DNA of 64,000 bases, from positions 62,001 to 126,000 of the forward strand of contig NW_026860384.1 of NCBI RefSeq assembly GCF_026571515.1, read 5' to 3'. The notes beneath the pieces are model-generated. The model was not told the origin of the DNA. It saw only the letters and a list, made by a program, of their open reading frames with translations, and did no database searches. The stretch is from Ruditapes philippinarum (taxonomy: Eukaryota). How positions within the stretch are numbered: position 1 is the first letter of the stretch; every line of letters starts with the position of its first letter. Below are positions 1 to 64,000 of this stretch, piece after piece. The position numbers and the translations under genes are program-made.

Positions 1-535
1 GACAAGAATCACATTGAACAAAATGAAACATTGTGATATTAATCTTAAAATACAAACAAGAACAAAGATAACGTACAGATACCATTATCATGTGTTCTAT
101 AACCCTTAAAGAAGTACAATACCTTCTTTAAAAGGGAAACAAACCTAGATGAAATACAGATACTTCCACCATAGATTATCGCAAAAGAATTAAAGGAATA
201 ACATACTTCCTTCAAATCCTGACCTAATGAAATTAACCCAAAAGACCAAAATCACAATGTTCAACAATAACAATAAAATACAAAGACACTAAACACACAT
301 CATATATACAAAGGCATTTCAAACTCTTAAATAACAACAGCGGCTTAAAAGCAACCTAGCAGATACAAGAAATATGCTTATCCACTATAACAAAGCTTTC
401 TTTATAAACTACAGATCTGCACTACCTGCTGGTAACAAGGTTAATTTATTCAATCTACATGGCAAATTTACCCTTCAGTAAATGAGAAATAGTGTTTATA
501 AAGAACCTATGCAAAAAAACGAGTTCCTTCAAAAT

Positions 536-993
536 TTAAGTGTAACCCACCATCTCTGACTGCGAATAAATCAGAAATGGGCTTCCCACCATGAAAAAGG
601 GTCGATATGAATGGATGAATTGGCATTTACGTTCCTTACATTTAGCCTCTAACTTCTGATTAACCAACTTCACTTTAACACTTGTCTGAGAATAATCCAC
701 AGACCGAGGTAAAATACTAGAGAAAACAATATGAGTAGAAGAAATGTCACGAATAACTGTGAACAAATTATTAAAATAGCTTAAAATCTGATCTACTGAC
801 AAATTATCACTTGAATTAATATCGTAAGTGCCAACATGTATAATGGTAAAACGTTTTTGCACTAAGGAATGATCACGCTGAATCCTAGAAGTCAATCGAA
901 CCAAATTGATGCCTGGAAAAGCTAACACCTTAGTATGCCAAATTCAATCTACATGCTTAGCTACATAATCGGAAATAATGTGAACTAGCACAT
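536..993 (-). pseudogene. SGNH/GDSL-type hydrolase ORF of the Ngaro element (degenerate)
   Basis: In-frame extension upstream of ORF 536..928 reads VHIISDYVAKHVD*IWHTKVLAFPG (block I ISDS with Ser>Tyr, one stop), followed by IIHVGTYDI (block III GxND-like) and IVFSSILPR. Confidence 0.75.
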
Positions 994-1030
994 CTGGAAA
1001 GAGAAAAAAAAACTATATAACATAAACAAG

Positions 1031-1992
1031 TTATAACGTCTCAAACATTTTGGATAAAATGTTAGCCTTATCAGACCAATTCAGTTCCAAATAAGATTTA
1101 TATGCATCAGATTTCCAATCCCCCAAAAGTTGAATATGCTCTGGAGAAATATTAGAACGATGAGCTAAAGTAGCAAAACCCCTTCTAAACGAATGAGAAG
1201 AAAACATTTCAGGAGGTAAACCAATTAAGGCAATACATTCCCTTAATTTCTTCTGAAATAAATAATATGAAACATATGAACCATTGGAAAGAGAAAATAA
1301 AACATTATTATTATTGCTTAACTTTAAGGCAAGCATATTTTCATATGCAACCACAGGGCATAATCTAACATCCTTGAGTCTTAACAAAGGACTAATAACC
1401 TCTCTTTCTCCATATTGATTCGTTTTCGACCAATTAAAATGAACCAAAATATAATCACCGTAATAAAGTACACTATCTTTACTTAAAGACCGACCTTTGA
1501 CAATATCAGAATAATTTGTGGGAACCAAATTAGATTTACTTGCCACAAGAAAAAAGGCAAATAAAAACAAACACCAATAAACTAAATTATCTGTAACAGA
1601 GAAATCTAAAACCTCATGAATCTGTAGCAATATACCCAAAGTTATGGGTTCGGCCTTCTTAACTAATCTAGGCTTTAATCTTTGTAAACCCTTGAAAGAC
1701 AAATTTAATAAATACATGTTAATATGGTCAATATTATAATCTAAAAACAAATGCAAGGTTTTTACACCACTTATATAATTCTTAACACTCTCGACAGAAA
1801 CAAAAGATCTGCTCAAAAAATGAGCATACAATTGAAGAGTGACAGTACAGGCAGGTAAAAAAACCAATTTGAAATATAAACAAAAAATCATAAAACTTTC
1901 CCACTGAATACGCAGATTCTTATTAGTTCCTTCTGCAAAGGCTGACTTGTTGGAATGTCTAAGATCACGCTTCAAAACCTTAAGCTCTGATT
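1031..1992 (-). pseudogene. Tyrosine recombinase of DIRS/Ngaro element (frame open, first catalytic Arg apparently replaced: ASKSNL)
   Basis: 314-aa ORF with SKTNQ, LCPV, HSFRRG and GDWKSDAYKSY motifs and an N-terminal core-binding region (SVKNYISGVKTLH). Confidence 0.9.
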
Positions 1993-2437
1993 CTGAAACA
2001 ATAAGTTACCAATCATGAAGAAATTTAAAATAATCTACAGAAACATTACCATTTTTCAAAGAAGAAATGTCTGAAACACAGCTAGAAAAATTCTGCTTTA
2101 AATCTAGGATCTAAATGCCATCTACTTAGACAATCTGAAATACGATTATCAGCACTAGTAAGGTGGGTGGCCCTTAATTGAAAATCATTCACAGCAGCTA
2201 TGAAACAAATTTCCCTCAAACACTGCTGTAAAAAGGAACTCCTGGCTTTACCTGATTTATTACAATACAAACTGATAAGTTATCACAGAAAATAACTACT
2301 TTTTTCTGACGTAAATCGGGACCCCAAAGTTTCAATGAAACTACAACAGTCAACATCTCTAAACAAGAAATGCTCATAGATTGATCTAATACAAATCCAG
2401 GAAATGGAGCGTGAAAAAATTTGGAACCATATATATA

Positions 2438-2960
2438 CTGTAACCCAATTTATATTCGCGTTTTCTTGATTTCCGAAAAAAAAAATTCGCGGATTGGAAA
2501 GTCGGATGGGGCCGAAAAATCCATTAGCCGACTATTAATCTTCAATAATTGAGGTCATTATTGGTGTCTTAAATGGGATTAACAATACGCTAGCCTTATA
2601 TTGTATTGATAAGTGAATTGTGATCACAATTCAGCAAAACATTTTCTCTATATATGTACAGACACATGTATTGACATAGAGTTCTTTTGATATTTATAAA
2701 ATAGAAGTAGTTTACTTGGTTTGTGTTTTTATTGCTTTATGGCAATATTCATAACAATTCATTACTTCCTAACAGGTGCCCGTAAAATTCGAATATATCC
2801 GGTCAAGTAGCTTTGTATGAACAACGTCTAAAATAAAAATTTCTCTCCAATTTATTCGCGAAATCGTGCGGACTTATTCGCGCAAACAAATATTCGCGCT
2901 TCATGGCCATCCGCGAATAAAGCGAATATTAATTGGTCGCGAATATTCGTTGAGTTATAG
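2438..2960. mobile_element. TA-flanked MITE inserted in the Ngaro RNase H
   Basis: Imperfect TIRs ctgtaacccaatttatattcgcg / cgcgaatattcgttgagttatag, TA on both sides, subterminal attcgcg/cgcgaat repeats. Splits ...LTGCGG from (I)YGSKFFHAPFP... Confidence 0.85.
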
Positions 2961-3494
2961 TACCTCCGCAACCAGTTAAACAACTATCAGAACTAAAAAC
3001 ACTGTCAACTTGTAACCACTCTCCATAATCAATCAAGGAGATACCATTATATATGGGTAAAAAAATTACTCCACCATAACAAATCTTTCTTAACTTCAAA
3101 AGGAATTTGAAAAACATCTATTTGAGAATTATAACAATCTCTTAACCAATTCAAAATACGATTTATGAAAACACGACTTGATCTAACACAAGCTTCAATG
3201 AATTTTAATTTACCAAGCAATCTTTGTATGTCTTTCAGAGATGCAGTATCAAGATTTAACCAAGAAAAAACTATACCCTTAATGTCCTTAAGCCTTTATT
3301 CTGTGACCTGCATTGTCATAGTACTACTGTCAAACAAAACTCCTAAAAAAATCATAACCTGAGATGGACGGCAAGCTTTGTCCACAGCCTCCTTAATCCC
3401 GCTCCTTATAAAAATCTCATGTAAAAAATTAAAAGCAAAAAGAGCGGTATGCTCATTTTCCACACCTGTAAAGTCATCTAAATTATTTAAACAA

Positions 3495-3601
3495 GGTAAA
3501 ATATGATAAACAAGATCAACAAGGAAAGGCGGCGTTCAATGAACGCAACCCCCACATGACCCAGCAACAAAAACCAATGGCAAGGAGCCCAGGGGGACCC
3601 C
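3495..3601 (-). mobile_element. 5'-truncated retroelement 3'-end fragment inserted in Ngaro RT with 6-bp TSD
   Basis: AAACAA at 3489-3494 and 3602-3607. Removing the insert and one TSD restores in-frame NVGFCLNNLDDF. Matches the reverse complement of 61779-61835 and resembles 41870-41905. Confidence 0.8.
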
Positions 3602-4510
3602 AAACAAAAACCAACATTCTACATCATGAAAGCGAAAGCATTTTTAACCCTTTGACAAATATATGCAGACGATCTTAACCCCATTGCTAAAACTGTATCG
3701 AAAAAGATATGATTATTCCACGAAAAACCAACCAAATTATAACTAGAATGACATATACTAATTTGTCTATATGCCCGCCTTAAATCTAGTTAATACATAA
3801 AACAACATTGACCTTAACTTTTGATTAAGGCTACAAAATCGTCAATTTTTGGGAAAACCAATTCAGCTCTACTCCCAAGATAATAATCTTTAGGAATAAA
3901 GTCATTTACCCCTGTACAATTTTTAGGATAACTTAAATCTAAAATCACCCTACGCTCACTAGGATTTGATTTTGGTACAGCATTAAGAGGAGAAATGACC
4001 ATACCTTCATCAAAGGGACAACGAGCAAAAGGTCCAATAATAGCCCCATGTGAAGCTTCTTTCTGTAAATATTTGACCATGTCATCTGGAAACAATACAG
4101 CACCAGTATGATTTTTAACTTTTGCAGTTTTAGAAAACAAAATGCTTTTATCTTCCAAATCAATATCAATCGGAAACCCAAATTTAAATAATTCACAAAC
4201 CTGCATATCATAATAACCATGCAGCATCTTACTCATGAAAACAGTATCAATTTTATGATAACCTTGAATCCGACATCCCTCAAAGTTAAACTTACCAGAA
4301 GCCTTATCTTGCTTGGCAATATCAACCTTATTTAAGGAAGATAAATTCAAGTTATTTTTAAGAGATAAACAGATTTTACAACTTCTATTATGTCTACAAA
4401 AACAACTTGTATCTGATTTAACTGTAACAGAAGAACTGACAATTTTTTTTACATAAATCAGGTAGAAAAACATCAACCAAATTATTTCTTTCAACAACAT
4501 TAATAGACAG

Positions 4511-5822
4511 TCACTGATTTGCATGAGGGCAAGCACTAGAGCATTCTGGATGTGGTAACTCTTTCTTATCCAAGTCCCAGCAAGTAGCGCAGATGTGTTT
4601 ATCAAAACGAGTTTTACCTCCTTTACTAGTGACTACATGAGCAGACTTTAGAGAACATTTATTTCTCTGAAACTTAGAACAAAACAAGACACTTTTATCA
4701 TCAATTGTACCAGTACTAACTTTTTCTTGAGGGAGGCCATACCTGGGATCAGGCTTCAACTTTACCGACTCTGACCTATACTTAAATTTTTGAACAAATC
4801 TGGACAGAACTGTAGCCTCAACATATTGGAAGTCATCTCCCCTTTTGCTATGACCCAACTCAATTTCTCTCAGTACAGCAGCGTATAAAGACTTAATTAC
4901 TAAAAAATCATATGAGCTGTTAATATTCATCAGTTTTTTTTAATTAATTTAAGCGTCCTTGTTTCTCGTGTCTACTTATCTTTGAAGAACAAATTATCTC
5001 TAACTCTCCAGCAATGAATAAGTTAAAATCAAGTTTCTCAAATGAAACGTCCTTACTCACAAAATCAAAGCGCAAATTCGCATGTGGATAACGTTGCTTA
5101 TATTTAACAGAGTCAGAAGATCTAGAAGTAATTCCTGATTTAGTTTTGTGTTTTCTACCTTGAATCTTAACCCTCTCATGACTTAAAGAGGAATCAGAGT
5201 AACTTGAATCAGAGGTAGAACTTGAATCTGTATCAGATGCTTCAGAACTAAACAAACCTAAATTTGCAAATTCCTTCTTGGCAGACATTTTTAAACCAGG
5301 AACTTTCCGCAAAGCATCTATAGTAAGAAACATACCTTCTTTTGAAGTACCTGCACCTTTGGATGATGTCTGTTTAACCGGAGGAGCACTCAATACAGTC
5401 TGTTTACCCTTTTTGTCAACTCGACCCTTCTTCTTACTTTTTGTAGTGGTGCCACTATCCTTCACATGAGCGGAACCTGACACAGATAGTGACTTTTCAA
5501 GGTCGTGAATGTACGCTTCTTTTTCTTCTACTTGCCTCCTCAGCATCTCCAGCTCATTCCGTTCCTGAAAGCGAGCCTGCTGTTCGTCTAAAGGTGACAA
5601 ACGAGCCAACAAATGTTCTTTTTCAGAAACCTTGACATCTCCCGGAAGTACTTTAGACGGTGACGAAGCCACAATCTCCCTAGGAAAAACATACAACTGG
5701 ACGGGAGAAACCGTTATTGCCTCTGAAATCTGTAGTTTCTTAGCAGGCGTTGATATTCTTCCCTAATTCATTGCTTTGTAATCGAGAACTTCTCTATTTC
5801 TCGCTGATTTTCGGTCACTCAT
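4511..5822 (-). pseudogene. gag-like ORF1 of DIRS/Ngaro element
   Basis: ATG at 5822 (MSDRKSARNREVLDYKAMN*) is in frame with ORF 4944..5696 (coiled coil, Ser-rich tract, LFIAGELEII). After a stop and frameshift in an A-run, ORF 4511..4930 carries a Cys/His C-terminus (FCSKFQRNKC...H...HICATC...HPECSSACP). Confidence 0.8.
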
Positions 5823-8334
5823 GATGAAAAGAAAATTCAATAACAAATTATACCTGTCCTTCACACAAAAAGACTTCAAACTGGTCCCAAAACAGCTGAT
5901 TTTCAATAGCAAATAGTCCCGAGTACTACATCGTATACGTTTAAATTGGTAACAGAAAATATTTGAAACTAATTGTCGGGCACAGTAAAACCCTTTATGA
6001 CAACAATTTTCTCATTTTTTTCTAAAAACGTCAACCTACAAACCTGTCTGTCAAAACTGTAACCAAAATAGCGCCAAAAACGACTATTTATAAGAAAATG
6101 CGTAGTTATACAAATACTATGGAACCTGTCAAGCATGAAATTAACCTTTAACCTAACATGGACCAATCAAAAGGCCTGTTATATATCCATAATTAAAAGA
6201 TTTCATTTAGCAACAAAATGCTTCACTTATTTGTTTACAGTTATTAAATATGCATATGTGATGTTTCCACGGAATAACTGTGACCTAACGGTTGTTACGT
6301 TTCACTTGACACAGATATAACAAAATATATTTTTCAAAAAGATACTCGGTCGAACTAAAACTGGTTTATTTGCAAACGTAGGCAACATAATAGTATCATA
6401 AGGATTTATGCTATTGAGCATATTTTTTGAATAATTGTAATTGTGAGTGGTAGTTTTCGTTAATGTTTGGCAAAATGTATAGCTCATTAAAGAAGCGTAA
6501 AATAATCTATAGGAGGATGCATGGTAATACAGAGGAGTAGGCATGGTTAAACAGAACTTCAGTATCTGAAATTTAACATGATAGTAAAAGAACTTATGAG
6601 TGTAGAAAGTTCGTTTCCAGAACTCCTTTACATTAATTAAAAATAAGACGCGTATACCATGTCAGAAAAATCCTTTATGTTATTTTACTAATTTTACAAT
6701 GTCCAGTCAGATTCCGAGATTTCAGATTGTAATTTAAAAATGGCCAATGAAATTTTTTGCATATATTCATTTCTTCCCTGTAAATTTTACAGGAGGTCAA
6801 ACTGAAAACAAACTGGCCTTCGTCCGGGAAAAAACCCTATTATTGCACTCGTTAACATGTAGCAAGTAGGACAGTTTGATGCAGTAGAACTTACTCTACA
6901 AATATCAGTTTTAATTCAGTTTAACCGGATAACCGAGATCTTTATAGACATAATTTTCTATGATATATTGTGCAGCAATTGATTGCAGGATAAAAAACTT
7001 TCCAAGCGCACAATTGTATGGATCAATTTGCAACAAGTTAACTCGGTGTATTTTTATTAGCAGTATTACTTCCACTCTAGCAAAGATCTTGACAGGCTTT
7101 GCTGTGATATGATAAAGATCAACAAGGGCGAGCTAAAATCAGTCTCTAACCAAAATTGAGGATATATCACCATATACAAAAACATATTGAATAAAAAGTG
7201 TCCTTTAATCCTATGCTAAGCATAAAGGGATGTATGATGATCTAATACCGACAATATTTCTATAAATATACACGAGTGTGGACGAATATTGTAGTTCATT
7301 TGGAGTGTTTCTATGTGCATGTCTACGGTTTGTCTTACATTAAAAAGATTAAAGTGTTGTTTTTACATAGACGGACATTATCCCTAAGACAAAGTTACTA
7401 TCGAGTCTCTTACAAAATTTGTTTTTATTTTATCCTGTTTTTTTAAATGTCTTGGACATTGCATGATTGCTTTGATCATTAAATGCTTCATACATATAAA
7501 TAATGTATGTATGTTTATTGTTATAAATCATCAGTTTTCTCGTAATAAAAATCCTACCAAAATATACAACGTATTTGTTTGTTTAAAAAGATTTATTTAC
7601 AATTTAAAATTAACCCTACTACAACACAAGCATAAGAAACAACATAAGCATGAACTTTGTCGCGTTCTTACACATGATAACGTTCTTGAGGCACTCATTT
7701 GTGAATAGTCCGTTATACAAATGATTACAGTTATATCTTACACATTGTATCTATCACGTGAGCAACAAGCAAACTTTTAACTGTAAAATGGAAACCTTTT
7801 CTATTTCTCTCTGTTCTATTGTTAATCAGACAGTTGATAACAGCAATTGTGATCAACTCTGAACTATTTATTTCGACTTTTAGTCAGATGTGTAATCAAA
7901 TCAAAAGACGATGTACATATGTATAAGTCTGTAAATAAATTTCAGTTCTGTTCTGTGTCAAATGAGAACGTTTTTATTTCAATGGAAATGTCAAGAATAG
8001 CTTGTGCCTTTGTTTAAATTAGACATAATGTCCAAAACAAAATTTGATAGCCAATATGTATTTCTTAATAATTTGTAAATGTGAATGGAATAAAATCTCA
8101 AAAGTACGCAAGTAACAAAAATATTTAATTACTTTAGTTGCAAATTAAATAATTTGATGTTATTGGCATTGTAAATTTGTTTAATATATTCTATTTTTGA
8201 ATGCATTAAAAAAATCATGAAAGGTTTATAAAATCATTAATCAGAACTGACATGGCATACTAAACGTGTTCAGCATAACATTAAATCATTAAATCATTGA
8301 TTCCAATTTTGTTTGCTTTGTTTATTAATGAATT

Positions 8335-9213
8335 GTATATTTTAATGGTGGAAATGATATAAGATGTATCCAACTCTGGCCTTATATTGTTGAAGTATTT
8401 TACTTATGTTTGCAGATGATATAGCATTACTGTAGAGACATAGAGACTATTGTCGTTATACAGAAACAAATAAACTTTTTACAAAAAAAAACTGTATTAG
8501 TAGTAAACTTGTTGTTGATATTGAAAAAAAAGTACATGTACTTAAAAAAGTGGGCATTTATCTAGAAGAGAAACACGGCAGTATCATGGTAACAAACAGG
8601 AAATTGAAGAATCCTAAATTATTTATAATAGTGTTATATGAACAGTGTCTAACAGACCAGTTAGAAAATGTAATATTAAATCATTATAACTTTTATGTAT
8701 AAGACTACCTTTAAAACGGAACAATATATTTCTGTAATAGATATTGAAAAGTATAGAAAGTGCTTTGCTAGTTTTAGAAGCTCATTACATTGTTATGGTT
8801 GAAAAGGGTAGACGTTTTAATATTGATAGAGAAAACCTTCCTTGTATCTACTATGAATCAATGTAAAATGATGAATATCACTTTCTTCTCGTGTTTTCTT
8901 TATATGTTATTTTACGTTCATTTTTTATACCATTGTATTACTCTCAATACCCGACTGTTGAAAAGTTCTACTCTTTGATGGTTACTGAAGACGAGTCATT
9001 GATAGTAATGTTGCTATGTATATTTATTATGCATTTAAAGAAAGAGATTATTTCCTCAAATGTTTTGAATAATGTAAATTCAGATTGTACTGTATAGTTA
9101 TATTAGAAATTTAACCATTACTATATATCCAGTAATGCTAATTTGTATTGTATATTGTATGTACTGTGTATTGGCCGGAGGACTCTTGTACAATGAAGCT
9201 ATTGAATTGAATT
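8335..9213 (+). mobile_element. Internally deleted LINE (CR1/L2-group) ORF2 remnant with 3' tail, copy 1
   Basis: RT core ...LLMFADDIAL, C-terminal KYRKCFASFRSS...EKGRRFNIDRE...DEYHFLL, ending in gggccggagg-like motif then (ttgaa)n tail. Confidence 0.8.
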
Positions 9214-10724
9214 AAATCACAGATTCATTTAATGGTCTATAGTTAACTTGTATCATAATTTGGGGACATTTCTGTTGAAAATTGTCAAAGCTAAATAGTA
9301 TACATAAACATGCACAATGCGTTTTATGCGTTCAATATATTGTGCAGCAATTGATTGCAGGATAAAAAACTTTCCAAGCGCACAATTGTATGTATCAATT
9401 TGCAACAAGTTAACTCGGTGTATTTTTATTAGCAGTATTACTTCCACTCTAGCAAGGATCTTGACAGGCTTTGTTGTTATATGATAAAAATCAACAAGGG
9501 AGAGCAAAAATCAGTCTCTAACCAAATTGAGGATATATCACCATATACAAAAACATATTGAATAAAAAGTGTCCTTTAATCCTATGCTAAGGATAAAGGG
9601 ATGTATGATGATCTAATACCGACAATATTTCTATAAATATACACTAGTGTGGACGAATATTGTAGTTCATTTGGAGTGTTTCTCGGTGCATGTCTACGGT
9701 TTGTCTTACATTAAAAAGATTAAAGTAATGTTTTTACATAGACGGACATTATCCCTAAGACAAAGTTACTATCGAGTCTCTTACAAAATTTGTTTTTATT
9801 TTATCCTGTTTTTTTAATGTCTTGGACATTGCATGATTGCTTTGATCATTAAATGCTTCATACATATAAATAATGTATGTATGTTTATTGTTATAAATCA
9901 TCAGTTTTCTCGTAATAAAAATCCTACCAAAATATACAACGTATTTGTTTGTTTAAAAAGATTTATTTACAATTTAAAATTAACCCTACTACAACACAAG
10001 CATAAGAAACAACATAAGCATGAACTTTGTCGCGTTCTTACACATGATAACGTTCTTTAGGCATTCATTTGTGAATAGTCCGTTATACAAATGATTACAG
10101 TTATATCTTACACATTGTATCTATCATGTGAGCAACAAGCAAACTTTTAACTGTAAAATGGAAACCTTTTCTATTTCTCTCTGTTCTATTGTTAATCAGA
10201 CAGTTGATAACTGTTATTATTTATTGAAAGTACAGCAATTGTTATCAACTCTGAACTATTTATTTCGACTTTTAGTCAGATGTGTAATCAAATCAAAAGA
10301 CGATGTACATATGTATAAGTCTGTAAATAAATTTCTGTTCTGTTCTGTGTCAAATGAGAACGTTTTTATTTCAATGGAAATGTCAAGAATAGCTTGTGCC
10401 TTTGTTTAAATTAGACATAATATCCAAAACAAAATTTGATAGCCAATATGTATTTCTTAATAATTTGTAAATGTGAATGGAATAAAATCTCAAAAGTACG
10501 CAAGTAAAAAAAATATTTAATTACTTTAGTTGCAAATTAAATAATTTGATGTTATAGGCATTGTAAATTTGTTTAATATATTCTATTTTTGAATGCATGA
10601 AAAAAATCATGAAAGGTTTATAAAATCATTAATCAGAACTGACATGGCATACTAAACGTGTTCAGCATAACATTAAATCATTAAATCATTGAGTCCAATT
10701 TTGTTTGTTTTGTTTATAAATGAA

Positions 10725-11608
10725 TTGTATATTTTAATGGTGGAAATGATATAAGAGGTATCCAACTCTGTCCTTATATTGTTGAAGTATTTTTACTTAT
10801 GTTTGCAGATGATATAGCATTACTGTAGAGACATAGAGACTATTGTCGTTATACAGAAACAAATAAACTTTTTTACACAAAAAAAACTGTATTAGTAGTA
10901 AACTTGTTGTTGATATTGAAAAAAAAGTACATGTATTTAAAAAAAGTGGGCATTTATTTAGAAGAGAAACACGGAAGTATCATGGTAACAAACAGGAAAT
11001 TGAAGAATCCTAAATTATTTATAATAGTGTTATATGAACAGTGTCTAACAGACCAGTTAGAAAATGTAATATTAAATCATTATAACTTTTATGTATAAGA
11101 CTACCTTTAAAACGGAACAATATATTTCTGTAATAGATATTGAAAAGTATAGAAAGTGCTTTGCTAGTTTTAGAAGCTCATTACATTGTTATGGATGAAA
11201 AGGGTAGACTTTTAATATTGATAGAGAAAACCTTGATTGTATCTACTATGAATCAATGTTAAAGGATGAATATCACTTTCTTCTCGTATTTTCTTTATAT
11301 GTAATTTTACGTTCATTTTTTATACCATTGTATTACTCTCAATACCCGACTGTTGAAAAGTTCTACTCTTTGATGGTTACTGAAGACGAGTCATTGATAG
11401 TAATGTTGCTATGTATATTTATTATGCATTTAAAGAAAGAGATTATTTCCTCAAATGTTTTGAATAATGTAAATTCAGATTGTACTGTATAATTATATTA
11501 GAAATTTAACCATTACTATATATCCAGTAATGCTAATTTGTATTGTATATTGTATGTACTGTGTATGGGCCGGAGGCCTCTTGTACAATGAAGCTATTGA
11601 ATTGAATT
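10725..11608 (+). mobile_element. LINE ORF2 remnant, copy 2 (in second tandem unit)
   Basis: Same FADD and DEYHFLLV motifs and (ttgaa)n tail as 8335-9213. Confidence 0.8.
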
Positions 11609-13020
11609 AAATCACAGATTCATTTAATGGTCTATAGTTAACTTGTATCATAATTTGGGGACATTTCTGTTGAAAATTGTCAAAGTTAAATGGTATACAT
11701 AAACATGCACAATGCGTTATCTGGAGTGCAGGTATTAGTTACCCGCACTCCAATGCATACCCATTATTTGGCTTATATTTTCTGTTTACTTACTGTGACG
11801 TCAGAGAAAGGGATAACTATAGAAATATTATATTCAGATGCTCGTTCATTGGTAACTTTTTTCTGGGGTTTCATATTTTTGCCTATTATACAAAAGAGAC
11901 ATCAAAACACCCGACAATGTGATTTATACTCGGGGGCTACGCTCCCTCGTACAAATCAGATAGCCTCGTTTTTCGATGCTCTTTCTATTACTTTAAGTGG
12001 AAAGAAAATTTTATAACAGTATATTATGGTGTATAATAATCGTTTTGTATGACTCGAATTTAAATAAGGTAATGCAATAAATTTTGGTAAATTTGGCACA
12101 CTACTGGCAGACATGTTTCTTAAGACTTTTAATTCAGGGGCGTGAGGGATGTTGCACGTATTCATTATCCCTCATGTACAGACTGAATCAAATCGAGTCT
12201 GCAATTCTCTTGTAATTTTGTTGTGATTAATGATTCCGAGGGATCACTTTGTTTCCAGATTGTTATAATTTTTCTGGTCCTTGGAGATCAGATGTCATTG
12301 ATTTCATTGATTGAAGCACAGGGAAGCTGAAATTCAGATATAACATCATTTATTAGAACTCAGCTTTTATTGTTTGAATATCTGACTACTATTGTTCTGA
12401 CAAAGTGCTCATTAGCCCATAAGTCTAAAAGCTTAACAAACATATCCGAAATGCTTATCTTTTCTCTTCTTTCTTATTCTCCTTATAACACTATGGGACA
12501 GTCATATATAAAAAAATAAGAAAAAAAAATGTATGATATAGTTTATTGCATTTATATATTAACGACATAATGTCTAAATAGAATCACATTTGTGTAAGTA
12601 TGTCATTACATTTGAAAAATATTAATATCACATTAAATTTCCCGCCTGACCGATGAATACTTACAAATTTAGGGTCTGCAACTTTCATAGTGACAGGGTT
12701 AATTTATAACTTCTCGTTAGCTTTTTCAGTAAGCCTGACAACAACAATTATATCTTTAAGTAACGGATTTTTAAATTGGTAAGCTTTCGAAAGCGGGACA
12801 ATTTTCAAACTTATCAGGCGAATAGCGTATGATTAGTGAATGAATTCGAATTTAACAGTATAATTCAGTCTATGAATTGTACATTAAATGAATGTAAGTA
12901 AGACATTTTGCAATTGAGCAGTGTAACCTTTTGAAAAAAAATGTATTACATTTAAAATAAGCAAATGACATATGACGTGAAAGCATTTATCCCAGCATGA
13001 TAATTTTAAAACTTTTACAA

Positions 13021-13447
13021 AACTCTCTTATCCCATCTAGTATCCGTTCTTGAAAACACTCCCTCAGAATACCAAACCATCAGATTCTGTACAACAATTT
13101 AAGCGTCCAGGTTAACCCTCTTATTACTATAACATAGGACCACGAAAATTCCAAATATTGCATACTCGTTTAAGACTTGTCTGTGGTTTCTTAAATGATG
13201 ATCGTTTCTGGGGGAAAAAACCTTTCCGAATCAAACATATGCGCTTGTTGACCAACAGAGACAGTGTTATCCTTTGTATCAGCATGAACGAGATATCCTC
13301 TATAGGAACATAATACAGCTGGATAGATCCCTGATCATAACTCACACTCTGCTTTTACATGGTTCTTATTGTCTTTCAAATAACCAAAACGAAGAGCCTT
13401 TCAAGATTGTTTACTTTTATATTGATTCTACGTAAAGATTTATTTAA
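13021..13447 (+). mobile_element. CR1-type LINE ORF2 C-terminal remnant
   Basis: Broken translation IPSSIR...NTLPQ...VQQFKR...IGPRKFQILHTRLRLVCGFLNDD...CAC...ET...PLYQHERDILY...LLLHGS...NEEPFKIVYFYIDST*RFI*, the typical CR1 ORF2 end. Confidence 0.75.
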
Positions 13448-13950
13448 TGTCTGACTGGTACTGTTATGCTGCATGTATTCATCTTTGTTTTGGGTTTTTT
13501 GTTGTTATTCTTATTTCTTTTTCGTCATCAAAACTTTCTAAAATTGTCCTTAACATTCTTTTTCAATCTTGCATTATCAAATGTGATTTCTTTCTGGTAA
13601 CTTGTTAATTACAACCACCGCCTCTGACATTAAAGACTGTTATTGTTTCAGTCAAAATCTATCATTATTGTATAGTTGGCACTTACATATGTACAAATAT
13701 TTTGAATAAAGATATGTTTAAACCAATATTTAAACTAAATATGTGTAATATCAAAAATAGTTGCGGCTCTGATAGACGTTTAAATATACCATTGTTGTTT
13801 AGTTACCCTAACATCTTAAAAGAAATGCACACCATTTCCAGTAAAATATCAAGCAATCTTTATAGTTATATAATTAATCATGCAATTTTATCTGATCATT
13901 TCACTATAATGTTGTCATTGGTTTAGAAAACATATTCAATTAATAATTAT

Positions 13951-15213
13951 TTATAATAAGACAAGCACCATAAACAAAAGTGTGGAGATTAAAAACAAAG
14001 ATATGAAAACCAAGAATAGAATTTCATCGATATGGTGAACAATAAGCTTCCTACGCTCGGGGAAACCAATTCTTGTGACCGTCTTTGACTTTGTATCAGT
14101 GCTGTTATGTCGCAGGCTTTCGGTTTTTTGTATGTCTTCATGTACCTCAATTGCTTCAACAGATTTAGAGTTAACAGGTTTTCGTCTCTTGCTAAGATTA
14201 TAACACTGGTTATAGAGGGAAACAATGCTAGAGCTTTGTGAATCGTCGTGAATGTGTGTCGCCCTTATTAGTAAAATAGATACTGATGTTATCACCACGG
14301 CAACTGTCAGTTGATAGCTTATATATATTTGAAGATATGAAATATGTTTAGGAACTCTAGGCATGGACTCACTGACCAAATTCAGCAGCACAACAAAGGT
14401 GAGGAGCAAAGACATACTGTAACTTATTCGTTCTCCACTCGCTACTGGTAACTTGAAACACAACACGATCATAAACGACAAAAGGAAAACGGGAACTATA
14501 ATGTTAAGAACATAAAACAACGAGTGACGTTTAAGAGTCAAAGTTATATCAAGAAATGTTACATATCCATAAATCACTCTTTTCTCAATAATTGATTTTT
14601 CCAAAGCCCATTCACCATTTTCCTTATATAAAACTCTTCTAACTTGATCACGTAAAGCATCAATGAGAACTTCAGTGTCCGGAGTTGATTTTGAAATCAT
14701 GATTGTACAATGTTGAACATCAAATGGGTATTTGGTGATGTCAATATTACAAGATGTACGGATATTTCCTCCTGTATACCATAGTGCATCCCCGTTACTT
14801 TCAACTTTAATTTGTAACATGTCCGCGCGATTTTCTGTCAGGACGTATAATGAGTCAATACTATTACTTGCAATAAGATCGGGTATCCATGCAACTACAG
14901 GTGATATATACATTGTTTTAATCTCACTAAATTCTGATTCATTCCAAACCAAAGTTTCATATTTCCAGTTACACGTTAGAGCAATGTTAGACTGTAAGAC
15001 CTGTTCCTTTTCATCTAATCCTTGAATTGCCTGTAAGCTAACGTCGATTCCTACAATAATTGATTTAGACTGATTAATAACTGGTCTAATTGTTTTGTCA
15101 AAGTTTTCCTCTAGATGTCTATAAAGCCTTTTATATTCCCAAAAAGTATTACCCTGGCCTTTTTCTATCATTATATGACAAATTATACAGAATAAAATAT
15201 ATGTCACTTCCAT
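13951..15213 (-). CDS. Intronless Cys-loop ligand-gated ion channel subunit, nAChR-like non-alpha (copy 1), 420 aa
   Basis: Signal peptide, IRPV, WIPD, Cys-loop CNIDITKYPFDVQHC (C-x13-C), NGEW, LKR before M1, M2 GERISYSMSLLLTFVVLL, four hydrophobic helices. No vicinal Cys in loop C. Uninterrupted ATG-to-stop ORF. Confidence 0.97.
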   Translation of the reverse strand: MEVTYILFCIICHIMIEKGQGNTFWEYKRLYRHLEENFDKTIRPVINQSKSIIVGIDVSLQAIQGLDEKEQVLQSNIALTCNWKYETLVWNESEFSEIKTMYISPVVAWIPDLIASNSIDSLYVLTENRADMLQIKVESNGDALWYTGGNIRTSCNIDITKYPFDVQHCTIMISKSTPDTEVLIDALRDQVRRVLYKENGEWALEKSIIEKRVIYGYVTFLDITLTLKRHSLFYVLNIIVPVFLLSFMIVLCFKLPVASGERISYSMSLLLTFVVLLNLVSESMPRVPKHISYLQIYISYQLTVAVVITSVSILLIRATHIHDDSQSSSIVSLYNQCYNLSKRRKPVNSKSVEAIEVHEDIQKTESLRHNSTDTKSKTVTRIGFPERRKLIVHHIDEILFLVFISLFLISTLLFMVLVLL

Positions 15214-15680
15214 GTTTTCACCAAACGTAAGAAGCAGTTATAAATATCTACTTCTATCAAGCATATAACCGATTTCCTTAATATTTACTTTCATACTGAC
15301 ATTATTGTATAATGTAAATGGATATTCTACGCCACTCTTTCAAAGAATCCACCGTTCGCGATAACACTTTGATTTTCTGTTTTTCAATGTTCAAACGTTA
15401 CTGATATTTTCAATTAGCAGAATGTTATCGATTAACATGATAACGTGAAATAGCTTTTATTGTGATATCCGTACATTTGTAAAGAGTTCCCGCTGTGTAT
15501 TTGATATCATCATCGACAATATAATAAGTTAACGCTTTTTAAAAGCTTTTAATTATACTTTAATCATAAATGATTCTTTACTTCTGTCATCAATATTGAT
15601 TGTATGGTGTAATTTTTATAAACAAGTCATTATATGAAAGCATATATGTACATGTATAACCTTTCATTTTTTAAAGTATG
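15214..15680 (-). promoter_or_regulatory. Conserved 5' flank of the channel genes (putative promoter/5' UTR)
   Basis: Alignable in all three intact copies (also 27400-27750 and 56368-56820), with tatttataa ~27 nt upstream of the ATG. The conservation could simply reflect recent duplication. Confidence 0.3.
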
Positions 15681-16021
15681 TTAGTGAAATGTTAATTAAT
15701 TTAGAAATAATAATTATCATATTAATTGACATTTTTCATTTTCTTAACTTGCCAGAGCAATAAAGGTATATATGGCAGATGACAGACTTGATTTCCATTA
15801 AAGAAAACGATGTTAAACAAAAGTAATTGGGTATGGTCAATGATGGCGTACAAAAGTTGTGATTTAATGTATAATGGCGTATTTTGTGGCGCATTGCGGA
15901 CATGGTTTACATCATTGCATTCCTTTGACTTTTATGTACACATGTACTCATTAAAGATATCAGACTTGAAATATAAATAACCATGCTTTAAAAGTCATCT
16001 TAATCATTTAACTTAAATTCT

Positions 16022-16085
16022 TCACACACACGCACGCGCGCACGCTCTCACACACTTACATACACACACGCGCGAGCGCGCAATA
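16022..16085. repeat. Compound (CA)n/(CG)n microsatellite in duplicated flank module
   Basis: Directly visible; paralogous tracts at ~28270-28360, ~43869-43979 (inverted) and ~58657-58746. Confidence 0.9.
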
Positions 16086-19000
16086 CTTCTTCATATTTCA
16101 TATATCTTTATCTAACCTTACAAGAGGTCACAGCTGTACTTCTGGGGTATTAACACACAGAATCAAAGAATAAAATATCTTAAGAGAATGGAAAGTTGTC
16201 TTTAAATCAGGTATCCGTCAGTGTAACATCGTAATATATCTTCAATAATTATTTTCTTAAGACACAAGTCTCTAACGGATTGAACTGGAAGCTATATTTT
16301 TCCACTGCTTTTGTGACGAATGCTCCACTGCTGTAGCGTTTGACTCATCGACTCTACAAAAGCTATGGCCAGTATGATCATTGGCTAAAATAAGCTGACA
16401 TTGACCTTTATGTCATCGATATTTCTGGTAAAAAAATCGTTTGAACTTTTCTAAAATCAACAATAACGGGTTACAATAGTACTTGGATAAACTCATATTG
16501 TCATGTATAGTTTCAACATTAAATGCCCTTGATAGTATTTATTTTTACTAAATTTGCCAGACTTTTGTAATTTATAGACTTACATGATTCGTATTTGAAC
16601 TAACTATACCTAGGATTAAATTTCAAGTGGAGGAAGTTTTCAGGTTCGATAATGACCTTTGAAGGACCTTGACCTTTAGAGTAAAGTCATTAAATTTTCA
16701 TAAAATTGGTCAAATCTGAATTATTAATGGATGGATTTGATTTACTTACGTAGCCGAAAATAAGGTTATCTGTACACTTCTATGAATAAAAGCTTGTGTA
16801 GCGTATAACGAAAACATGTACCAAAAATAATTCGTACTTGCTTGAATTCATTTAAATTTTAATGTTTATATTGTTTTTGATGATGAATGCCAAATAACAA
16901 AATTCAGTTTTAAATAGTATGTAGATAACGTTTTGCCGATATATTTAGAACTGAAATACTGAAAGACGTTCGGAAGAGAAGGAATACAGGGAAGGGCCCA
17001 CGATAATGTTGTAAGAACTTTTGGCTCAACCCTTTTGTATGTACACTTCATTAAATCAAATTCCGTGATCATATTTCAGTTCAGGGAAAGTGTGGGCATT
17101 TTGCTGATTTGTTTCTTTCTTGCGGGGCGGGAGTATTGTGACATACTATATCTCAGAGATTACAGACCCCATAAAGTAATGCTATACTTTACATAACTCT
17201 TTCTTTCTTTATCTATATAACTGTCCGTTGGCCTTTAAATAATATAATATCCACGATGACGTAAGCGAGCACTATTACGTTTTTGTCAAAACGCTTAAAT
17301 TTAGCGGCTTTAACCGCTAGGAATATTTTACAGTATCTGGAAAAAAGTGATCCCTCGGAAGCATTAAAAACAGCAAAATTACATGATAATTGCAGACTCG
17401 GTTTGATTAAATCTATACATGAGGGATAATAAAAAATTGCAACGTCCATCACGCCCCGTAGCACCGGCGTGAGTTGTACTCAATTCTCAACACTAAAAGT
17501 GCTGAAGTCAATACATTTTGTTATTTAAACTATGATACAAAACATATCATAAAGTACTTCCGACATCATAGCATAAATGTGACCTCACAGTCAACCCCGA
17601 ACTTACATTTAAGACCTAAGCATTCGGTATTGGTCTGTTAAATGTTTGCGTGCTGACTGATCGTTTACGATAATTTTACATCATTTCATCAATTATAACA
17701 ACAACGAAATCATAATAATCAATTTAATGTAAATTCTGACAATCACAAAAGATGACAGTACAAATAGATATCATGTTATTTTACTCTTTCACATCGAATA
17801 AAATAGAAAACCCTTTAATACAATAGAATTTGAAAATAAAGGGATGTTAAATTTATTTTTAATAATGTATTCTCAACGGATTATATCAAACAGCAGCATT
17901 TAATTATTTACACAATGAAAATGAAAAATGATCAATGGCTTAAGTTGTGTCGGGGGATGCGTTATGTGAACGTCGCATTGCCTTATTGATATTTGTTCAC
18001 ATTTTTAATGTACTCTAGAATAAATAGAAAATGAAATATGAAACATGGAATTGAATATTTGAAAAGCAAAAGCAAAGAAATATTCACTTAAGGATGTTAT
18101 CGAACGGAGCAAAAAGGCAATCCATGGAGAACTTTAATAAGAACATTATGAGCGAAGAAACAATATAAGTATCTCAGGAATTAATATTGTATAATAAAAA
18201 TAAACAGCAATAAATTTGTGTTTCAAGGTTACATACATACATTTATATTGACCTTTAATACATATTTCCAGGAAAAGCGCCCGATAAAAGTGGACTATAT
18301 TTCACGATTTACAATAAACAAAATTTTCAAACCTTATTTCACGAATAACAAGAGACAAAAAAATCAAACCCTATAAGCGTTGAGTTAGGCTGAAATCTTT
18401 GCGGACGAGAATTTATTAATACTTGTTCATGGAAGGTACTGGAATGTGCAAATTACCGGCCACGCCCTCTAGCACTGGCTTTAGTAGTATTCAACATTTA
18501 AATATGAAAGTGGTGAAAATTTGTATTTCAAAACATCCGCAGATGAAAGTTTGATCCGAAGGGAAGGACGGTCATCTAACAAGTTTGGCTTATGGCTTTC
18601 TTTGAACTTTATGTTGTATTTTTTTAACATAATCCAGTCACAGTTTCCACTAAAAATGGTGGCATAAAGGTACATGCAGTTATTGTATGCTTTTTATACA
18701 AGATGTGTAGAAAGTACAGAAATAGAAACAGGTTTTTTTATTTTATCTAACTTCTAAGCAACCCATTTATGTCTGCCAATCTAAAATCATCGATTTACGA
18801 GTCGTACTCCGATTTTGGTAGGTCACTAAATTGAATAATTTCATTCATCTGTATGAAAGAAATTGTGCTCTTTATCACTACATTGTTTGTATTGACATGA
18901 TAGAGATAGCTGTATACAATCATCAAAAGAATGTCAAACAAGGGTCAACCGAAGCATGATTTTTTTCGCAATTCGAAATTGATAGTTTTAAATGCTAGAT

Positions 19001-20649
19001 AAACATTTAAAAAAACATTACCAGTATATTAAACTTGCTTGTTTGTTGTTTTTTCCATTTTCTTCACCACTTTTCCGAAAACTATAGACATCTGTGCGAA
19101 TGACAAGTGCGCACTCTTTAAAATTTCAATCTAATTTAGAAGCATTTTTTTTCATCAGTTATCATTTAAGCATTTTCTAAATCCTTCAGTGAAGATATAT
19201 TTTCTTTAAATGCATTTGATGAAAAATGAATCCAAATAATAAATTTTGCCTGTCATCATGTAACATCATATGAGCGGGGTTTTATATACAAAAGGGAAGT
19301 ATTAATTTAGTACTGTACAACTTGAAAGTGAATAAAGTAGAGTTATTGTGAGTTTGTGAGTTTGCACATTCATTTGTCCATAATGTAATGGTTAATATAA
19401 CTATCATTCTGGTCTACGAGTATGTGTTTTGTAATAAGGTTTTCTAGTTACAAATATAAATATATGGTTACATTTCGTGTAGAGCAATTGGCAACAATAG
19501 CTTTCAGAACTGACTATTTATGAATGTATAATCAGCCAATTATTTGCGCCGTGGAATACAGAATTGAATTCTATTCATTATAGCTACTGTGCCGCTATGA
19601 TATTGAATTGCCTCACAAGATGTCTATCTTCTTTCTTTCTTTCATTATGTTTTTTTAAATTTTACATTAGATGCAAATGAAATGGACTATAAAACTAGTT
19701 TTGTTTTAATATCTAATTATTCCAATATAATGGTAATAATGATTTTTTGAAAATTCTGTGTAGTGTGCAGGATGTAGTAGTCGATGAACTTGTATAGCAC
19801 ATGAGTATTTCGTGCCGACTAAAGTAATGTTGAAACAATTTGTGTACATGTATACATTCAGTTTAGTATTCAGTATAATGTTGCACCAACTTTCTACATT
19901 TAAAACAAAAGGGAACAAAGTGAAATGTGAAGTTAATAGAAAATAACACAACACTTAAAATCTTAACAAGAGAATACTTCAGCATATTCTTATTTGATTA
20001 TCAATAATATAGAAATACTTTTAAGGAAATCCGAAACTGTGGAATTTATATAGATGAGTCTGACCTGAATTTAGTGGCCTCATCTCTTTCAATCATTAAG
20101 ATTTCATGACAACTAAATCTAATAAACACTAACCTTTGTGAGAGAGGTCAAAATTAACAAGTTTCATTGGATAACAAATAAATAACATATCATTTAAATC
20201 AAGTTTGGCGGGATTTGTAAAAAGTATTCACTTCGGTCAGGGAAATTGTTGAAGAAGGATGGTCTTCCTTAACAGAATTGAACTCGTCTATATTTACAGT
20301 GAGGTAAATCCCAGGTTGTCCCTGTCCTGTCCTTTGACCTATTTAATTTGGTTATGTAAAATTATGGTTAAATTCATTTTAATCCAGATGTTTTCCATAC
20401 CATTCTGAATCAGCTCTTTCTCAGCTGAATTGAGTTTTTATATTTTCAAATATAACTTCATAAGTAAATATTTATCTAAATATGAAATTAAGTACAATTA
20501 ATTTGCTTTTGTTTGCTTATGCTTGTGTATTTGTAGGACACCTTTTTTATTACAACTATTAAATTTGAAGTGAACCTACAAACAATAAAATATAATTATC
20601 AACTGCGACACCCTCAGAATTATTTATTCCTGAATCAACCAACTGTCAC

Positions 20650-22290
20650 ACAAATAACAAAAATATTTAATTACTATAGTAGCAAATCAAATTAATTGAC
20701 GTTATAGGCATTGTAAATTTATTTAATATATTCTATTCTTTAATTTATTAAAACAACCATGAAATGTTTATAAAAACATTAATCAGAACTGACATGGCGG
20801 AAAAAAACGTGTTTAGCATAACATTAAATCATTAAATCATTGATTCCAATTTTGTTTGCTTTGTTTAATTATGAATTGTATATTTTAATGGTGGAAATGA
20901 TATGAGAGGTATCCAAGCCTTTCCTGATATTGTTGAAGTATTTTTGCTTATGTTTGCAGATGATATAGCATAACTACAGAGACGTTAGGACTATTGTCGT
21001 TGTTCAGAAGCAATTAAACTTTTTACAAAAAATTTGCATTAGTAGTAAACTTGTTGTTGATATTGAAAAAAAAAACTAAAGTACTTGTATTTAAAAGAAG
21101 TGGTCATTTATCTAGAAGAGAAATACGGAAGTATAATAGTAACAAACTGGAAATTGAAGAATCCAAATAATTAATAGTGTTATATGAACAGTGTCTCAGT
21201 TAGAAAATGTAATATTAAATCATTATATTAATTATTTTGATAAGACTACCTACGGAACAATATTTTTCTGTTATATGGTTGAAAAGGGTAGACATTTTAA
21301 TATTGATAGAGAAAACCTTCATTGTTTCTACTATGAATCAATGTTAGAAGATGAATATCACTTTCTTATCGTATGTTCTATATATGTAAATTTACGTTCA
21401 CTTTTTATACCATTGTATTACTCTCAATACCCGACTGTTGAAAAGTTCTACTCTTTGATGGCTACTGAAGGCGAGTCATTGATAGTAATGTTGCTATGTA
21501 TATTTATTATACATTTAAAGAAAGATATTATTTCCTCAAATGTTTTTAATAATATAGATTCAGATTGTACTGTATTATTATATTAGAAATTTAACCATTA
21601 CTATATATCCAGTAATGCTAATTTGTATTGTATATTATATGTACTGTGTATGGGCCGGAGGCCTCTATTGAATTGAATTAAATCACACATTGTTTAATGT
21701 TCTATAGTTATCTTGTATCATAGTTTGGGGACATTTCCTGTTGAAAATTGTCAAAGTTAAATCGTATACATAAACATGCACAATGCTTTATCTGGAGTGC
21801 AATTATTAGTTACCCGCACTCCAAAGCATCCCCATTGATTGGCTGATTTTTTCTGGGGTTTATTTATTGTGACGGCAGAGAAATAGAAATATTATATTCA
21901 GATGCTCGTTAATTGGTTACTTTTTTACTGGGGTTTCATATTGTGACAACATCAAAAATACGGAAAAAGTAATTTATACTCGGGGCTACGCTCCCTCGTA
22001 CAAATCAGATTGCCTCGTGTTTTGATGCTCTTTCTATTACTTTAAATGGAAAGAAAATCTTAAACGGTATATTATGGTGTATAATAAACGTTTTGTCGGA
22101 CTGGTATTTAAATAATGTTATATAATAAATTTTGGTAAATTTGGCACACTACTGGCAGACATGTTTTGTAAGAGGTTAAATTCAGGGTTGTTATAATTTT
22201 TCTAATCCTTCGAGATCAGAGATCATTGATTTCATTGATATGTAGCCCTAGGAAGCTTAAATTCAGGTATAACTTTTTGGTAATTTTTTA
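20650..22290 (+). repeat. Diverged paralogue of the 10500-12345 flank block, including LINE remnant copy 3 (~20870-21679)
   Basis: Same sequence blocks (FADD motif, EDEYHFLIVC, gggccggaggcct, tctggagtgc...gcactcc) in the same position relative to channel copy 2. Confidence 0.9.
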
Positions 22291-22460
22291 ATTACAACCA
22301 CCAAAGACATTGAAAACTGTTAAATTGTTTAAAAAAAATGTGGCTTCTATAACTTTAAACCTTCTAGCCAAAATCTATAATTATTGTAATGTTGATACTT
22401 AAACATGTACAAATAAATAAAATTCTGAATACAAATATGGCTTAACCAATTTTAGAACAA

Positions 22461-25400
22461 GGGGAAGGACGTGATGTGGTTGCACAATTGGTTCAAGCGA
22501 GACATTGGGTTGTAAACTTGACAAAATGGCTACCAAGTCATCATATTCACAACACTCGCGCGTATCTTGTACAGGTAAGTGGGTTGTTATGTAAATTTTA
22601 AATTTGCAATTATGCCTATTCCTTAAAGCAATGTTTAAGCTACACTCGGTTGAAGGTCTCAGCTTCCTAGCTTTTGATTTGATGAAGTTATAGAAGATAT
22701 AAACAGATCGTGTTGGTATCTTTAGATTTGACAAGGGACAATCAAGGCCTGATTTTATGCTCATTTATTCACAGCTGTAAGTTTTATAGTTCACCAAACA
22801 AGACAACATCAATATTTTGTCAATACTGTGTAAATGTTTCAGTTTGCATGCTCAAAACAAAGCTTGGTGCTAGGGGGCGTGGACGGTACCTTGCACTTTC
22901 AAGTACCGTCCATGAACAGGCTCAATCAAACCGAGCCTGCAACAGTTTCAATTTTGATGTGTTGGATTTTCTTTAGGGATTTTGTTTTTCTCTATTCCAT
23001 ACACAAAAATATCTTGTTCAAGAGCACTTTAGCTGCAGACTTTTACTTCAAGCATTTCTGGCTGCAAACCTATCCGTCAAATGTAAAACTGCCAAAGGAA
23101 TTAACGAAGCCAGAGATATTTCCTTGACAATTTTATGCAGCTGTGTTATTTTACTGGCGGCTTTTAACTTTGTTTTTTAGGGTTTTGACATTTAAGGGGT
23201 TCTTTATTTAGTTTTCAATTAGTATTATCTATTGGTATGACCACTCCATATTCAGAATTTTGTTTCCCTCCTGCCTTTTGTTTGGTGCCCTTCTGAGTGT
23301 CTTTGCGGTAGCCCGGTAAGACTAAATTTTGACGGGTTTATGTCTCTGTGCATTGCTTTGTTCTTTTATTTTTCCTGCTTCACAGCCATGATACTTTCGC
23401 GTATTTCTACTAATTGCACGTTTCTCAGTTCATTAATGGAAAATCATTATGAAATATAATGGGAAGTTATCAAAATAGCTTAGCTGAAGTTTCAAAAAGA
23501 AGAATAACATAAATTAGAAACGGAATGAAAGATTGTTTCAGTTGGAAAACGCGTCATAATAAATAAAGCTTTCTTCATGGTCCTTGCAACGAATTAACTT
23601 AATGTCACGTTGGATGCTACTCGGGTAAAACAATGAAATGTATTAATATGTTGAAAAAGTGATCCCTCGGAAGCATTAAAACAGTAAATTAACACAAAAA
23701 CTGCAAACTCGTTATTTTTAGATTTCATTTTCTTGAAATGTGTCACTGTCACACTGTACACTCAGTAGGGCACCAAACAAAACGCTAGGTGGGGGAAAAT
23801 ATCGGGGCAATTTAAAACTAAATAAAGAATACCTAAAATACCAAAGCCATATCAAAAATTTAAAAACCAGTGAAATATCATAACTGTATAAACCCTTTCA
23901 TTTAAGCGATAAGCGTCGAGGAAGAGTTACTCGCCTAACCGAATGTGACGTCAATTGGGGATTGTAATATACAAACCGCGTAGAATGTTAGCTTATTGAA
24001 AGTTAAATGTGTCAGTACTGATCGCTAAATTACGATTATAACATGAAAAAGTTAACTAATGCATACATAAATTCCATATCTAGAAAATAAAATAAAAAAT
24101 ACAAAACCAAAAATTAAGATAAATTCTTGCTACGGGGTAAAACAGCGGAATTTCAAAGTGAATATATTAGATTTTATTCTATAAACACCCATACACAGTG
24201 AAATTATCTAATATGAATATAAATGGTCATCTTCTAGTTTTCTGTGTGATTTTCTGTCATTAAGAAAATTCCGGCGTTTTGTGACAAACATGAAGATTAG
24301 ATTGTCAATGTTTTTTTAATGATTGTTTTTCAAGCTTAACGAAATAGCATAATGCATTCTGTCAAGACTTCTTTTTCATTATACCATATAAAAAAATATT
24401 TCAAAGAACCAGTGAAGGATATAATTTTATAAGTATTCCTGAAAAAAGAACACAAAACCATGTGGCAATGATTTTTATAGCAGACGATAATAAGATAATT
24501 TTGATATTTGGGTCATCCTACTTTATTGGTCATGCCTTACGGATTTGATACTCCAGAATGACTACCAACTGTCACAGTCAAAAATACGTTGTCACAGTCA
24601 AAAATACGTAAAATCATAATTCAGTTAATAATGAATTTCTGTGAACCTGTTTAACAACTTGTTTTTCACTGATTTAAAAAAAACAACAAAAATTGATATG
24701 CAGAACATTATTTAAATAAAAATAACAAATTGAAAATATCAGTTGACCAGCTTTAATATAATATGTAGTGCATTCAATTGGTGTGAAGTACGATGAGAGC
24801 CTTTTTAGCCGACACAAGTAGTATATAGTCATGTACATTCAATAGAATTGCTGCTTTCATGCTTTAAAATTTTTTTGAAATTACATAAATTTTTATTATT
24901 GTTTTTCTTTGTCTCAGTAATGCTTAAATCAAAATAATATTTATTCATCCGGTATTTGCAGTTAATTATTACGCAGCCATTTTTCGAAACAACAGAAGAC
25001 TTACATTTTTCAAACTCAAAATATTCTCTTGCTACTGTGTACTAGCAGAGACATAGGAACATAATCTACATCTCTGGTATTAGCAAACTGCCTGGTTAAC
25101 ATGGTGCGAAAATTTTCATTATTTAGAAACAAACGAAAATGGTAACCATAATTAGTTACCAAGCCATGATCTAGTATTGAAACAGGTCGTTAATCTTATT
25201 ATTGTCAATATTTTTATTCATTTGACCATCCTTTTAAATGTAATATGTTATCCAACTACACAAAATTTGGCATTTCAAACTGCCAATCTTGCAAAAGTAA
25301 GGATTCAGATCTTTATATGCTTAATCGTATCGGCAATGTCCACCGTATCCCTCAATGACGTCATCCAAGGGCGACAACTTGAATCCTGTCTTAAATAAAA

Positions 25401-25941
25401 GGGTTTTTTAAATTGTTGAAGAAATATCTATGACTTATCAATATGATGTTTGAAGTTTTATATTTGACGAATAAAGTTGCGATCAAAAATGCTTTAAGTA
25501 CAAATTTGCAACAAAAATGCGCTTGAACATGATATTTTTGTGTATTGAAGCTTTTTTTTTTGAATTATGCAAATTAAATTATTTACACAGTATTGACAAA
25601 TACTAATTTTGTCTTGTTTAGTGAACTATTAAACTTACAGGTGTGAATATCCGCCCTGAATTGTCACTTGTCAAATCTAAAGATATCTACATGACCGATT
25701 TATATCTTCTATCACTTCATCAAATCAAAAGCTAGGAAGCTGAAACTTTCAACGGAGTGTGTCTTAAACATTGATTTAAGGAAGATGCATATTGAAGAGT
25801 TCCAAAATAACATACAAATCCATTAACCTGGACAAGATACGCGCGATTGTTGTAAAAATTGATGAATCGGTAGCCATTTTGTCAAGTTTCCAACCAAATT
25901 GCTCGCTTGAACCAAGTGTGCAACCACATCACGTCTTGCCC
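22461..25941. mobile_element. Old ~3.5-kb non-autonomous element with ~400-bp diverged terminal inverted repeats
   Basis: 22461-22866 is the reverse complement of 25549-25941 (ggggaaggacgtgatgtggttgcac... / ...gtgcaaccacatcacgtcttgccc). Absent from the equivalent 3' flank of copy 1 (~13735-13830). Confidence 0.75.
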
Positions 25942-26136
25942 TTAGTTAATCGAAGATGGCTACGGCTCTATATACACAAAGTTGTTAAGTTACCATTATA
26001 TTTTGAAAAAAATCATATCATTTCCAGTAAATTATCAAGTAATCTTTACATTTATAATATTAATCATGACATTTTATCTTATCTTTTCACTATAATGTTG
26101 TCATTGGTTTAGAAAACATATTTAATTAATAATTAG

Positions 26137-27399
26137 TTATAATAAGACAAGCATCATGAACAAAAGTGTGGAGATTAAAAACAAAGATATGAAAACCAAG
26201 AATAGAATATCATCGATATGGTGAACAATAAGCTTCCTACGCTCGGGGGAACCAATTCCTGTTAACGTCTTTGACTTTGTTTCAGTGTTGTTATGTTGCG
26301 GGCTTTCGGTTTTTCGTATGTCTTCATTTTCTTCTATTGCTTCAACAGGTCTAGAGGTAACAAGTTTTCGTCTCTTACTAAGATTATAACAGTGGTTATA
26401 GAGGGAAACAATGGTAGAGCTTTGTGGATCGTCATTTATGTGTATCGCCCTTACTAATAAAATAGATACGGATGTTATCACCACGGCAATTGTCAGTTGA
26501 TAGCTTATATAAATTTGAAGATATGAAATATGTTTAGGAACTCTTGGCATGGACTCACTGAACAAATTCAGCAGCACAACAAAGGTGAGGAGCAAAGACA
26601 TACTGTAACTTATTCGTTCTCCACTCCCTACTGGTAACTTGAAACACAACACGATCATAAACGACAACAGGAAAACGGGAACTATAATGTTAAGAACATA
26701 AAACAACGAGTGACGTTTAAGAGTCAAAGTTATATCAAGAAATGTTATATATATATGAATCACTCTTTTCTCAATAATTGATTTTTCCAAAGCCCATTCA
26801 CCATTTTCCTTATATAAAACTCTTATAACTTGATCACGTAAAGCATCAATGAGAACTTCAGTGTCCGGAGTAGTTTTTGAAATCACGATTGTACAATGTT
26901 GAACGTCAAATGGGTATTTGGTGATGTCAATATCACAAGATGTACGGATATTTCCTCCTGTATACCATAGTGCATCACCGTTACTTTCAACTTTAATATG
27001 TGACATGTCCGCGCGATTTTCTGTCAGGACGTATAATGAGTCAATACTATTACCTGCAATAACATCGGGTATCCATGCATCTACAGGTGATATATACATT
27101 GTTTTAATATCACTAAATTCTGATTCATTCCAAACCAAAGTTTCATATTTCCAGTTACACGTTAGAACAATGGTAGACAGTAACACCTGTTCCTTTTCAT
27201 CTAATTCTTGAATTGCCTGTAAGTTAACATCGATCCCTACAATAACTGACTTAGACTGATTAATAACTGGTCTAATGGTTTTGTCAAAGTTTTCCTCTAG
27301 ATGTCCATAAAGTCTTTTATATTCCCAAAATGTATTACCCTGGCCATTTTCTATCATTATATGACAAACTACACAGAAGAAAATATATCCAACTTCCAT
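26137..27399 (-). CDS. Intronless nAChR-like Cys-loop channel subunit (copy 2), 420 aa
   Basis: About 88% identical to copy 1 by hand count (~50 differences). Cys-loop CDIDITKYPFDVQHC, M2 GERISYSMSLLLTF, intact ORF. Confidence 0.97.
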   Translation of the reverse strand: MEVGYIFFCVVCHIMIENGQGNTFWEYKRLYGHLEENFDKTIRPVINQSKSVIVGIDVNLQAIQELDEKEQVLLSTIVLTCNWKYETLVWNESEFSDIKTMYISPVDAWIPDVIAGNSIDSLYVLTENRADMSHIKVESNGDALWYTGGNIRTSCDIDITKYPFDVQHCTIVISKTTPDTEVLIDALRDQVIRVLYKENGEWALEKSIIEKRVIHIYITFLDITLTLKRHSLFYVLNIIVPVFLLSFMIVLCFKLPVGSGERISYSMSLLLTFVVLLNLFSESMPRVPKHISYLQIYISYQLTIAVVITSVSILLVRAIHINDDPQSSTIVSLYNHCYNLSKRRKLVTSRPVEAIEENEDIRKTESPQHNNTETKSKTLTGIGSPERRKLIVHHIDDILFLVFISLFLISTLLFMMLVLL

Positions 27400-28397
27400 G
27401 TTTTCACCAAAAGTAAGAAGCAGTTATAAATATTTGCTTTTAAAAAACATATAACATATTTCCTCTCCGTAAAATTTACTTTCCTTCTGACATTATTGTA
27501 TAATGTTAATGGATATTCTACGTCACTTTTTCAAAGGATCCGCTTTTAATTATAACACTTTGATTTTCTGTTTTTCAAGAGTCCCCGCTGTGTATTTAAT
27601 ATTATCATCGACAATATAGCTAGTAAACGCTTTTAAAATGCTTTTAATCATACTTTAAATTTTATATTTTATTTTACTTCTGTCATCATCAGTCATTTTT
27701 ATAAACAAGTCATGAAATTAAAGCATATATGTACATGTATAACCTTTCCGTTTTTGAAGATAATTATTGCTTTTACAATAAAAATCCTTTTCTGGTTTCT
27801 TTGGTGGCAAAGAGGTGACATTTGATATTATCTTATGGCCACAACTTACTGTTTGAAGCCGCGACTTGTTTTAGCCAATGAAAATGGTTGTATTATCTTT
27901 GGCGGAGACATCGACATAAACTAAGTTATATATTAGTGAAATGTTATTTATTTAGAAATAATCATATTAATTGACATTTTTCATATTCTAAACCTGCCAG
28001 AGCAATAAAGGTATATTTGGCAGATAACTGACTTGATTTCCATTAAAGAAAACCATGTTAAACAAAAGTAATTGGGTGTGGTCAATGATGACGTACAAAG
28101 GTTGTGATTTATTATAATGGTGTATTTTGTGCCGCGTGGCGGACATGGTTTTTATCATTGCATTCCTTTGACTTAAATTATGTATACATGTACTCATTTA
28201 AGATATCAGACTTGAAATATAAATAACCATGCTTTAAAAGTCATCTTAATTATTTTTTTTTAATTCTTTACACACACACACACACGCGCGCGCATGCACT
28301 CACGCAAGCACGCATGCACAAACAGGCAATCACGCGCACTCACACACAGACAAACACACATACTTTGAAACAAACGAGCGTTAGATTAAGTAATTAA

Positions 28398-30371
28398 GGC
28401 GACAACGGACACGTTTCGTTGTACTACCATAAATGTCATTTAAACCAACTTATTTTTGAGTAAAAATTGTTATTTATTTAAATTTTGTGCATTAAATATC
28501 TTTGATCTTCATAAAAAATATCATATTTGAAAAATGCCTTTGTAAATTATTGATAAAAATTAAATTCTATAATTTTAAATCGTCATATCAAAGTCATTTT
28601 TTATTTATTTATTTTTTTATCATCAAACTCTTGGAGTATAAACATAATTATTACAATATCTGGGGAACCCGTGTCCCAGGTTTTTTTTATTTTTTCTCAA
28701 AAAATATAACGTTACGTCAATTAATTTATGCGACTTTTTTCACCATACATACGAAAATTAAAGATAATTAAGTCGCTGATTGGGCGAACAAAATTCCCTG
28801 AGACGGTTCCCTCCGTAATTGAATTCCCTTTCATGTGCTTTAAACTGCATGTACATTGCTTGTTTATTAAAAAAAAGTTGTGCTGATTCAAAGTTAGTCC
28901 GACGCGCATCAAACGAAGTGTCATAAATCGGCTGTTCTCTCTCAGACCCCTACGTTTTCCGTTAAATTATTGTATAATTTAATCATCAAGTATGTATGTA
29001 ATATTTCTTACTTTTATGTAAATATTACATACTTAACGATTAACGCAAATAAAAACATTTGTCGTGCTTTGAGGGTACCGATGTGTTCAAAAATGATAGG
29101 GTACCTGTGATATGAAAATTCAAATGAAGAGAGGTAGCCCGTGCCGCTGCAAAACCGAAAGTAGGGTGTTTTAATGAATTTTACATTTATTTTTGACACT
29201 ATACTGCCATTTGTCCGAAGATGATATGTATATGAACATATTAAATATGTATGATGCATATATAATCAAGCCACAGGTTCATTTCAGCCCGAAACAATAT
29301 GTCGAGGTGATGGGCGAGACAAGACATGTCGATTTTTGTAGCTATTGTGAAGTTGCGGTGCATGAAAATCGGGCACATGACAAATCAGCACATAAATAAA
29401 ATATTCTAGTGTTCCGTGGTATACATCTTTTCTATGTGTCATACCTTGTTTCCTTTTTACAATGAAATTTTACTGTATTGTTATCCATCGCTGGTTTGTT
29501 TTTAGCAGAGAATAACCTGTGCATGTTCAAAGAGGGTACCGTTTGAGCAGATTTCGCAAAGAGGGTACCGATATGGATATGCACCGTGTATAAATGCTTG
29601 ACATAATTTAATAGAAATAAAAGGTATTTTTATCGATCAATATGATCTGACGTTCTTGACTTTTATTATTCAAAATTCTATCTATGCAAGACATACATAG
29701 ATTCAGTTTCTTCTTGGACATACAATAAATTGTGTTCGATTTACTAGTGAACAATATATTCAAACCGTTCACTGAAAATATATTTTCTTATCTTTTTCAT
29801 TGATTCATAAAGAATAAATCATCCGAAGACTATCGTAATTTTTTTTTAGAAATTTGTAAGGGACACCTAATCACCTGTCATATATAGGCGTTCACATAAA
29901 AGTTTGACATTGTTAGAAAAAACGAGGTTGCATGCAAAGCAAGCTCTTGAATCCGTAGTTAAGTTCATAAACTCAATATAATGTCTCTCAGATTACGAGA
30001 TAAATACATTTCATACATTATGGATAAAGGCAGCTACATTGTTTTAACCATCCCCATGGGCGTGCGATTTACGGCTATGCTAAATTATTTGTGACATCTT
30101 GGCCGACAATTTCTTAATTTATAAAATGACTACTTAAATGGTAGACGATACAATGTTGAAATATTCACGTTATTGATAATGGACAGGTTACGTGCATAGC
30201 GGATAAAAATGGTATAGGTATCGTTTTAAAACGTTTAAAAACATATTTTCTGGACTAACTGCTTCCAAAATTAAATCACGAAATTCAATGTATTCAGAAA
30301 AAGTTAATAAATCTACTTAGCAAAAAATCTCAGTTTAGGTATTTTTAGTGATAATTGACTCCGTTTTCACC
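28398..30371 (+). mobile_element. Non-autonomous TTAA-flanked (Kolobok-like) DNA transposon, copy A (1974 bp)
   Basis: TTAA at 28394-28397 and 30372-30375; short TIRs ggcgacaacgga / tccgttttcacc. GG termini with TTAA fit Kolobok better than piggyBac. Confidence 0.8.
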
Positions 30372-30375
30372 TTAA

Positions 30376-32351
30376 GGTGACAACGGAGTCAATTATCACT
30401 GAAAATACCTAAAATGAGATTTTTTGCTTACTAGATTTATCAATCTTTTCTGAACACATTCGTGATTTAATTTTGGAAGCAGTTAGTCCAAAAAATGTGT
30501 TTTTAAACATTTAAAAACGGTACATGTACCATTTTTATCTGCTATTCGCGTAACCTGTCAATTATCGATAACGCTCCGCCCCCTGTTGAGGCATCAATGA
30601 GGGAAATCGGTAGTTCCATATATCCGTAAATTTCCGGTCCATACTGGTCCATACTACTCGTAATTCATGTATTGTACAAATACCGTACATCTTTTATGAA
30701 TATCGTCTACCTTTTATTTAGCATTTTTTATAAAATAAGAAATTGTCGACCAATGTACGTAACAAAATGTATGAAACATAAATAATTAAGCATAGCGGCA
30801 AATCGCACGACCACGGGGTTGATTAAAAATATAGTTGCTAAAATATCCATAATGTGTGAAAATAATTTGTCTGTCCCGTTAATCTGATAGATATTACATT
30901 GAGTTTATGGACTTTTGTACGGATTCAACGGCATGCTTTACATTCAACCCCGTTTTCTAACAATGTCAAGTAAAACAACAACAAAAACAGACAAACATTT
31001 TTTATGTGAACGCCTATATGACTTGTTGTAAGGTGTCCCTGACAAATTTCTAAACCATTTTAGATTGTGTAAGGATGATTATTTCTCTATGAATCAATAA
31101 AAAAAGATATTAATATATATTATCAGTGAATGCTTTGAATAAATTGTTCGCCAGTAAATCGAACACAGTACTAATAAACCTGGGACAAAGTATGGGATTT
31201 ATTGTATATCCCAGTAGAAACTGGATGTAGATGATTTTCATGATAATAGAAGTCAAGAAGGTCAGATCATAATGATCGAGTGATACCTTTTATATCTATT
31301 AAAATATGTCAAGCATTTATATCAATTTGGAAATAAAATATATAATATCTCGTTCTTATTTGTACATCTACCATGGACTTTAAAAAGACCGTCTGAAGCT
31401 CAGTTTTTTGTTATTTTAATTTATATTTTAACGGAATTTCATACACGAATACACAGACAGAGTGACACTGTTATAATATAATAATAATGCTGATGATAAT
31501 AATAATAAACTTCAAAAGTGAAACAATTAAATACCCCGCTAGCGGTGCGCAAATACGTTCCATTTCCCCCCCACCGAGTGCCTCAAATTTTACCGAAAGT
31601 CACGTGACATGTGCGACCGATACCAGACGGACAGTAAATCACGTTAAGATTTGAATAAATTTCTGTTATAAACTGATATTAATCAGCAACTTTTAATTGG
31701 TCAGATGTCACTGGGTCATAAAATGTTGTTAGAGTAAGTTACCGCAACTTGTGACCCTCTCTGTTGCGATATTTGTGTATTATGCAATTATTAAGCCTGA
31801 AACGTAGGGGTCCGAGAGAGAACAGCCGATTTATGACACTTCGTTTGATGCGGGTCGGACTAACTTTGAATCGGCATAACTTTTTTAATAATCAAACAAT
31901 TAACATGCGGTTTAAAGCACATGAAAGGGAATTTATTTACGGAGGGAACCGTGTCAGGGATTTTTGTTTGCTCAATCAGCGACTTAATTATCTTTAATTA
32001 CGTAATATGTATGGTGAAAAAAGTCGCACAAAATGTTTGACGTTACGTAATATTTTTTTTAGAAAAGATAGAAAAAAATTTGAGACACGGTTCCCCAGAT
32101 ATTATAAGTATGTTTATTTTCCAAAAGTTTGATGACAAAAAAAATAAAAAATGACTTTGATATGACGATTTAAAATTTTAGGATTTTTATTAAAAACCAA
32201 TCATTTACAAAGGCATTTTTTCAAATATGTTATTTTTTATGATGATCAACGACATTTAATGCACAAAGATTAAATAAATAACAATTACTACTAAAATAAG
32301 TTGGTTTAAATGACATTTATGTGAGTACCACGGAAAGTGTCTGTTGTCACC
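30376..32351 (-). mobile_element. Non-autonomous TTAA-flanked (Kolobok-like) DNA transposon, copy B, inverted (1976 bp)
   Basis: Starts ggtgacaacgga after the shared TTAA and ends tctgttgtcacc + TTAA (32352-32355). Both arms are reverse complements of the copy A arms. Confidence 0.8.
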
Positions 32352-32488
32352 TTAAGTAATTTAATGCTCATTTTATTCCGATTAAACTATAGCATGATTC
32401 TATAGCACCATTCTTGATGCCTTTCATTATGTACCATGTAATGAAAAAACAACGTCATTTGTCCTGGAAAAATGAATATCTTCCTGTA

Positions 32489-32790
32489 CGAGGATTGATC
32501 AAAAAGTTCTCGGGCCGATGTACTTCCGGTAGTCAGAAAACCCACCTTATTGTCTTACTTTCAATATAATCGCCCTCTAGATCAATGCACTTTGCCTACC
32601 AGTACTCCAAATTGTTTAACCTTTCAAAATAGAACTCTCTATTTGGGTCCTCAAAGAACTCATTGACTGCCTCTATGACACGTTCATTGCTTAAAAACGT
32701 ATACCACGAAGCATGGTTTTCAGTTTCGGAAACAGGTCAGAGAGTGCCAAATCCGGAGAATATGGGGGAAGGGGAATAACTCTTTTGTTC
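32489..32790 (-). mobile_element. Mariner transposon 3' remnant
   Basis: TA + cgaggattgatcaaaaagtt mariner-type end; minus-strand PPYSPDLALSD and KCIDLEGDYIE transposase motifs. Second TIR not found. Confidence 0.8.
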
Positions 32791-35700
32791 ACGAATCGTT
32801 ATCACTGAAAAAACTTCATATCGTATAAATATTTTTTTCTTCAGAAACTTTATTATCAAGCAAAGTGGCAAACCTTGACTGAATTCACACAAAATATAAC
32901 TAAAACATGGTAACTAATATCGTACAGCTCCAATGACTCAAATTTGGCCCACTTTCTAATGGGTTGTTGTTCATGTCCTATCATTTGAAAAAATTAAGCT
33001 GATAAAGCTGTTATATTGTTATGATGGCTCAAGTAAATCTTGTGTTCTCTGCAAGTCAATAGCATCCCTTTATTATCCCCTCCAATTCGAATTGTTCCAT
33101 GAGCGGTTCGTGCATGGTACTGTATTATTGTTTTGTGGGCACCTCTCTTTCCCCGTCTTAGTCGATTTTTCTAGATTTATTTTCAGTTATCTTGTCTGAC
33201 TGAACGTTATTTTAGGATGAGTTCCGAAAACTATGCAGTGATTTGTTGTATTCTGCACAATTACCGGTATTAGATTGGAAATGAACTTAAAGTGACAATA
33301 GGCCAATGTATTCAGTTATTCATATATTTGTAAATTTACATTACTTTACATAAAATAAGATTTAATTTCCTTGCATGTTGTATATAAAACTGTGCATTAT
33401 TATATTTATTAAAGAGAACATTTCTCATAACAATGTCAGCCGGAATCTCAAAGAAGAAAACTTGCGAAAGAATCACATCAGCAGTACTCAATTATATATC
33501 CATGTTAAAACTATGATAAACGTTTTACAGAATACTTTTATTATTAAGCTTAATTTGCTTACAAGAAAACTAAGTGCAATATTGGTAATTGTGGGTTCTA
33601 TTTCCCGTGGTAAATTTTGAAATAATGTATATAATTTTCTGATACAAATGAATGAAAGCTGGCCATTTAGTGCTAACATCAATCTAATGGCAGTATCAAA
33701 ATAAATTGATATCGTATTCGACGTATTAGAACAAGAATATATCGTATTTCATATCTCATTAACAGTACAAACTTCGTCAGTGTTGTTTAGAATGATAATT
33801 GAAATGTAGTAATTCTGTAATACTGCATGTATTTAACGTTGCTTTTAATTGTATAAGCGTAGCGTTTATATAAACTCTATAAACGACTGCTGTCAATTTA
33901 TGAAGAAATTGCATTTTGATAATCCATAAAAGTTTGAAGTATTAAAGATCCTTTATTAAGATTCTAGATAGGTTATATAGTCGTGTATAAACATTTATAT
34001 TCAATATGTTCATATAAGGTCATATAACTTGTCAATAAAAACAACAACTTTGTAACTAATACAGCATTCGGTTTGAAATGCTAAATGAACTATAATTGAT
34101 TATGTAACCAAATTCGATCGGTGTTGTTTAAACTGGTGATGAAATACAGTAAAATACATAACCACGTCGTTCAGTGTTGCTGAAAATGCTTATTGAAATA
34201 TGAACAAATATATAACTACATAAGGTCAGTTTTTTAAAAAAAACAATTAATGAAATGAAATTAAGTACCTTATATGGCCACGTAGGTTAGTGTTGTTTAA
34301 AATGCATAATGACAACTTACTCAATACATAACAGTAAATTATAGTCAGCTAAATTATGTTTTGTTGAAAATGTTGATACATGTATGTGACTAATAATTTG
34401 ATCCTACGTTTAATTTAAGGTACTTCGCAGCAACAGTGGGTCATTGCATGCTATGTAACACTAACAATTAGATTGATACAAAAAATAGCTGAGATCTTTT
34501 AGATACAAAGCGTGTCAGATTCGCGTCATAGTTTCTCCGAATGTGAAAGCCACCAGTGAAGAGAAAGTAAAAAAAAGATTTAAAAAAAATAAAACGCGTG
34601 TCTCAATCGACTTACTCAGGAATTAGAAATATATTTGGTTTTTTTCCCAGGTAATCCGTAGGTACAAACAAACTTTAAAAGTTAAGCTCAACAGGTTAAG
34701 TAATCTATTGTGACCGATAGTGCATTGTAAAGCTGTATCGGTAAAAGTTTGTTTGTTCTGGGGCATTAGCAAGGGAAAAAAACCTAAGTTGCCGAGTTTA
34801 GGATAATATCTACTGATGATTACGAATAATCATGATCATACTTTATTTTTACATATCAAACATTAAAATACAGTGCACACTGTCTTATGAGAGCTAGTCA
34901 TTTGTCTGTCGTGCAGTATCAAAGTTCATAGGTAACGTATAAACATTAAGAACATATTTCATATAGTGTACATCATTAACTGTACAATCTGAAGTGATTT
35001 CTTTAAGGTGATCTGTTTCTAAGAAGTGATTTCTTTAAGGTGATCTTTTTCTAAGAAAAAAAATCGTATTATGACAAAGGCTTATATAGCTTTTTCTGAA
35101 AACATTGCATTTTGTTGGGTCGTTGATCGGTCAAGTGAAAATTGACAAGTATAGATATATTTCTATTTATCGAACAATGCCAGTCAGCTAATCTTATTTC
35201 ATTGAAGCAGTTGATTGAACAAATATGAACAGCTTTGTCATGGAAAAACCATGGTTATCGACACCCAAAAAAATCGGCTAAATTTATCCAGTCATCACAC
35301 AATCTAAAACTCTTGTCAACTTTTTTTATTTATATAAAATTTATTCACTTACAATGATTAGTAAATATTTTAAGGGGATTTAACTGTTAAATATTTTACG
35401 ACTCAAAGAAGTGATAAATTAGATATCACAAGCTTTAACTTTAGACATGTGACTAAATTTATAAATTTGTGATACATCAATCATGTATACTAAAGTGTAA
35501 GGTTATCATATATCAATCATATTGATTTTGTTTATCACATGTAGCATTACTACCAACCTAATAATATACTAAGAATAAAACAAAAAGGAGTTGTGATAAT
35601 TGTCTCAAAGTATTCAATATCCTGACAATAATACAAAGTAGTTAATTTTAATGCATTTTAGAAGGGAACGCCCTTATAACACGTTTAAAGAGAAATGCAA

Positions 35701-37257
35701 GAAATAGGAACACATCGCTGACATGAAATCTAATGAATGATTACAATACATTATAGTATTAAATATCATGTTAATAATTGGAATTTATATCACTTTTTCA
35801 TATAAAAGCTGATCTAAATTAGCAACAAACTGGTAAAAACTTTCATTCTCGGGCTTTTAGTGCTGGAAAGCTTATTTGAATGTGCATGTGTTTTGTTTTT
35901 ATTATTTTGAGTAGCACGTAGTATTAAAATCACGTTAGTTAATTTGTTTTATGAATGCAAAGAATTTCACTGATTCAAACTGATATTACTCTTTTTAATA
36001 GTATGGACGGATTGGCACCAGATAAAATGTCGTTGTTAAAGCGACGTTTTTGCTAAAGATAAAAACAATCAGATGATGTATTGGGATTTTTGGTTTCATA
36101 GAAATGAAATAGCACTGTTATGAGGAAACGATAAAATACCAAAGATTATAAAATGAAGTTTTTGGTAAAAGTTTGACAAAGAGGATACATGTTATGGCCT
36201 TTTTCACAAATCTTATTACAATGTATAGGATAAATATTTTATTTTCTATACTTTTTGATGATTAATTAGATGATTAATTTAAATATGTTCTATATGTGTG
36301 TATATTAACAGAATGATTAAAAGGTCTTTTTCGCGAAAAGAAAGTAGAGATGTAATTACAATGCATAAATTTATCACACATTTTTTCTGTTCTGATATAC
36401 ATAGTGCATTGTTATAAAAATTTAAATAATATATTTGATTATGTACATGTATGGATTTTGTCTTATAAATTTCAAATATTGTATTACCTTTATGTAATAT
36501 GGCATACGTTTCATGGATATGTAATACTTTCCAAACTTTATCGACTTAACATATGGAACAAAAGTCCCCATTGATTTTTTTTTTTTTTTTTTGCTTTGAA
36601 TAAGAAATCACTTCTTTCTCCATTTGACTTTAAAGCAAAGATAATGCCATATGAATGAGTTATGTTTCAATGTCTGAAAACAACATCCAAGCTCTAATAA
36701 CAAACGACAAATCTTAGATAAATTTATTGAAACTCTACGCAACCATCAAATAAAAATAAGATTTAAATTTAAAATGCCAGTATCATTGGGAATAACGAAA
36801 ACAAAACATTAGTGGCTAAAATCAGTCGTATGACTTCATGTACATGTTGCGTAAACTCAGTTTGCATTGTTAAAAGCTTAACAAGAAGGTTAAAACAGAC
36901 TTACGGTACATGAAGGTTTTTCTAGTCAAAATGAGGCATAAAGGTTTTACAAGCATAACATTTGTATGGAAAACTGTAAAGGTAATACATTTAAGTTCAG
37001 CGGTGAGCAACATAATGAAGCATATACATGTATAAGGGCATAACACACACGGTTTTATTGTATGAAAGATAAAGACGATTAAATCATTTCACAACACATA
37101 TCACTGGTTTAAGCAGTTACATGTAGTTCAATGAAGAGATTCAATGTTCCTCACTAATGTAACAAAACCGAATTAACGCAAGTGACGATCTTTACAGAGT
37201 AAGTTCTGCTGTTGTGAGCAGAGACTGTATAGAGAGCTTTATCCCATAATAACTTTT

Positions 37258-37630
37258 TTTTATCTTACGCCCCATACCACCGCCTTTTATCTCATTCCCC
37301 ATATCACCGACTTAAATATCATACCCCATACTTCCGATTTCATTTTATGCCTCATACCACATACATGTACTTCTATCTCATTTCCCATACCACCGGCTTT
37401 TATCTCATGCCATATACCATCGACTTTATCTCATGCCATATACCACCGACTTTATGTCATGCCCTATACCACCGACTTTATCTCATGCCCCATACCATCG
37501 ACTTTATATCATGCAATATACCACCGTCTTTATATCATGCCATATACCACCGACTTTATCTGCCATATACCACCGACTTCATCTCATGCCCCATAACATC
37601 AACTTTCTCTCATGCCCCATAACACCGACA
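37258..37630. repeat. 26-bp minisatellite (actttatctcatgccatataccaccg), about 14 copies
   Basis: actttat recurs at 37423, 37449, 37475 and 37501. Confidence 0.92.
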
Positions 37631-38014
37631 ATGCATTGAAATCACAAGCTTTATTATATAAGTGATGACAGTATTGAAGTTTGTTAAAAGTATGGTTAAA
37701 AGCATTTTAAAAGCATTTGTGTTTCTATTTGTATTGTAATTTGCTATGAAAGGCATACACTAGATAACGGATGTTCATAACAAGGACCATCGTCACACTA
37801 TTAACTATATCAGTAATTTTAATTGCCCACCATTTATAGTTAGTCTTAAACATTCAAACAGACAAAAAATCGATCTATTTGCATTGCTTTTGAAAAGAAT
37901 GAAAATACAATCTGATTATGTAAGTTACTTTAAAAGAAAGAAAATCAATTGTGTTACATGTTTTATCTATGAATATCTTAATAACTGCTTCTAAAAAGTT
38001 TGAATATTTAAGTG

Positions 38015-38965
38015 TATGTAGTTTGTCATAAAATGATGGGAAAGGGCCAGGGTAATACATTTTGGGAATATAAAAAAACTTTATAGACATCTAGAGGTAA
38101 ACTTTGACAAAACAATTAGACCAGTCATTTATCAGTCTTAGTCAATTATTGTAGGAATCGACTTTAGCCTACAGGCAATTCAAGGATTAGATGAAAAGGA
38201 ACAGGTATTACAGTCTACCATTGCTCTAACGTGTTACTGGAAATATGAAACTTAGGTTTGGAATGAATCAGAATTTAGTGAGATTAAAACAATGTATGTA
38301 TCACCTGTTGATGCATGGATACCCGATTTTATAGCGAGAAATAGTATTAACTCTTTTTTTTTTGACAGAAAATCGGGCGGAAATGTTACAAGTAACGGGG
38401 ATGCACTATGGTATACAGGAGGAAATATCCGTACATCCTGTAACATTGAAATCAAGTGACCAAATGGAAGGACTTTTATATAGGGAAAATGGTGATTGGG
38501 TTTTGGAAAATACAATTATTGAGAAAAGAGTAATATATAGATATGTTACATTTCTTGATATAACTTTGACTCTTAAACGTCGCTCGTTGCTTAATGTTCT
38601 TAACATTATAATTCCTGTTTTCCTTTCGTCGTTTATGATCGTGTTGTGTTTCAATATACCAGTAGCGAGTGGGGAACGAATAAGTTACAGTATGTCTTTG
38701 CTCCTCACCTTTGTTGTGCTGCTGAATTTGGTCAGTGAGTCCATGCCTAGAGTTCCTAAATATATATCATATCTTCAAATATATATATAAAACTTTTTAA
38801 TCAATGTTATAACCTTAGAAAAAGAAGGAATCATAATGAGTCTACACCTCTTCAAGAACAGGAAGTAAATGAAAACGAACGACAAAACGATATCCGAAAT
38901 CATGAGCACTCTAATACACAGTCAAAGTCCGACATAAAACCTGGTTTCCCGACACGGCGACCATC
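38015..38965 (+). pseudogene. Inverted nAChR-like pseudogene (fourth cluster member)
   Basis: Homologous from CH..GQGNTFWEYK onward. Start codon region lost, +1 frameshift in an A-run, in-frame TAG stops (~38138, ~38253), deletion of the second half of the Cys-loop and loop B, most of M3 deleted, M4 absent. Confidence 0.93.
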
Positions 38966-41089
38966 TGTAGCTGGTTCCCGACACGGCGACCAGCTTTAGC
39001 TTTTTATTGGTAAGATAATCAAGTTCCTTTATATTTCAACTGGCTTGAATGTTAAAGTGTTGTTTCTCTCTATGAAGAATATATGTTTAAAACTCATTTG
39101 TTTTTGTTTCCTGTAGTCAGTCAATTAATCAATTAATTAATCAATCAAATATTCATCAATTTATCAACTAAAGGATGTGTAACAAATACAAACTATACAA
39201 TTGATGATTTGTTTGACACGCCTTAAGTTTTTTTAAGCTTAATATCAATCTGCAAATACATTAGTGGTTATATGATAACCTTTTAGTTGACTGTAAAGTT
39301 GAAAGATATGTAAATTTTAAGCTCAAATACTTTATGCAATTGTTTTAAAAGTTACAAAGGTCTGAACTCCATAGGATTTAGAACCGTTTTTGCATAAGCT
39401 AATTTGATAAATATAACTTTTCTTTCAATAAAATGGTTAATAATTGTGTAAAACATACAACTTTGGTTTCAAATGTTTTTTTATTAATAATATTACTTAT
39501 TAGTGAATTAATTTTAAAATATTTAAATTAAAACTAAAATTTCATAAAATATTCCTTTTTCTCAAGATAATGTTAAATAACGTTAGGAACCATCTTGCAC
39601 TAACCCCTTCATTATTATCTATAAATACATGCATTTGAATGTTTTACATATAAGATAAAATTGGAGCATTATACCTTTTTTAAGAAATTGTTACAATTGT
39701 AATAGTGTGTGTTTAGTTAAGACTTGTATTTTTGACTAAATTACGCATTGGGGATTTTCTGTGCGCAAATGGCACAAATTTTTCTCAAGTTTGATATTCT
39801 TCAAACTTTGTGGTTGGAGGCATGCCGATTTAAATACAGTTTATTCCAATCAAATGGTATAAAGTTTTTTAATGTAAATCTGGGACTTAAAATTGTTTGA
39901 TTAACATACTTATTGCCTGTTTTGAAAAATCTTTGTTCCAGAAGAAATTGTACTTACCAGAACATTCACCAAAAATTTTTCATCATTGAATTTTATAAGG
40001 AACTTAAATTTTGATACTACTTTTTAATATATAACATTTATTTTAAATTTAGTTAGATAACATATTATAAATTGTTCCCTTGGTAGAGAAAGTATCCCTG
40101 ATGTGCCAAAAAATGTCCATTTTTCCGGCATAAAATCTTTTAAAGCATAAAATTGATTTATAAACATTCATTGTGCTTTTATGCAAATATATCTCCAAAT
40201 ATTTTCGAATGAAACAAATCTCCCACAGCTCGCATGATTCTTTTTAAAGAAGCAAACTTGTTTTATACACAGATCAGGTTTATATCAGAATCAAAATATC
40301 CCTTACTCATCTCAACTCGATTCATATTTTACACAGACCACACTTTCTTAACACGTCCATTTATATATATTGATAATTGAAACATACATTTACATACCAC
40401 AAAGCCATGCCTTAATTGGAACTACAGAATACTACTTCATATCTTAAAATTATACATGATTAGTAAAAAGTTAACTCATATTCAGTTACTTTAGCCAAGA
40501 TAATAAGAATAACTTATAAATCATTGCAAGAAATTTGATATTGGAAAATAAATCATACATGTCTTTGCTTTGCTCAATATAGTTTCTAAAGGAAAACTTA
40601 TTCCCCTTGCAATCAAAGGCATATTAATTTCATGCATAGAAAATTATGGTAAATGAATTTAACCGGAGAGGTTGTATTCAATCATACAACTTCAACGTTA
40701 TCTACCCAAGTTTTAAAGATGATACATGTATGTCTATCAAATGCACGGTTCGACTCAATTTTATGCGTATTATCTATTCTGTCGACCTTTTGTTCTAGAT
40801 TTTGATATTAACCATTAATGTTTTCATTTTATTTACTTTCTGATCAGTTGCCGATAAACTTTTTAATATCTTTATCCGTTGTTGGATATTACTTACGTAC
40901 CTTCCACGTATTGCTTGAACGACGCTTGCATTTGCATAATTATTGTACAAGACTTGAAATTATATAGAAGTGATAACATCTTAGATATTTTACTTCTGTT
41001 TACCTAGTTTCTTCAAATAACATATGTTACACTGGTTTTTCTAGCGAATAGATCACTGTACGATAAAATCTATTTAGTTATAAATGACT

Positions 41090-41918
41090 TAAACGGTTAT
41101 TAAAAGAGGTTATGACCCAATTATTCTAAGGCATACCGCATGCTTGGTGTTCAACCCTTTTACAGTTGGACGCTACGCTTTCCTCTTTTAAATACATCTG
41201 ACGGACTAAGTGGGAGAATCTATGATGGGCAGTTCAGTTCAGCCCTTTGGGACTGAATTGTCTTAATGTTCGTCTTCTATCTTGCTTCGTCGGGCCCTTG
41301 TAGGTGATTTTCTTGTTGCTCTGCCTTCCTTTAAGGCATCGAGTACTTTGGTAATGGTCATTAGGCTGTACCTTTTTCTACATATTTACACTGTTTTATG
41401 TGTTTTATAAATTTCGTCTTATGTAACCATGACAATTGTTAGAATTTCACTTGGCGGGGATTAATTTCATTTACATTTTCGTGTCATTCAGGAACATATT
41501 GGGGCTAAAAGTGAGGTTCGGCGCGCCTTAAACCGGTTTAAACTCCCCAGTGGTTTAACTACCACTGACCGTTCCAAGGCGGTACCCCTCTGTGTTTTTC
41601 ATGTCTGTATTGTTACCTGTTTTGGATGTTTACATTTTTTGTGATGTCTGTCTTGTTGGATTGTCGTTGACGATAGGTATTTTCTCACACACACCTTCTC
41701 CCATTTTTACCCCCCCCCCCCCCTTTCACCCGTACAGCCCTTATCCCTTTAATTCCCGTTTTAGTTAATATTATTTCACATGACATGCCCCACTCCTTTC
41801 TCCCTTATGTCTACTCCAGGTTTATGTTTGGTGCCTTCTGGGTGCCCTCCTTGGGTGTGTCTGGGGGCTGCGTCCTGTGAACGTTGCCTTTGCCTTGTTG
41901 ATCCTTTTTTTGTTTTTT
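41090..41918 (+). mobile_element. 5'-truncated retroelement 3' end, probably Penelope-like
   Basis: Residual peptide IKRGYDPIILRHTACLVFNPFTVGRYAFLF resembles, from memory, the C-terminus of mollusc Penelope-like RT ORFs. 3' UTR with actgaccgttccaaggcggt and a T-rich end. Absent at the paralogous site (~57390). Class assignment unverified. Confidence 0.55.
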
Positions 41919-42224
41919 ATTATAATTATGTAAGAAAACACTTCCAGCAGCGTTCACAATCATCATAACCCACGTGCATGAAAATACCGAAAGAACTTTT
42001 CTTGTACCCTCAGTAGACTGTTCTCTAACTCTCAGTAGATTATCATGTAAAACGCACTTCTAGTTAAATAATATCTTATTGTAAAAATATACACACAATG
42101 TACAGTTTTTTTCTGTATTTTTCTATTTTATAACTTTACAGACATAATGAAGTGTACATACAAAAGGGTTGGGCCAAAAGTTCTAACAACATTATCGTAG
42201 GCCCTTCCTTGCATTCCTTCTCTT

Positions 42225-43665
42225 CCGAACGTCTTTCAGTATTTCAATTCTAAATATATCGGCAAAACGTTATCTACATACTATTTAAAAACGAATTATG
42301 TTACATGTGTACCATCTGATTTGGCATTCATCATCTAAAACAATAAACATTAAGGTTAAAATGAATTCAAGCAAGTACGAATTATATTTGGTACGTGTTG
42401 GCGATTTCGTTATTCGCTACATAGGCTTTTATTCATAGAATTGTACTGATAACCTTATTTTCAGATACGTAAATAAATCAAATCCATTCATTGATAATAC
42501 AGATTTTAGCCAATTTTGTAAAAATTCAATGACTTTACTCTAAAGGTCAATGTTCTTCAAAGGTCATTATCAAACCTGAAAACTTCCTCCACTTGAAATT
42601 TTATCCTATGTTTAGTAAGTTCAAATACGAATCAAGTAAGTCAGTCTGGCAAATTTAGTAAAATTAAATACTATCAAGGGCATTTAATGTTGAAACTATA
42701 CATGACAATATGAGTTTTTCCAAGTACTATTGTAACCCGTAATTGTTGATTTTAGAAAAGTTTAAACGATTTTTACGATTTTTATTTTAGCCAATGATCA
42801 TACTAGCCATAGCTTTTGTAGAGTCGATAAGTCAAACGCTACAGCAGTGGAGCATTCGTCAAAAAAGCAGTGGAAAAAACTAGCATTAGCTTTTGTAGAG
42901 TCGATGAGTCAAACGCTACACCGAACGTCTTTCAGTATTTCAGTTCTAAATATATTGGCAAAACGTTATCTACATACTATTTAAAAACGAATTATGTTAC
43001 CATCTTATTTGGCATTCATCATCTAAAACAATAAACATTAAGGTTAAAATGAATTCAAGCAAGTACGAATTATTTTTGGTACGTGTTGGCGATTTCGTTA
43101 TTCGCTACATAGGCTTTTATTCATAGAATTGTACTGATAACCTTATTTTCAGATACGTAAATAAATCAAATCCATTCATTGATAATACAGATTTGGCCAA
43201 TTTTGTAAAAATTCAATGACTTTACTCTAAAGGTCAATGTTCTTCAAAGGTCATTATCAAACCTGAAAACTTCCTCCACTTGAAATTTTATCCTAGGTAT
43301 AGTAAGTTCAAATACGAATCAAGTAAGTACAAAGTCTGGCAAATTTAGTAAAATTAAATACTATCAAGGGCATTTAATGTTGAAACTATACATGACAATA
43401 TGAGTTTTTCCAAGTACTATTGTAACCCGTAATTGTTGATTTTAGAAAAGTTTAAACGATTTTTACCAGATGTAAATGTCAATGTCAGCTTATTTTAGCC
43501 AATGATCATACTAGCCATAGCTTTTGTAGAGTCGATAAGTCAAACGCTACAGCAGTGGAGCATTCGTCAAAAAAGCAGTGGAAAAAACTAGCCATAGCTT
43601 TTGTAGAGTCGATGAGTCAAACGCTACAGCAGTGGAGCATTCGTCAAAAAAAGCAGTGGAAAAAT
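42225..43665. repeat. 696-bp direct duplication containing an older 77-bp tandem duplication
   Basis: ccgaacgtctttcagtatttc at 42225 and 42921; 77-bp period at 42803/42880 and 43511/43588. Confidence 0.9.
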
Positions 43666-43979
43666 ATAGCTTCCAGTTCAATCCGTTAGTGTCTGAAGAT
43701 AATTATTATTGAAGATATATAATGATGTCACACTGACGGATACCTGATTCAAAGACAACTGTCCATTCTTTAAAGATATTTTATTCTTTGATTCTGTTTG
43801 TTAATACTCCAGAAGTACAGCTGTGACCTCTTGTAAAGTAAGATAAAGATGAAATATGAAGAAGTTTTGCGCGCGCGTGTGTGTATGTAAGTGTGCACGC
43901 GCGAGTGCGTGCGTGCGCGCGCGTGTGTGTGTGTGTATTTGTGCGTGTGTGTGTGTGGGTGTGCGTGTGCGTATGCGTG

Positions 43980-44060
43980 ATTGGGTTTTACGTCGCACCA
44001 ACACAGTATAGGTCATATGGCGACTTTCAAGCTTTACTGATGGAGGAAAACCTCTGGTCT
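43980..44060 (-). mobile_element. SINE 3' fragment
   Basis: Minus strand ...ttcctccatcagtaaagcttgaaagtcgccatatgacctatactgtgttggtgcgacgtaaaacccaa resembles, from memory, a common bivalve SINE tail and abuts a microsatellite. Confidence 0.5.
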
Positions 44061-44434
44061 CGTTTCGTGCATTATTTTGCACCAAACAGCCTTATCATAT
44101 ACGGGAAAATGGACGTTTTTAATAGATTTTTTTTAATTAATCCACTAAATTGAGAGTTAGATTATAAGCAAGAGACTGTACGGCAAATTGCTGGAAATTA
44201 TGGAGGTATTTTTGTCAATTGTGACATCTAAATAAATCATTTGATACGGAAAAAGATCCATCTTGTTCATGTTGTTTGTGATTATCATTGTTCTAAATTG
44301 TCAAACAAATTACTAGCTACGTCTTTGCCAATGTAATGCTGTGTGAAACATTTGAACATTTGCTGGGGATTTCTGTAGAATAATTGACCCAATACGTACA
44401 TTGAATGTATTTTTTACCTCAATCTGCTTTACCA

Positions 44435-44567
44435 AAAAATAACAAGAATAAAGATCAACAAGGCAAAGGCAACGTTCACAGGACGCTGACCCCAGACACA
44501 CCCAAGTAGGGCATCCAGAAGGCACCAAACAAAAACCTGGAGTTGACACAAGGGCGAATGGAGTGTG
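44435..44567 (-). mobile_element. Second 3'-end fragment of the 41090-41918 retroelement family
   Basis: Reverse complement matches 41790-41915 (shared spurious peptide MSTPG.CLVPSGCP.WVCLG.ASCERCLCLVD). Confidence 0.8.
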
Positions 44568-45714
44568 ATAAAGTTCGATAGAGTGTGTCCATGTTTTAAT
44601 CTTAGCACATTTCCGCCTCTTATAGTTCCTTTTTATTTATAGTTGTCGGAGATTTTTTTTTCATATATCTTTCTTTTGTTCCATTAGTATGACCGATTTA
44701 GAAATAAAATGTGATTTGTTTTGCTTAGCTCATGCTGATAGTAAAACGAAGAATCCACAATGGTGAAAGAATGAAAGTACGACGGTGAAAACAAGAAATT
44801 ATAGCTATATTTAAATGCTGCAGAAATTATAATCATAAGAATAAGAGTAATGCACAAAGATTTATAATTGCGTATTTCTTTTGAATTTGGAAATACGTCT
44901 TACACACAATCGTTTTTAATTTGATAATTACAATTTATAAGTTAATTATTCGAAGTGTATTTTAAAATTAATTGGTCATTTAAATAATTTCCGTATGATT
45001 AGCCTACATTAAATATAATTTGAACGTACCAGTCATGTGAGTCGTTAGACTGAAAACAAATGACATAACTAGAATACAAGAACAGTATCACATACGGGTT
45101 GTTCCAGACCAAGATTTTTTAGGCTATAGAGGACTGCTCATTTTAACCGATTGTTTATCTGTTGTAAAAGTAAGAGCGGCATTAACAGATTCTGTGAAAT
45201 ATTTGTAGAACAGATAAAAAGTGTGTGCATTATGTGTTTTATTCAAAATATAATTTGTAATAATTAAAGATATTTAGCAGATTTTTGTGCCCCAAAATAT
45301 GTATAATAATAGAAGTTTTTGCATCAGTATCTTCTCAGTAAACTAATTGCAACTACTGTACAACTAAAATAGATAAATACAGAATCCCTAAAGAAAGCCC
45401 AACACGGCAAAATTGAAAATGTTGCAGGCTCGGTTTGATTGAGCCTGTTCATGGACGGTACTGGAAAGTGCAAGTTACCGTCCACGCCCCCTAGCACCGG
45501 CTAAAGCAGAATTCAACATTTAAACATGAAATAGTAATTTTGAATTTAGAAACATCCGCACATCGACTTCACGATTGCTACGAGTGCTACGTACATGTTC
45601 GGTTTGTTAATAATTTGCTACATGAACTCTATTACTTTGAATTGACTTCAGATTTTTATTTTAATTGTTATTATTTTCTAAGGATAGGGCGGTATTTAAT
45701 GGATCAGATACCCA

Positions 45715-47422
45715 GATCAAATTCAGTGATCATTTTTCAGTTCAGGTAAAGTGTTGGCATTTTGCTGATTTGTTTCTTTCTTGTGGTGCGGGGGTATTGT
45801 GATCAGGAACCGAAATATTCTATATCTCAGAGATTAGAGGTCCCATAAAGTTATTCTATACTTTACATAACTCTTTCTTTATCTTTATAACTGTCCATTG
45901 GCCTTTAAATAAAAACATTATATCCACGATGACGTAAGCAAGCACTATTACGTTTTTGTCAAAACGCTCAAATTTAGCGGCTTTAACCGCTAGGAATATT
46001 TTACATTATCTGGAAGCATTAAAGACAGCAAAATTACATGAAAATTGTATTACTTCCAATTGTGGTACTCAATTCTCAACACTTAAAAGTGCTGAAGTCA
46101 GTACATTTTGTTATTTAAACAATCTGAATTCCTTCCTCGTTAAACGTTTACTGATATCGTGTGGTATGATACAAAAAATATCACAAAGTGCTTCGGACAT
46201 CAGTGACGTTACAGTCAGCCTCGAACTTACATTTAATACCTAAGCATTAGGTATCTGTCTATTCAATGTTTGCGTGCTGACTGATCGTTCACTATAATAT
46301 TACATCAAATGTATCAATTTAAACAAAAAAAATAGCATTATAAACAATAAAATGTTAATTGTGACAATCACAGGAGATGACAATATATAAGATAGATAAC
46401 TTAAACATCGAATAAAATAGAAAACCCTTTAATACAATAAAAGTTGAAAATAAAGAGATGTTAAATTCATTAATAATGTATTCTCAAAGGATTATATCAA
46501 ACAGAAACAAATAATCATTTACACAATGAAATTGAAAAATGATCAATGGCTTAAGTTGTGTCGGGGGCTTGCGTTCTGTAAACGTTGCTGTGCCTTATTG
46601 ATATTTGTTTTTGTTTTTTTATCTTAGGTTGAATAGAGAATGAAATATGAAAAAAGGAATTGAATTTTTGAAAAAGCAAAGAAATATTCACTTAAGGAAG
46701 TTATCAAACGGAACAAAAGGCAATCCATTGAGAACTTGAATAAGAACATTTTTAGCGAAGAAACAATACAAGTATCTCAGGAATTAATAATTGTATAATA
46801 AAAATAAACAGTAGTAAATTTGTGTTTAGAGGTTACAAACAAACATTTATATGAACTTTTTATTCATATTTCCAGGAAAAACTTTATTTCACGAATAACA
46901 AGAAACAAACATTCAAACCTTCTAAGCATTAAAAAAGGCTGAAATCTTTGCGAACGAGAATTTATCATGTCCATGGAAGGTATTGGAATGTGAAAATTAA
47001 AGTCCACGTTCTCTAGCACTGGCTTAAGCAGTATTCAACATTTTATGATTTAAATATGTAAATGATGATATTTTGTATTTAAAACATCCGCAGATGTTAA
47101 GTTTGATCCGGAGGGATGGGCGGTCATCTAGCAGGTTCGGCGTATGGTTATCTTTGAACTTTATGTTGCATAATTTAACATAATCCAGTTTCCATTAAAA
47201 ATGATGACATAAAGGTACATGCAGTTATCGCATGTTTTTTATTCTAGATGGGTAGAAAGTACAGAAATAGAAACATGTATTTCTATTTTATCTACCTACT
47301 AAGCAACCTAGTTATTTTTGGCAATCTAAATTAATCGATTTACGAGTCGTTCTCCGATTTTTGGTAGGACACTAAATTGAATCATTTCATTCATCTGTAT
47401 GAAGGAAATTGTGCTCTTTATC
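45715..47422 (+). repeat. Direct paralogue of 17060-18860 flank module
   Basis: Co-linear matches throughout (tatccacgatgacgtaagc, gatcaatggcttaagttgtgtcggggg, aaattgtgctctttatca). Confidence 0.9.
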
Positions 47423-49179
47423 ATGCAACTGCTATGGTAACTGCCCGATAACACTTGCCTGATAATTATTTTTGATATAAGGTCAGTAACCTGATATCAA
47501 AAATAAGCCCCGCCCATTTTAACGGACTTTTTTCAACTGCTTATAATCTCATTTTTATCAGCATGTGAATTCTACAATTTTATCTCATATCCTTACACGT
47601 CTTGAATCAAGGTGCGATATTTATTTATTGTTTATTTCTATTTCGATTTCAATTACGAATAAATTAGATAGCTAGATAGTTAAGTACCAACTAAATAAAG
47701 TGACGTCATAATTTATATTGCAAATCACATCATCGATGTCCAGGCCATATTATACATGTCAACATAACAAACTGGCTGGACGATTTTCTTTGAGAACTTG
47801 TAATTAATGTTTTCTTTATTTCGCCGGATTATTATTTCATACGTAAAAAAATTGTTTCGTTAAAAAAATAAGCCGCATGTTTGTGTAGCTTGTATTTGAT
47901 TACCGATTCGGCCGGAAAAAAAACCCTATTCTCACACCGGTTAACATGTAGCAAGTAGGACAGCCTGATGCAGGTAGAACTAACTATAGAAATGTCAGTT
48001 TTAATTCAGTTTAAACTGGATAACCGAGAATTTTATAGAAAGAATTGTCTATGATATATTGTGCAGCAATTGATTGCAAGATAAAAAAAACTTTCCAAGC
48101 GCACAATTGTACGGATCAACTTGCAACAAGTTAACTCGGTGTATTTTATTAGCAGTATTACTTCCACTCTAGCAAGGATCTTGACAGGCTTTGCTCTTTT
48201 ATGATAAAGATCAACAATGGAGAGCTAAAATCAGTCTCTAACCAGAATTGAGGATATATCACCATATACCAAAATATACTAAATAAAAATTGTCTTTAAT
48301 CCTATGCTAAGGATAAAGGGATGTGTGATGATATCATACCAACAATATTTCTATAAATATACACGAGTGTGGACGATTATTGTAGCGATGGAGGAAGTTT
48401 ATTTAAAGTGTTTCTCCGTACATGTCCACGTATTCTGCGGTTTCTCTTACATAAAAAAATTAATGAGTTGTTTTTACATAGACGGGACATTATCCCTTAG
48501 AAAAAGTTACGATCGAGTCTGTTACAAAATAAGTTTTTGTCTCATCCTTTATTTTGAAATGTCTTGGACATTGGATGACTGTTTTGATCGTTTAATGCTT
48601 CATACATATTAATAATGTTTATGTATGTTTATTGTTATGAATCATAATTTATCTCGTAATAAAAATTCTGCTAAAATATACCGCGTATTTGTTCTTGTTT
48701 ATTATAAGTTTTTAGAAAGACTTATTTACAATTTTTAATCAACCGTACAACACAAACATAAATACAACACAAGCATGAATATTTTACTCAAAAATATTTA
48801 TTTCTTTGTTATTGTCGCGTTCGTATGCGAGATAACGTTCTTGAGGCATTCATTTTTGAACAGTCCGTTATACAATTGATTACAGTTATATCTTACACAT
48901 TGTACATACCAATCATGTGAGCAACAAGCACACTTTTAAAAGTAAAATAGTGACCTTTTCTATTTCTCTCCGTTCTATTGTTTTTCTATTAGTAGATAAG
49001 TGTTATTATTTATTGAAAGTCCAGCAATTATGATCAACTCTGAACTATTTATATCGACTTTTATCGTTTTACTGTGTCAGATGAGATCGTTTTTATTTCA
49101 ATGCAAATGTCAAGCATAGCGCGTGCCTTTATTTGAACTAGACTGAATATCCAAAACAAAATTTGATAGCCGATATGTA

Positions 49180-50022
49180 CGAGGGGTGATCCAAAAATTC
49201 GTGGACAATGTGTATATCTCCATAACGTGACGTCCTACCGAGGTGAACACATGTAAAACCAGTGCAAACAAAGAAAATTGCGGGAAACGTTATAATAACG
49301 TTGTTTTGATGTGTATGATGTCATTCTGTCAGTATCAGAAGACATTTTAAAGTTGCGGTTATTTTACACTCATGCTTTAAAGAACATGTGCCTAAAACAG
49401 CTTAACCAAAAATGAACGTCACGGATCCAGCAAAACTTCGGACAGTTATATAGTTCTGTGTAAATTTTGGGAAGACGCCTGGCGAGACAAAGACCTGCTC
49501 ATCGTGTCCGGGACACACAGCTGACCATTCAAATCCAGCTTGGAGCAGAAGTACTCAGTCATCCACCATATTCGCCTGATCTTTCCCCGTGTGACTTCGC
49601 CTTGTTTCAGAGTTAATAGGGAGACGTTTTGACAATCTGGAAGAGTTGAGAGGAGCCATCCAATGCATACTGTCATCATTCAGCCAGGAATGGTATGCAA
49701 ATACATTTAGAGACTGGGTCCGCCGCCTTGAAAATGTGTGCGGGTTATAGGGGAATACTTTGAAAAGTTATAAGGCAAAACGGTAACGTAGATTACTTCC
49801 TATGATAGCATAACGTCGTTTGTGACGTCGTGAGCTGCGCTGCGTTTTGTCATGTCTATGTGTATAAACTGGTGCAGAATCGTTAATTCTTGTACAATTT
49901 TTACAATATTTTGAGAATTTGCCGACATATGCGCACTTAATAAGATACTAGAATTTCATGTGATTTGCTTTATTACTTTTTGTTTTATGCACGGTGTCCA
50001 CGAATTTTTGGATCACCCCTCG
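49180..50022 (+). mobile_element. Internally deleted mariner element (843 bp)
   Basis: Perfect 28-bp TIRs cgaggggtgatccaaaaattcgtggaca, TA TSD, transposase remnants HPPYSPDLSPCDFALF and WVRRLEKCVRVIGEYFEKL*. Empty site aatatgTAtttctt in paralogous blocks (~8055, ~10447, ~63303). Confidence 0.95.
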
Positions 50023-51513
50023 TATTTCTTAATTATTTGTAGATTTGAATGGAATAAAATCTCAAAAGTACACAAGTAACAAAAATATTTGATTACTTTA
50101 GTTGCAAATCAAATTAATTGATGTTATAGGTAAATTTGTTTAATATATTCTATTATTTAATTTATTATTAAATGAATAGTCTCTGTCGGTTGAAATGAAA
50201 TAATCTACGGTGTACAATACAGAAATACTTTGACAAATAACATATAACATTAACACATCAAAATGACCTTGCAACATCCTCCCCCTCATAGGGAAAATGT
50301 CGTCCACCAATTCCAAGAAATCTTACAATGTAAATGCTTCTGTTAGATAGGCACTTACACATAGAGTTCATGAAAGATTTATAAAACATTAATCAAAACA
50401 GACATGTATGGAAAGCCACAGCTGTCTTTTGTTCACGCATTTCGTGGTAACTTGTCAGTGGGACATGTGAACATTTTTCAGCATGTTAACATGTCAAGAC
50501 ATAATGTTGACTCGTCTAGCTACCATTTGAATATGTCAATGTGCCATGTGATATCGTTAAATAACGACTTATTATGTAAAAAGAACATGCGAATTTCTCA
50601 GGACTCCCTATTAATATGTTAAACGGCAATGTTGACTTGTCTAACTACCATTTCAATGTGTCATGTGATATTGTTAAAATAACTTCTTATTATGTTAAAA
50701 GAACATGCGAACTTCTCAGGACTCCGTATTAATATGTTAAATGGCAATGCTTATTTGTCTAACTTCCATTTGAATATGTCAATGTGTCATGTGATATTGT
50801 TAAAATAACGTCTTATTATGTTAAAAGAACATGTGAACTTCTCAGGACTCCTTATTAATATGTTAAACGGCAATGCTTATTTGTCTAACTTCCATTTGAA
50901 TATGTCAATATGCAATGAGATATTGTTAAAATAACGTCTTATTATGTTAAAAGAACATGTGAACTTCTCAAGATTTCGTAATAATATGTTTAAGGACAAT
51001 GCTGATTTGTTTAACTTCCATTTAAATATGTCAATGTGCCATATGATATTGTTTACGTATCGTTTTGTTATGTTTAAAGAACAAGTGAACTTCTCAGGAC
51101 TTCATATTAATATGTTAAATGACACTTTTGACGCTTTTGACGTGTCTAACTACGTATGATTATGTTAAAAGAACAAGTGGATTTCTCAAGGCTTCGTATT
51201 AATATGTTAAATGACAATGTTAACTTGTTAAAATATAATTTGAATATGTTTTTAAGTCATGAGATATTGTTTAAATGACGGCTTATTATGTTAAAAGTAC
51301 AAGTGAACTTCTTACGACTTCCAGGGCGAATGAGGTCATCGTCTCGCATTGATTCAATTATGGCTGCGTCTTTTTTTCAGATTTAAATCTCGACAATAAT
51401 GTTGACATGTCTACCCTTACTAAAATTGCCTCTAGGTTATCCGAAGAGGAGATGTCCTCCATGATTTAAAATAAGCACGCGCAGCGAAAAACTAACGTTA
51501 TACGTCAGACAAG

Positions 51514-51660
51514 TACGGAATCCTATTATGGACCTCACGCCCTCGCCCCACGCCCTTTTGAAACACCGTTGGAAAACAAAACGCGAGATTCGTTGGTCAC
51601 ATTCAGTTTTTTAAAACAAGGCGCGGGGCGAGGACACGAGGTCCCTAGTAGGATTCCGTA
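51514..51660. mobile_element. 147-bp MITE nested in the foldback element
   Basis: TIRs tacggaatcctattatggacctc / gaggtccctagtaggattccgta, flanked by gacaag on both sides. Confidence 0.85.
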
Positions 51661-52277
51661 GACAAGTACTTGCAGACAACAACACACTTACATGTTGAGA
51701 AGTTCACATGCCTTATCGACATAATAAAACCATGTTAACAGAATTGCACGCTATTGTGAGAAGTTAAGATGGCCTTTTAACACAATAAAATGGTATTTAA
51801 CAATTCAACGAGTCATGTAGACATCATCAGTGAAGTTTTAACAATTTAACAATGCTGTTTCACATATAAACCGAAAATTTGAGAATCTCATATATTCATG
51901 TAACATATTAATACGAAGTCTGGGGAAGTTCACATGTTTATTTAACATAATTAGACATAATGTAAACAATATCATATGAATAGACATATTCAAACTGTAG
52001 TTAAAAAAATCAGCATTGTCGTTTAACATATAAATAGGAAGTATTGAGAAGTTCACATGTTCTTTTAACATGATAAGATGTTATGTTAACAATATAACAT
52101 GGCAAAAGACATGTTCAAACTGTAGTTTGACAAGTCAACAGTGTCGTTTAACATATTAATACGGAGTCTTGCGAAGTTCTAATGTTATTTAAACATAATA
52201 AGATGTTATGTTAACTATATCACATGGCAAAAAGACATGGTCAAACTGTAATTTGACAAGTCAACATTGTCGTTTAA

Positions 52278-53074
52278 GGTATTAGGACCCTAATGGGCAC
52301 TATCAGGAACTAAAAAAAATGACATCATAGGTCAGATGTTTACCTTAAGGTACACCTGTTTTCAAAATTTAAACAAAGTTTACCGTACGGAAATCAAGTT
52401 ATGGCCACTTTTCTGAACTCAAGCTAGGATGTTATGAGGGCCCTTTTTTAGAAATGAGGAACCTTTCAATAATCTGCAATAACATTCTTATGAAAAATGT
52501 TTTCCCATTAATTTTTGGTAAGAAACAAATAGTACCATACAGCTAACAATCAACATAAGCAAAATTATGGTTTCTACTTAAAATTTATGAAATCTGTATA
52601 AAAATGTTACCCTACCCCACCCATTTTTACCACGTGTCTGACCATTTTTCTACTTAGGGAGCCTAATTTAAAAAATTCTTAAAATTTACCCAAGTGAGTG
52701 CCTGTTTTCAAAGTTTCCCTAAATTTTTAAAAAAAAGTATATTCGTTGATCTTGTAAAATATGAAATACTTTTACCGTCTAGTTTTGATTATATTACACT
52801 TTGAAAATACCAGGTACCATATTTATTACTAGATTTAGCATAATTTAGCCAATAAATACCTATATAAATTTAAATATCAAAATTAAACACATTTTTCTTT
52901 CCAAATGGGACATGAGAGATATATAAATAATGTTTAAAGAAAAAAAGAAAGAAAAAAAAAGTTGACCCTTCTGGGGATTGAACCCATGGCCCACATTTTC
53001 AATGTAGTTAACAGTAGTTCTAGCCTATTTGAATACTCTTCAAAGCGTAGGTAATGCATTAGGATGCTAATACC
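52278..53074. mobile_element. Kolobok-like MITE inserted in a TTAA of the satellite array
   Basis: TIRs ggtattaggaccctaatg / cattaggatgctaatacc (16/18 match), flanks TTAA / TTTA. The satellite unit resumes in register after it. Confidence 0.8.
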
Positions 53075-53694
53075 TTTACATATCAATACGGAGTCTTGAG
53101 AAGTTCACATGTTCTTTTTACATAATGAAACATAGTGTTAACAACATCACATGACACATAGTCATTTACCAATGGTAGTTAGGCAAGTCAACATTGTCGT
53201 TTAACATATAGGTATGAAGCATTGAGAACTTTCGTTTAACATATAGGTATGAAGCATTGAGAATTTATCTTCTTCTTTTAACATAATAAGACATTATGTT
53301 AACAATATCATATGAAACTTAGACCTTTTCAAATTGAACCTAAACACGTCAACATTGTCATTTAACATATAAATGTGAAGTCTTGAGAAGTTCATTTGTT
53401 CTCTAAACACAATAAAACGATACGTTGACAATATCACATGACACACAATAAGACGTTATTTTAACAATATCACATGGCACATTGACATATTGAAATGGTA
53501 GCTAAACAAGTCAACATTGCCGTTTAACATATCATTACGGAGACCTGAGAAGTTGACATGTTCTTTTAACATAATAAGACATTATTTTAACAATAACACA
53601 TGGCTGTGGCGTTCCATAGACATGGCATTCTAAACGTGTTCAGCATAACATTAAATCATTATATTAGTGAGTCCAATTTTGTTTGCTTTGTTTT

Positions 53695-54045
53695 TCAATT
53701 CATTGTATATCTTAATGGTGGAAATGATATAAGAGGTATCCAAGTCTTTCCTGATATTGTTGAAGTATTTTTACTTATGTTTGCATAGATACTATTGTCA
53801 GTCTACAGAAACAATTAAACTTGCTACAAAAATGTTGTATTAATAGTAAACTTTGGAAAAAAAACTGAGGTGCTTGCATTTAAAAGAAGTGGTCATTTAT
53901 CTAGAAGAGGAACATGGAAGTATAATGGTAACCGAGTAGAATTTGTAAGCGGTTTCACATATGTTGGTAAATATTTTGGTGACATATTATCTTCATACAT
54001 AATGGCTGAGGCTATGATCACTAAAGCGTAAAAGGTACTTATGTG
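53695..54045 (+). mobile_element. LINE RT remnant, copy 4 (retains RT motif deleted in the other copies)
   Basis: GIQVFPDIVEVFLLMFA*... then FKRSGHLSREE.WKYNGNRVEFVSGFTYVGKYF. Confidence 0.75.
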
Positions 54046-54169
54046 TGTTACATGTGCTTAAATTTTTATAGATAATATAAATAAAATCCTGAAGCAGTAT
54101 TTTGACTTGCATTTGATTTTCTCCTCCAATATATCATTCAATCATTAAAGCATCTTTGAAGCTGTAATT

Positions 54170-54700
54170 AGACTATGTAGCTGTAGGCCGTAGCATAGTA
54201 TATAGGATGCCGTTTCAGGTAACATTCTATTTATCTATCTCTCTAACTCTGCACTTTACACCATATTCTCGTGTTATACTAAATAAATTTGACTGTATCG
54301 GCTAATCGAAGTGTACAATACCGATGAGACTACAATGTAATCATTGAAGTGTATATTCGATTGGGAATACATTTGAATAATTGCAAAATATAAATTGTTT
54401 TATATGTATGTCGCAGTCCACTCTAATTATAAGGGAAAGGTGCTGCTAAGAGGTTCTTGGCTTGAGGGTTGCTGTAAAAAAATAGAGACGCGCTCTCAGA
54501 AAATATTTATTATCAAACAATATGAAGTCTGGCTCGCGTCATGAAAATCTTCAGTACAAGTGCGCATGCGTGAAGGTAATACAATATTTAGATTTGAGGC
54601 CCGTACCAGTGTTCAGTACATATTTGGTAATAAATGAATGAATGAAGAAATGAATGGATGAGTAAATGAATAAAAGGATGAGTGGATGAAATATAGGAAA
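54170..54700 (+). mobile_element. SINE/LINE-type 3' end with aataaa(tgaa)n tail
   Basis: ...agtacaagtgcgcatgcgtgaaggtaatacaatatttagatttgaggcccgtaccagtg...ggtaataaatgaatgaatgaa. Resembles, from memory, a bivalve SINE family. Confidence 0.55.
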
Positions 54701-55104
54701 AGGGACACAAATATTAGGATTTCACAAGATATATATATACAGTAACAGATACAACAGCTTTGATATGGATATGTAAATAACATAATCTACGGTCTACAAT
54801 ACGGACATACATGGACAAATAGCATATAACATTAACACATCAATATGACCCTGTGACATGTATTTTCTAGGTAATTTTTATAGCCACGTGTTTGATAAAC
54901 ATGTTTCGACAATATTGTATGTTAATATATTAATCTGCTTTGTAAACAATGCATTTGAAGATGTTTTTCTATTATTCTTTGTGCATACTATATATGTCGT
55001 TAAAGTTATATAATAAATCATGCCATTTTATCTGATCATTTCACTATAATGTTGTCATTGGTTTAGAAAACATATTTCAAAAGTCTCTTTCAATTAATTA
55101 TTAG

Positions 55105-56367
55105 TTATAGTAAGACAAGAACCATAAACAAAAGCGTGGAGATTACAAACAAAGACACGAAAACAAAGAATAGAAGATTATCGATATGGTGAACAAAAAA
55201 CTTCCTACGCTCGGGGGAACCAGGTCTTGTGACCGTCTTTGACTTTGTATCAGTGTTGCTATGTTTTGGGCTTTCGGTTTTTCGTATGTCTTCATTTACC
55301 TCTATTGCTTCAACAGGTCTAGAGGTAACAAGTTTTCGCCTCTTGCTAAGATTATAGCACTGGCTGTAGACAGAAACAAGGCTAGAGCTTAGTGAATCGT
55401 CGTGAATATGTGTCGCCCTTATTAGTAAAATAGATACGGATGTTATTACCACGGCAACTGTCAGTTGATAGCTTATATATATTTGAAGATAAGATATATG
55501 CTTAGGAACCCGAGGCATGGAGTCACTGACCAAATTCAGCAGCACAACAAAGGTGAGGAGCAAAGAGATACTGTAACTTATTCGTTCCCCACTCGCTACT
55601 GGTATCTTGAAACACAATACGATCATAAATGACAAAAGGAAAACGGGAACTATAATGTTAAGAACATAAAACAACGAGTGACGTTTAAGAGTCAAAGTTA
55701 TATCAAGAAATGTTGTATATCCAAAAATCACTCTTTTCTCAATAATTGATTTTTCCAAAGCCCATTCACCATTTTCCTTATATAAAACTCTTATTACTTG
55801 ATCACGTAAAGCATCAATGTGAACTTCAGTGTCCGGAGTTGTTTTTGAAATCACAATTGTACAATGTTGAACATCAAATGGGTATTTGGTGATGCCAACA
55901 TTACAAGATGTACGGATATTTCCTCCTGTATACCATTGTGCGTCACCGTTACTTTCAACTTTAATTTGTAACATGTCCGCGCGATTTTCTGTCAGGACGT
56001 ATAATGAGTCAATACTATTGCCTGCAATAAGATCGGGTATCCATGCGTCTACAGGTGATATATACATTGTTTTAATCTCACTAAATTCTGATTCATTCCA
56101 AACTAAAGTTTCATATTTCCAGTTACACGTTAGAGCAATTGAAGACTGTAAGACCTGTTCCTTTTCATCTAATCCTTGAATTGCCTGTAAGTTAAAGTCG
56201 ATTCCTACAATAATTGATTTAGACTGATTAATGACTGGTCTAATTGTTTTGTCAAAGTTTTCCTCTAGATGTCTATAAAGTCTTTTATATTCCCAAAATG
56301 TATTACCCTGGCCATTTTCTATCATTAAAAGACAAACTACACAGAATAAGATATATGTCACTTCCAT
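55105..56367 (-). CDS. Intronless nAChR-like Cys-loop channel subunit (copy 3), 420 aa
   Basis: Intact ORF, Cys-loop CNVGITKYPFDVQHC, M2 GERISYSISLLLTF, same length as copies 1 and 2. Confidence 0.97.
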   Translation of the reverse strand: MEVTYILFCVVCLLMIENGQGNTFWEYKRLYRHLEENFDKTIRPVINQSKSIIVGIDFNLQAIQGLDEKEQVLQSSIALTCNWKYETLVWNESEFSEIKTMYISPVDAWIPDLIAGNSIDSLYVLTENRADMLQIKVESNGDAQWYTGGNIRTSCNVGITKYPFDVQHCTIVISKTTPDTEVHIDALRDQVIRVLYKENGEWALEKSIIEKRVIFGYTTFLDITLTLKRHSLFYVLNIIVPVFLLSFMIVLCFKIPVASGERISYSISLLLTFVVLLNLVSDSMPRVPKHISYLQIYISYQLTVAVVITSVSILLIRATHIHDDSLSSSLVSVYSQCYNLSKRRKLVTSRPVEAIEVNEDIRKTESPKHSNTDTKSKTVTRPGSPERRKFFVHHIDNLLFFVFVSLFVISTLLFMVLVLL

Positions 56368-59006
56368 GTTTTCACCAAACGTAAGAAGCAGTTATAAATA
56401 TCTGCTTTTATCAAACATATAACAGATATCCTTTCCGTAACATTTACTTTTATACAGACATTATAATCATATAACGTTAATGGATATTCTACGTCATTCT
56501 TTCAAAGATAACACTTTGATTTTCTGTTTTTCAATGTTCATACGTTACTGATATTTTCAATTTACTGATATTTTCAATTAACATGATTATGTCAGGATAG
56601 CTTTTATTGTGATGCCCGTACATTTGTAAAGAGTCCCCGCTGTGTATTTGATATCATCGTCGAAAGAAGTACTTTATATAGCTAGTAATTAAAAGGTAAA
56701 ATGCTTTTAAAATGCCTTTAATCATACTTTTTTTACTTTTGTCATCATCAGTAATTCTACGATGTGATTTTGTTAACAGACATTTAATGGAAGCATGTAT
56801 GAACATATATTACCTTTGCGTATTTTTTCTAAAATCACAATTACGGATTACATTAGTACTTGGATAAACTCAAATTGTCATGTATAGTCTCAATATGAAA
56901 TACCCTTGATAGATAATGCCAAATTATTGAATTTTACTTAATTTGACAATGACCTTTCTTTGACTAAAGTCATTGAATTTTCATAAAATTGGCCAAATTT
57001 GTATTATAAATGAATGGATTTGATTTATTTACGCATCCGAAAATAAGGTTATCTGAACATTTTTTTAATAAAAGCCTGTGTAGCGAATAACGCAATCCCC
57101 AGCACGTACCAAAAAAAAATGATTCGTACTTGCTTCAATTCGTTTTTTCCCTAAATGTTTATTGTTTTAGATGATGAATGCCAAATAAGATGAAAACAGA
57201 ATTCGTGTTTTCAATAGTATATAATAACGTTTTGCGATATATATTAGGTAGACGTTTAACATCATCTACCGAGAACAGTCTACTGAGGGTAGTAGAAAAG
57301 TTCTTTCGGTATTTTCATGCACAAGGGTTATAGGGATTGTGAACGCTGCTGGAAGTTTCGTTATGTTTTTTTTGATATACTTATAATCAGTCATTTATAA
57401 CTAAGAACATTTTAATATAGAGTGGTCTATTCACTAGAAAATCTAAGAAAGTTCTAAAACAATTGTAACATATTTCTATAGGAGAAAGCTAGGTAAACAG
57501 AAGTAAAGTATCTAATGATGTTATAATTACTACATAATGTTAAGTCTTGAACAATATGCAAATGCAAACTTCGTTCAAGCAATACGTGGGAGAAACGTAA
57601 GAAATCTCCAACAACGAACTGAATAACATTTGTAAGTTGTTCAGAAAGTAAATGTAATGAGCACATTAATAGTTAATATCCAAAATCTAGAGCAAAAGGT
57701 AGAAAGACTTGATAATACATGTAAAATTGAGTCGAAAAAAACATTAATTGCATTTGATAGAATAAACATCTTTAAACATTTAATAATCATTCGAAACAGA
57801 TATCGTTGAAATATTAAATACAACTATAACGGCTATAAATTCCTGAACATGTACTTTAATGTGTCTTTGATTTCATGAGGAAACTATATGAGCAAAGCAA
57901 GGGCATGTATGTAAAATATCAAATGCCTCAGTGATCTTAATAATCTAGGCTAAAGTAACTGAATATGAGTTAACTTTTTACTAATCATTTATAATTTTAA
58001 GATGTTAAGTTATTATCCTATATATAAATTGACATGTTAACAAATTGTGAACCTTGATAAACTACTATTCGAGTTGATTGAGAAGATCTATTTTAATTCT
58101 GATATAACTTTGATCTGTGTATAAAATAACGTCCGACATATTATAAGAAACTACGAGTTAGTATTATTACTCATTGTATAACACATTGTAGAGATTTTTA
58201 GGTTTTATAAACTTGATGAAAAACATATATTTCATAGAATGTAAAAATTATAATAGACTTTATAAGGGACAATTGATTTATCTATTAGTGTGAAATATTA
58301 ATTAATTTAGAAATAATAATATTCATATTAATTTACAATTTTCATATGTGAACTTCCCAGAGCAATAAAGGTATATATGGCAGATAACAGACTTGACTAA
58401 GACTTTTTGAGAAGAAAAAAATGATTTCCATTGAAAATATCATGTTAAACGAAAGTAATTGGTTATGGTCAATGATGACGTACAAAAGTTGTGATTTAAT
58501 GTACAATGGTGTATTTTGTGGCGCATGGCGGTAATGGCTCACATCATTGCATTCCTCTGATTAAAATTATGTATACATGTACTCATTTAAGATATCCGAC
58601 TTGAAATATAAATAACAATGCTTTAAAAGTCATCTTAATCATTTAACTTAAATTCGTCACACACACACACACGCGCGCGCGCGCGTGCGCGCACACACAT
58701 ACGCTCACACATACCAACACACACTAGCACACACTCACGCACGCGCAAAACTTCTTCATATTTCATCTTAATCTTTAACTTTACAAGAGGACACAGCTGT
58801 ACTTTTGGAGTATTAACAAAAAGAATCAAATAATTAAATATCTTTAAGAATTGACAGGTGTCTTTGAATTAGGTATCCGTCAGTGTGACATCGTAATATA
58901 TCTTCAATAATAATTATCTACAGACCCAAGTCTCTAATGAGAGGGATGTCGGTATTGAACTGGAAGCTATATTTTTCCACTGCTTTTGTGACGAATGCTC
59001 CGCTGT

Positions 59007-60435
59007 AAGAAAACTTCAACTTGAAGACCCTTGTATCAGTGTCATTTTATTGGCCAAGGAAAATGATAGCATCCCTACTAAAGATGATATTAAGAATTTT
59101 GATTCAGAAACTAAAACATTTTGTTTACATTGGGAATTGTTAACCCTACATGATGGAGTTCTTTATAAACAAATATTTTCTGATTTTAGTGCATATCATG
59201 CTTTAATATTACCACAAGTTCTAAGAAAAGATGTTTTTGATCAATTACATGTTAAAAGAATCTAGGGACATTTTGGTAGAGATCGCACGTTAGAGGCTGT
59301 TAAAAAACGTTTCTATTGGCCGAATATGTCCGATAGTATAAAAAGATGGTGCGTAGAATGTGACCTATGTGCAAGATGTAAACCTGGTCCTGGGTTCGGA
59401 AAATGCCCGCTGCAACAATTTTCAGTTTGTAGACGATTTCAGGTAGTAGCTATTGACATTTGCTTTCCTTTGCCAATTTCAGATAACAATAACGAGTATA
59501 TCATGGTTGTCGGTGATTACTTCATAAAATGGAAAGAAGCGTTTGCAATACCTGATCAAACGGCATTTACAGTAGCAGATAAGCTAGTTACTGAAGTAAT
59601 ATGCCGATTTGGTTGTCAGGAACAAATACATACTGACCGAGGTCGAAATTTTACTTCCAAATTATTTACGGAGGTATGTAAGTTCTTAGAAATAGACAAA
59701 ACCAGAACCTGTCCTTACAGACCCCAAAGTGATGGCCTTATAGAGCGATTCATGCGTACGCTTAAACAAATGTTGTCCACATTTTGCTATGAGAACCAGA
59801 ACAATTGGGACGAATATTTACCTTACCACATGATGGCATATAGGGCAACAGAGCACTCTAGTACCAAATGTACTCCAAATATGTTAATGTTTGGTCAAGA
59901 AACCAAGATGCCCCTTGATTTGATGTATGGTTCTCCACCAAATCAACCAGAATTTGTATGTTCAGTACGTTATGTAGAGTGGTTACAGGCTGCAAACATT
60001 AAAGCTTATGAAACGGCTCATAGAAATATATTAGGTGCTGCAAAACATCAAAGAAATGACCATGATAAAACCTCCAAAATAAGAGAGTTCAAAAAAGGTG
60101 AGTATGTATGGCGCTGGTACCCACCTCATAACAACCAAAAGCTGGAATTAGGTTGGATCGGTCTATATAAGATAATCATCAGGAGATCAACTGTAGTTTA
60201 TGCTATACAAGAAGATCCAAACTCTAGAATTATACATGTACATGTGGATCATTTGAAGCTGTATTCAGGAGCCGAAGCACCCAGTACTTGGCAAATTGAG
60301 AATTGCTCAGCTACTAATAGTGATGAAAACCATATTGATAACATTGAGAGTGATGCTGAGGACATTGCTCCCCTAACTCCTGTGAAATCTCGTTTTGGTC
60401 GCTTGATTAGACCTAGACAGATTTACAGTCCTTAA
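59007..60435 (+). pseudogene. Gypsy integrase region of pol (one in-frame stop at 59263-59265)
   Basis: HHCC zinc domain (LH....*GHFG...RFYWP...CVECDLC), rve core (VAIDI, IHTDRGRNF, YRPQSDGLIER), GPY/F-like WIGLYKI and VHVDHLKLY. ORFs 59050..59265 and 59326..60435 share a frame. Confidence 0.93.
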
Positions 60436-61004
60436 ATAAGTAGTATAGTGCAGGCACAGATAGTAACCAAATTGCACTATTGTTCATTACAACATAACAT
60501 TTTTGTTGTTATGATGCTTTTACTCAATTTTTTATAGATACCATATAGATACTGTATATATATTTTAAGAGATACCTTATGTAGGTATAAATGTGATTTT
60601 GAGTTAATGTTCGTCCACGCTTGACTGATGTCTGGATGCTTGCGTGACGTGGCCATAATGAATGTATATTACTATATATGTGTATACATATATGTGATTA
60701 TATATAATGGGTAAAATAAGACATAAAAATGTCTAGGTACAATGTATTTGTAATTATTTTTATATCCATAATAAGGAAAAAATAGTGATATTATATTTCT
60801 AAATCATTCTTTTTATATGATTTGTATATCCAACTTACTTTAACGTTGTTTTAACGTATTAATATAACAAAGTGACTTCAAATATGGTAGTGGTTAAACA
60901 TGCTATATGTCAAACATGTCTATTTATGTATTTATGTATGCATACTGTTCATGTAATTTCTACTGAACTTATCATCAGTTGTTTGTTTTTTGTTAGATAT
61001 AAAC

Positions 61005-61471
61005 ATGGACGAAATAGTCTTAGATGAAGACACGTCAATTCCTGGAACTCCATTCCCAAAGCTAGGAATGTGCTGTGAGGTTGCAGCATGCAACAATCTG
61101 AAAGTATTTTGAACATTTTGCCAGTACAGGAACCATTTTAATGCATATCATGTGCCTCTAGTGAAATTATGGATATGTCCAGGATGTAAAAAACCTTTGC
61201 TTATAAACGTAATCTACAGGCTCACACAAGCCATAAACAGACAAATTGTTTCAAAAAGCCTATTACTATTAAGTCTGTAAGAAATGAAAAAATATATCTT
61301 GAGGGAATTTCCATGCCAGCTTACAACACTTATGACAATTCCAGGGTAACTAAGCAAGAAAGAATCGACCACGACAAAAAGTGTGGAAAGCTCAAAAGGG
61401 ATGCCTGTAAAGAATATGCAGAAAATAAAACAAAATGGCAAAGACTTGCAAGACAAATTGGCCACTGTTGA
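61005..61471 (+). pseudogene. Degenerate zinc-finger-like accessory ORF inside the Gypsy element
   Basis: MDEIVLDEDTSIPGTPFPKLGMCCEVAACNNLKVF*TFCQYRNHFNAYHVPLVKLWICPGCKK, then a 1-nt frameshift, then TFAYKRNLQAHTSH...QIGHC*. Two C2H2-like units. Confidence 0.6.
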
Positions 61472-62714
61472 CAGTAATGTTGATCAATATATGCAATTTA
61501 ATATGTTGCATACATTTGAGACTTATTAATTGATGTTGGTTATAATTGTATATTGTGAGGGCATTTACATTTTTGTTATAAAAAAAAAATTAATATCATT
61601 TTTTTTATTTTTCATAAGGGGGGAGGTGTGTAATAGTTTTGTAGTTTGATATTTCTTAACATGTAAAATATATAAAGGGAAATAATAACTTCAAAATATA
61701 ATTGTTGAGTATTTACATTGTACATTAAAATAAAGGGCAATAATAATAAACGTTTCATTTTAAAATTAAACATAGCTTTGGGGGTTGCGTTCATTGAACG
61801 CCGCCTTTCCTTGTTGATCTTGTTTTTCATATTTGATATTAAATTGTTTTTGTAATTGTTAAAACAGTATGTTATTATGAAATTCTGATAATTGGTTAAA
61901 AATTTGGTACACTTTGAGAAATTTTAAAACCATGTTAAACATTATATTGTGAGTTAAATATAAACTCTTGTTTGCATTGCTGTAATGGGTGGATTTCTAA
62001 TCGGATTGGACATAAGTATATTGTTACTGGTCCTAAGTTTGTGGTAAGGTAATGGTAAGAAGCCTGAGGAAAGTTAATAGTAACACCTCAATAGGCTACA
62101 CTGCCACTGGTGAAGTTGTGCTAATTAACACTTCAGACATTATATTTGATGAAATCATATTGAGATAAATTAAACATTGGGAATATTTTTGTATTAAGAA
62201 TGAAATTTAATCTTATTGCACAAAATTAAATGTCATCAATTTGATCTGTTTTGTTGTTACTGTTGCTAAATTAGGCCCAGTGCTCGAACCATTTGGGGCT
62301 GTAGTCACCCCGCAAATTAATCCGGCTACAAATGCAAAAGTACTATGAATTATATATATGACATACTACACAGGATAAAAATCATTATTTCCGGTATATC
62401 TAAATTATTCGATATTACAACAAAACTGCCTTTATATCCCAATTCACTTGCATCTAATGTAAAATTAAAAAAAAATAATGAAAGAAAAAAAGTGTGACAA
62501 CTTGTGAGACTCGAACTCATGATAAAAATTTAAATTGTATGGCATCCTATTAACTTTACCAACTTTGCCATCGAGACATTTCAAATTGTTTTTCTTATCT
62601 TGAATGATATTCGCTTCTAAATACCCTGTTTTACCTATTCAGACAAAGGTTGTAAACTTTTGTGTACACAAAAAATGCAACGTCACTCTCACATTATCAT
62701 AGCGGCACGGTACA

Positions 62715-63487
62715 TATAAATAATATATGTATGTTTATTGTTATAAATCATCATTTATCTCGTAATAAAAATCCTGCTTAAATATATAACGTATTTGTGT
62801 GTTTATTGTAAGTTTTAGAAAGATTTATTTACAATTGAAAATTCACCCTACAACACAAGCATAAAAAACAACATAAGCATGAACATTTTACTCAATCTAT
62901 ATTTTTCGTTATTTTCGCGTTCTTACGCGAGATGATGTTCTTGGGGCATTCATTTGTGAATAGTCCGTTATACAACTGACTAAAGTTATATTAATCACGT
63001 GAGAAACAAGCAACTTCTAACGGTAAAATGGGGACCCCGTTCTATAGTTATTCTGTCAGTAGATTAACTGTTATTATTTATTGAAACTACAGCAATTGTG
63101 ATCAACTCTGAACTATTTATATCGACTTTTAGTCAGACGTGTTATCAAATCAAAAGACGATGTACATCTGTATAAGTCTGTAAATAAAATTCTGTTCTGT
63201 TCTGTGTCAAATGAGATCGTTTTTATTTCAATGGAAATGTCAAGAATAGCAAGTGCCTTTGTTTAAATTAGACAGAATATCCAAAACAAGTTTAATAGCC
63301 AATATGTATTTCTTGATAATTTGTAGATGTGAATGGAATAAAATCTCAAAAGTGCGCAAGTAACAAAAATATTTAATTACTTTACTTGCAAATCAAATTA
63401 ATTGATGTTATAGGTATTGTAAATTTGTTTTATATATTCTATTCTTTAATGCATTAAAAAGATCATGAAAGATTTATAAAGCATTAA
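62715..63487 (+). repeat. Further paralogue of the 7495-8240 block
   Basis: Co-linear match (gtttattgttataaatcatca ... gaatggaataaaatctcaaaag ... cattaa). Confidence 0.9.
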
Positions 63488-64000
63488 GGGGATTCCGCTT
63501 TGTCAGCCATGTTTGTTTTCACCAAGTCTGTCCAAAGTGAAAGTAGGCCAAAATTCATATAATAACAAAGCTTACAATGTAAAATGATGAGCCATTTGCA
63601 TGTACACTTCCAGTTCTATGATTTATAGACTATTTTAAACAAAAATAAAAATGATAACAATAAGAAAATTTACCTTGAATGTGCTAAATTTCTGAAAACC
63701 AAGTACAATATGTTGTTAAGTTTTATGCACATTTCATGAATGGCAAAATCCAGTTTAAAGTCAGTTTTAGTGCAGACAAATGCTATTTTTTGCAGAAAAC
63801 ACAAAAAAAAACTTGCAAAAACTTAAATCTTAGGAAAGTAGATCATCTGACCTTGAAAAAACATGGCCTCCATGCCATGCGTAAAAAGTAGAACCATGAA
63901 AATAAACATCATTTACCTATTTCTTGTGTACATGACAAACAGACACACTTCACTGTTACACGATATAAAGGTTAGATTTGAAAGTCTGATTGTGTTTTCA
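63488..64000. mobile_element. Left end of a probable TTAA-inserted (Kolobok-like) element running off the window
   Basis: Homology to the paralogous block stops exactly at cattaa, followed by ggggattccg...; the other end is not visible. Confidence 0.5.

Follow-up and report, generated by a model that had tools for sequence, protein, structure and literature searches.

A tandem array of intronless nicotinic-receptor-like genes in the clam Ruditapes philippinarum that may encode orphan-ligand cation-type channel subunits

Bivalve genomes carry 99-217 nicotinic acetylcholine receptor (nAChR) genes, often intronless and in tandem, of which few retain the binding residues (PMC6896357), and an nAChR expansion is common to Ruditapes philippinarum and Mercenaria mercenaria (PMC11592408). 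The chemotactile receptors of cephalopods are reported to be intronless (PMC13174522); they are themselves insensitive to acetylcholine (ACh) and have a remodelled pocket. Alpo4 of Alvinella pompejana, a lophotrochozoan nAChR-like protein from an expanded family, responds neither to ACh nor to serotonin and keeps its aromatic cage (F103, W159, Y199, Y205 and W65; PMC10338036). The general phenomenon is already in the literature, as is the idea that such proteins have alternative ligands or chemosensory functions (PMC6896357, PMC13174522, PMC10338036), and a bivalve chemoreceptor repertoire has yet to be characterised (PMC11682238). Bivalves hold at least 100 nicotinic-like genes that are orphan in both ligand and role. 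To our knowledge, none of the bivalve members of the expansion has a known ligand. The array described here adds little as a discovery, because the intronless paralogues of this genome have generally lost the ACh site and both the phenomenon and the alternative-ligand idea have been published; it is compact, recent, intact, constrained and divergent mostly in its binding-site loops, and therefore makes a convenient set for deorphanisation.

The window, i.e. the whole stretch of 64,000 nucleotides of R. philippinarum DNA that was analysed (contig NW_026860384.1, positions 62,001 to 126,000), contains no N runs. The three intact, single-exon paralogues of 420 amino acids and the pseudogene proposed in the first-pass annotation were recovered (Table 1). 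Each ORF runs uninterrupted from ATG to stop, from the signal peptide through M4, and the three proteins are 87-89% identical. The g3 product is an exact match to an NCBI protein record, and this identity supports a single coding exon for g3. Four or more in-frame stops interrupt the first 160 codons of the pseudogene, which also shows frameshifts and two internal deletions (~96 and ~92 nt) and lacks M4; its intracellular loop is nearest to that of a repeat-bearing array copy beyond the window. An array of three intact copies and one pseudogene, as first annotated, is thus correct for the window, but the true array is larger: outside the window the contig carries further intact copies at 42607, 129730 and 136136 together with another pseudogene at 55235-56692 (contig coordinates), which brings the total to six intact copies plus two pseudogenes spread over ~95 kb of a single contig. 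In the tree the closest neighbour of g2 is the copy at 42607. The flanks of the array copies are colinear with 80-91% identity (self-blastn), a pattern that demonstrates tandem segmental duplication.

Table 1. Array features in the window (positions are those of the window)
Feature	Position	Strand	Description	Evidence
g1	13951..15213	-	intact 420-aa single-exon nAChR-like subunit	ORF, PF02931 + PF02932, alpha7 alignment, AF2 model
g2	26137..27399	-	intact 420-aa paralogue	ORF, PF02931 + PF02932, alignment
g3	55105..56367	-	intact 420-aa paralogue	ORF, PF02931 + PF02932, alignment, NCBI record
Inverted pseudogene	~38004..39001	+		tblastn, blastn, translation
Block upstream of g1 ATG	15214..15405	-	conserved	alignment of six copies, self-blastn
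Block upstream of g2	27400..27590	-	conserved	alignment
Block upstream of g3	56368..56560	-	conserved	alignment

All three window genes matched PF02931 (115-122 bits, E 1e-33 to 3e-35; cut-off 26) and PF02932 (37-41 bits; cut-off 28.1), and an ESM Atlas search returned generic Neur_chan clusters only. The AF2 model of g1 (mean pLDDT 80.3) consists of a beta-sandwich and four TM helices (residues 232-254, 260-283, 293-320 and 384-419); the best structural matches of this fold are the muscle, alpha4beta2 and alpha7 nAChRs (Z 29-31), and human alpha7 is the top match by sequence among solved structures (E 2e-42). As the first-pass annotation had stated, the alignments show that the Cys-loop (C155-C169, C-x13-C with YPFD) and a cation-type M2 are retained, the latter with GER at -1', Ser 2', Leu 9' and Glu or Asp at 20' (Asp in g3) and without a Pro-Ala-Arg motif. 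GER is found in every array copy, and the residues of gating and pore, namely the C-x13-C Cys-loop, the pre-M1 Arg, the M2-M3 Pro and GE[K/R], do not vary among 39 relatives. The profiles, Cys-loop, four TM helices and cation-type M2 place the window genes among the Cys-loop pentameric ligand-gated ion channels, in the nicotinic-like branch, and together with the selection analysis below support that the array genes are intact, constrained, cation-type Cys-loop subunits.

For the ACh site, residues were checked by HMMER alignment to human alpha7 and with MAFFT against a canonical alpha7-like protein of a hemichordate. In g1, g2 and g3, respectively, the loop D Trp position holds Ala, Val and Ala, the loop A Tyr position Ser, Gly and Gly, and the loop B Trp position Ser, Thr and Thr; loop C is 4-7 residues shorter with no vicinal CC, and of its Tyr pair only the first position is still Tyr or Phe, and that in just two genes. 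These replacements agree in full with those first read by eye. What marks an ACh-binding subunit, namely the loop C Cys pair, the principal-face aromatics and the complementary-face loop D Trp, is lacking in the window genes, and none of the six array copies has the loop D Trp, the loop A Tyr, the loop B Trp or the vicinal Cys pair. The alignments support the prediction that classical ACh binding would be impossible on either face of the array subunits. Like human alpha7, the clam genes have the Cys-loop, GE[K/R], Leu 9' and an acidic ring at 20', but they are without W55, Y93, W149 and C190-C191, their loop C is shorter and their intracellular loop is much reduced. They resemble Alpo4 (PDB 8bx5) at 26% identity (Z 26.0, E 8.6e-35); the aromatic cage present in Alpo4 is, however, lost. 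A conserved Lys before the loop B position was considered as a ligand contact and rejected, since it marks a large clade and is also present where the loop B Trp is retained (P0013); its position suggests that it may instead be a partner of the WxPD Asp.

The ACh box is lost in intronless paralogues throughout the genome, not in the array alone. Specifically, among 71 intact single-exon paralogues recovered from the same genome, none keeps the loop D Trp (0/71) or the vicinal Cys pair (0/71), 4/71 keep the loop A Tyr, 25/71 the loop B Trp and 71/71 GE[K/R]. The first-pass annotation had proposed the array as a candidate chemosensory receptor family; as a family it is not distinctive, all 71 sampled paralogues being without the loop D Trp and the Cys pair. 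Its statement that bivalves have large, often intronless nAChR expansions is in line with the literature (PMC6896357). The array shares with the expansion described by Jiao et al. 2019 (PMC6896357) an intronless coding region, tandem arrays, lineage-specific duplication and eroded ACh residues; the window genes have a single coding exon, belong to a set of eight copies on one contig and fall in a lineage-specific clade. Within the expansion at large, the venerid subfamily has a residue pattern with small residues in loops A, B and D, the conserved Lys before loop B and a short loop C; as far as we could find, the bivalve nAChR literature holds no individual description of this subfamily or its residue pattern. 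The phylogeny gave a monophyletic array (SH-aLRT 100) nested among venerid orthologues: its sister is one ENA sequence, followed by Mercenaria, which carries intact orthologues, and a clade of 21 rows including Mactra lacks the box throughout. The tree marks the array as an expansion specific to this species; its orthologues are in Mercenaria, and Mactra holds remoter relatives that are likewise box-less.

The array is under purifying selection. Pairwise dN/dS between its copies is 0.24-0.63; the regional values are 0.17 for M1-M3, 0.34 for the extracellular domain (ECD) and 0.85 for the intracellular domain (ICD). The binding-site loops have a pooled dN/dS of 0.66 and 34 N:12 S changes versus 22:26 elsewhere in the ECD; the Fisher p value of 0.007 is only suggestive given that 11 paralogue groups were examined for such enrichment, and the other groups pooled gave an odds ratio of 1.26. 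Between Ruditapes and Mercenaria, identity is 53-58% in the binding loops versus 65-71% in the scaffold. The seemingly faster evolution of the loops fits partial relaxation of a disused pocket equally well as ligand tuning.

On balance we lean towards reading the array as a recent tandem expansion, specific to this species, that encodes orphan-ligand, cation-type channel subunits within the venerid subfamily of the bivalve expansion. Gene birth and death would have shaped it inside this venerid-clam subfamily of intronless nicotinic-receptor-like genes. Each gene is predicted to give a complete subunit, in which a signal peptide precedes an extracellular beta-sandwich that bears the Cys-loop, followed by M1-M4 with a short intracellular loop. 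In the most likely mechanism the subunits would form pentamers, either by themselves or together with other members of the array, and a small non-cholinergic molecule would bind the remodelled inter-subunit pocket, open the channel and depolarise the cell. Differences between the paralogues lie chiefly in loops D, F and C, and their ligand tuning therefore probably differs too.

A special case of this orphan-ligand model, and the reading of the first-pass annotation, is that the products are environment-facing chemoreceptors in sensory cells of the siphon, mantle edge, gill or palps that sense waterborne or contact chemicals, in parallel with cephalopods. We regard this as rather unlikely, though a chemosensory role as such is conceivable. 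A clustered, single-exon, lineage-specific expansion with pseudogenes is what many chemoreceptor families look like, replacements concentrate in the binding loops, nAChR expression is highest in gill among studied bivalves (PMC6896357), and a role of this kind has been suggested before for divergent clades in molluscs (PMC13174522). However, the same features occur in all 71 sampled paralogues, RNA run X23 gave no reads of the array genes, and some bivalve nAChR genes are tied to development, stress and immunity (PMC6896357). With CRT1 and CRB1 (PDB 9e6b, 8eiz) the clam genes share nAChR descent, intronless coding, the pentameric-channel fold (Z 22.6-24.0) and, as predicted from their sequences, ACh insensitivity with a remodelled pocket, but structural alignment gives 18-22% identity with squid CRB1 and octopus CRT1 versus 26% with alpha7 and Alpo4, and there were no chemotactile receptors among the 60 best PDB sequence matches. 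These comparisons support that the array genes probably have no specific relation to cephalopod chemotactile receptors, and any sensory role would therefore be parallel. The wider proposal that bivalve arrays are ionotropic chemoreceptors of epithelia exposed to the water, which evolved from nicotinic receptors separately from those of cephalopods and whose recent paralogues are tuned to different ligands by replacements in loops D, F and C, we consider doubtful.

The loss of ACh contacts on both faces next to a conserved pore and conserved coupling elements, and the lower constraint on the binding loops than on the scaffold, would also fit non-binding accessory subunits in heteropentamers with canonical ACh sites, like vertebrate beta1, alpha5 and beta3. 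This we think improbable, since there would be no precedent for dozens of fast-duplicating accessory subunits, Ruditapes and Mercenaria still have the loops in conserved form, and binding of ligand in the manner of a beta subunit is ruled out once the complementary-face Trp is lost.

That the genes are silent or decaying duplicates, presently functionless, is in our view very unlikely. The two pseudogenes, the dN/dS of 0.85 in the ICD and the absence of array reads among the 1.1 billion letters of run X23 point that way; against it stand the six copies with full ORFs at dS 0.09-0.30, the strong constraint on M1-M3, the intact Mercenaria orthologues and the ~190 nt 5' of the ATG that are conserved in 6/6 intact copies. 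As to other reads, run X21, labelled RNA-seq, gave 44, of which 36 match only partly, with loose ends starting at GATC, and some fall in intergenic bins; for these reasons it was rejected as transcription, and we did not count it because it looks like a proximity-ligation or DNA library. In runs X1 and X2, of unspecified library type, low-depth contigs cover coding and downstream non-coding sequence alike, and there were no RNA-type entries among the listed holders of array sequence. Finally, gating by ACh or choline through a non-canonical pocket, suggested by the nearest solved relatives being ACh receptors, is hardly credible with every cation-pi and loop C determinant missing on both faces.

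The ~190-nt upstream block (Table 1) is a possible proximal promoter or 5' UTR. It holds a TATA-like element ~33 nt before the ATG, and also a TGACGTA motif.

Each of the three intact nAChR-like channel genes in the window (g1, g2 and g3; see the table) is an ATG-to-stop ORF of exactly 420 aa, with 87-89% protein and 89-92% DNA identity among them, and Pfam identifies in each product both the neurotransmitter-gated channel ligand-binding domain (E 1e-33 to 3e-35) and the transmembrane region, above the curated cut-offs. NCBI lists a protein with exactly the sequence of the g3 product, and an independent gene model thus agrees with a single coding exon. The first-pass annotation, which listed three intact single-exon paralogues and a pseudogene, is confirmed on both points; the fourth copy carries in-frame stops, frameshifts and two internal deletions (about 96 and 92 nt), and lacks M4. 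The window has no N runs.

Features of the array and its surroundings (window coordinates unless contig position is stated)
Feature	Position	Strand
g1	13951-15213	minus
Lys codon before the loop B Trp position (K175 of g1)	14689-14691	minus
g2	26137-27399	minus
g3	55105-56367	minus
Fourth copy, pseudogene	about 38004-39001	plus (opposite to g1-g3)
549-aa copy, outside the window	contig position about 136136-137785	minus
2.4-kb direct tandem duplication, downstream of g1	6963-9323 and 9335-11718	
Pieces related to the 2.4-kb duplication, downstream of g2	20648-22187	
Inverted and direct repeat pairs between genes	28385-28978 / 31779-32365 and 42225-43628	
Transposon-type ORF	59326-60435	plus
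Transposon-type ORF	1031-1975	minus

The window covers positions 62001-126000 of a contig from a 1.4-Gb genome, and the array runs beyond it: six copies are intact and two are pseudogenes, within a span of about 95 kb. Around the copies the flanking DNA aligns colinearly (80-91% identity) and is broken by repeats, which points to tandem segmental duplication followed by insertions. Upstream of the ATG, all six intact copies share a conserved stretch of about 190 nt. Among named proteins the closest come from Ruditapes philippinarum (92% identity), followed by Mercenaria and Mactra. The most divergent intact copy (549 aa) has an intracellular loop in which a 10-aa unit (consensus GSPTRRPSVA) is repeated in tandem about 13 times; the repeats contain many RRPS and SP motifs resembling kinase sites. 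The other array copies have a single such unit.

Residues were checked in two alignments, one by HMMER to human alpha7, which is the top match among solved relatives (E 2e-42), and one by MAFFT that includes an alpha7-like protein from a hemichordate in which the canonical ACh-binding box is complete. The loss of the box noted in the first pass holds at all four loops: in g1/g2/g3 the loop D Trp is A/V/A, the loop A Tyr S/G/G and the loop B Trp S/T/T, while loop C is 4-7 residues shorter and has no vicinal Cys pair. The genes retain the C-x13-C Cys-loop with YPFD, the pre-M1 Arg, the M2-M3 Pro and, as also noted earlier, a cation-type M2 (GER at -1', Ser 2', Leu 9', Glu/Asp 20'). An AlphaFold2 model (mean pLDDT 80.3) has the expected beta-sandwich and four helices, with muscle, alpha4beta2 and alpha7 nicotinic receptors as top structural matches. 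The earlier observation is thus accurate in detail. The Lys directly preceding the position of the loop B Trp (motif S/G/T-K) is kept across the whole venerid clade and in several neighbouring clades of the genome's expansion, with or without the Trp; this Lys could form a pair with the WxPD Asp.

The loss of the ACh site is not special to this array. A search of the genome returned at least 102 matches, mostly uninterrupted, and the 90 loci fetched yielded 71 intact single-exon ORFs, which were scored by alignment to the canonical reference. None of these 71 paralogues keeps the loop D Trp or the vicinal Cys pair, four keep the loop A Tyr and 25 the loop B Trp; GE[K/R] in M2 is present in all. 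A maximum-likelihood tree places the six array copies together in a single clade (SH-aLRT 100), its sister being an unnamed ENA sequence and then two Mercenaria proteins, which identifies the array as a species-specific expansion. The box is absent throughout a 21-row clade that includes Mactra proteins, and the loss is therefore older than the duplications that built the array.

Bivalves have 99-217 nAChR genes, many of them intronless and in tandem through retroposition and subsequent tandem duplication; of 33 alpha-type genes in oyster just 13 keep the principal binding residues, gill is the site of strongest expression, and certain genes are responsive to stress or infection (Jiao et al. 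2019, PMC6896357). A neuronal acetylcholine receptor expansion is common to R. philippinarum and M. mercenaria (PMC11592408). The novelty is accordingly modest, the array adding to this known intronless expansion, while the observation itself is sound. The best-supported reading is that its genes are predicted functional, cation-selective pentameric-channel subunits of the expansion without classical ACh use. Most likely the channels would be gated by some non-cholinergic ligand, with recent paralogues diverging chiefly in the binding loops. Alpo4, a lophotrochozoan nAChR-like orphan, does not respond to ACh (PMC10338036).

A chemosensory role, as first proposed, would be a possible but unsupported special case of gating by a non-cholinergic ligand. 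The MolluscaGenes preprint describes molluscan clades whose binding residues are substituted, as well as a clade including bivalves that resembles cephalopod chemotactile receptors (CRs), and explicitly puts forward ionotropic chemosensation as a hypothesis (PMC13174522). In an all-against-representatives structural search, human alpha7 (Z 29.4, 26% identity) and Alvinella Alpo4 (Z 26.0, 26%) ranked above squid CRB1 (Z 24.0, 18%) and octopus CRT1 (Z 22.6, 22%), and no CR was among the best 60 sequence matches to solved structures. Judged by these structural-alignment identities and solved-structure matches, the clam genes show no particular closeness to the receptors of cephalopods; any sensory role would thus be a parallel derivation, as the first-pass annotation had suggested.

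One rival reading is that the products are non-binding accessory subunits. Of the replacements in the extracellular domain, a disproportionate share falls in the six binding-site loops (by minimum event counts, 34 N:12 S vs 22:26 elsewhere, Fisher p = 0.007; pooled dN/dS 0.66 vs 0.19), with most of the excess in loops D, F and C, where counts are small. For ten other paralogue groups pooled, the odds ratio for the same enrichment is 1.26. The enrichment is only suggestive, and partial relaxation would account for it as well as ligand tuning would.

The other rival, that the genes are silent duplicates, is touched by the transcript searches: none of the listed runs that contain the sequence is recorded as RNA, and one RNA run gave no matching reads. 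Two contig runs of unrecorded library type cover coding and non-coding sequence alike at low depth. A public run labelled transcriptomic RNA-seq (X21) gave 44 reads, mostly partial, for 12951-17000, but was rejected as expression evidence since unmatched ends start at GATC and some reads are intergenic, as in a proximity-ligation (Hi-C) or DNA library; its RNA label is not a safe basis for calling expression. On the other side, the copies compared pairwise give dN/dS of 0.24-0.63 (dS 0.09-0.30) and constraint tracks protein architecture (M1-M3, 0.17; extracellular domain, 0.34; M4, 0.48; intracellular loop, 0.85). The binding loops are still 53-58% identical to those of Mercenaria orthologues (scaffold, 65-71%), which counts against pure neutrality.

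The two units of the 2.4-kb duplication downstream of g1 are 97% identical, and the inverted and direct repeat pairs between the genes 85-95%. Of the transposon-type ORFs, the one at 59326-60435 (369 aa) encodes an integrase core domain of retroviral type (PF00665, E 2e-12), and the one at 1031-1975 (314 aa) has a weak tyrosine-recombinase match under the Pfam cut-off.

What the first reader, a model, noticed from the sequence alone, without database searches (positions are those of the whole stretch)
14520..15060. Paralogue differences cluster on ligand-pocket positions, with a hypervariable loop C tip
Seen, for copies 1/2/3/pseudogene: loop C tip YGYV / HIYI / FGYT / YRYV; loop A LIAS / VIAG / LIAG / FIAR; loop D strand QSNIA / LSTIV / QSSIA / QSTIA; beta1 DVS / DVN / DFN / DFS; loop E LQ vs SH and ALW vs AQW. 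Long intervening scaffold stretches and M1 are almost invariant. All four combinations at the two beta1 sites suggest recombination, gene conversion or recurrent change. Inference: diversifying selection tuning ligand specificity.
Basis: partly seen in the sequence, partly recalled or inferred. Interest (0 to 1): 0.78.

Follow-up and report, generated by a model that had tools for sequence, protein, structure and literature searches.

The report
Clam nicotinic-like receptor copies differ at pocket
A tandem cluster of single-exon nicotinic-receptor-like channel genes in a clam differs between copies mainly at residues lining the ligand pocket, but the data do not show that natural selection drove those differences.

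Summary
The window carries three intact intronless 420-aa pentameric ligand-gated channel genes and one decayed copy. Three more intact copies and a second pseudogene lie on the same contig. The organism is very likely the Manila clam.

The clustering is real. Of 13 mappable alpha7 ligand-contact positions taken a priori from a published table, 9 vary among the six paralogues. Of the other 197 ectodomain positions, 37 vary (p=2e-4). dN/dS is 1.3-1.8 at the contacts and 0.26-0.30 elsewhere (LRT p=7e-5).

Diversifying selection is not shown:
- M1a/M2a, M7/M8 and M8/M8a likelihood-ratio statistics are about 0.
- Contact omega is not significantly above 1 (p=0.07-0.46).
- The loop C tip is the most variable 4-codon window, but only at permutation p=0.11.
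- A small simulation shows the test would miss omega of about 2 but usually detect omega of 4 or more.

Recombination is real. One copy is a chimera with a breakpoint near codon 315. There is one significant conversion tract, and synonymous sites conflict pervasively.

The proteins lack the acetylcholine aromatic box, so they are orphan receptors of the published bivalve expansion. The scan had already noted similar arrays on other DNA of this genome (s1-803781, s1-792539). Transcription was not shown.

The parts
13951..15213 (-). Copy 1: intact single-exon 420-aa nAChR-like pLGIC gene
   Evidence: ORF. Pfam Neur_chan_LBD E=3.2e-35 and Neur_chan_memb E=6.7e-10. Best solved relative is human alpha7, E=1.8e-42. 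AF2 model pLDDT 77.9 with four TM helices.
14521..15150 (-). Ectodomain of copy 1 (codons 22-231), the region tested
   Evidence: 46 of 210 codons vary in amino acid among the six paralogues. M0 omega is 0.35.
14560..14571 (-). Loop C tip, codons 215-218 (YGYV in copy 1)
   Evidence: AF2 places the turn at 215-217 between beta9 and beta10. It holds 6 minimal replacements, the top 4-codon window, permutation p=0.106. Post hoc omega is 2.35.
14300..14505 (-). Gene-conversion tract shared by copy 1 and L003 (CDS nt 709-914, TM1-TM3)
   Evidence: The pair is identical at 22 consecutive polymorphic sites. Pairwise permutation p=0.001, or 0.015 after multiplying by 15 pairs. Divergence is 0.0% in the window of codons 241-290.
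26137..27399 (-). Copy 2: intact 420-aa paralogue (pocket haplotype L74 T76 V78 V113 G116 T176, loop C HIYI)
55105..56367 (-). Copy 3: intact 420-aa paralogue (F58 S76 Q144, loop C FGYT)
38018..39068 (+). Pseudogene: frameshifts, stops, and most of the Cys-loop to loop F segment missing. Its 3' part resembles L006.
   Evidence: tblastn pieces in different frames. Three-frame translation. Stops reported (2 TAG, 1 TAA).

Best explanation
The window holds part of a young tandem array: six intact copies and two pseudogenes within about 95 kb of one contig. The genes are retrogene-like and single-exon, and they encode nicotinic-receptor-like, probably cation-selective, pentameric channel subunits. 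The organism is very likely the Manila clam.

The subunits cannot bind acetylcholine in the canonical way. The loop B Trp is Ser/Thr, the loop A Tyr is Ser/Gly/Ile, the loop D Trp is Ala/Val, and the loop C Cys-Cys pair is deleted.

After duplication, three ectodomain haplotypes arose. They differ chiefly at side chains homologous to ligand contacts of the orthosteric inter-subunit pocket. The fold, Cys-loop, pore and three pocket aromatics (Y146, Y217, F220) are held by purifying selection.

Pocket positions change at about the neutral rate or somewhat faster. I read this as divergence of ligand specificity among orphan receptor subunits, driven by relaxed constraint plus at most weak or episodic positive selection. 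Unequal crossing-over and gene conversion then copy and shuffle the haplotypes.

Shown here: gene structure, loss of the aromatic box, concentration of differences on contact positions, a roughly four- to six-fold omega contrast, and recombination.

Inferred: that the pocket still binds a ligand, and that the differences change specificity.
For: - Family and architecture.
- Array: one search places intact copies at C8871 42.6, 76.0, 88.1, 117.1, 129.7 and 136.1 kb, and pseudogenes at about 55 and 100 kb.
- Organism. A 92%-identical protein on the same 452,429-bp contig is named Ruditapes philippinarum. The nearest relatives from another species are Mercenaria at 55-56%.
- Lost aromatic box: alignment to alpha7 and to an alpha7-like landmark.
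- Clustering: 9 of 13 against 37 of 197, p=2.1e-4. With a gap-free anchor mapping, 10 of 12 against 36 of 198, p=5e-6.
- Synonymous variation is not enriched at contacts: 2 of 13 against 34 of 197 codons.
- Omega at contacts 1.28, 1.79 and 1.63 against 0.26-0.30 elsewhere. Two-omega against one-omega LRT 15.9, p=6.6e-5.
- Scaffold and channel are constrained: omega for TM1-3 is 0.08-0.41.
- In 13 other recent paralogue groups of the same genome, the contact positions are constrained: 31 of 150 vary against 358 of 2548, omega about 0.42 against 0.28, CMH p=0.031. The pocket therefore matters in the family, and this cluster is the outlier.
- Recombination.
Against: - No codon model needs omega above 1.
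- Contact omega is statistically indistinguishable from 1, so pure loss of constraint fits.
- There are only six sequences with a tree length of 0.55 substitutions per codon. Power is 0 of 12 for 6% of sites at omega 2.
- Pocket states fall into three haplotypes, so few independent substitutions underlie the pattern.
- Pervasive recombination violates the single-tree assumption of all my likelihood models.
- The loop C and loop F equivalences to alpha7 are alignment-dependent; HMMER and MAFFT differ by 2 residues in loop C.
- No pentamer model was built, so 'lines the pocket' rests on homology.
- Transcription was not shown.
- The focal cluster was picked because it looked like this. Only 2 of 14 groups have a per-group Fisher p below 0.05.
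Confidence: 0.5

Rival explanations
1. Pure relaxed constraint. In this cluster the orthosteric pocket no longer does anything, for example because the subunits are accessory members of heteromers or are gated elsewhere. Its lining drifts neutrally while fold, assembly and pore remain selected. The differences have no adaptive or pharmacological meaning.
For: - M1a fits as well as M2a, with 62% of codons at omega about 0 and 38% at omega 1. M8's extra class sits at 1.02.
- Contact omega of 1.28 has a CI of 0.70-2.10 with branch lengths fixed, and p=0.46 against 1.
- The canonical aromatic box is already gone.
- Two of eight copies in the array are pseudogenes.
- No transcription evidence was found.
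Against: - All three point estimates exceed 1 (1.28-1.79), even though 4 of 13 contacts are invariant (K175, Y146, Y217, F220).
- The same positions are constrained in 13 other paralogue groups, omega about 0.42.
- Six copies keep full-length ORFs with TM1-3 omega of 0.08-0.41. That is hard to reconcile with a receptor whose gating site is useless.
Confidence: 0.35
2. Strong diversifying selection on the pocket, as the first reader proposed and as reported for octopus chemotactile receptors: a small class of sites with omega well above 1, centred on a hypervariable loop C tip.
For: - Loop C tip omega is 2.35, CI 1.05-4.65. Codons 215, 216 and 218 carry six replacements and no synonymous change.
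- Three of the ten ectodomain positions with three or more states are a-priori contacts, and 215 and 216 sit at the loop C tip.
- Variable beta2 positions 74, 76, 78 and 80 lie on one face of the strand.
- The anchor-map contact omega is 1.79, p=0.066.
Against: - LRTs are about 0 in every site-model comparison.
- In the simulation, 6% of sites at omega 4 was detected in 8 of 12 runs and at omega 8 in 12 of 12, so a strong class should have shown.
- The loop C window was chosen post hoc, and its clustering has permutation p=0.106.
- Recombination inflates such signals rather than hiding them.
Confidence: 0.1
3. The variable positions tune subunit-subunit assembly rather than ligand binding, that is, which paralogues can sit next to each other in a pentamer. 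The binding loops are also the inter-subunit interface.
For: Both principal-face (loops A, B, C) and complementary-face (beta1, loops D, E, F) positions vary. Several co-resident paralogues could form heteromers.
Against: The enrichment was found with a list of ligand contacts, not of general interface residues (list from PMC3066128 Table 2, seen). No interface analysis could be done because no pentamer model was available.
Confidence: 0.05

Closest known systems
Expanded intronless, tandemly arrayed nAChR genes of bivalves (Jiao et al. 2019, BMC Genomics, PMC6896357; passages read)
   Same: Single-exon genes in tandem arrays. The expansions are lineage-specific. Many members lack conserved principal binding residues. 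The authors suggest that LBD diversity may broaden ligand specificity. This genome gave more than 100 such matches.
   Different: In that paper the words 'selection' and 'positive selection' occur 0 times in the text. No codon-level or contact-position test is reported in the text I could search; its additional files were not visible to me. It covers oysters, pearl oyster, scallop and mussels, not this venerid cluster.
Cephalopod chemotactile receptors (CRs). Known to me here through the review PMC11526382 (passages and figure legend read) and PMC10338036. The primary papers (van Giesen 2020, Allard 2023, Kang 2023) were not read.
   Same: nAChR-derived channels that do not bind acetylcholine, expanded by duplication. 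Key pocket residues differ between paralogues. [quoted passage not shown]
   Different: No omega above 1 is detectable here. Nothing is known of expression in sensory tissue or of ligands. Orthology to the CR clade was not tested, and CR chains were not among the 60 best solved-structure matches listed.
Alpo4, orphan nAChR-like receptor of Alvinella pompejana (PMC10338036; PDB 8bx5 family is among the hits)
   Same: A lophotrochozoan orphan pLGIC without the loop C Cys-Cys pair and with no known agonist.
   Different: According to the paper, Alpo4 keeps the aromatic cage (F103, W159, Y199, Y205, W65). The clam copies have lost the loop A, B and D aromatics.
Human alpha7 nAChR (best solved relative, E=1.8e-42)
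   Same: Fold, Cys-loop C-x13-C, four TM helices, and the GE(K/R) motif at the cytoplasmic mouth of M2.
   Different: About 22-24% identity in structural alignments. No vicinal Cys. Loop C is four residues shorter. W149, Y93 and W55 are replaced by small residues.

Membership tests
Cys-loop / pentameric ligand-gated ion channel superfamily | Neurotransmitter-gated channel ligand-binding domain followed by the transmembrane domain | tested here: met
   PF02931 E=3e-35 to 3e-33 and PF02932 E=3e-10 to 8e-9, above the curated cut-offs, in 3 of 3 window copies.
Cys-loop / pentameric ligand-gated ion channel superfamily | Cys-loop: two cysteines 13 residues apart | tested here: met
   C155 and C169 are invariant in 24 of 24 sequences of alignment A1. 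The signature was found in 54 ORFs from 59 fetched loci.
Cys-loop / pentameric ligand-gated ion channel superfamily | Four transmembrane helices and the nAChR-type fold | tested here: met
   AF2 helices at 232-254, 260-283, 293-320 and 384-419. Foldseek top hits are all nAChR chains, E about 1e-29, TM 0.66-0.72 normalised by query length and 0.70-0.84 by target length.
Acetylcholine-gated nicotinic receptor (functional sense) | Loop B Trp (alpha7 W149) for the cation-pi contact | tested here: not met
   Ser in 2 and Thr in 4 of the 6 paralogues. The landmark alpha7-like protein has Trp in that column.
Acetylcholine-gated nicotinic receptor (functional sense) | Loop A Tyr (Y93) and loop D Trp (W55) | tested here: not met
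   Position 116 is S/G/G/G/I/S and position 78 is A/V/A/V/A/A.
Acetylcholine-gated nicotinic receptor (functional sense) | Loop C vicinal Cys-Cys (alpha-type) and the two loop C tyrosines | tested here: not met
   The Cys-Cys pair is absent (a 4-residue gap). The tyrosine equivalents are ambiguous: Y217 and F220 by HMMER, 215 and 218 by MAFFT.
Bivalve retrogene-type nAChR expansion (Jiao 2019) | Intronless ORF, tandem array, lineage-specific close paralogues | tested here: met
   Uninterrupted ORFs. Eight copies lie on one contig. Identity within the cluster is 77-91% against at most 48% to the next clade and 55-56% to Mercenaria.
Cephalopod-type chemotactile receptor | Expression in sensory epithelium and gating by external, poorly soluble compounds | not testable with these tools
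   The read check gave no usable RNA evidence. No functional data exist.
Cephalopod-type chemotactile receptor | Pocket sites with omega significantly above 1 | tested here: not met
   M2a-M1a LRT 0.001, M8-M7 LRT 0.02. Contact omega 1.28-1.79, p=0.07-0.46 against 1. Power is low for weak selection.

The most novel reading that the evidence does not exclude
The array is a bivalve counterpart of cephalopod chemotactile receptors: environment- or microbe-sensing orphan channels whose pocket residues are diversified by weak positive selection. Gene conversion and unequal crossing-over shuffle principal-face and complementary-face pocket haplotypes among tandem copies. Heteromeric assembly of six subunits would then present many distinct binding sites.
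Probability: 0.2. Interest if true: 0.6.

Novelty: new member of a known kind. Interest (0 to 1): 0.35.

Why it matters
Bivalves carry one to two hundred nAChR-like genes of unknown function. If recent paralogues diverge specifically at ligand-contact positions, that is the signature expected of receptors acquiring new ligands. This cluster of six near-identical subunits with three pocket haplotypes would be a compact system for testing that idea by pocket swaps.

As it stands, the result is a quantified example inside an already published expansion. It carries a clear caution: concentration of differences on the pocket does not by itself demonstrate diversifying selection.

Tried and rejected
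PHI test for recombination. It was significant for the whole gene (p=0.023) and the 3' part (p=0.017), but not for the ectodomain (p=0.44) or codons 1-325 (p=0.18). Within the ectodomain, recombination therefore rests on four-gamete conflicts: Rmin is 12, and for synonymous sites alone 34 of 66 pairs are incompatible with Rmin 5.

GENECONV-like runs. Only 1 of 15 pairs was significant (copy 1 with L003, in TM1-TM3), and no pair was significant in the ectodomain.

Family-wide alignment. My ORF filter kept only 11 loci, and loop B of the landmark protein was misaligned. I abandoned it in favour of motif-anchored mapping.

Replicate test.
- It used 41 of the 54 ORFs, in 14 groups.
- L023 was left out because its N-terminus is truncated and an anchor was missing.
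- Twelve ORFs without a close paralogue among the fetched loci were left out: L019, L021, L024, L025, L029, L030, L031, L032, L040, L041, L043, L047.
- L009 was added by my choice to the L007/L008 group, although it was below the 72% clustering threshold.
- The loop C contacts could not be anchored in 4 groups.

Expression.
- No holder of the sequence is on record as RNA.
- Run X23 (RNA) laid 0 reads with about 6% of the run read.
- Run X21 is labelled RNA-seq and laid 44 reads. Of these, 37 fit only partly. Two of its three loose ends start with GATC, the third carries GATC at its junction end, and the one at 14470 abuts a genomic GATC. It behaves like a ligation library.
- The contigs of X1 and X2 also cover the non-coding flank.
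- So there is no evidence either way.

Other points.
- Foldseek added only the expected nAChR fold.
- My likelihood code is home-made (GY94, F3x4). Its M0 omega of 0.35 agrees with the Nei-Gojobori range of 0.27-0.54, but it was not validated against PAML.
- Supplementary files of Jiao 2019 (binding-site alignments) were not visible and may bear on the claim that no contact-level analysis is in print.
- That claim rests on searches and on text finds 17 and 53 only.
Full report
WHAT IS THERE

The window is AT-rich (GC about 0.28-0.36) and contains no N. It carries three uninterrupted 420-codon ORFs on the minus strand, at 13951-15213, 26137-27399 and 55105-56367. Each has the Pfam ligand-binding and transmembrane domains of neurotransmitter-gated channels above the curated cut-offs. 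A fourth copy on the plus strand at about 38018-39068 is broken by frameshifts and stops and lacks most of the Cys-loop to loop F segment.

The window is C8871:62001-126000 of a 1.41-Gb assembly. The same contig holds three more intact copies: L003, L005, and L006, which is 549 aa because of a repeat in the M3-M4 loop. It also holds a second pseudogene, L011. The next relatives in the genome are only 46-48% identical, and the genome gave more than 100 single-exon matches to the family.

A protein 92% identical to copy 1, on the same 452,429-bp contig as the window's own protein, is named Ruditapes philippinarum. The nearest relatives from another species are Mercenaria mercenaria proteins at 55-56%.

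The best solved relative is human alpha7 (E=1.8e-42). An AlphaFold2 model (pLDDT 77.9) matches nAChR chains.

CHECK OF THE OBSERVATION

The span 14520-15060 is codons 52-231 of copy 1.

The HMMER alignment to alpha7 gives these equivalences:
- position 78 = W55
- position 80 = Q57
- position 59 = S36
- position 116 = Y93
- position 144 = Q117
- position 146 = L119
- position 172 = K145
- position 175 = S148
- position 176 = W149
- position 195 = G167
- position 217 = Y188
- position 218 = E193
- position 220 = Y195
- the Cys190-Cys191 pair falls in a 4-residue gap

I converted alpha7 numbering as mature = precursor minus 22, which is recalled. At all computed positions the alpha7 letters match the residue names in the published table used below.

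An alpha7-like hemichordate protein in alignment A1 has Tyr, Trp and Trp in the loop A, B and D columns, where the clam copies have S/G/I, S/T and A/V. So the loop names are right, and the canonical aromatic box is lost.

The AF2 model puts the loop C turn at 215-217. In loop C, HMMER and MAFFT differ by two residues, so I report both mappings.

IS THE CLUSTERING MORE THAN CHANCE?

For an a-priori list I used Table 2 of Brams et al. 2011 (PMC3066128; table text seen). It lists 15 alpha7 residues homologous to AChBP ligand contacts, of which 13 can be mapped.

Among the six intact paralogues, 9 of 13 contacts vary in amino acid against 37 of 197 other ectodomain positions (Fisher one-sided p=2.1e-4). 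Three of 13 against 7 of 197 have three or more states (p=0.017). Synonymous variation is not enriched: 2 of 13 against 34 of 197 codons.

With a gap-free, motif-anchored mapping, the figures are 10 of 12 against 36 of 198 (p=5e-6). I chose that mapping after seeing the data, so the conservative figure is the first one.

SELECTION TESTS

Nei-Gojobori pairwise omega:

| Region | Omega |
|---|---|
| Whole gene | 0.24-0.63 |
| Ectodomain | 0.27-0.54 |
| TM1-3 | 0.08-0.41 |
| M3-M4 loop | 0.34-1.5 for most pairs, with one pair at 6.2 on almost no synonymous differences |

The ectodomain is therefore not the fastest part of the protein.

I wrote a GY94/F3x4 likelihood implementation. On the ectodomain with the IQ-TREE topology it gave:
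- M0: omega 0.35.
- M1a: lnL -1414.875, with 62% of codons at omega about 0 and 38% at omega 1.
- M2a: LRT 0.001.
- M8 against M7: LRT 0.02. M8 against M8a: LRT 0.008.
- Other topologies and codons 1-325: LRT at most 0.22.

Fixed-partition models with shared branch lengths gave contact omega against the rest of 1.28 against 0.30 (13 sites), 1.79 against 0.28 (12 anchor-mapped sites) and 1.63 against 0.26 (union of 15). Against omega = 1 these have p=0.46, 0.066 and 0.095.

The contrast with the scaffold is strong. The two-omega against one-omega LRT is 15.9 (p=6.6e-5). Broadly defined loops A-G give 0.53 against 0.24 (p=0.002), though those loop ranges are recalled conventions.

The loop C tip (215-218) has omega 2.35, CI 1.05-4.65, but it was chosen post hoc. 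A scan statistic over all 4-codon windows gives p=0.106.

A small power simulation on the fitted tree, with 12 runs per setting:

| Setting | Runs with M2a LRT above 5.99 |
|---|---|
| 6% of sites at omega 2 | 0 of 12 |
| 6% of sites at omega 4 | 8 of 12 |
| 6% of sites at omega 8 | 12 of 12 |
| Null | 1 of 12 |

Strong diversifying selection is therefore unlikely. Weak selection cannot be excluded.

REPLICATION ELSEWHERE IN THE GENOME

From 59 fetched loci I obtained 54 ORFs with a Cys-loop signature and formed 13 further groups of recent paralogues (the rows dropped are listed under Tried and rejected).

Pooled over those groups, 31 of 150 contact positions vary against 358 of 2548 others (CMH p=0.031). 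Crude omega is about 0.42 against 0.28. Only one replicate group (L033) has a per-group p below 0.05.

Pocket positions are thus somewhat faster everywhere but normally constrained. The focal cluster is the outlier. Its p-value survives correction for the 14 groups examined. It was, however, brought to me because it looked this way.

None of the 54 ORFs has the full aromatic box.

RECOMBINATION

- L006 is a chimera. It differs from the other five copies by 4.5-7.0% 5' of codon about 315 and by 36-38% 3' of it (max chi-square 164-235, permutation p at most 0.002). Correspondingly, dS is 0.08-0.17 in the ectodomain and 0.13-0.27 in TM1-3, against 0.87-1.0 in the M3-M4 loop and TM4.
- The window's pseudogene carries the L006-type 3' part.
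- Copy 1 and L003, which lie 33 kb apart, share a 206-nt tract (codons 237-305) with no differences across 22 polymorphic sites (p=0.001, or 0.015 after correcting for 15 pairs).
- Informative sites give strongly conflicting bipartitions. Rmin is 29 for the gene and 12 for the ectodomain.
- Using synonymous informative sites only, 34 of 66 pairs in the ectodomain are incompatible (Rmin 5). The conflict is therefore not just convergent replacement.
- PHI is significant for the whole gene (p=0.023) but not for the ectodomain (p=0.44).
- Pocket states travel as three haplotypes with linked synonymous markers: copy 1 with L006, copy 2 with L003 (and pseudogene L011), and copy 3 with L005.
- At codon 216 the states GGA, AGA and ATA form a stepwise path.

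EXPRESSION

No run holding the sequence is on record as RNA. When reads were laid on 12500-16500:
- One RNA run gave 0 reads.
- One run labelled RNA-seq gave 44 reads. Of these, 37 fit only partly, and their loose ends carry GATC at the junction (two of the three start with it), one next to a genomic GATC site.
- Two runs of guessed kind gave contigs that also cover the non-coding flank.

I draw no conclusion on transcription.

INTERPRETATION

Shown:
- a young, recombining tandem array of orphan nAChR-like subunits;
- loss of the acetylcholine box;
- replacement differences concentrated on contact-homologous positions, at about the neutral rate or slightly above;
- a constrained scaffold and channel.

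Inferred:
- that the pocket still binds something;
- that the differences alter specificity.

I give 0.5 to ligand-specificity divergence with at most weak positive selection, 0.35 to pure relaxation, 0.1 to strong diversifying selection and 0.05 to assembly tuning.

COMPARISON WITH WHAT IS KNOWN

The gene class is the published bivalve expansion of intronless, tandem nAChR genes (Jiao et al. 2019, PMC6896357; passages read). That paper notes non-conserved binding sites and speculates on diverse ligands, but its searchable text contains no selection analysis.

The closest functional analogy is the cephalopod chemotactile receptors. A review legend states that their pocket sites are under strong diversifying selection (PMC11526382). 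I did not read the primary papers.

Alpo4 (PMC10338036) is another lophotrochozoan orphan receptor, but it keeps its aromatic cage.

Two earlier notes of this scan describe similar arrays on other pieces of this genome and reached the same classification.

VERDICT

The selection claim is not established. This is a new member of a known kind, of modest interest.

Noticed in passing
L006 (G000:C8871:134636-138805), outside the window; remnant in window pseudogene about 38800-39000: The M3-M4 loop of L006 holds about 15 tandem copies of a 10-residue unit (consensus GSPTRRPSVA), making the protein 549 aa. The window's pseudogene carries one such unit. The unit looks like a serine-rich, basic phosphorylation-type motif, but that is my impression and was not tested.
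   Followed up: partly
window 1031-1975, 3814-4605, 4944-5696 (minus strand) and 59326-60435 (plus strand): These are long ORFs that look like mobile-element genes by eye (recombinase or integrase-like, polymerase-like, and a serine-rich gag-like protein). The 4944-5696 ORF has a clear relative next to another receptor gene on a different contig (second ORF of L009). No family search was run on them.
   Followed up: no
window 12500-16500, run X21: A public run labelled transcriptomic RNA-seq gave reads that fit only partly (37 of 44). Their unmatched parts carry GATC at the junction, next to a genomic GATC site at 14467-14470. This is the behaviour of a proximity-ligation or restriction-based DNA library, so the label may be wrong.
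   Followed up: partly
window 28394-32355 and 50401-53624: Earlier first-reader notes on this window describe a 4-kb palindrome of two inverted TTAA transposon copies and a foldback-like transposon with satellite arms, lying between the receptor genes. I did not examine them.
   Followed up: no
L033/L035/L037/L039 (G000:C4135, about 209-255 kb): This is the only other paralogue group with contact positions significantly enriched for variation (5 of 10 against 34 of 197, p=0.023). It includes a Trp/Arg difference at the loop B Trp position.
   Followed up: partly
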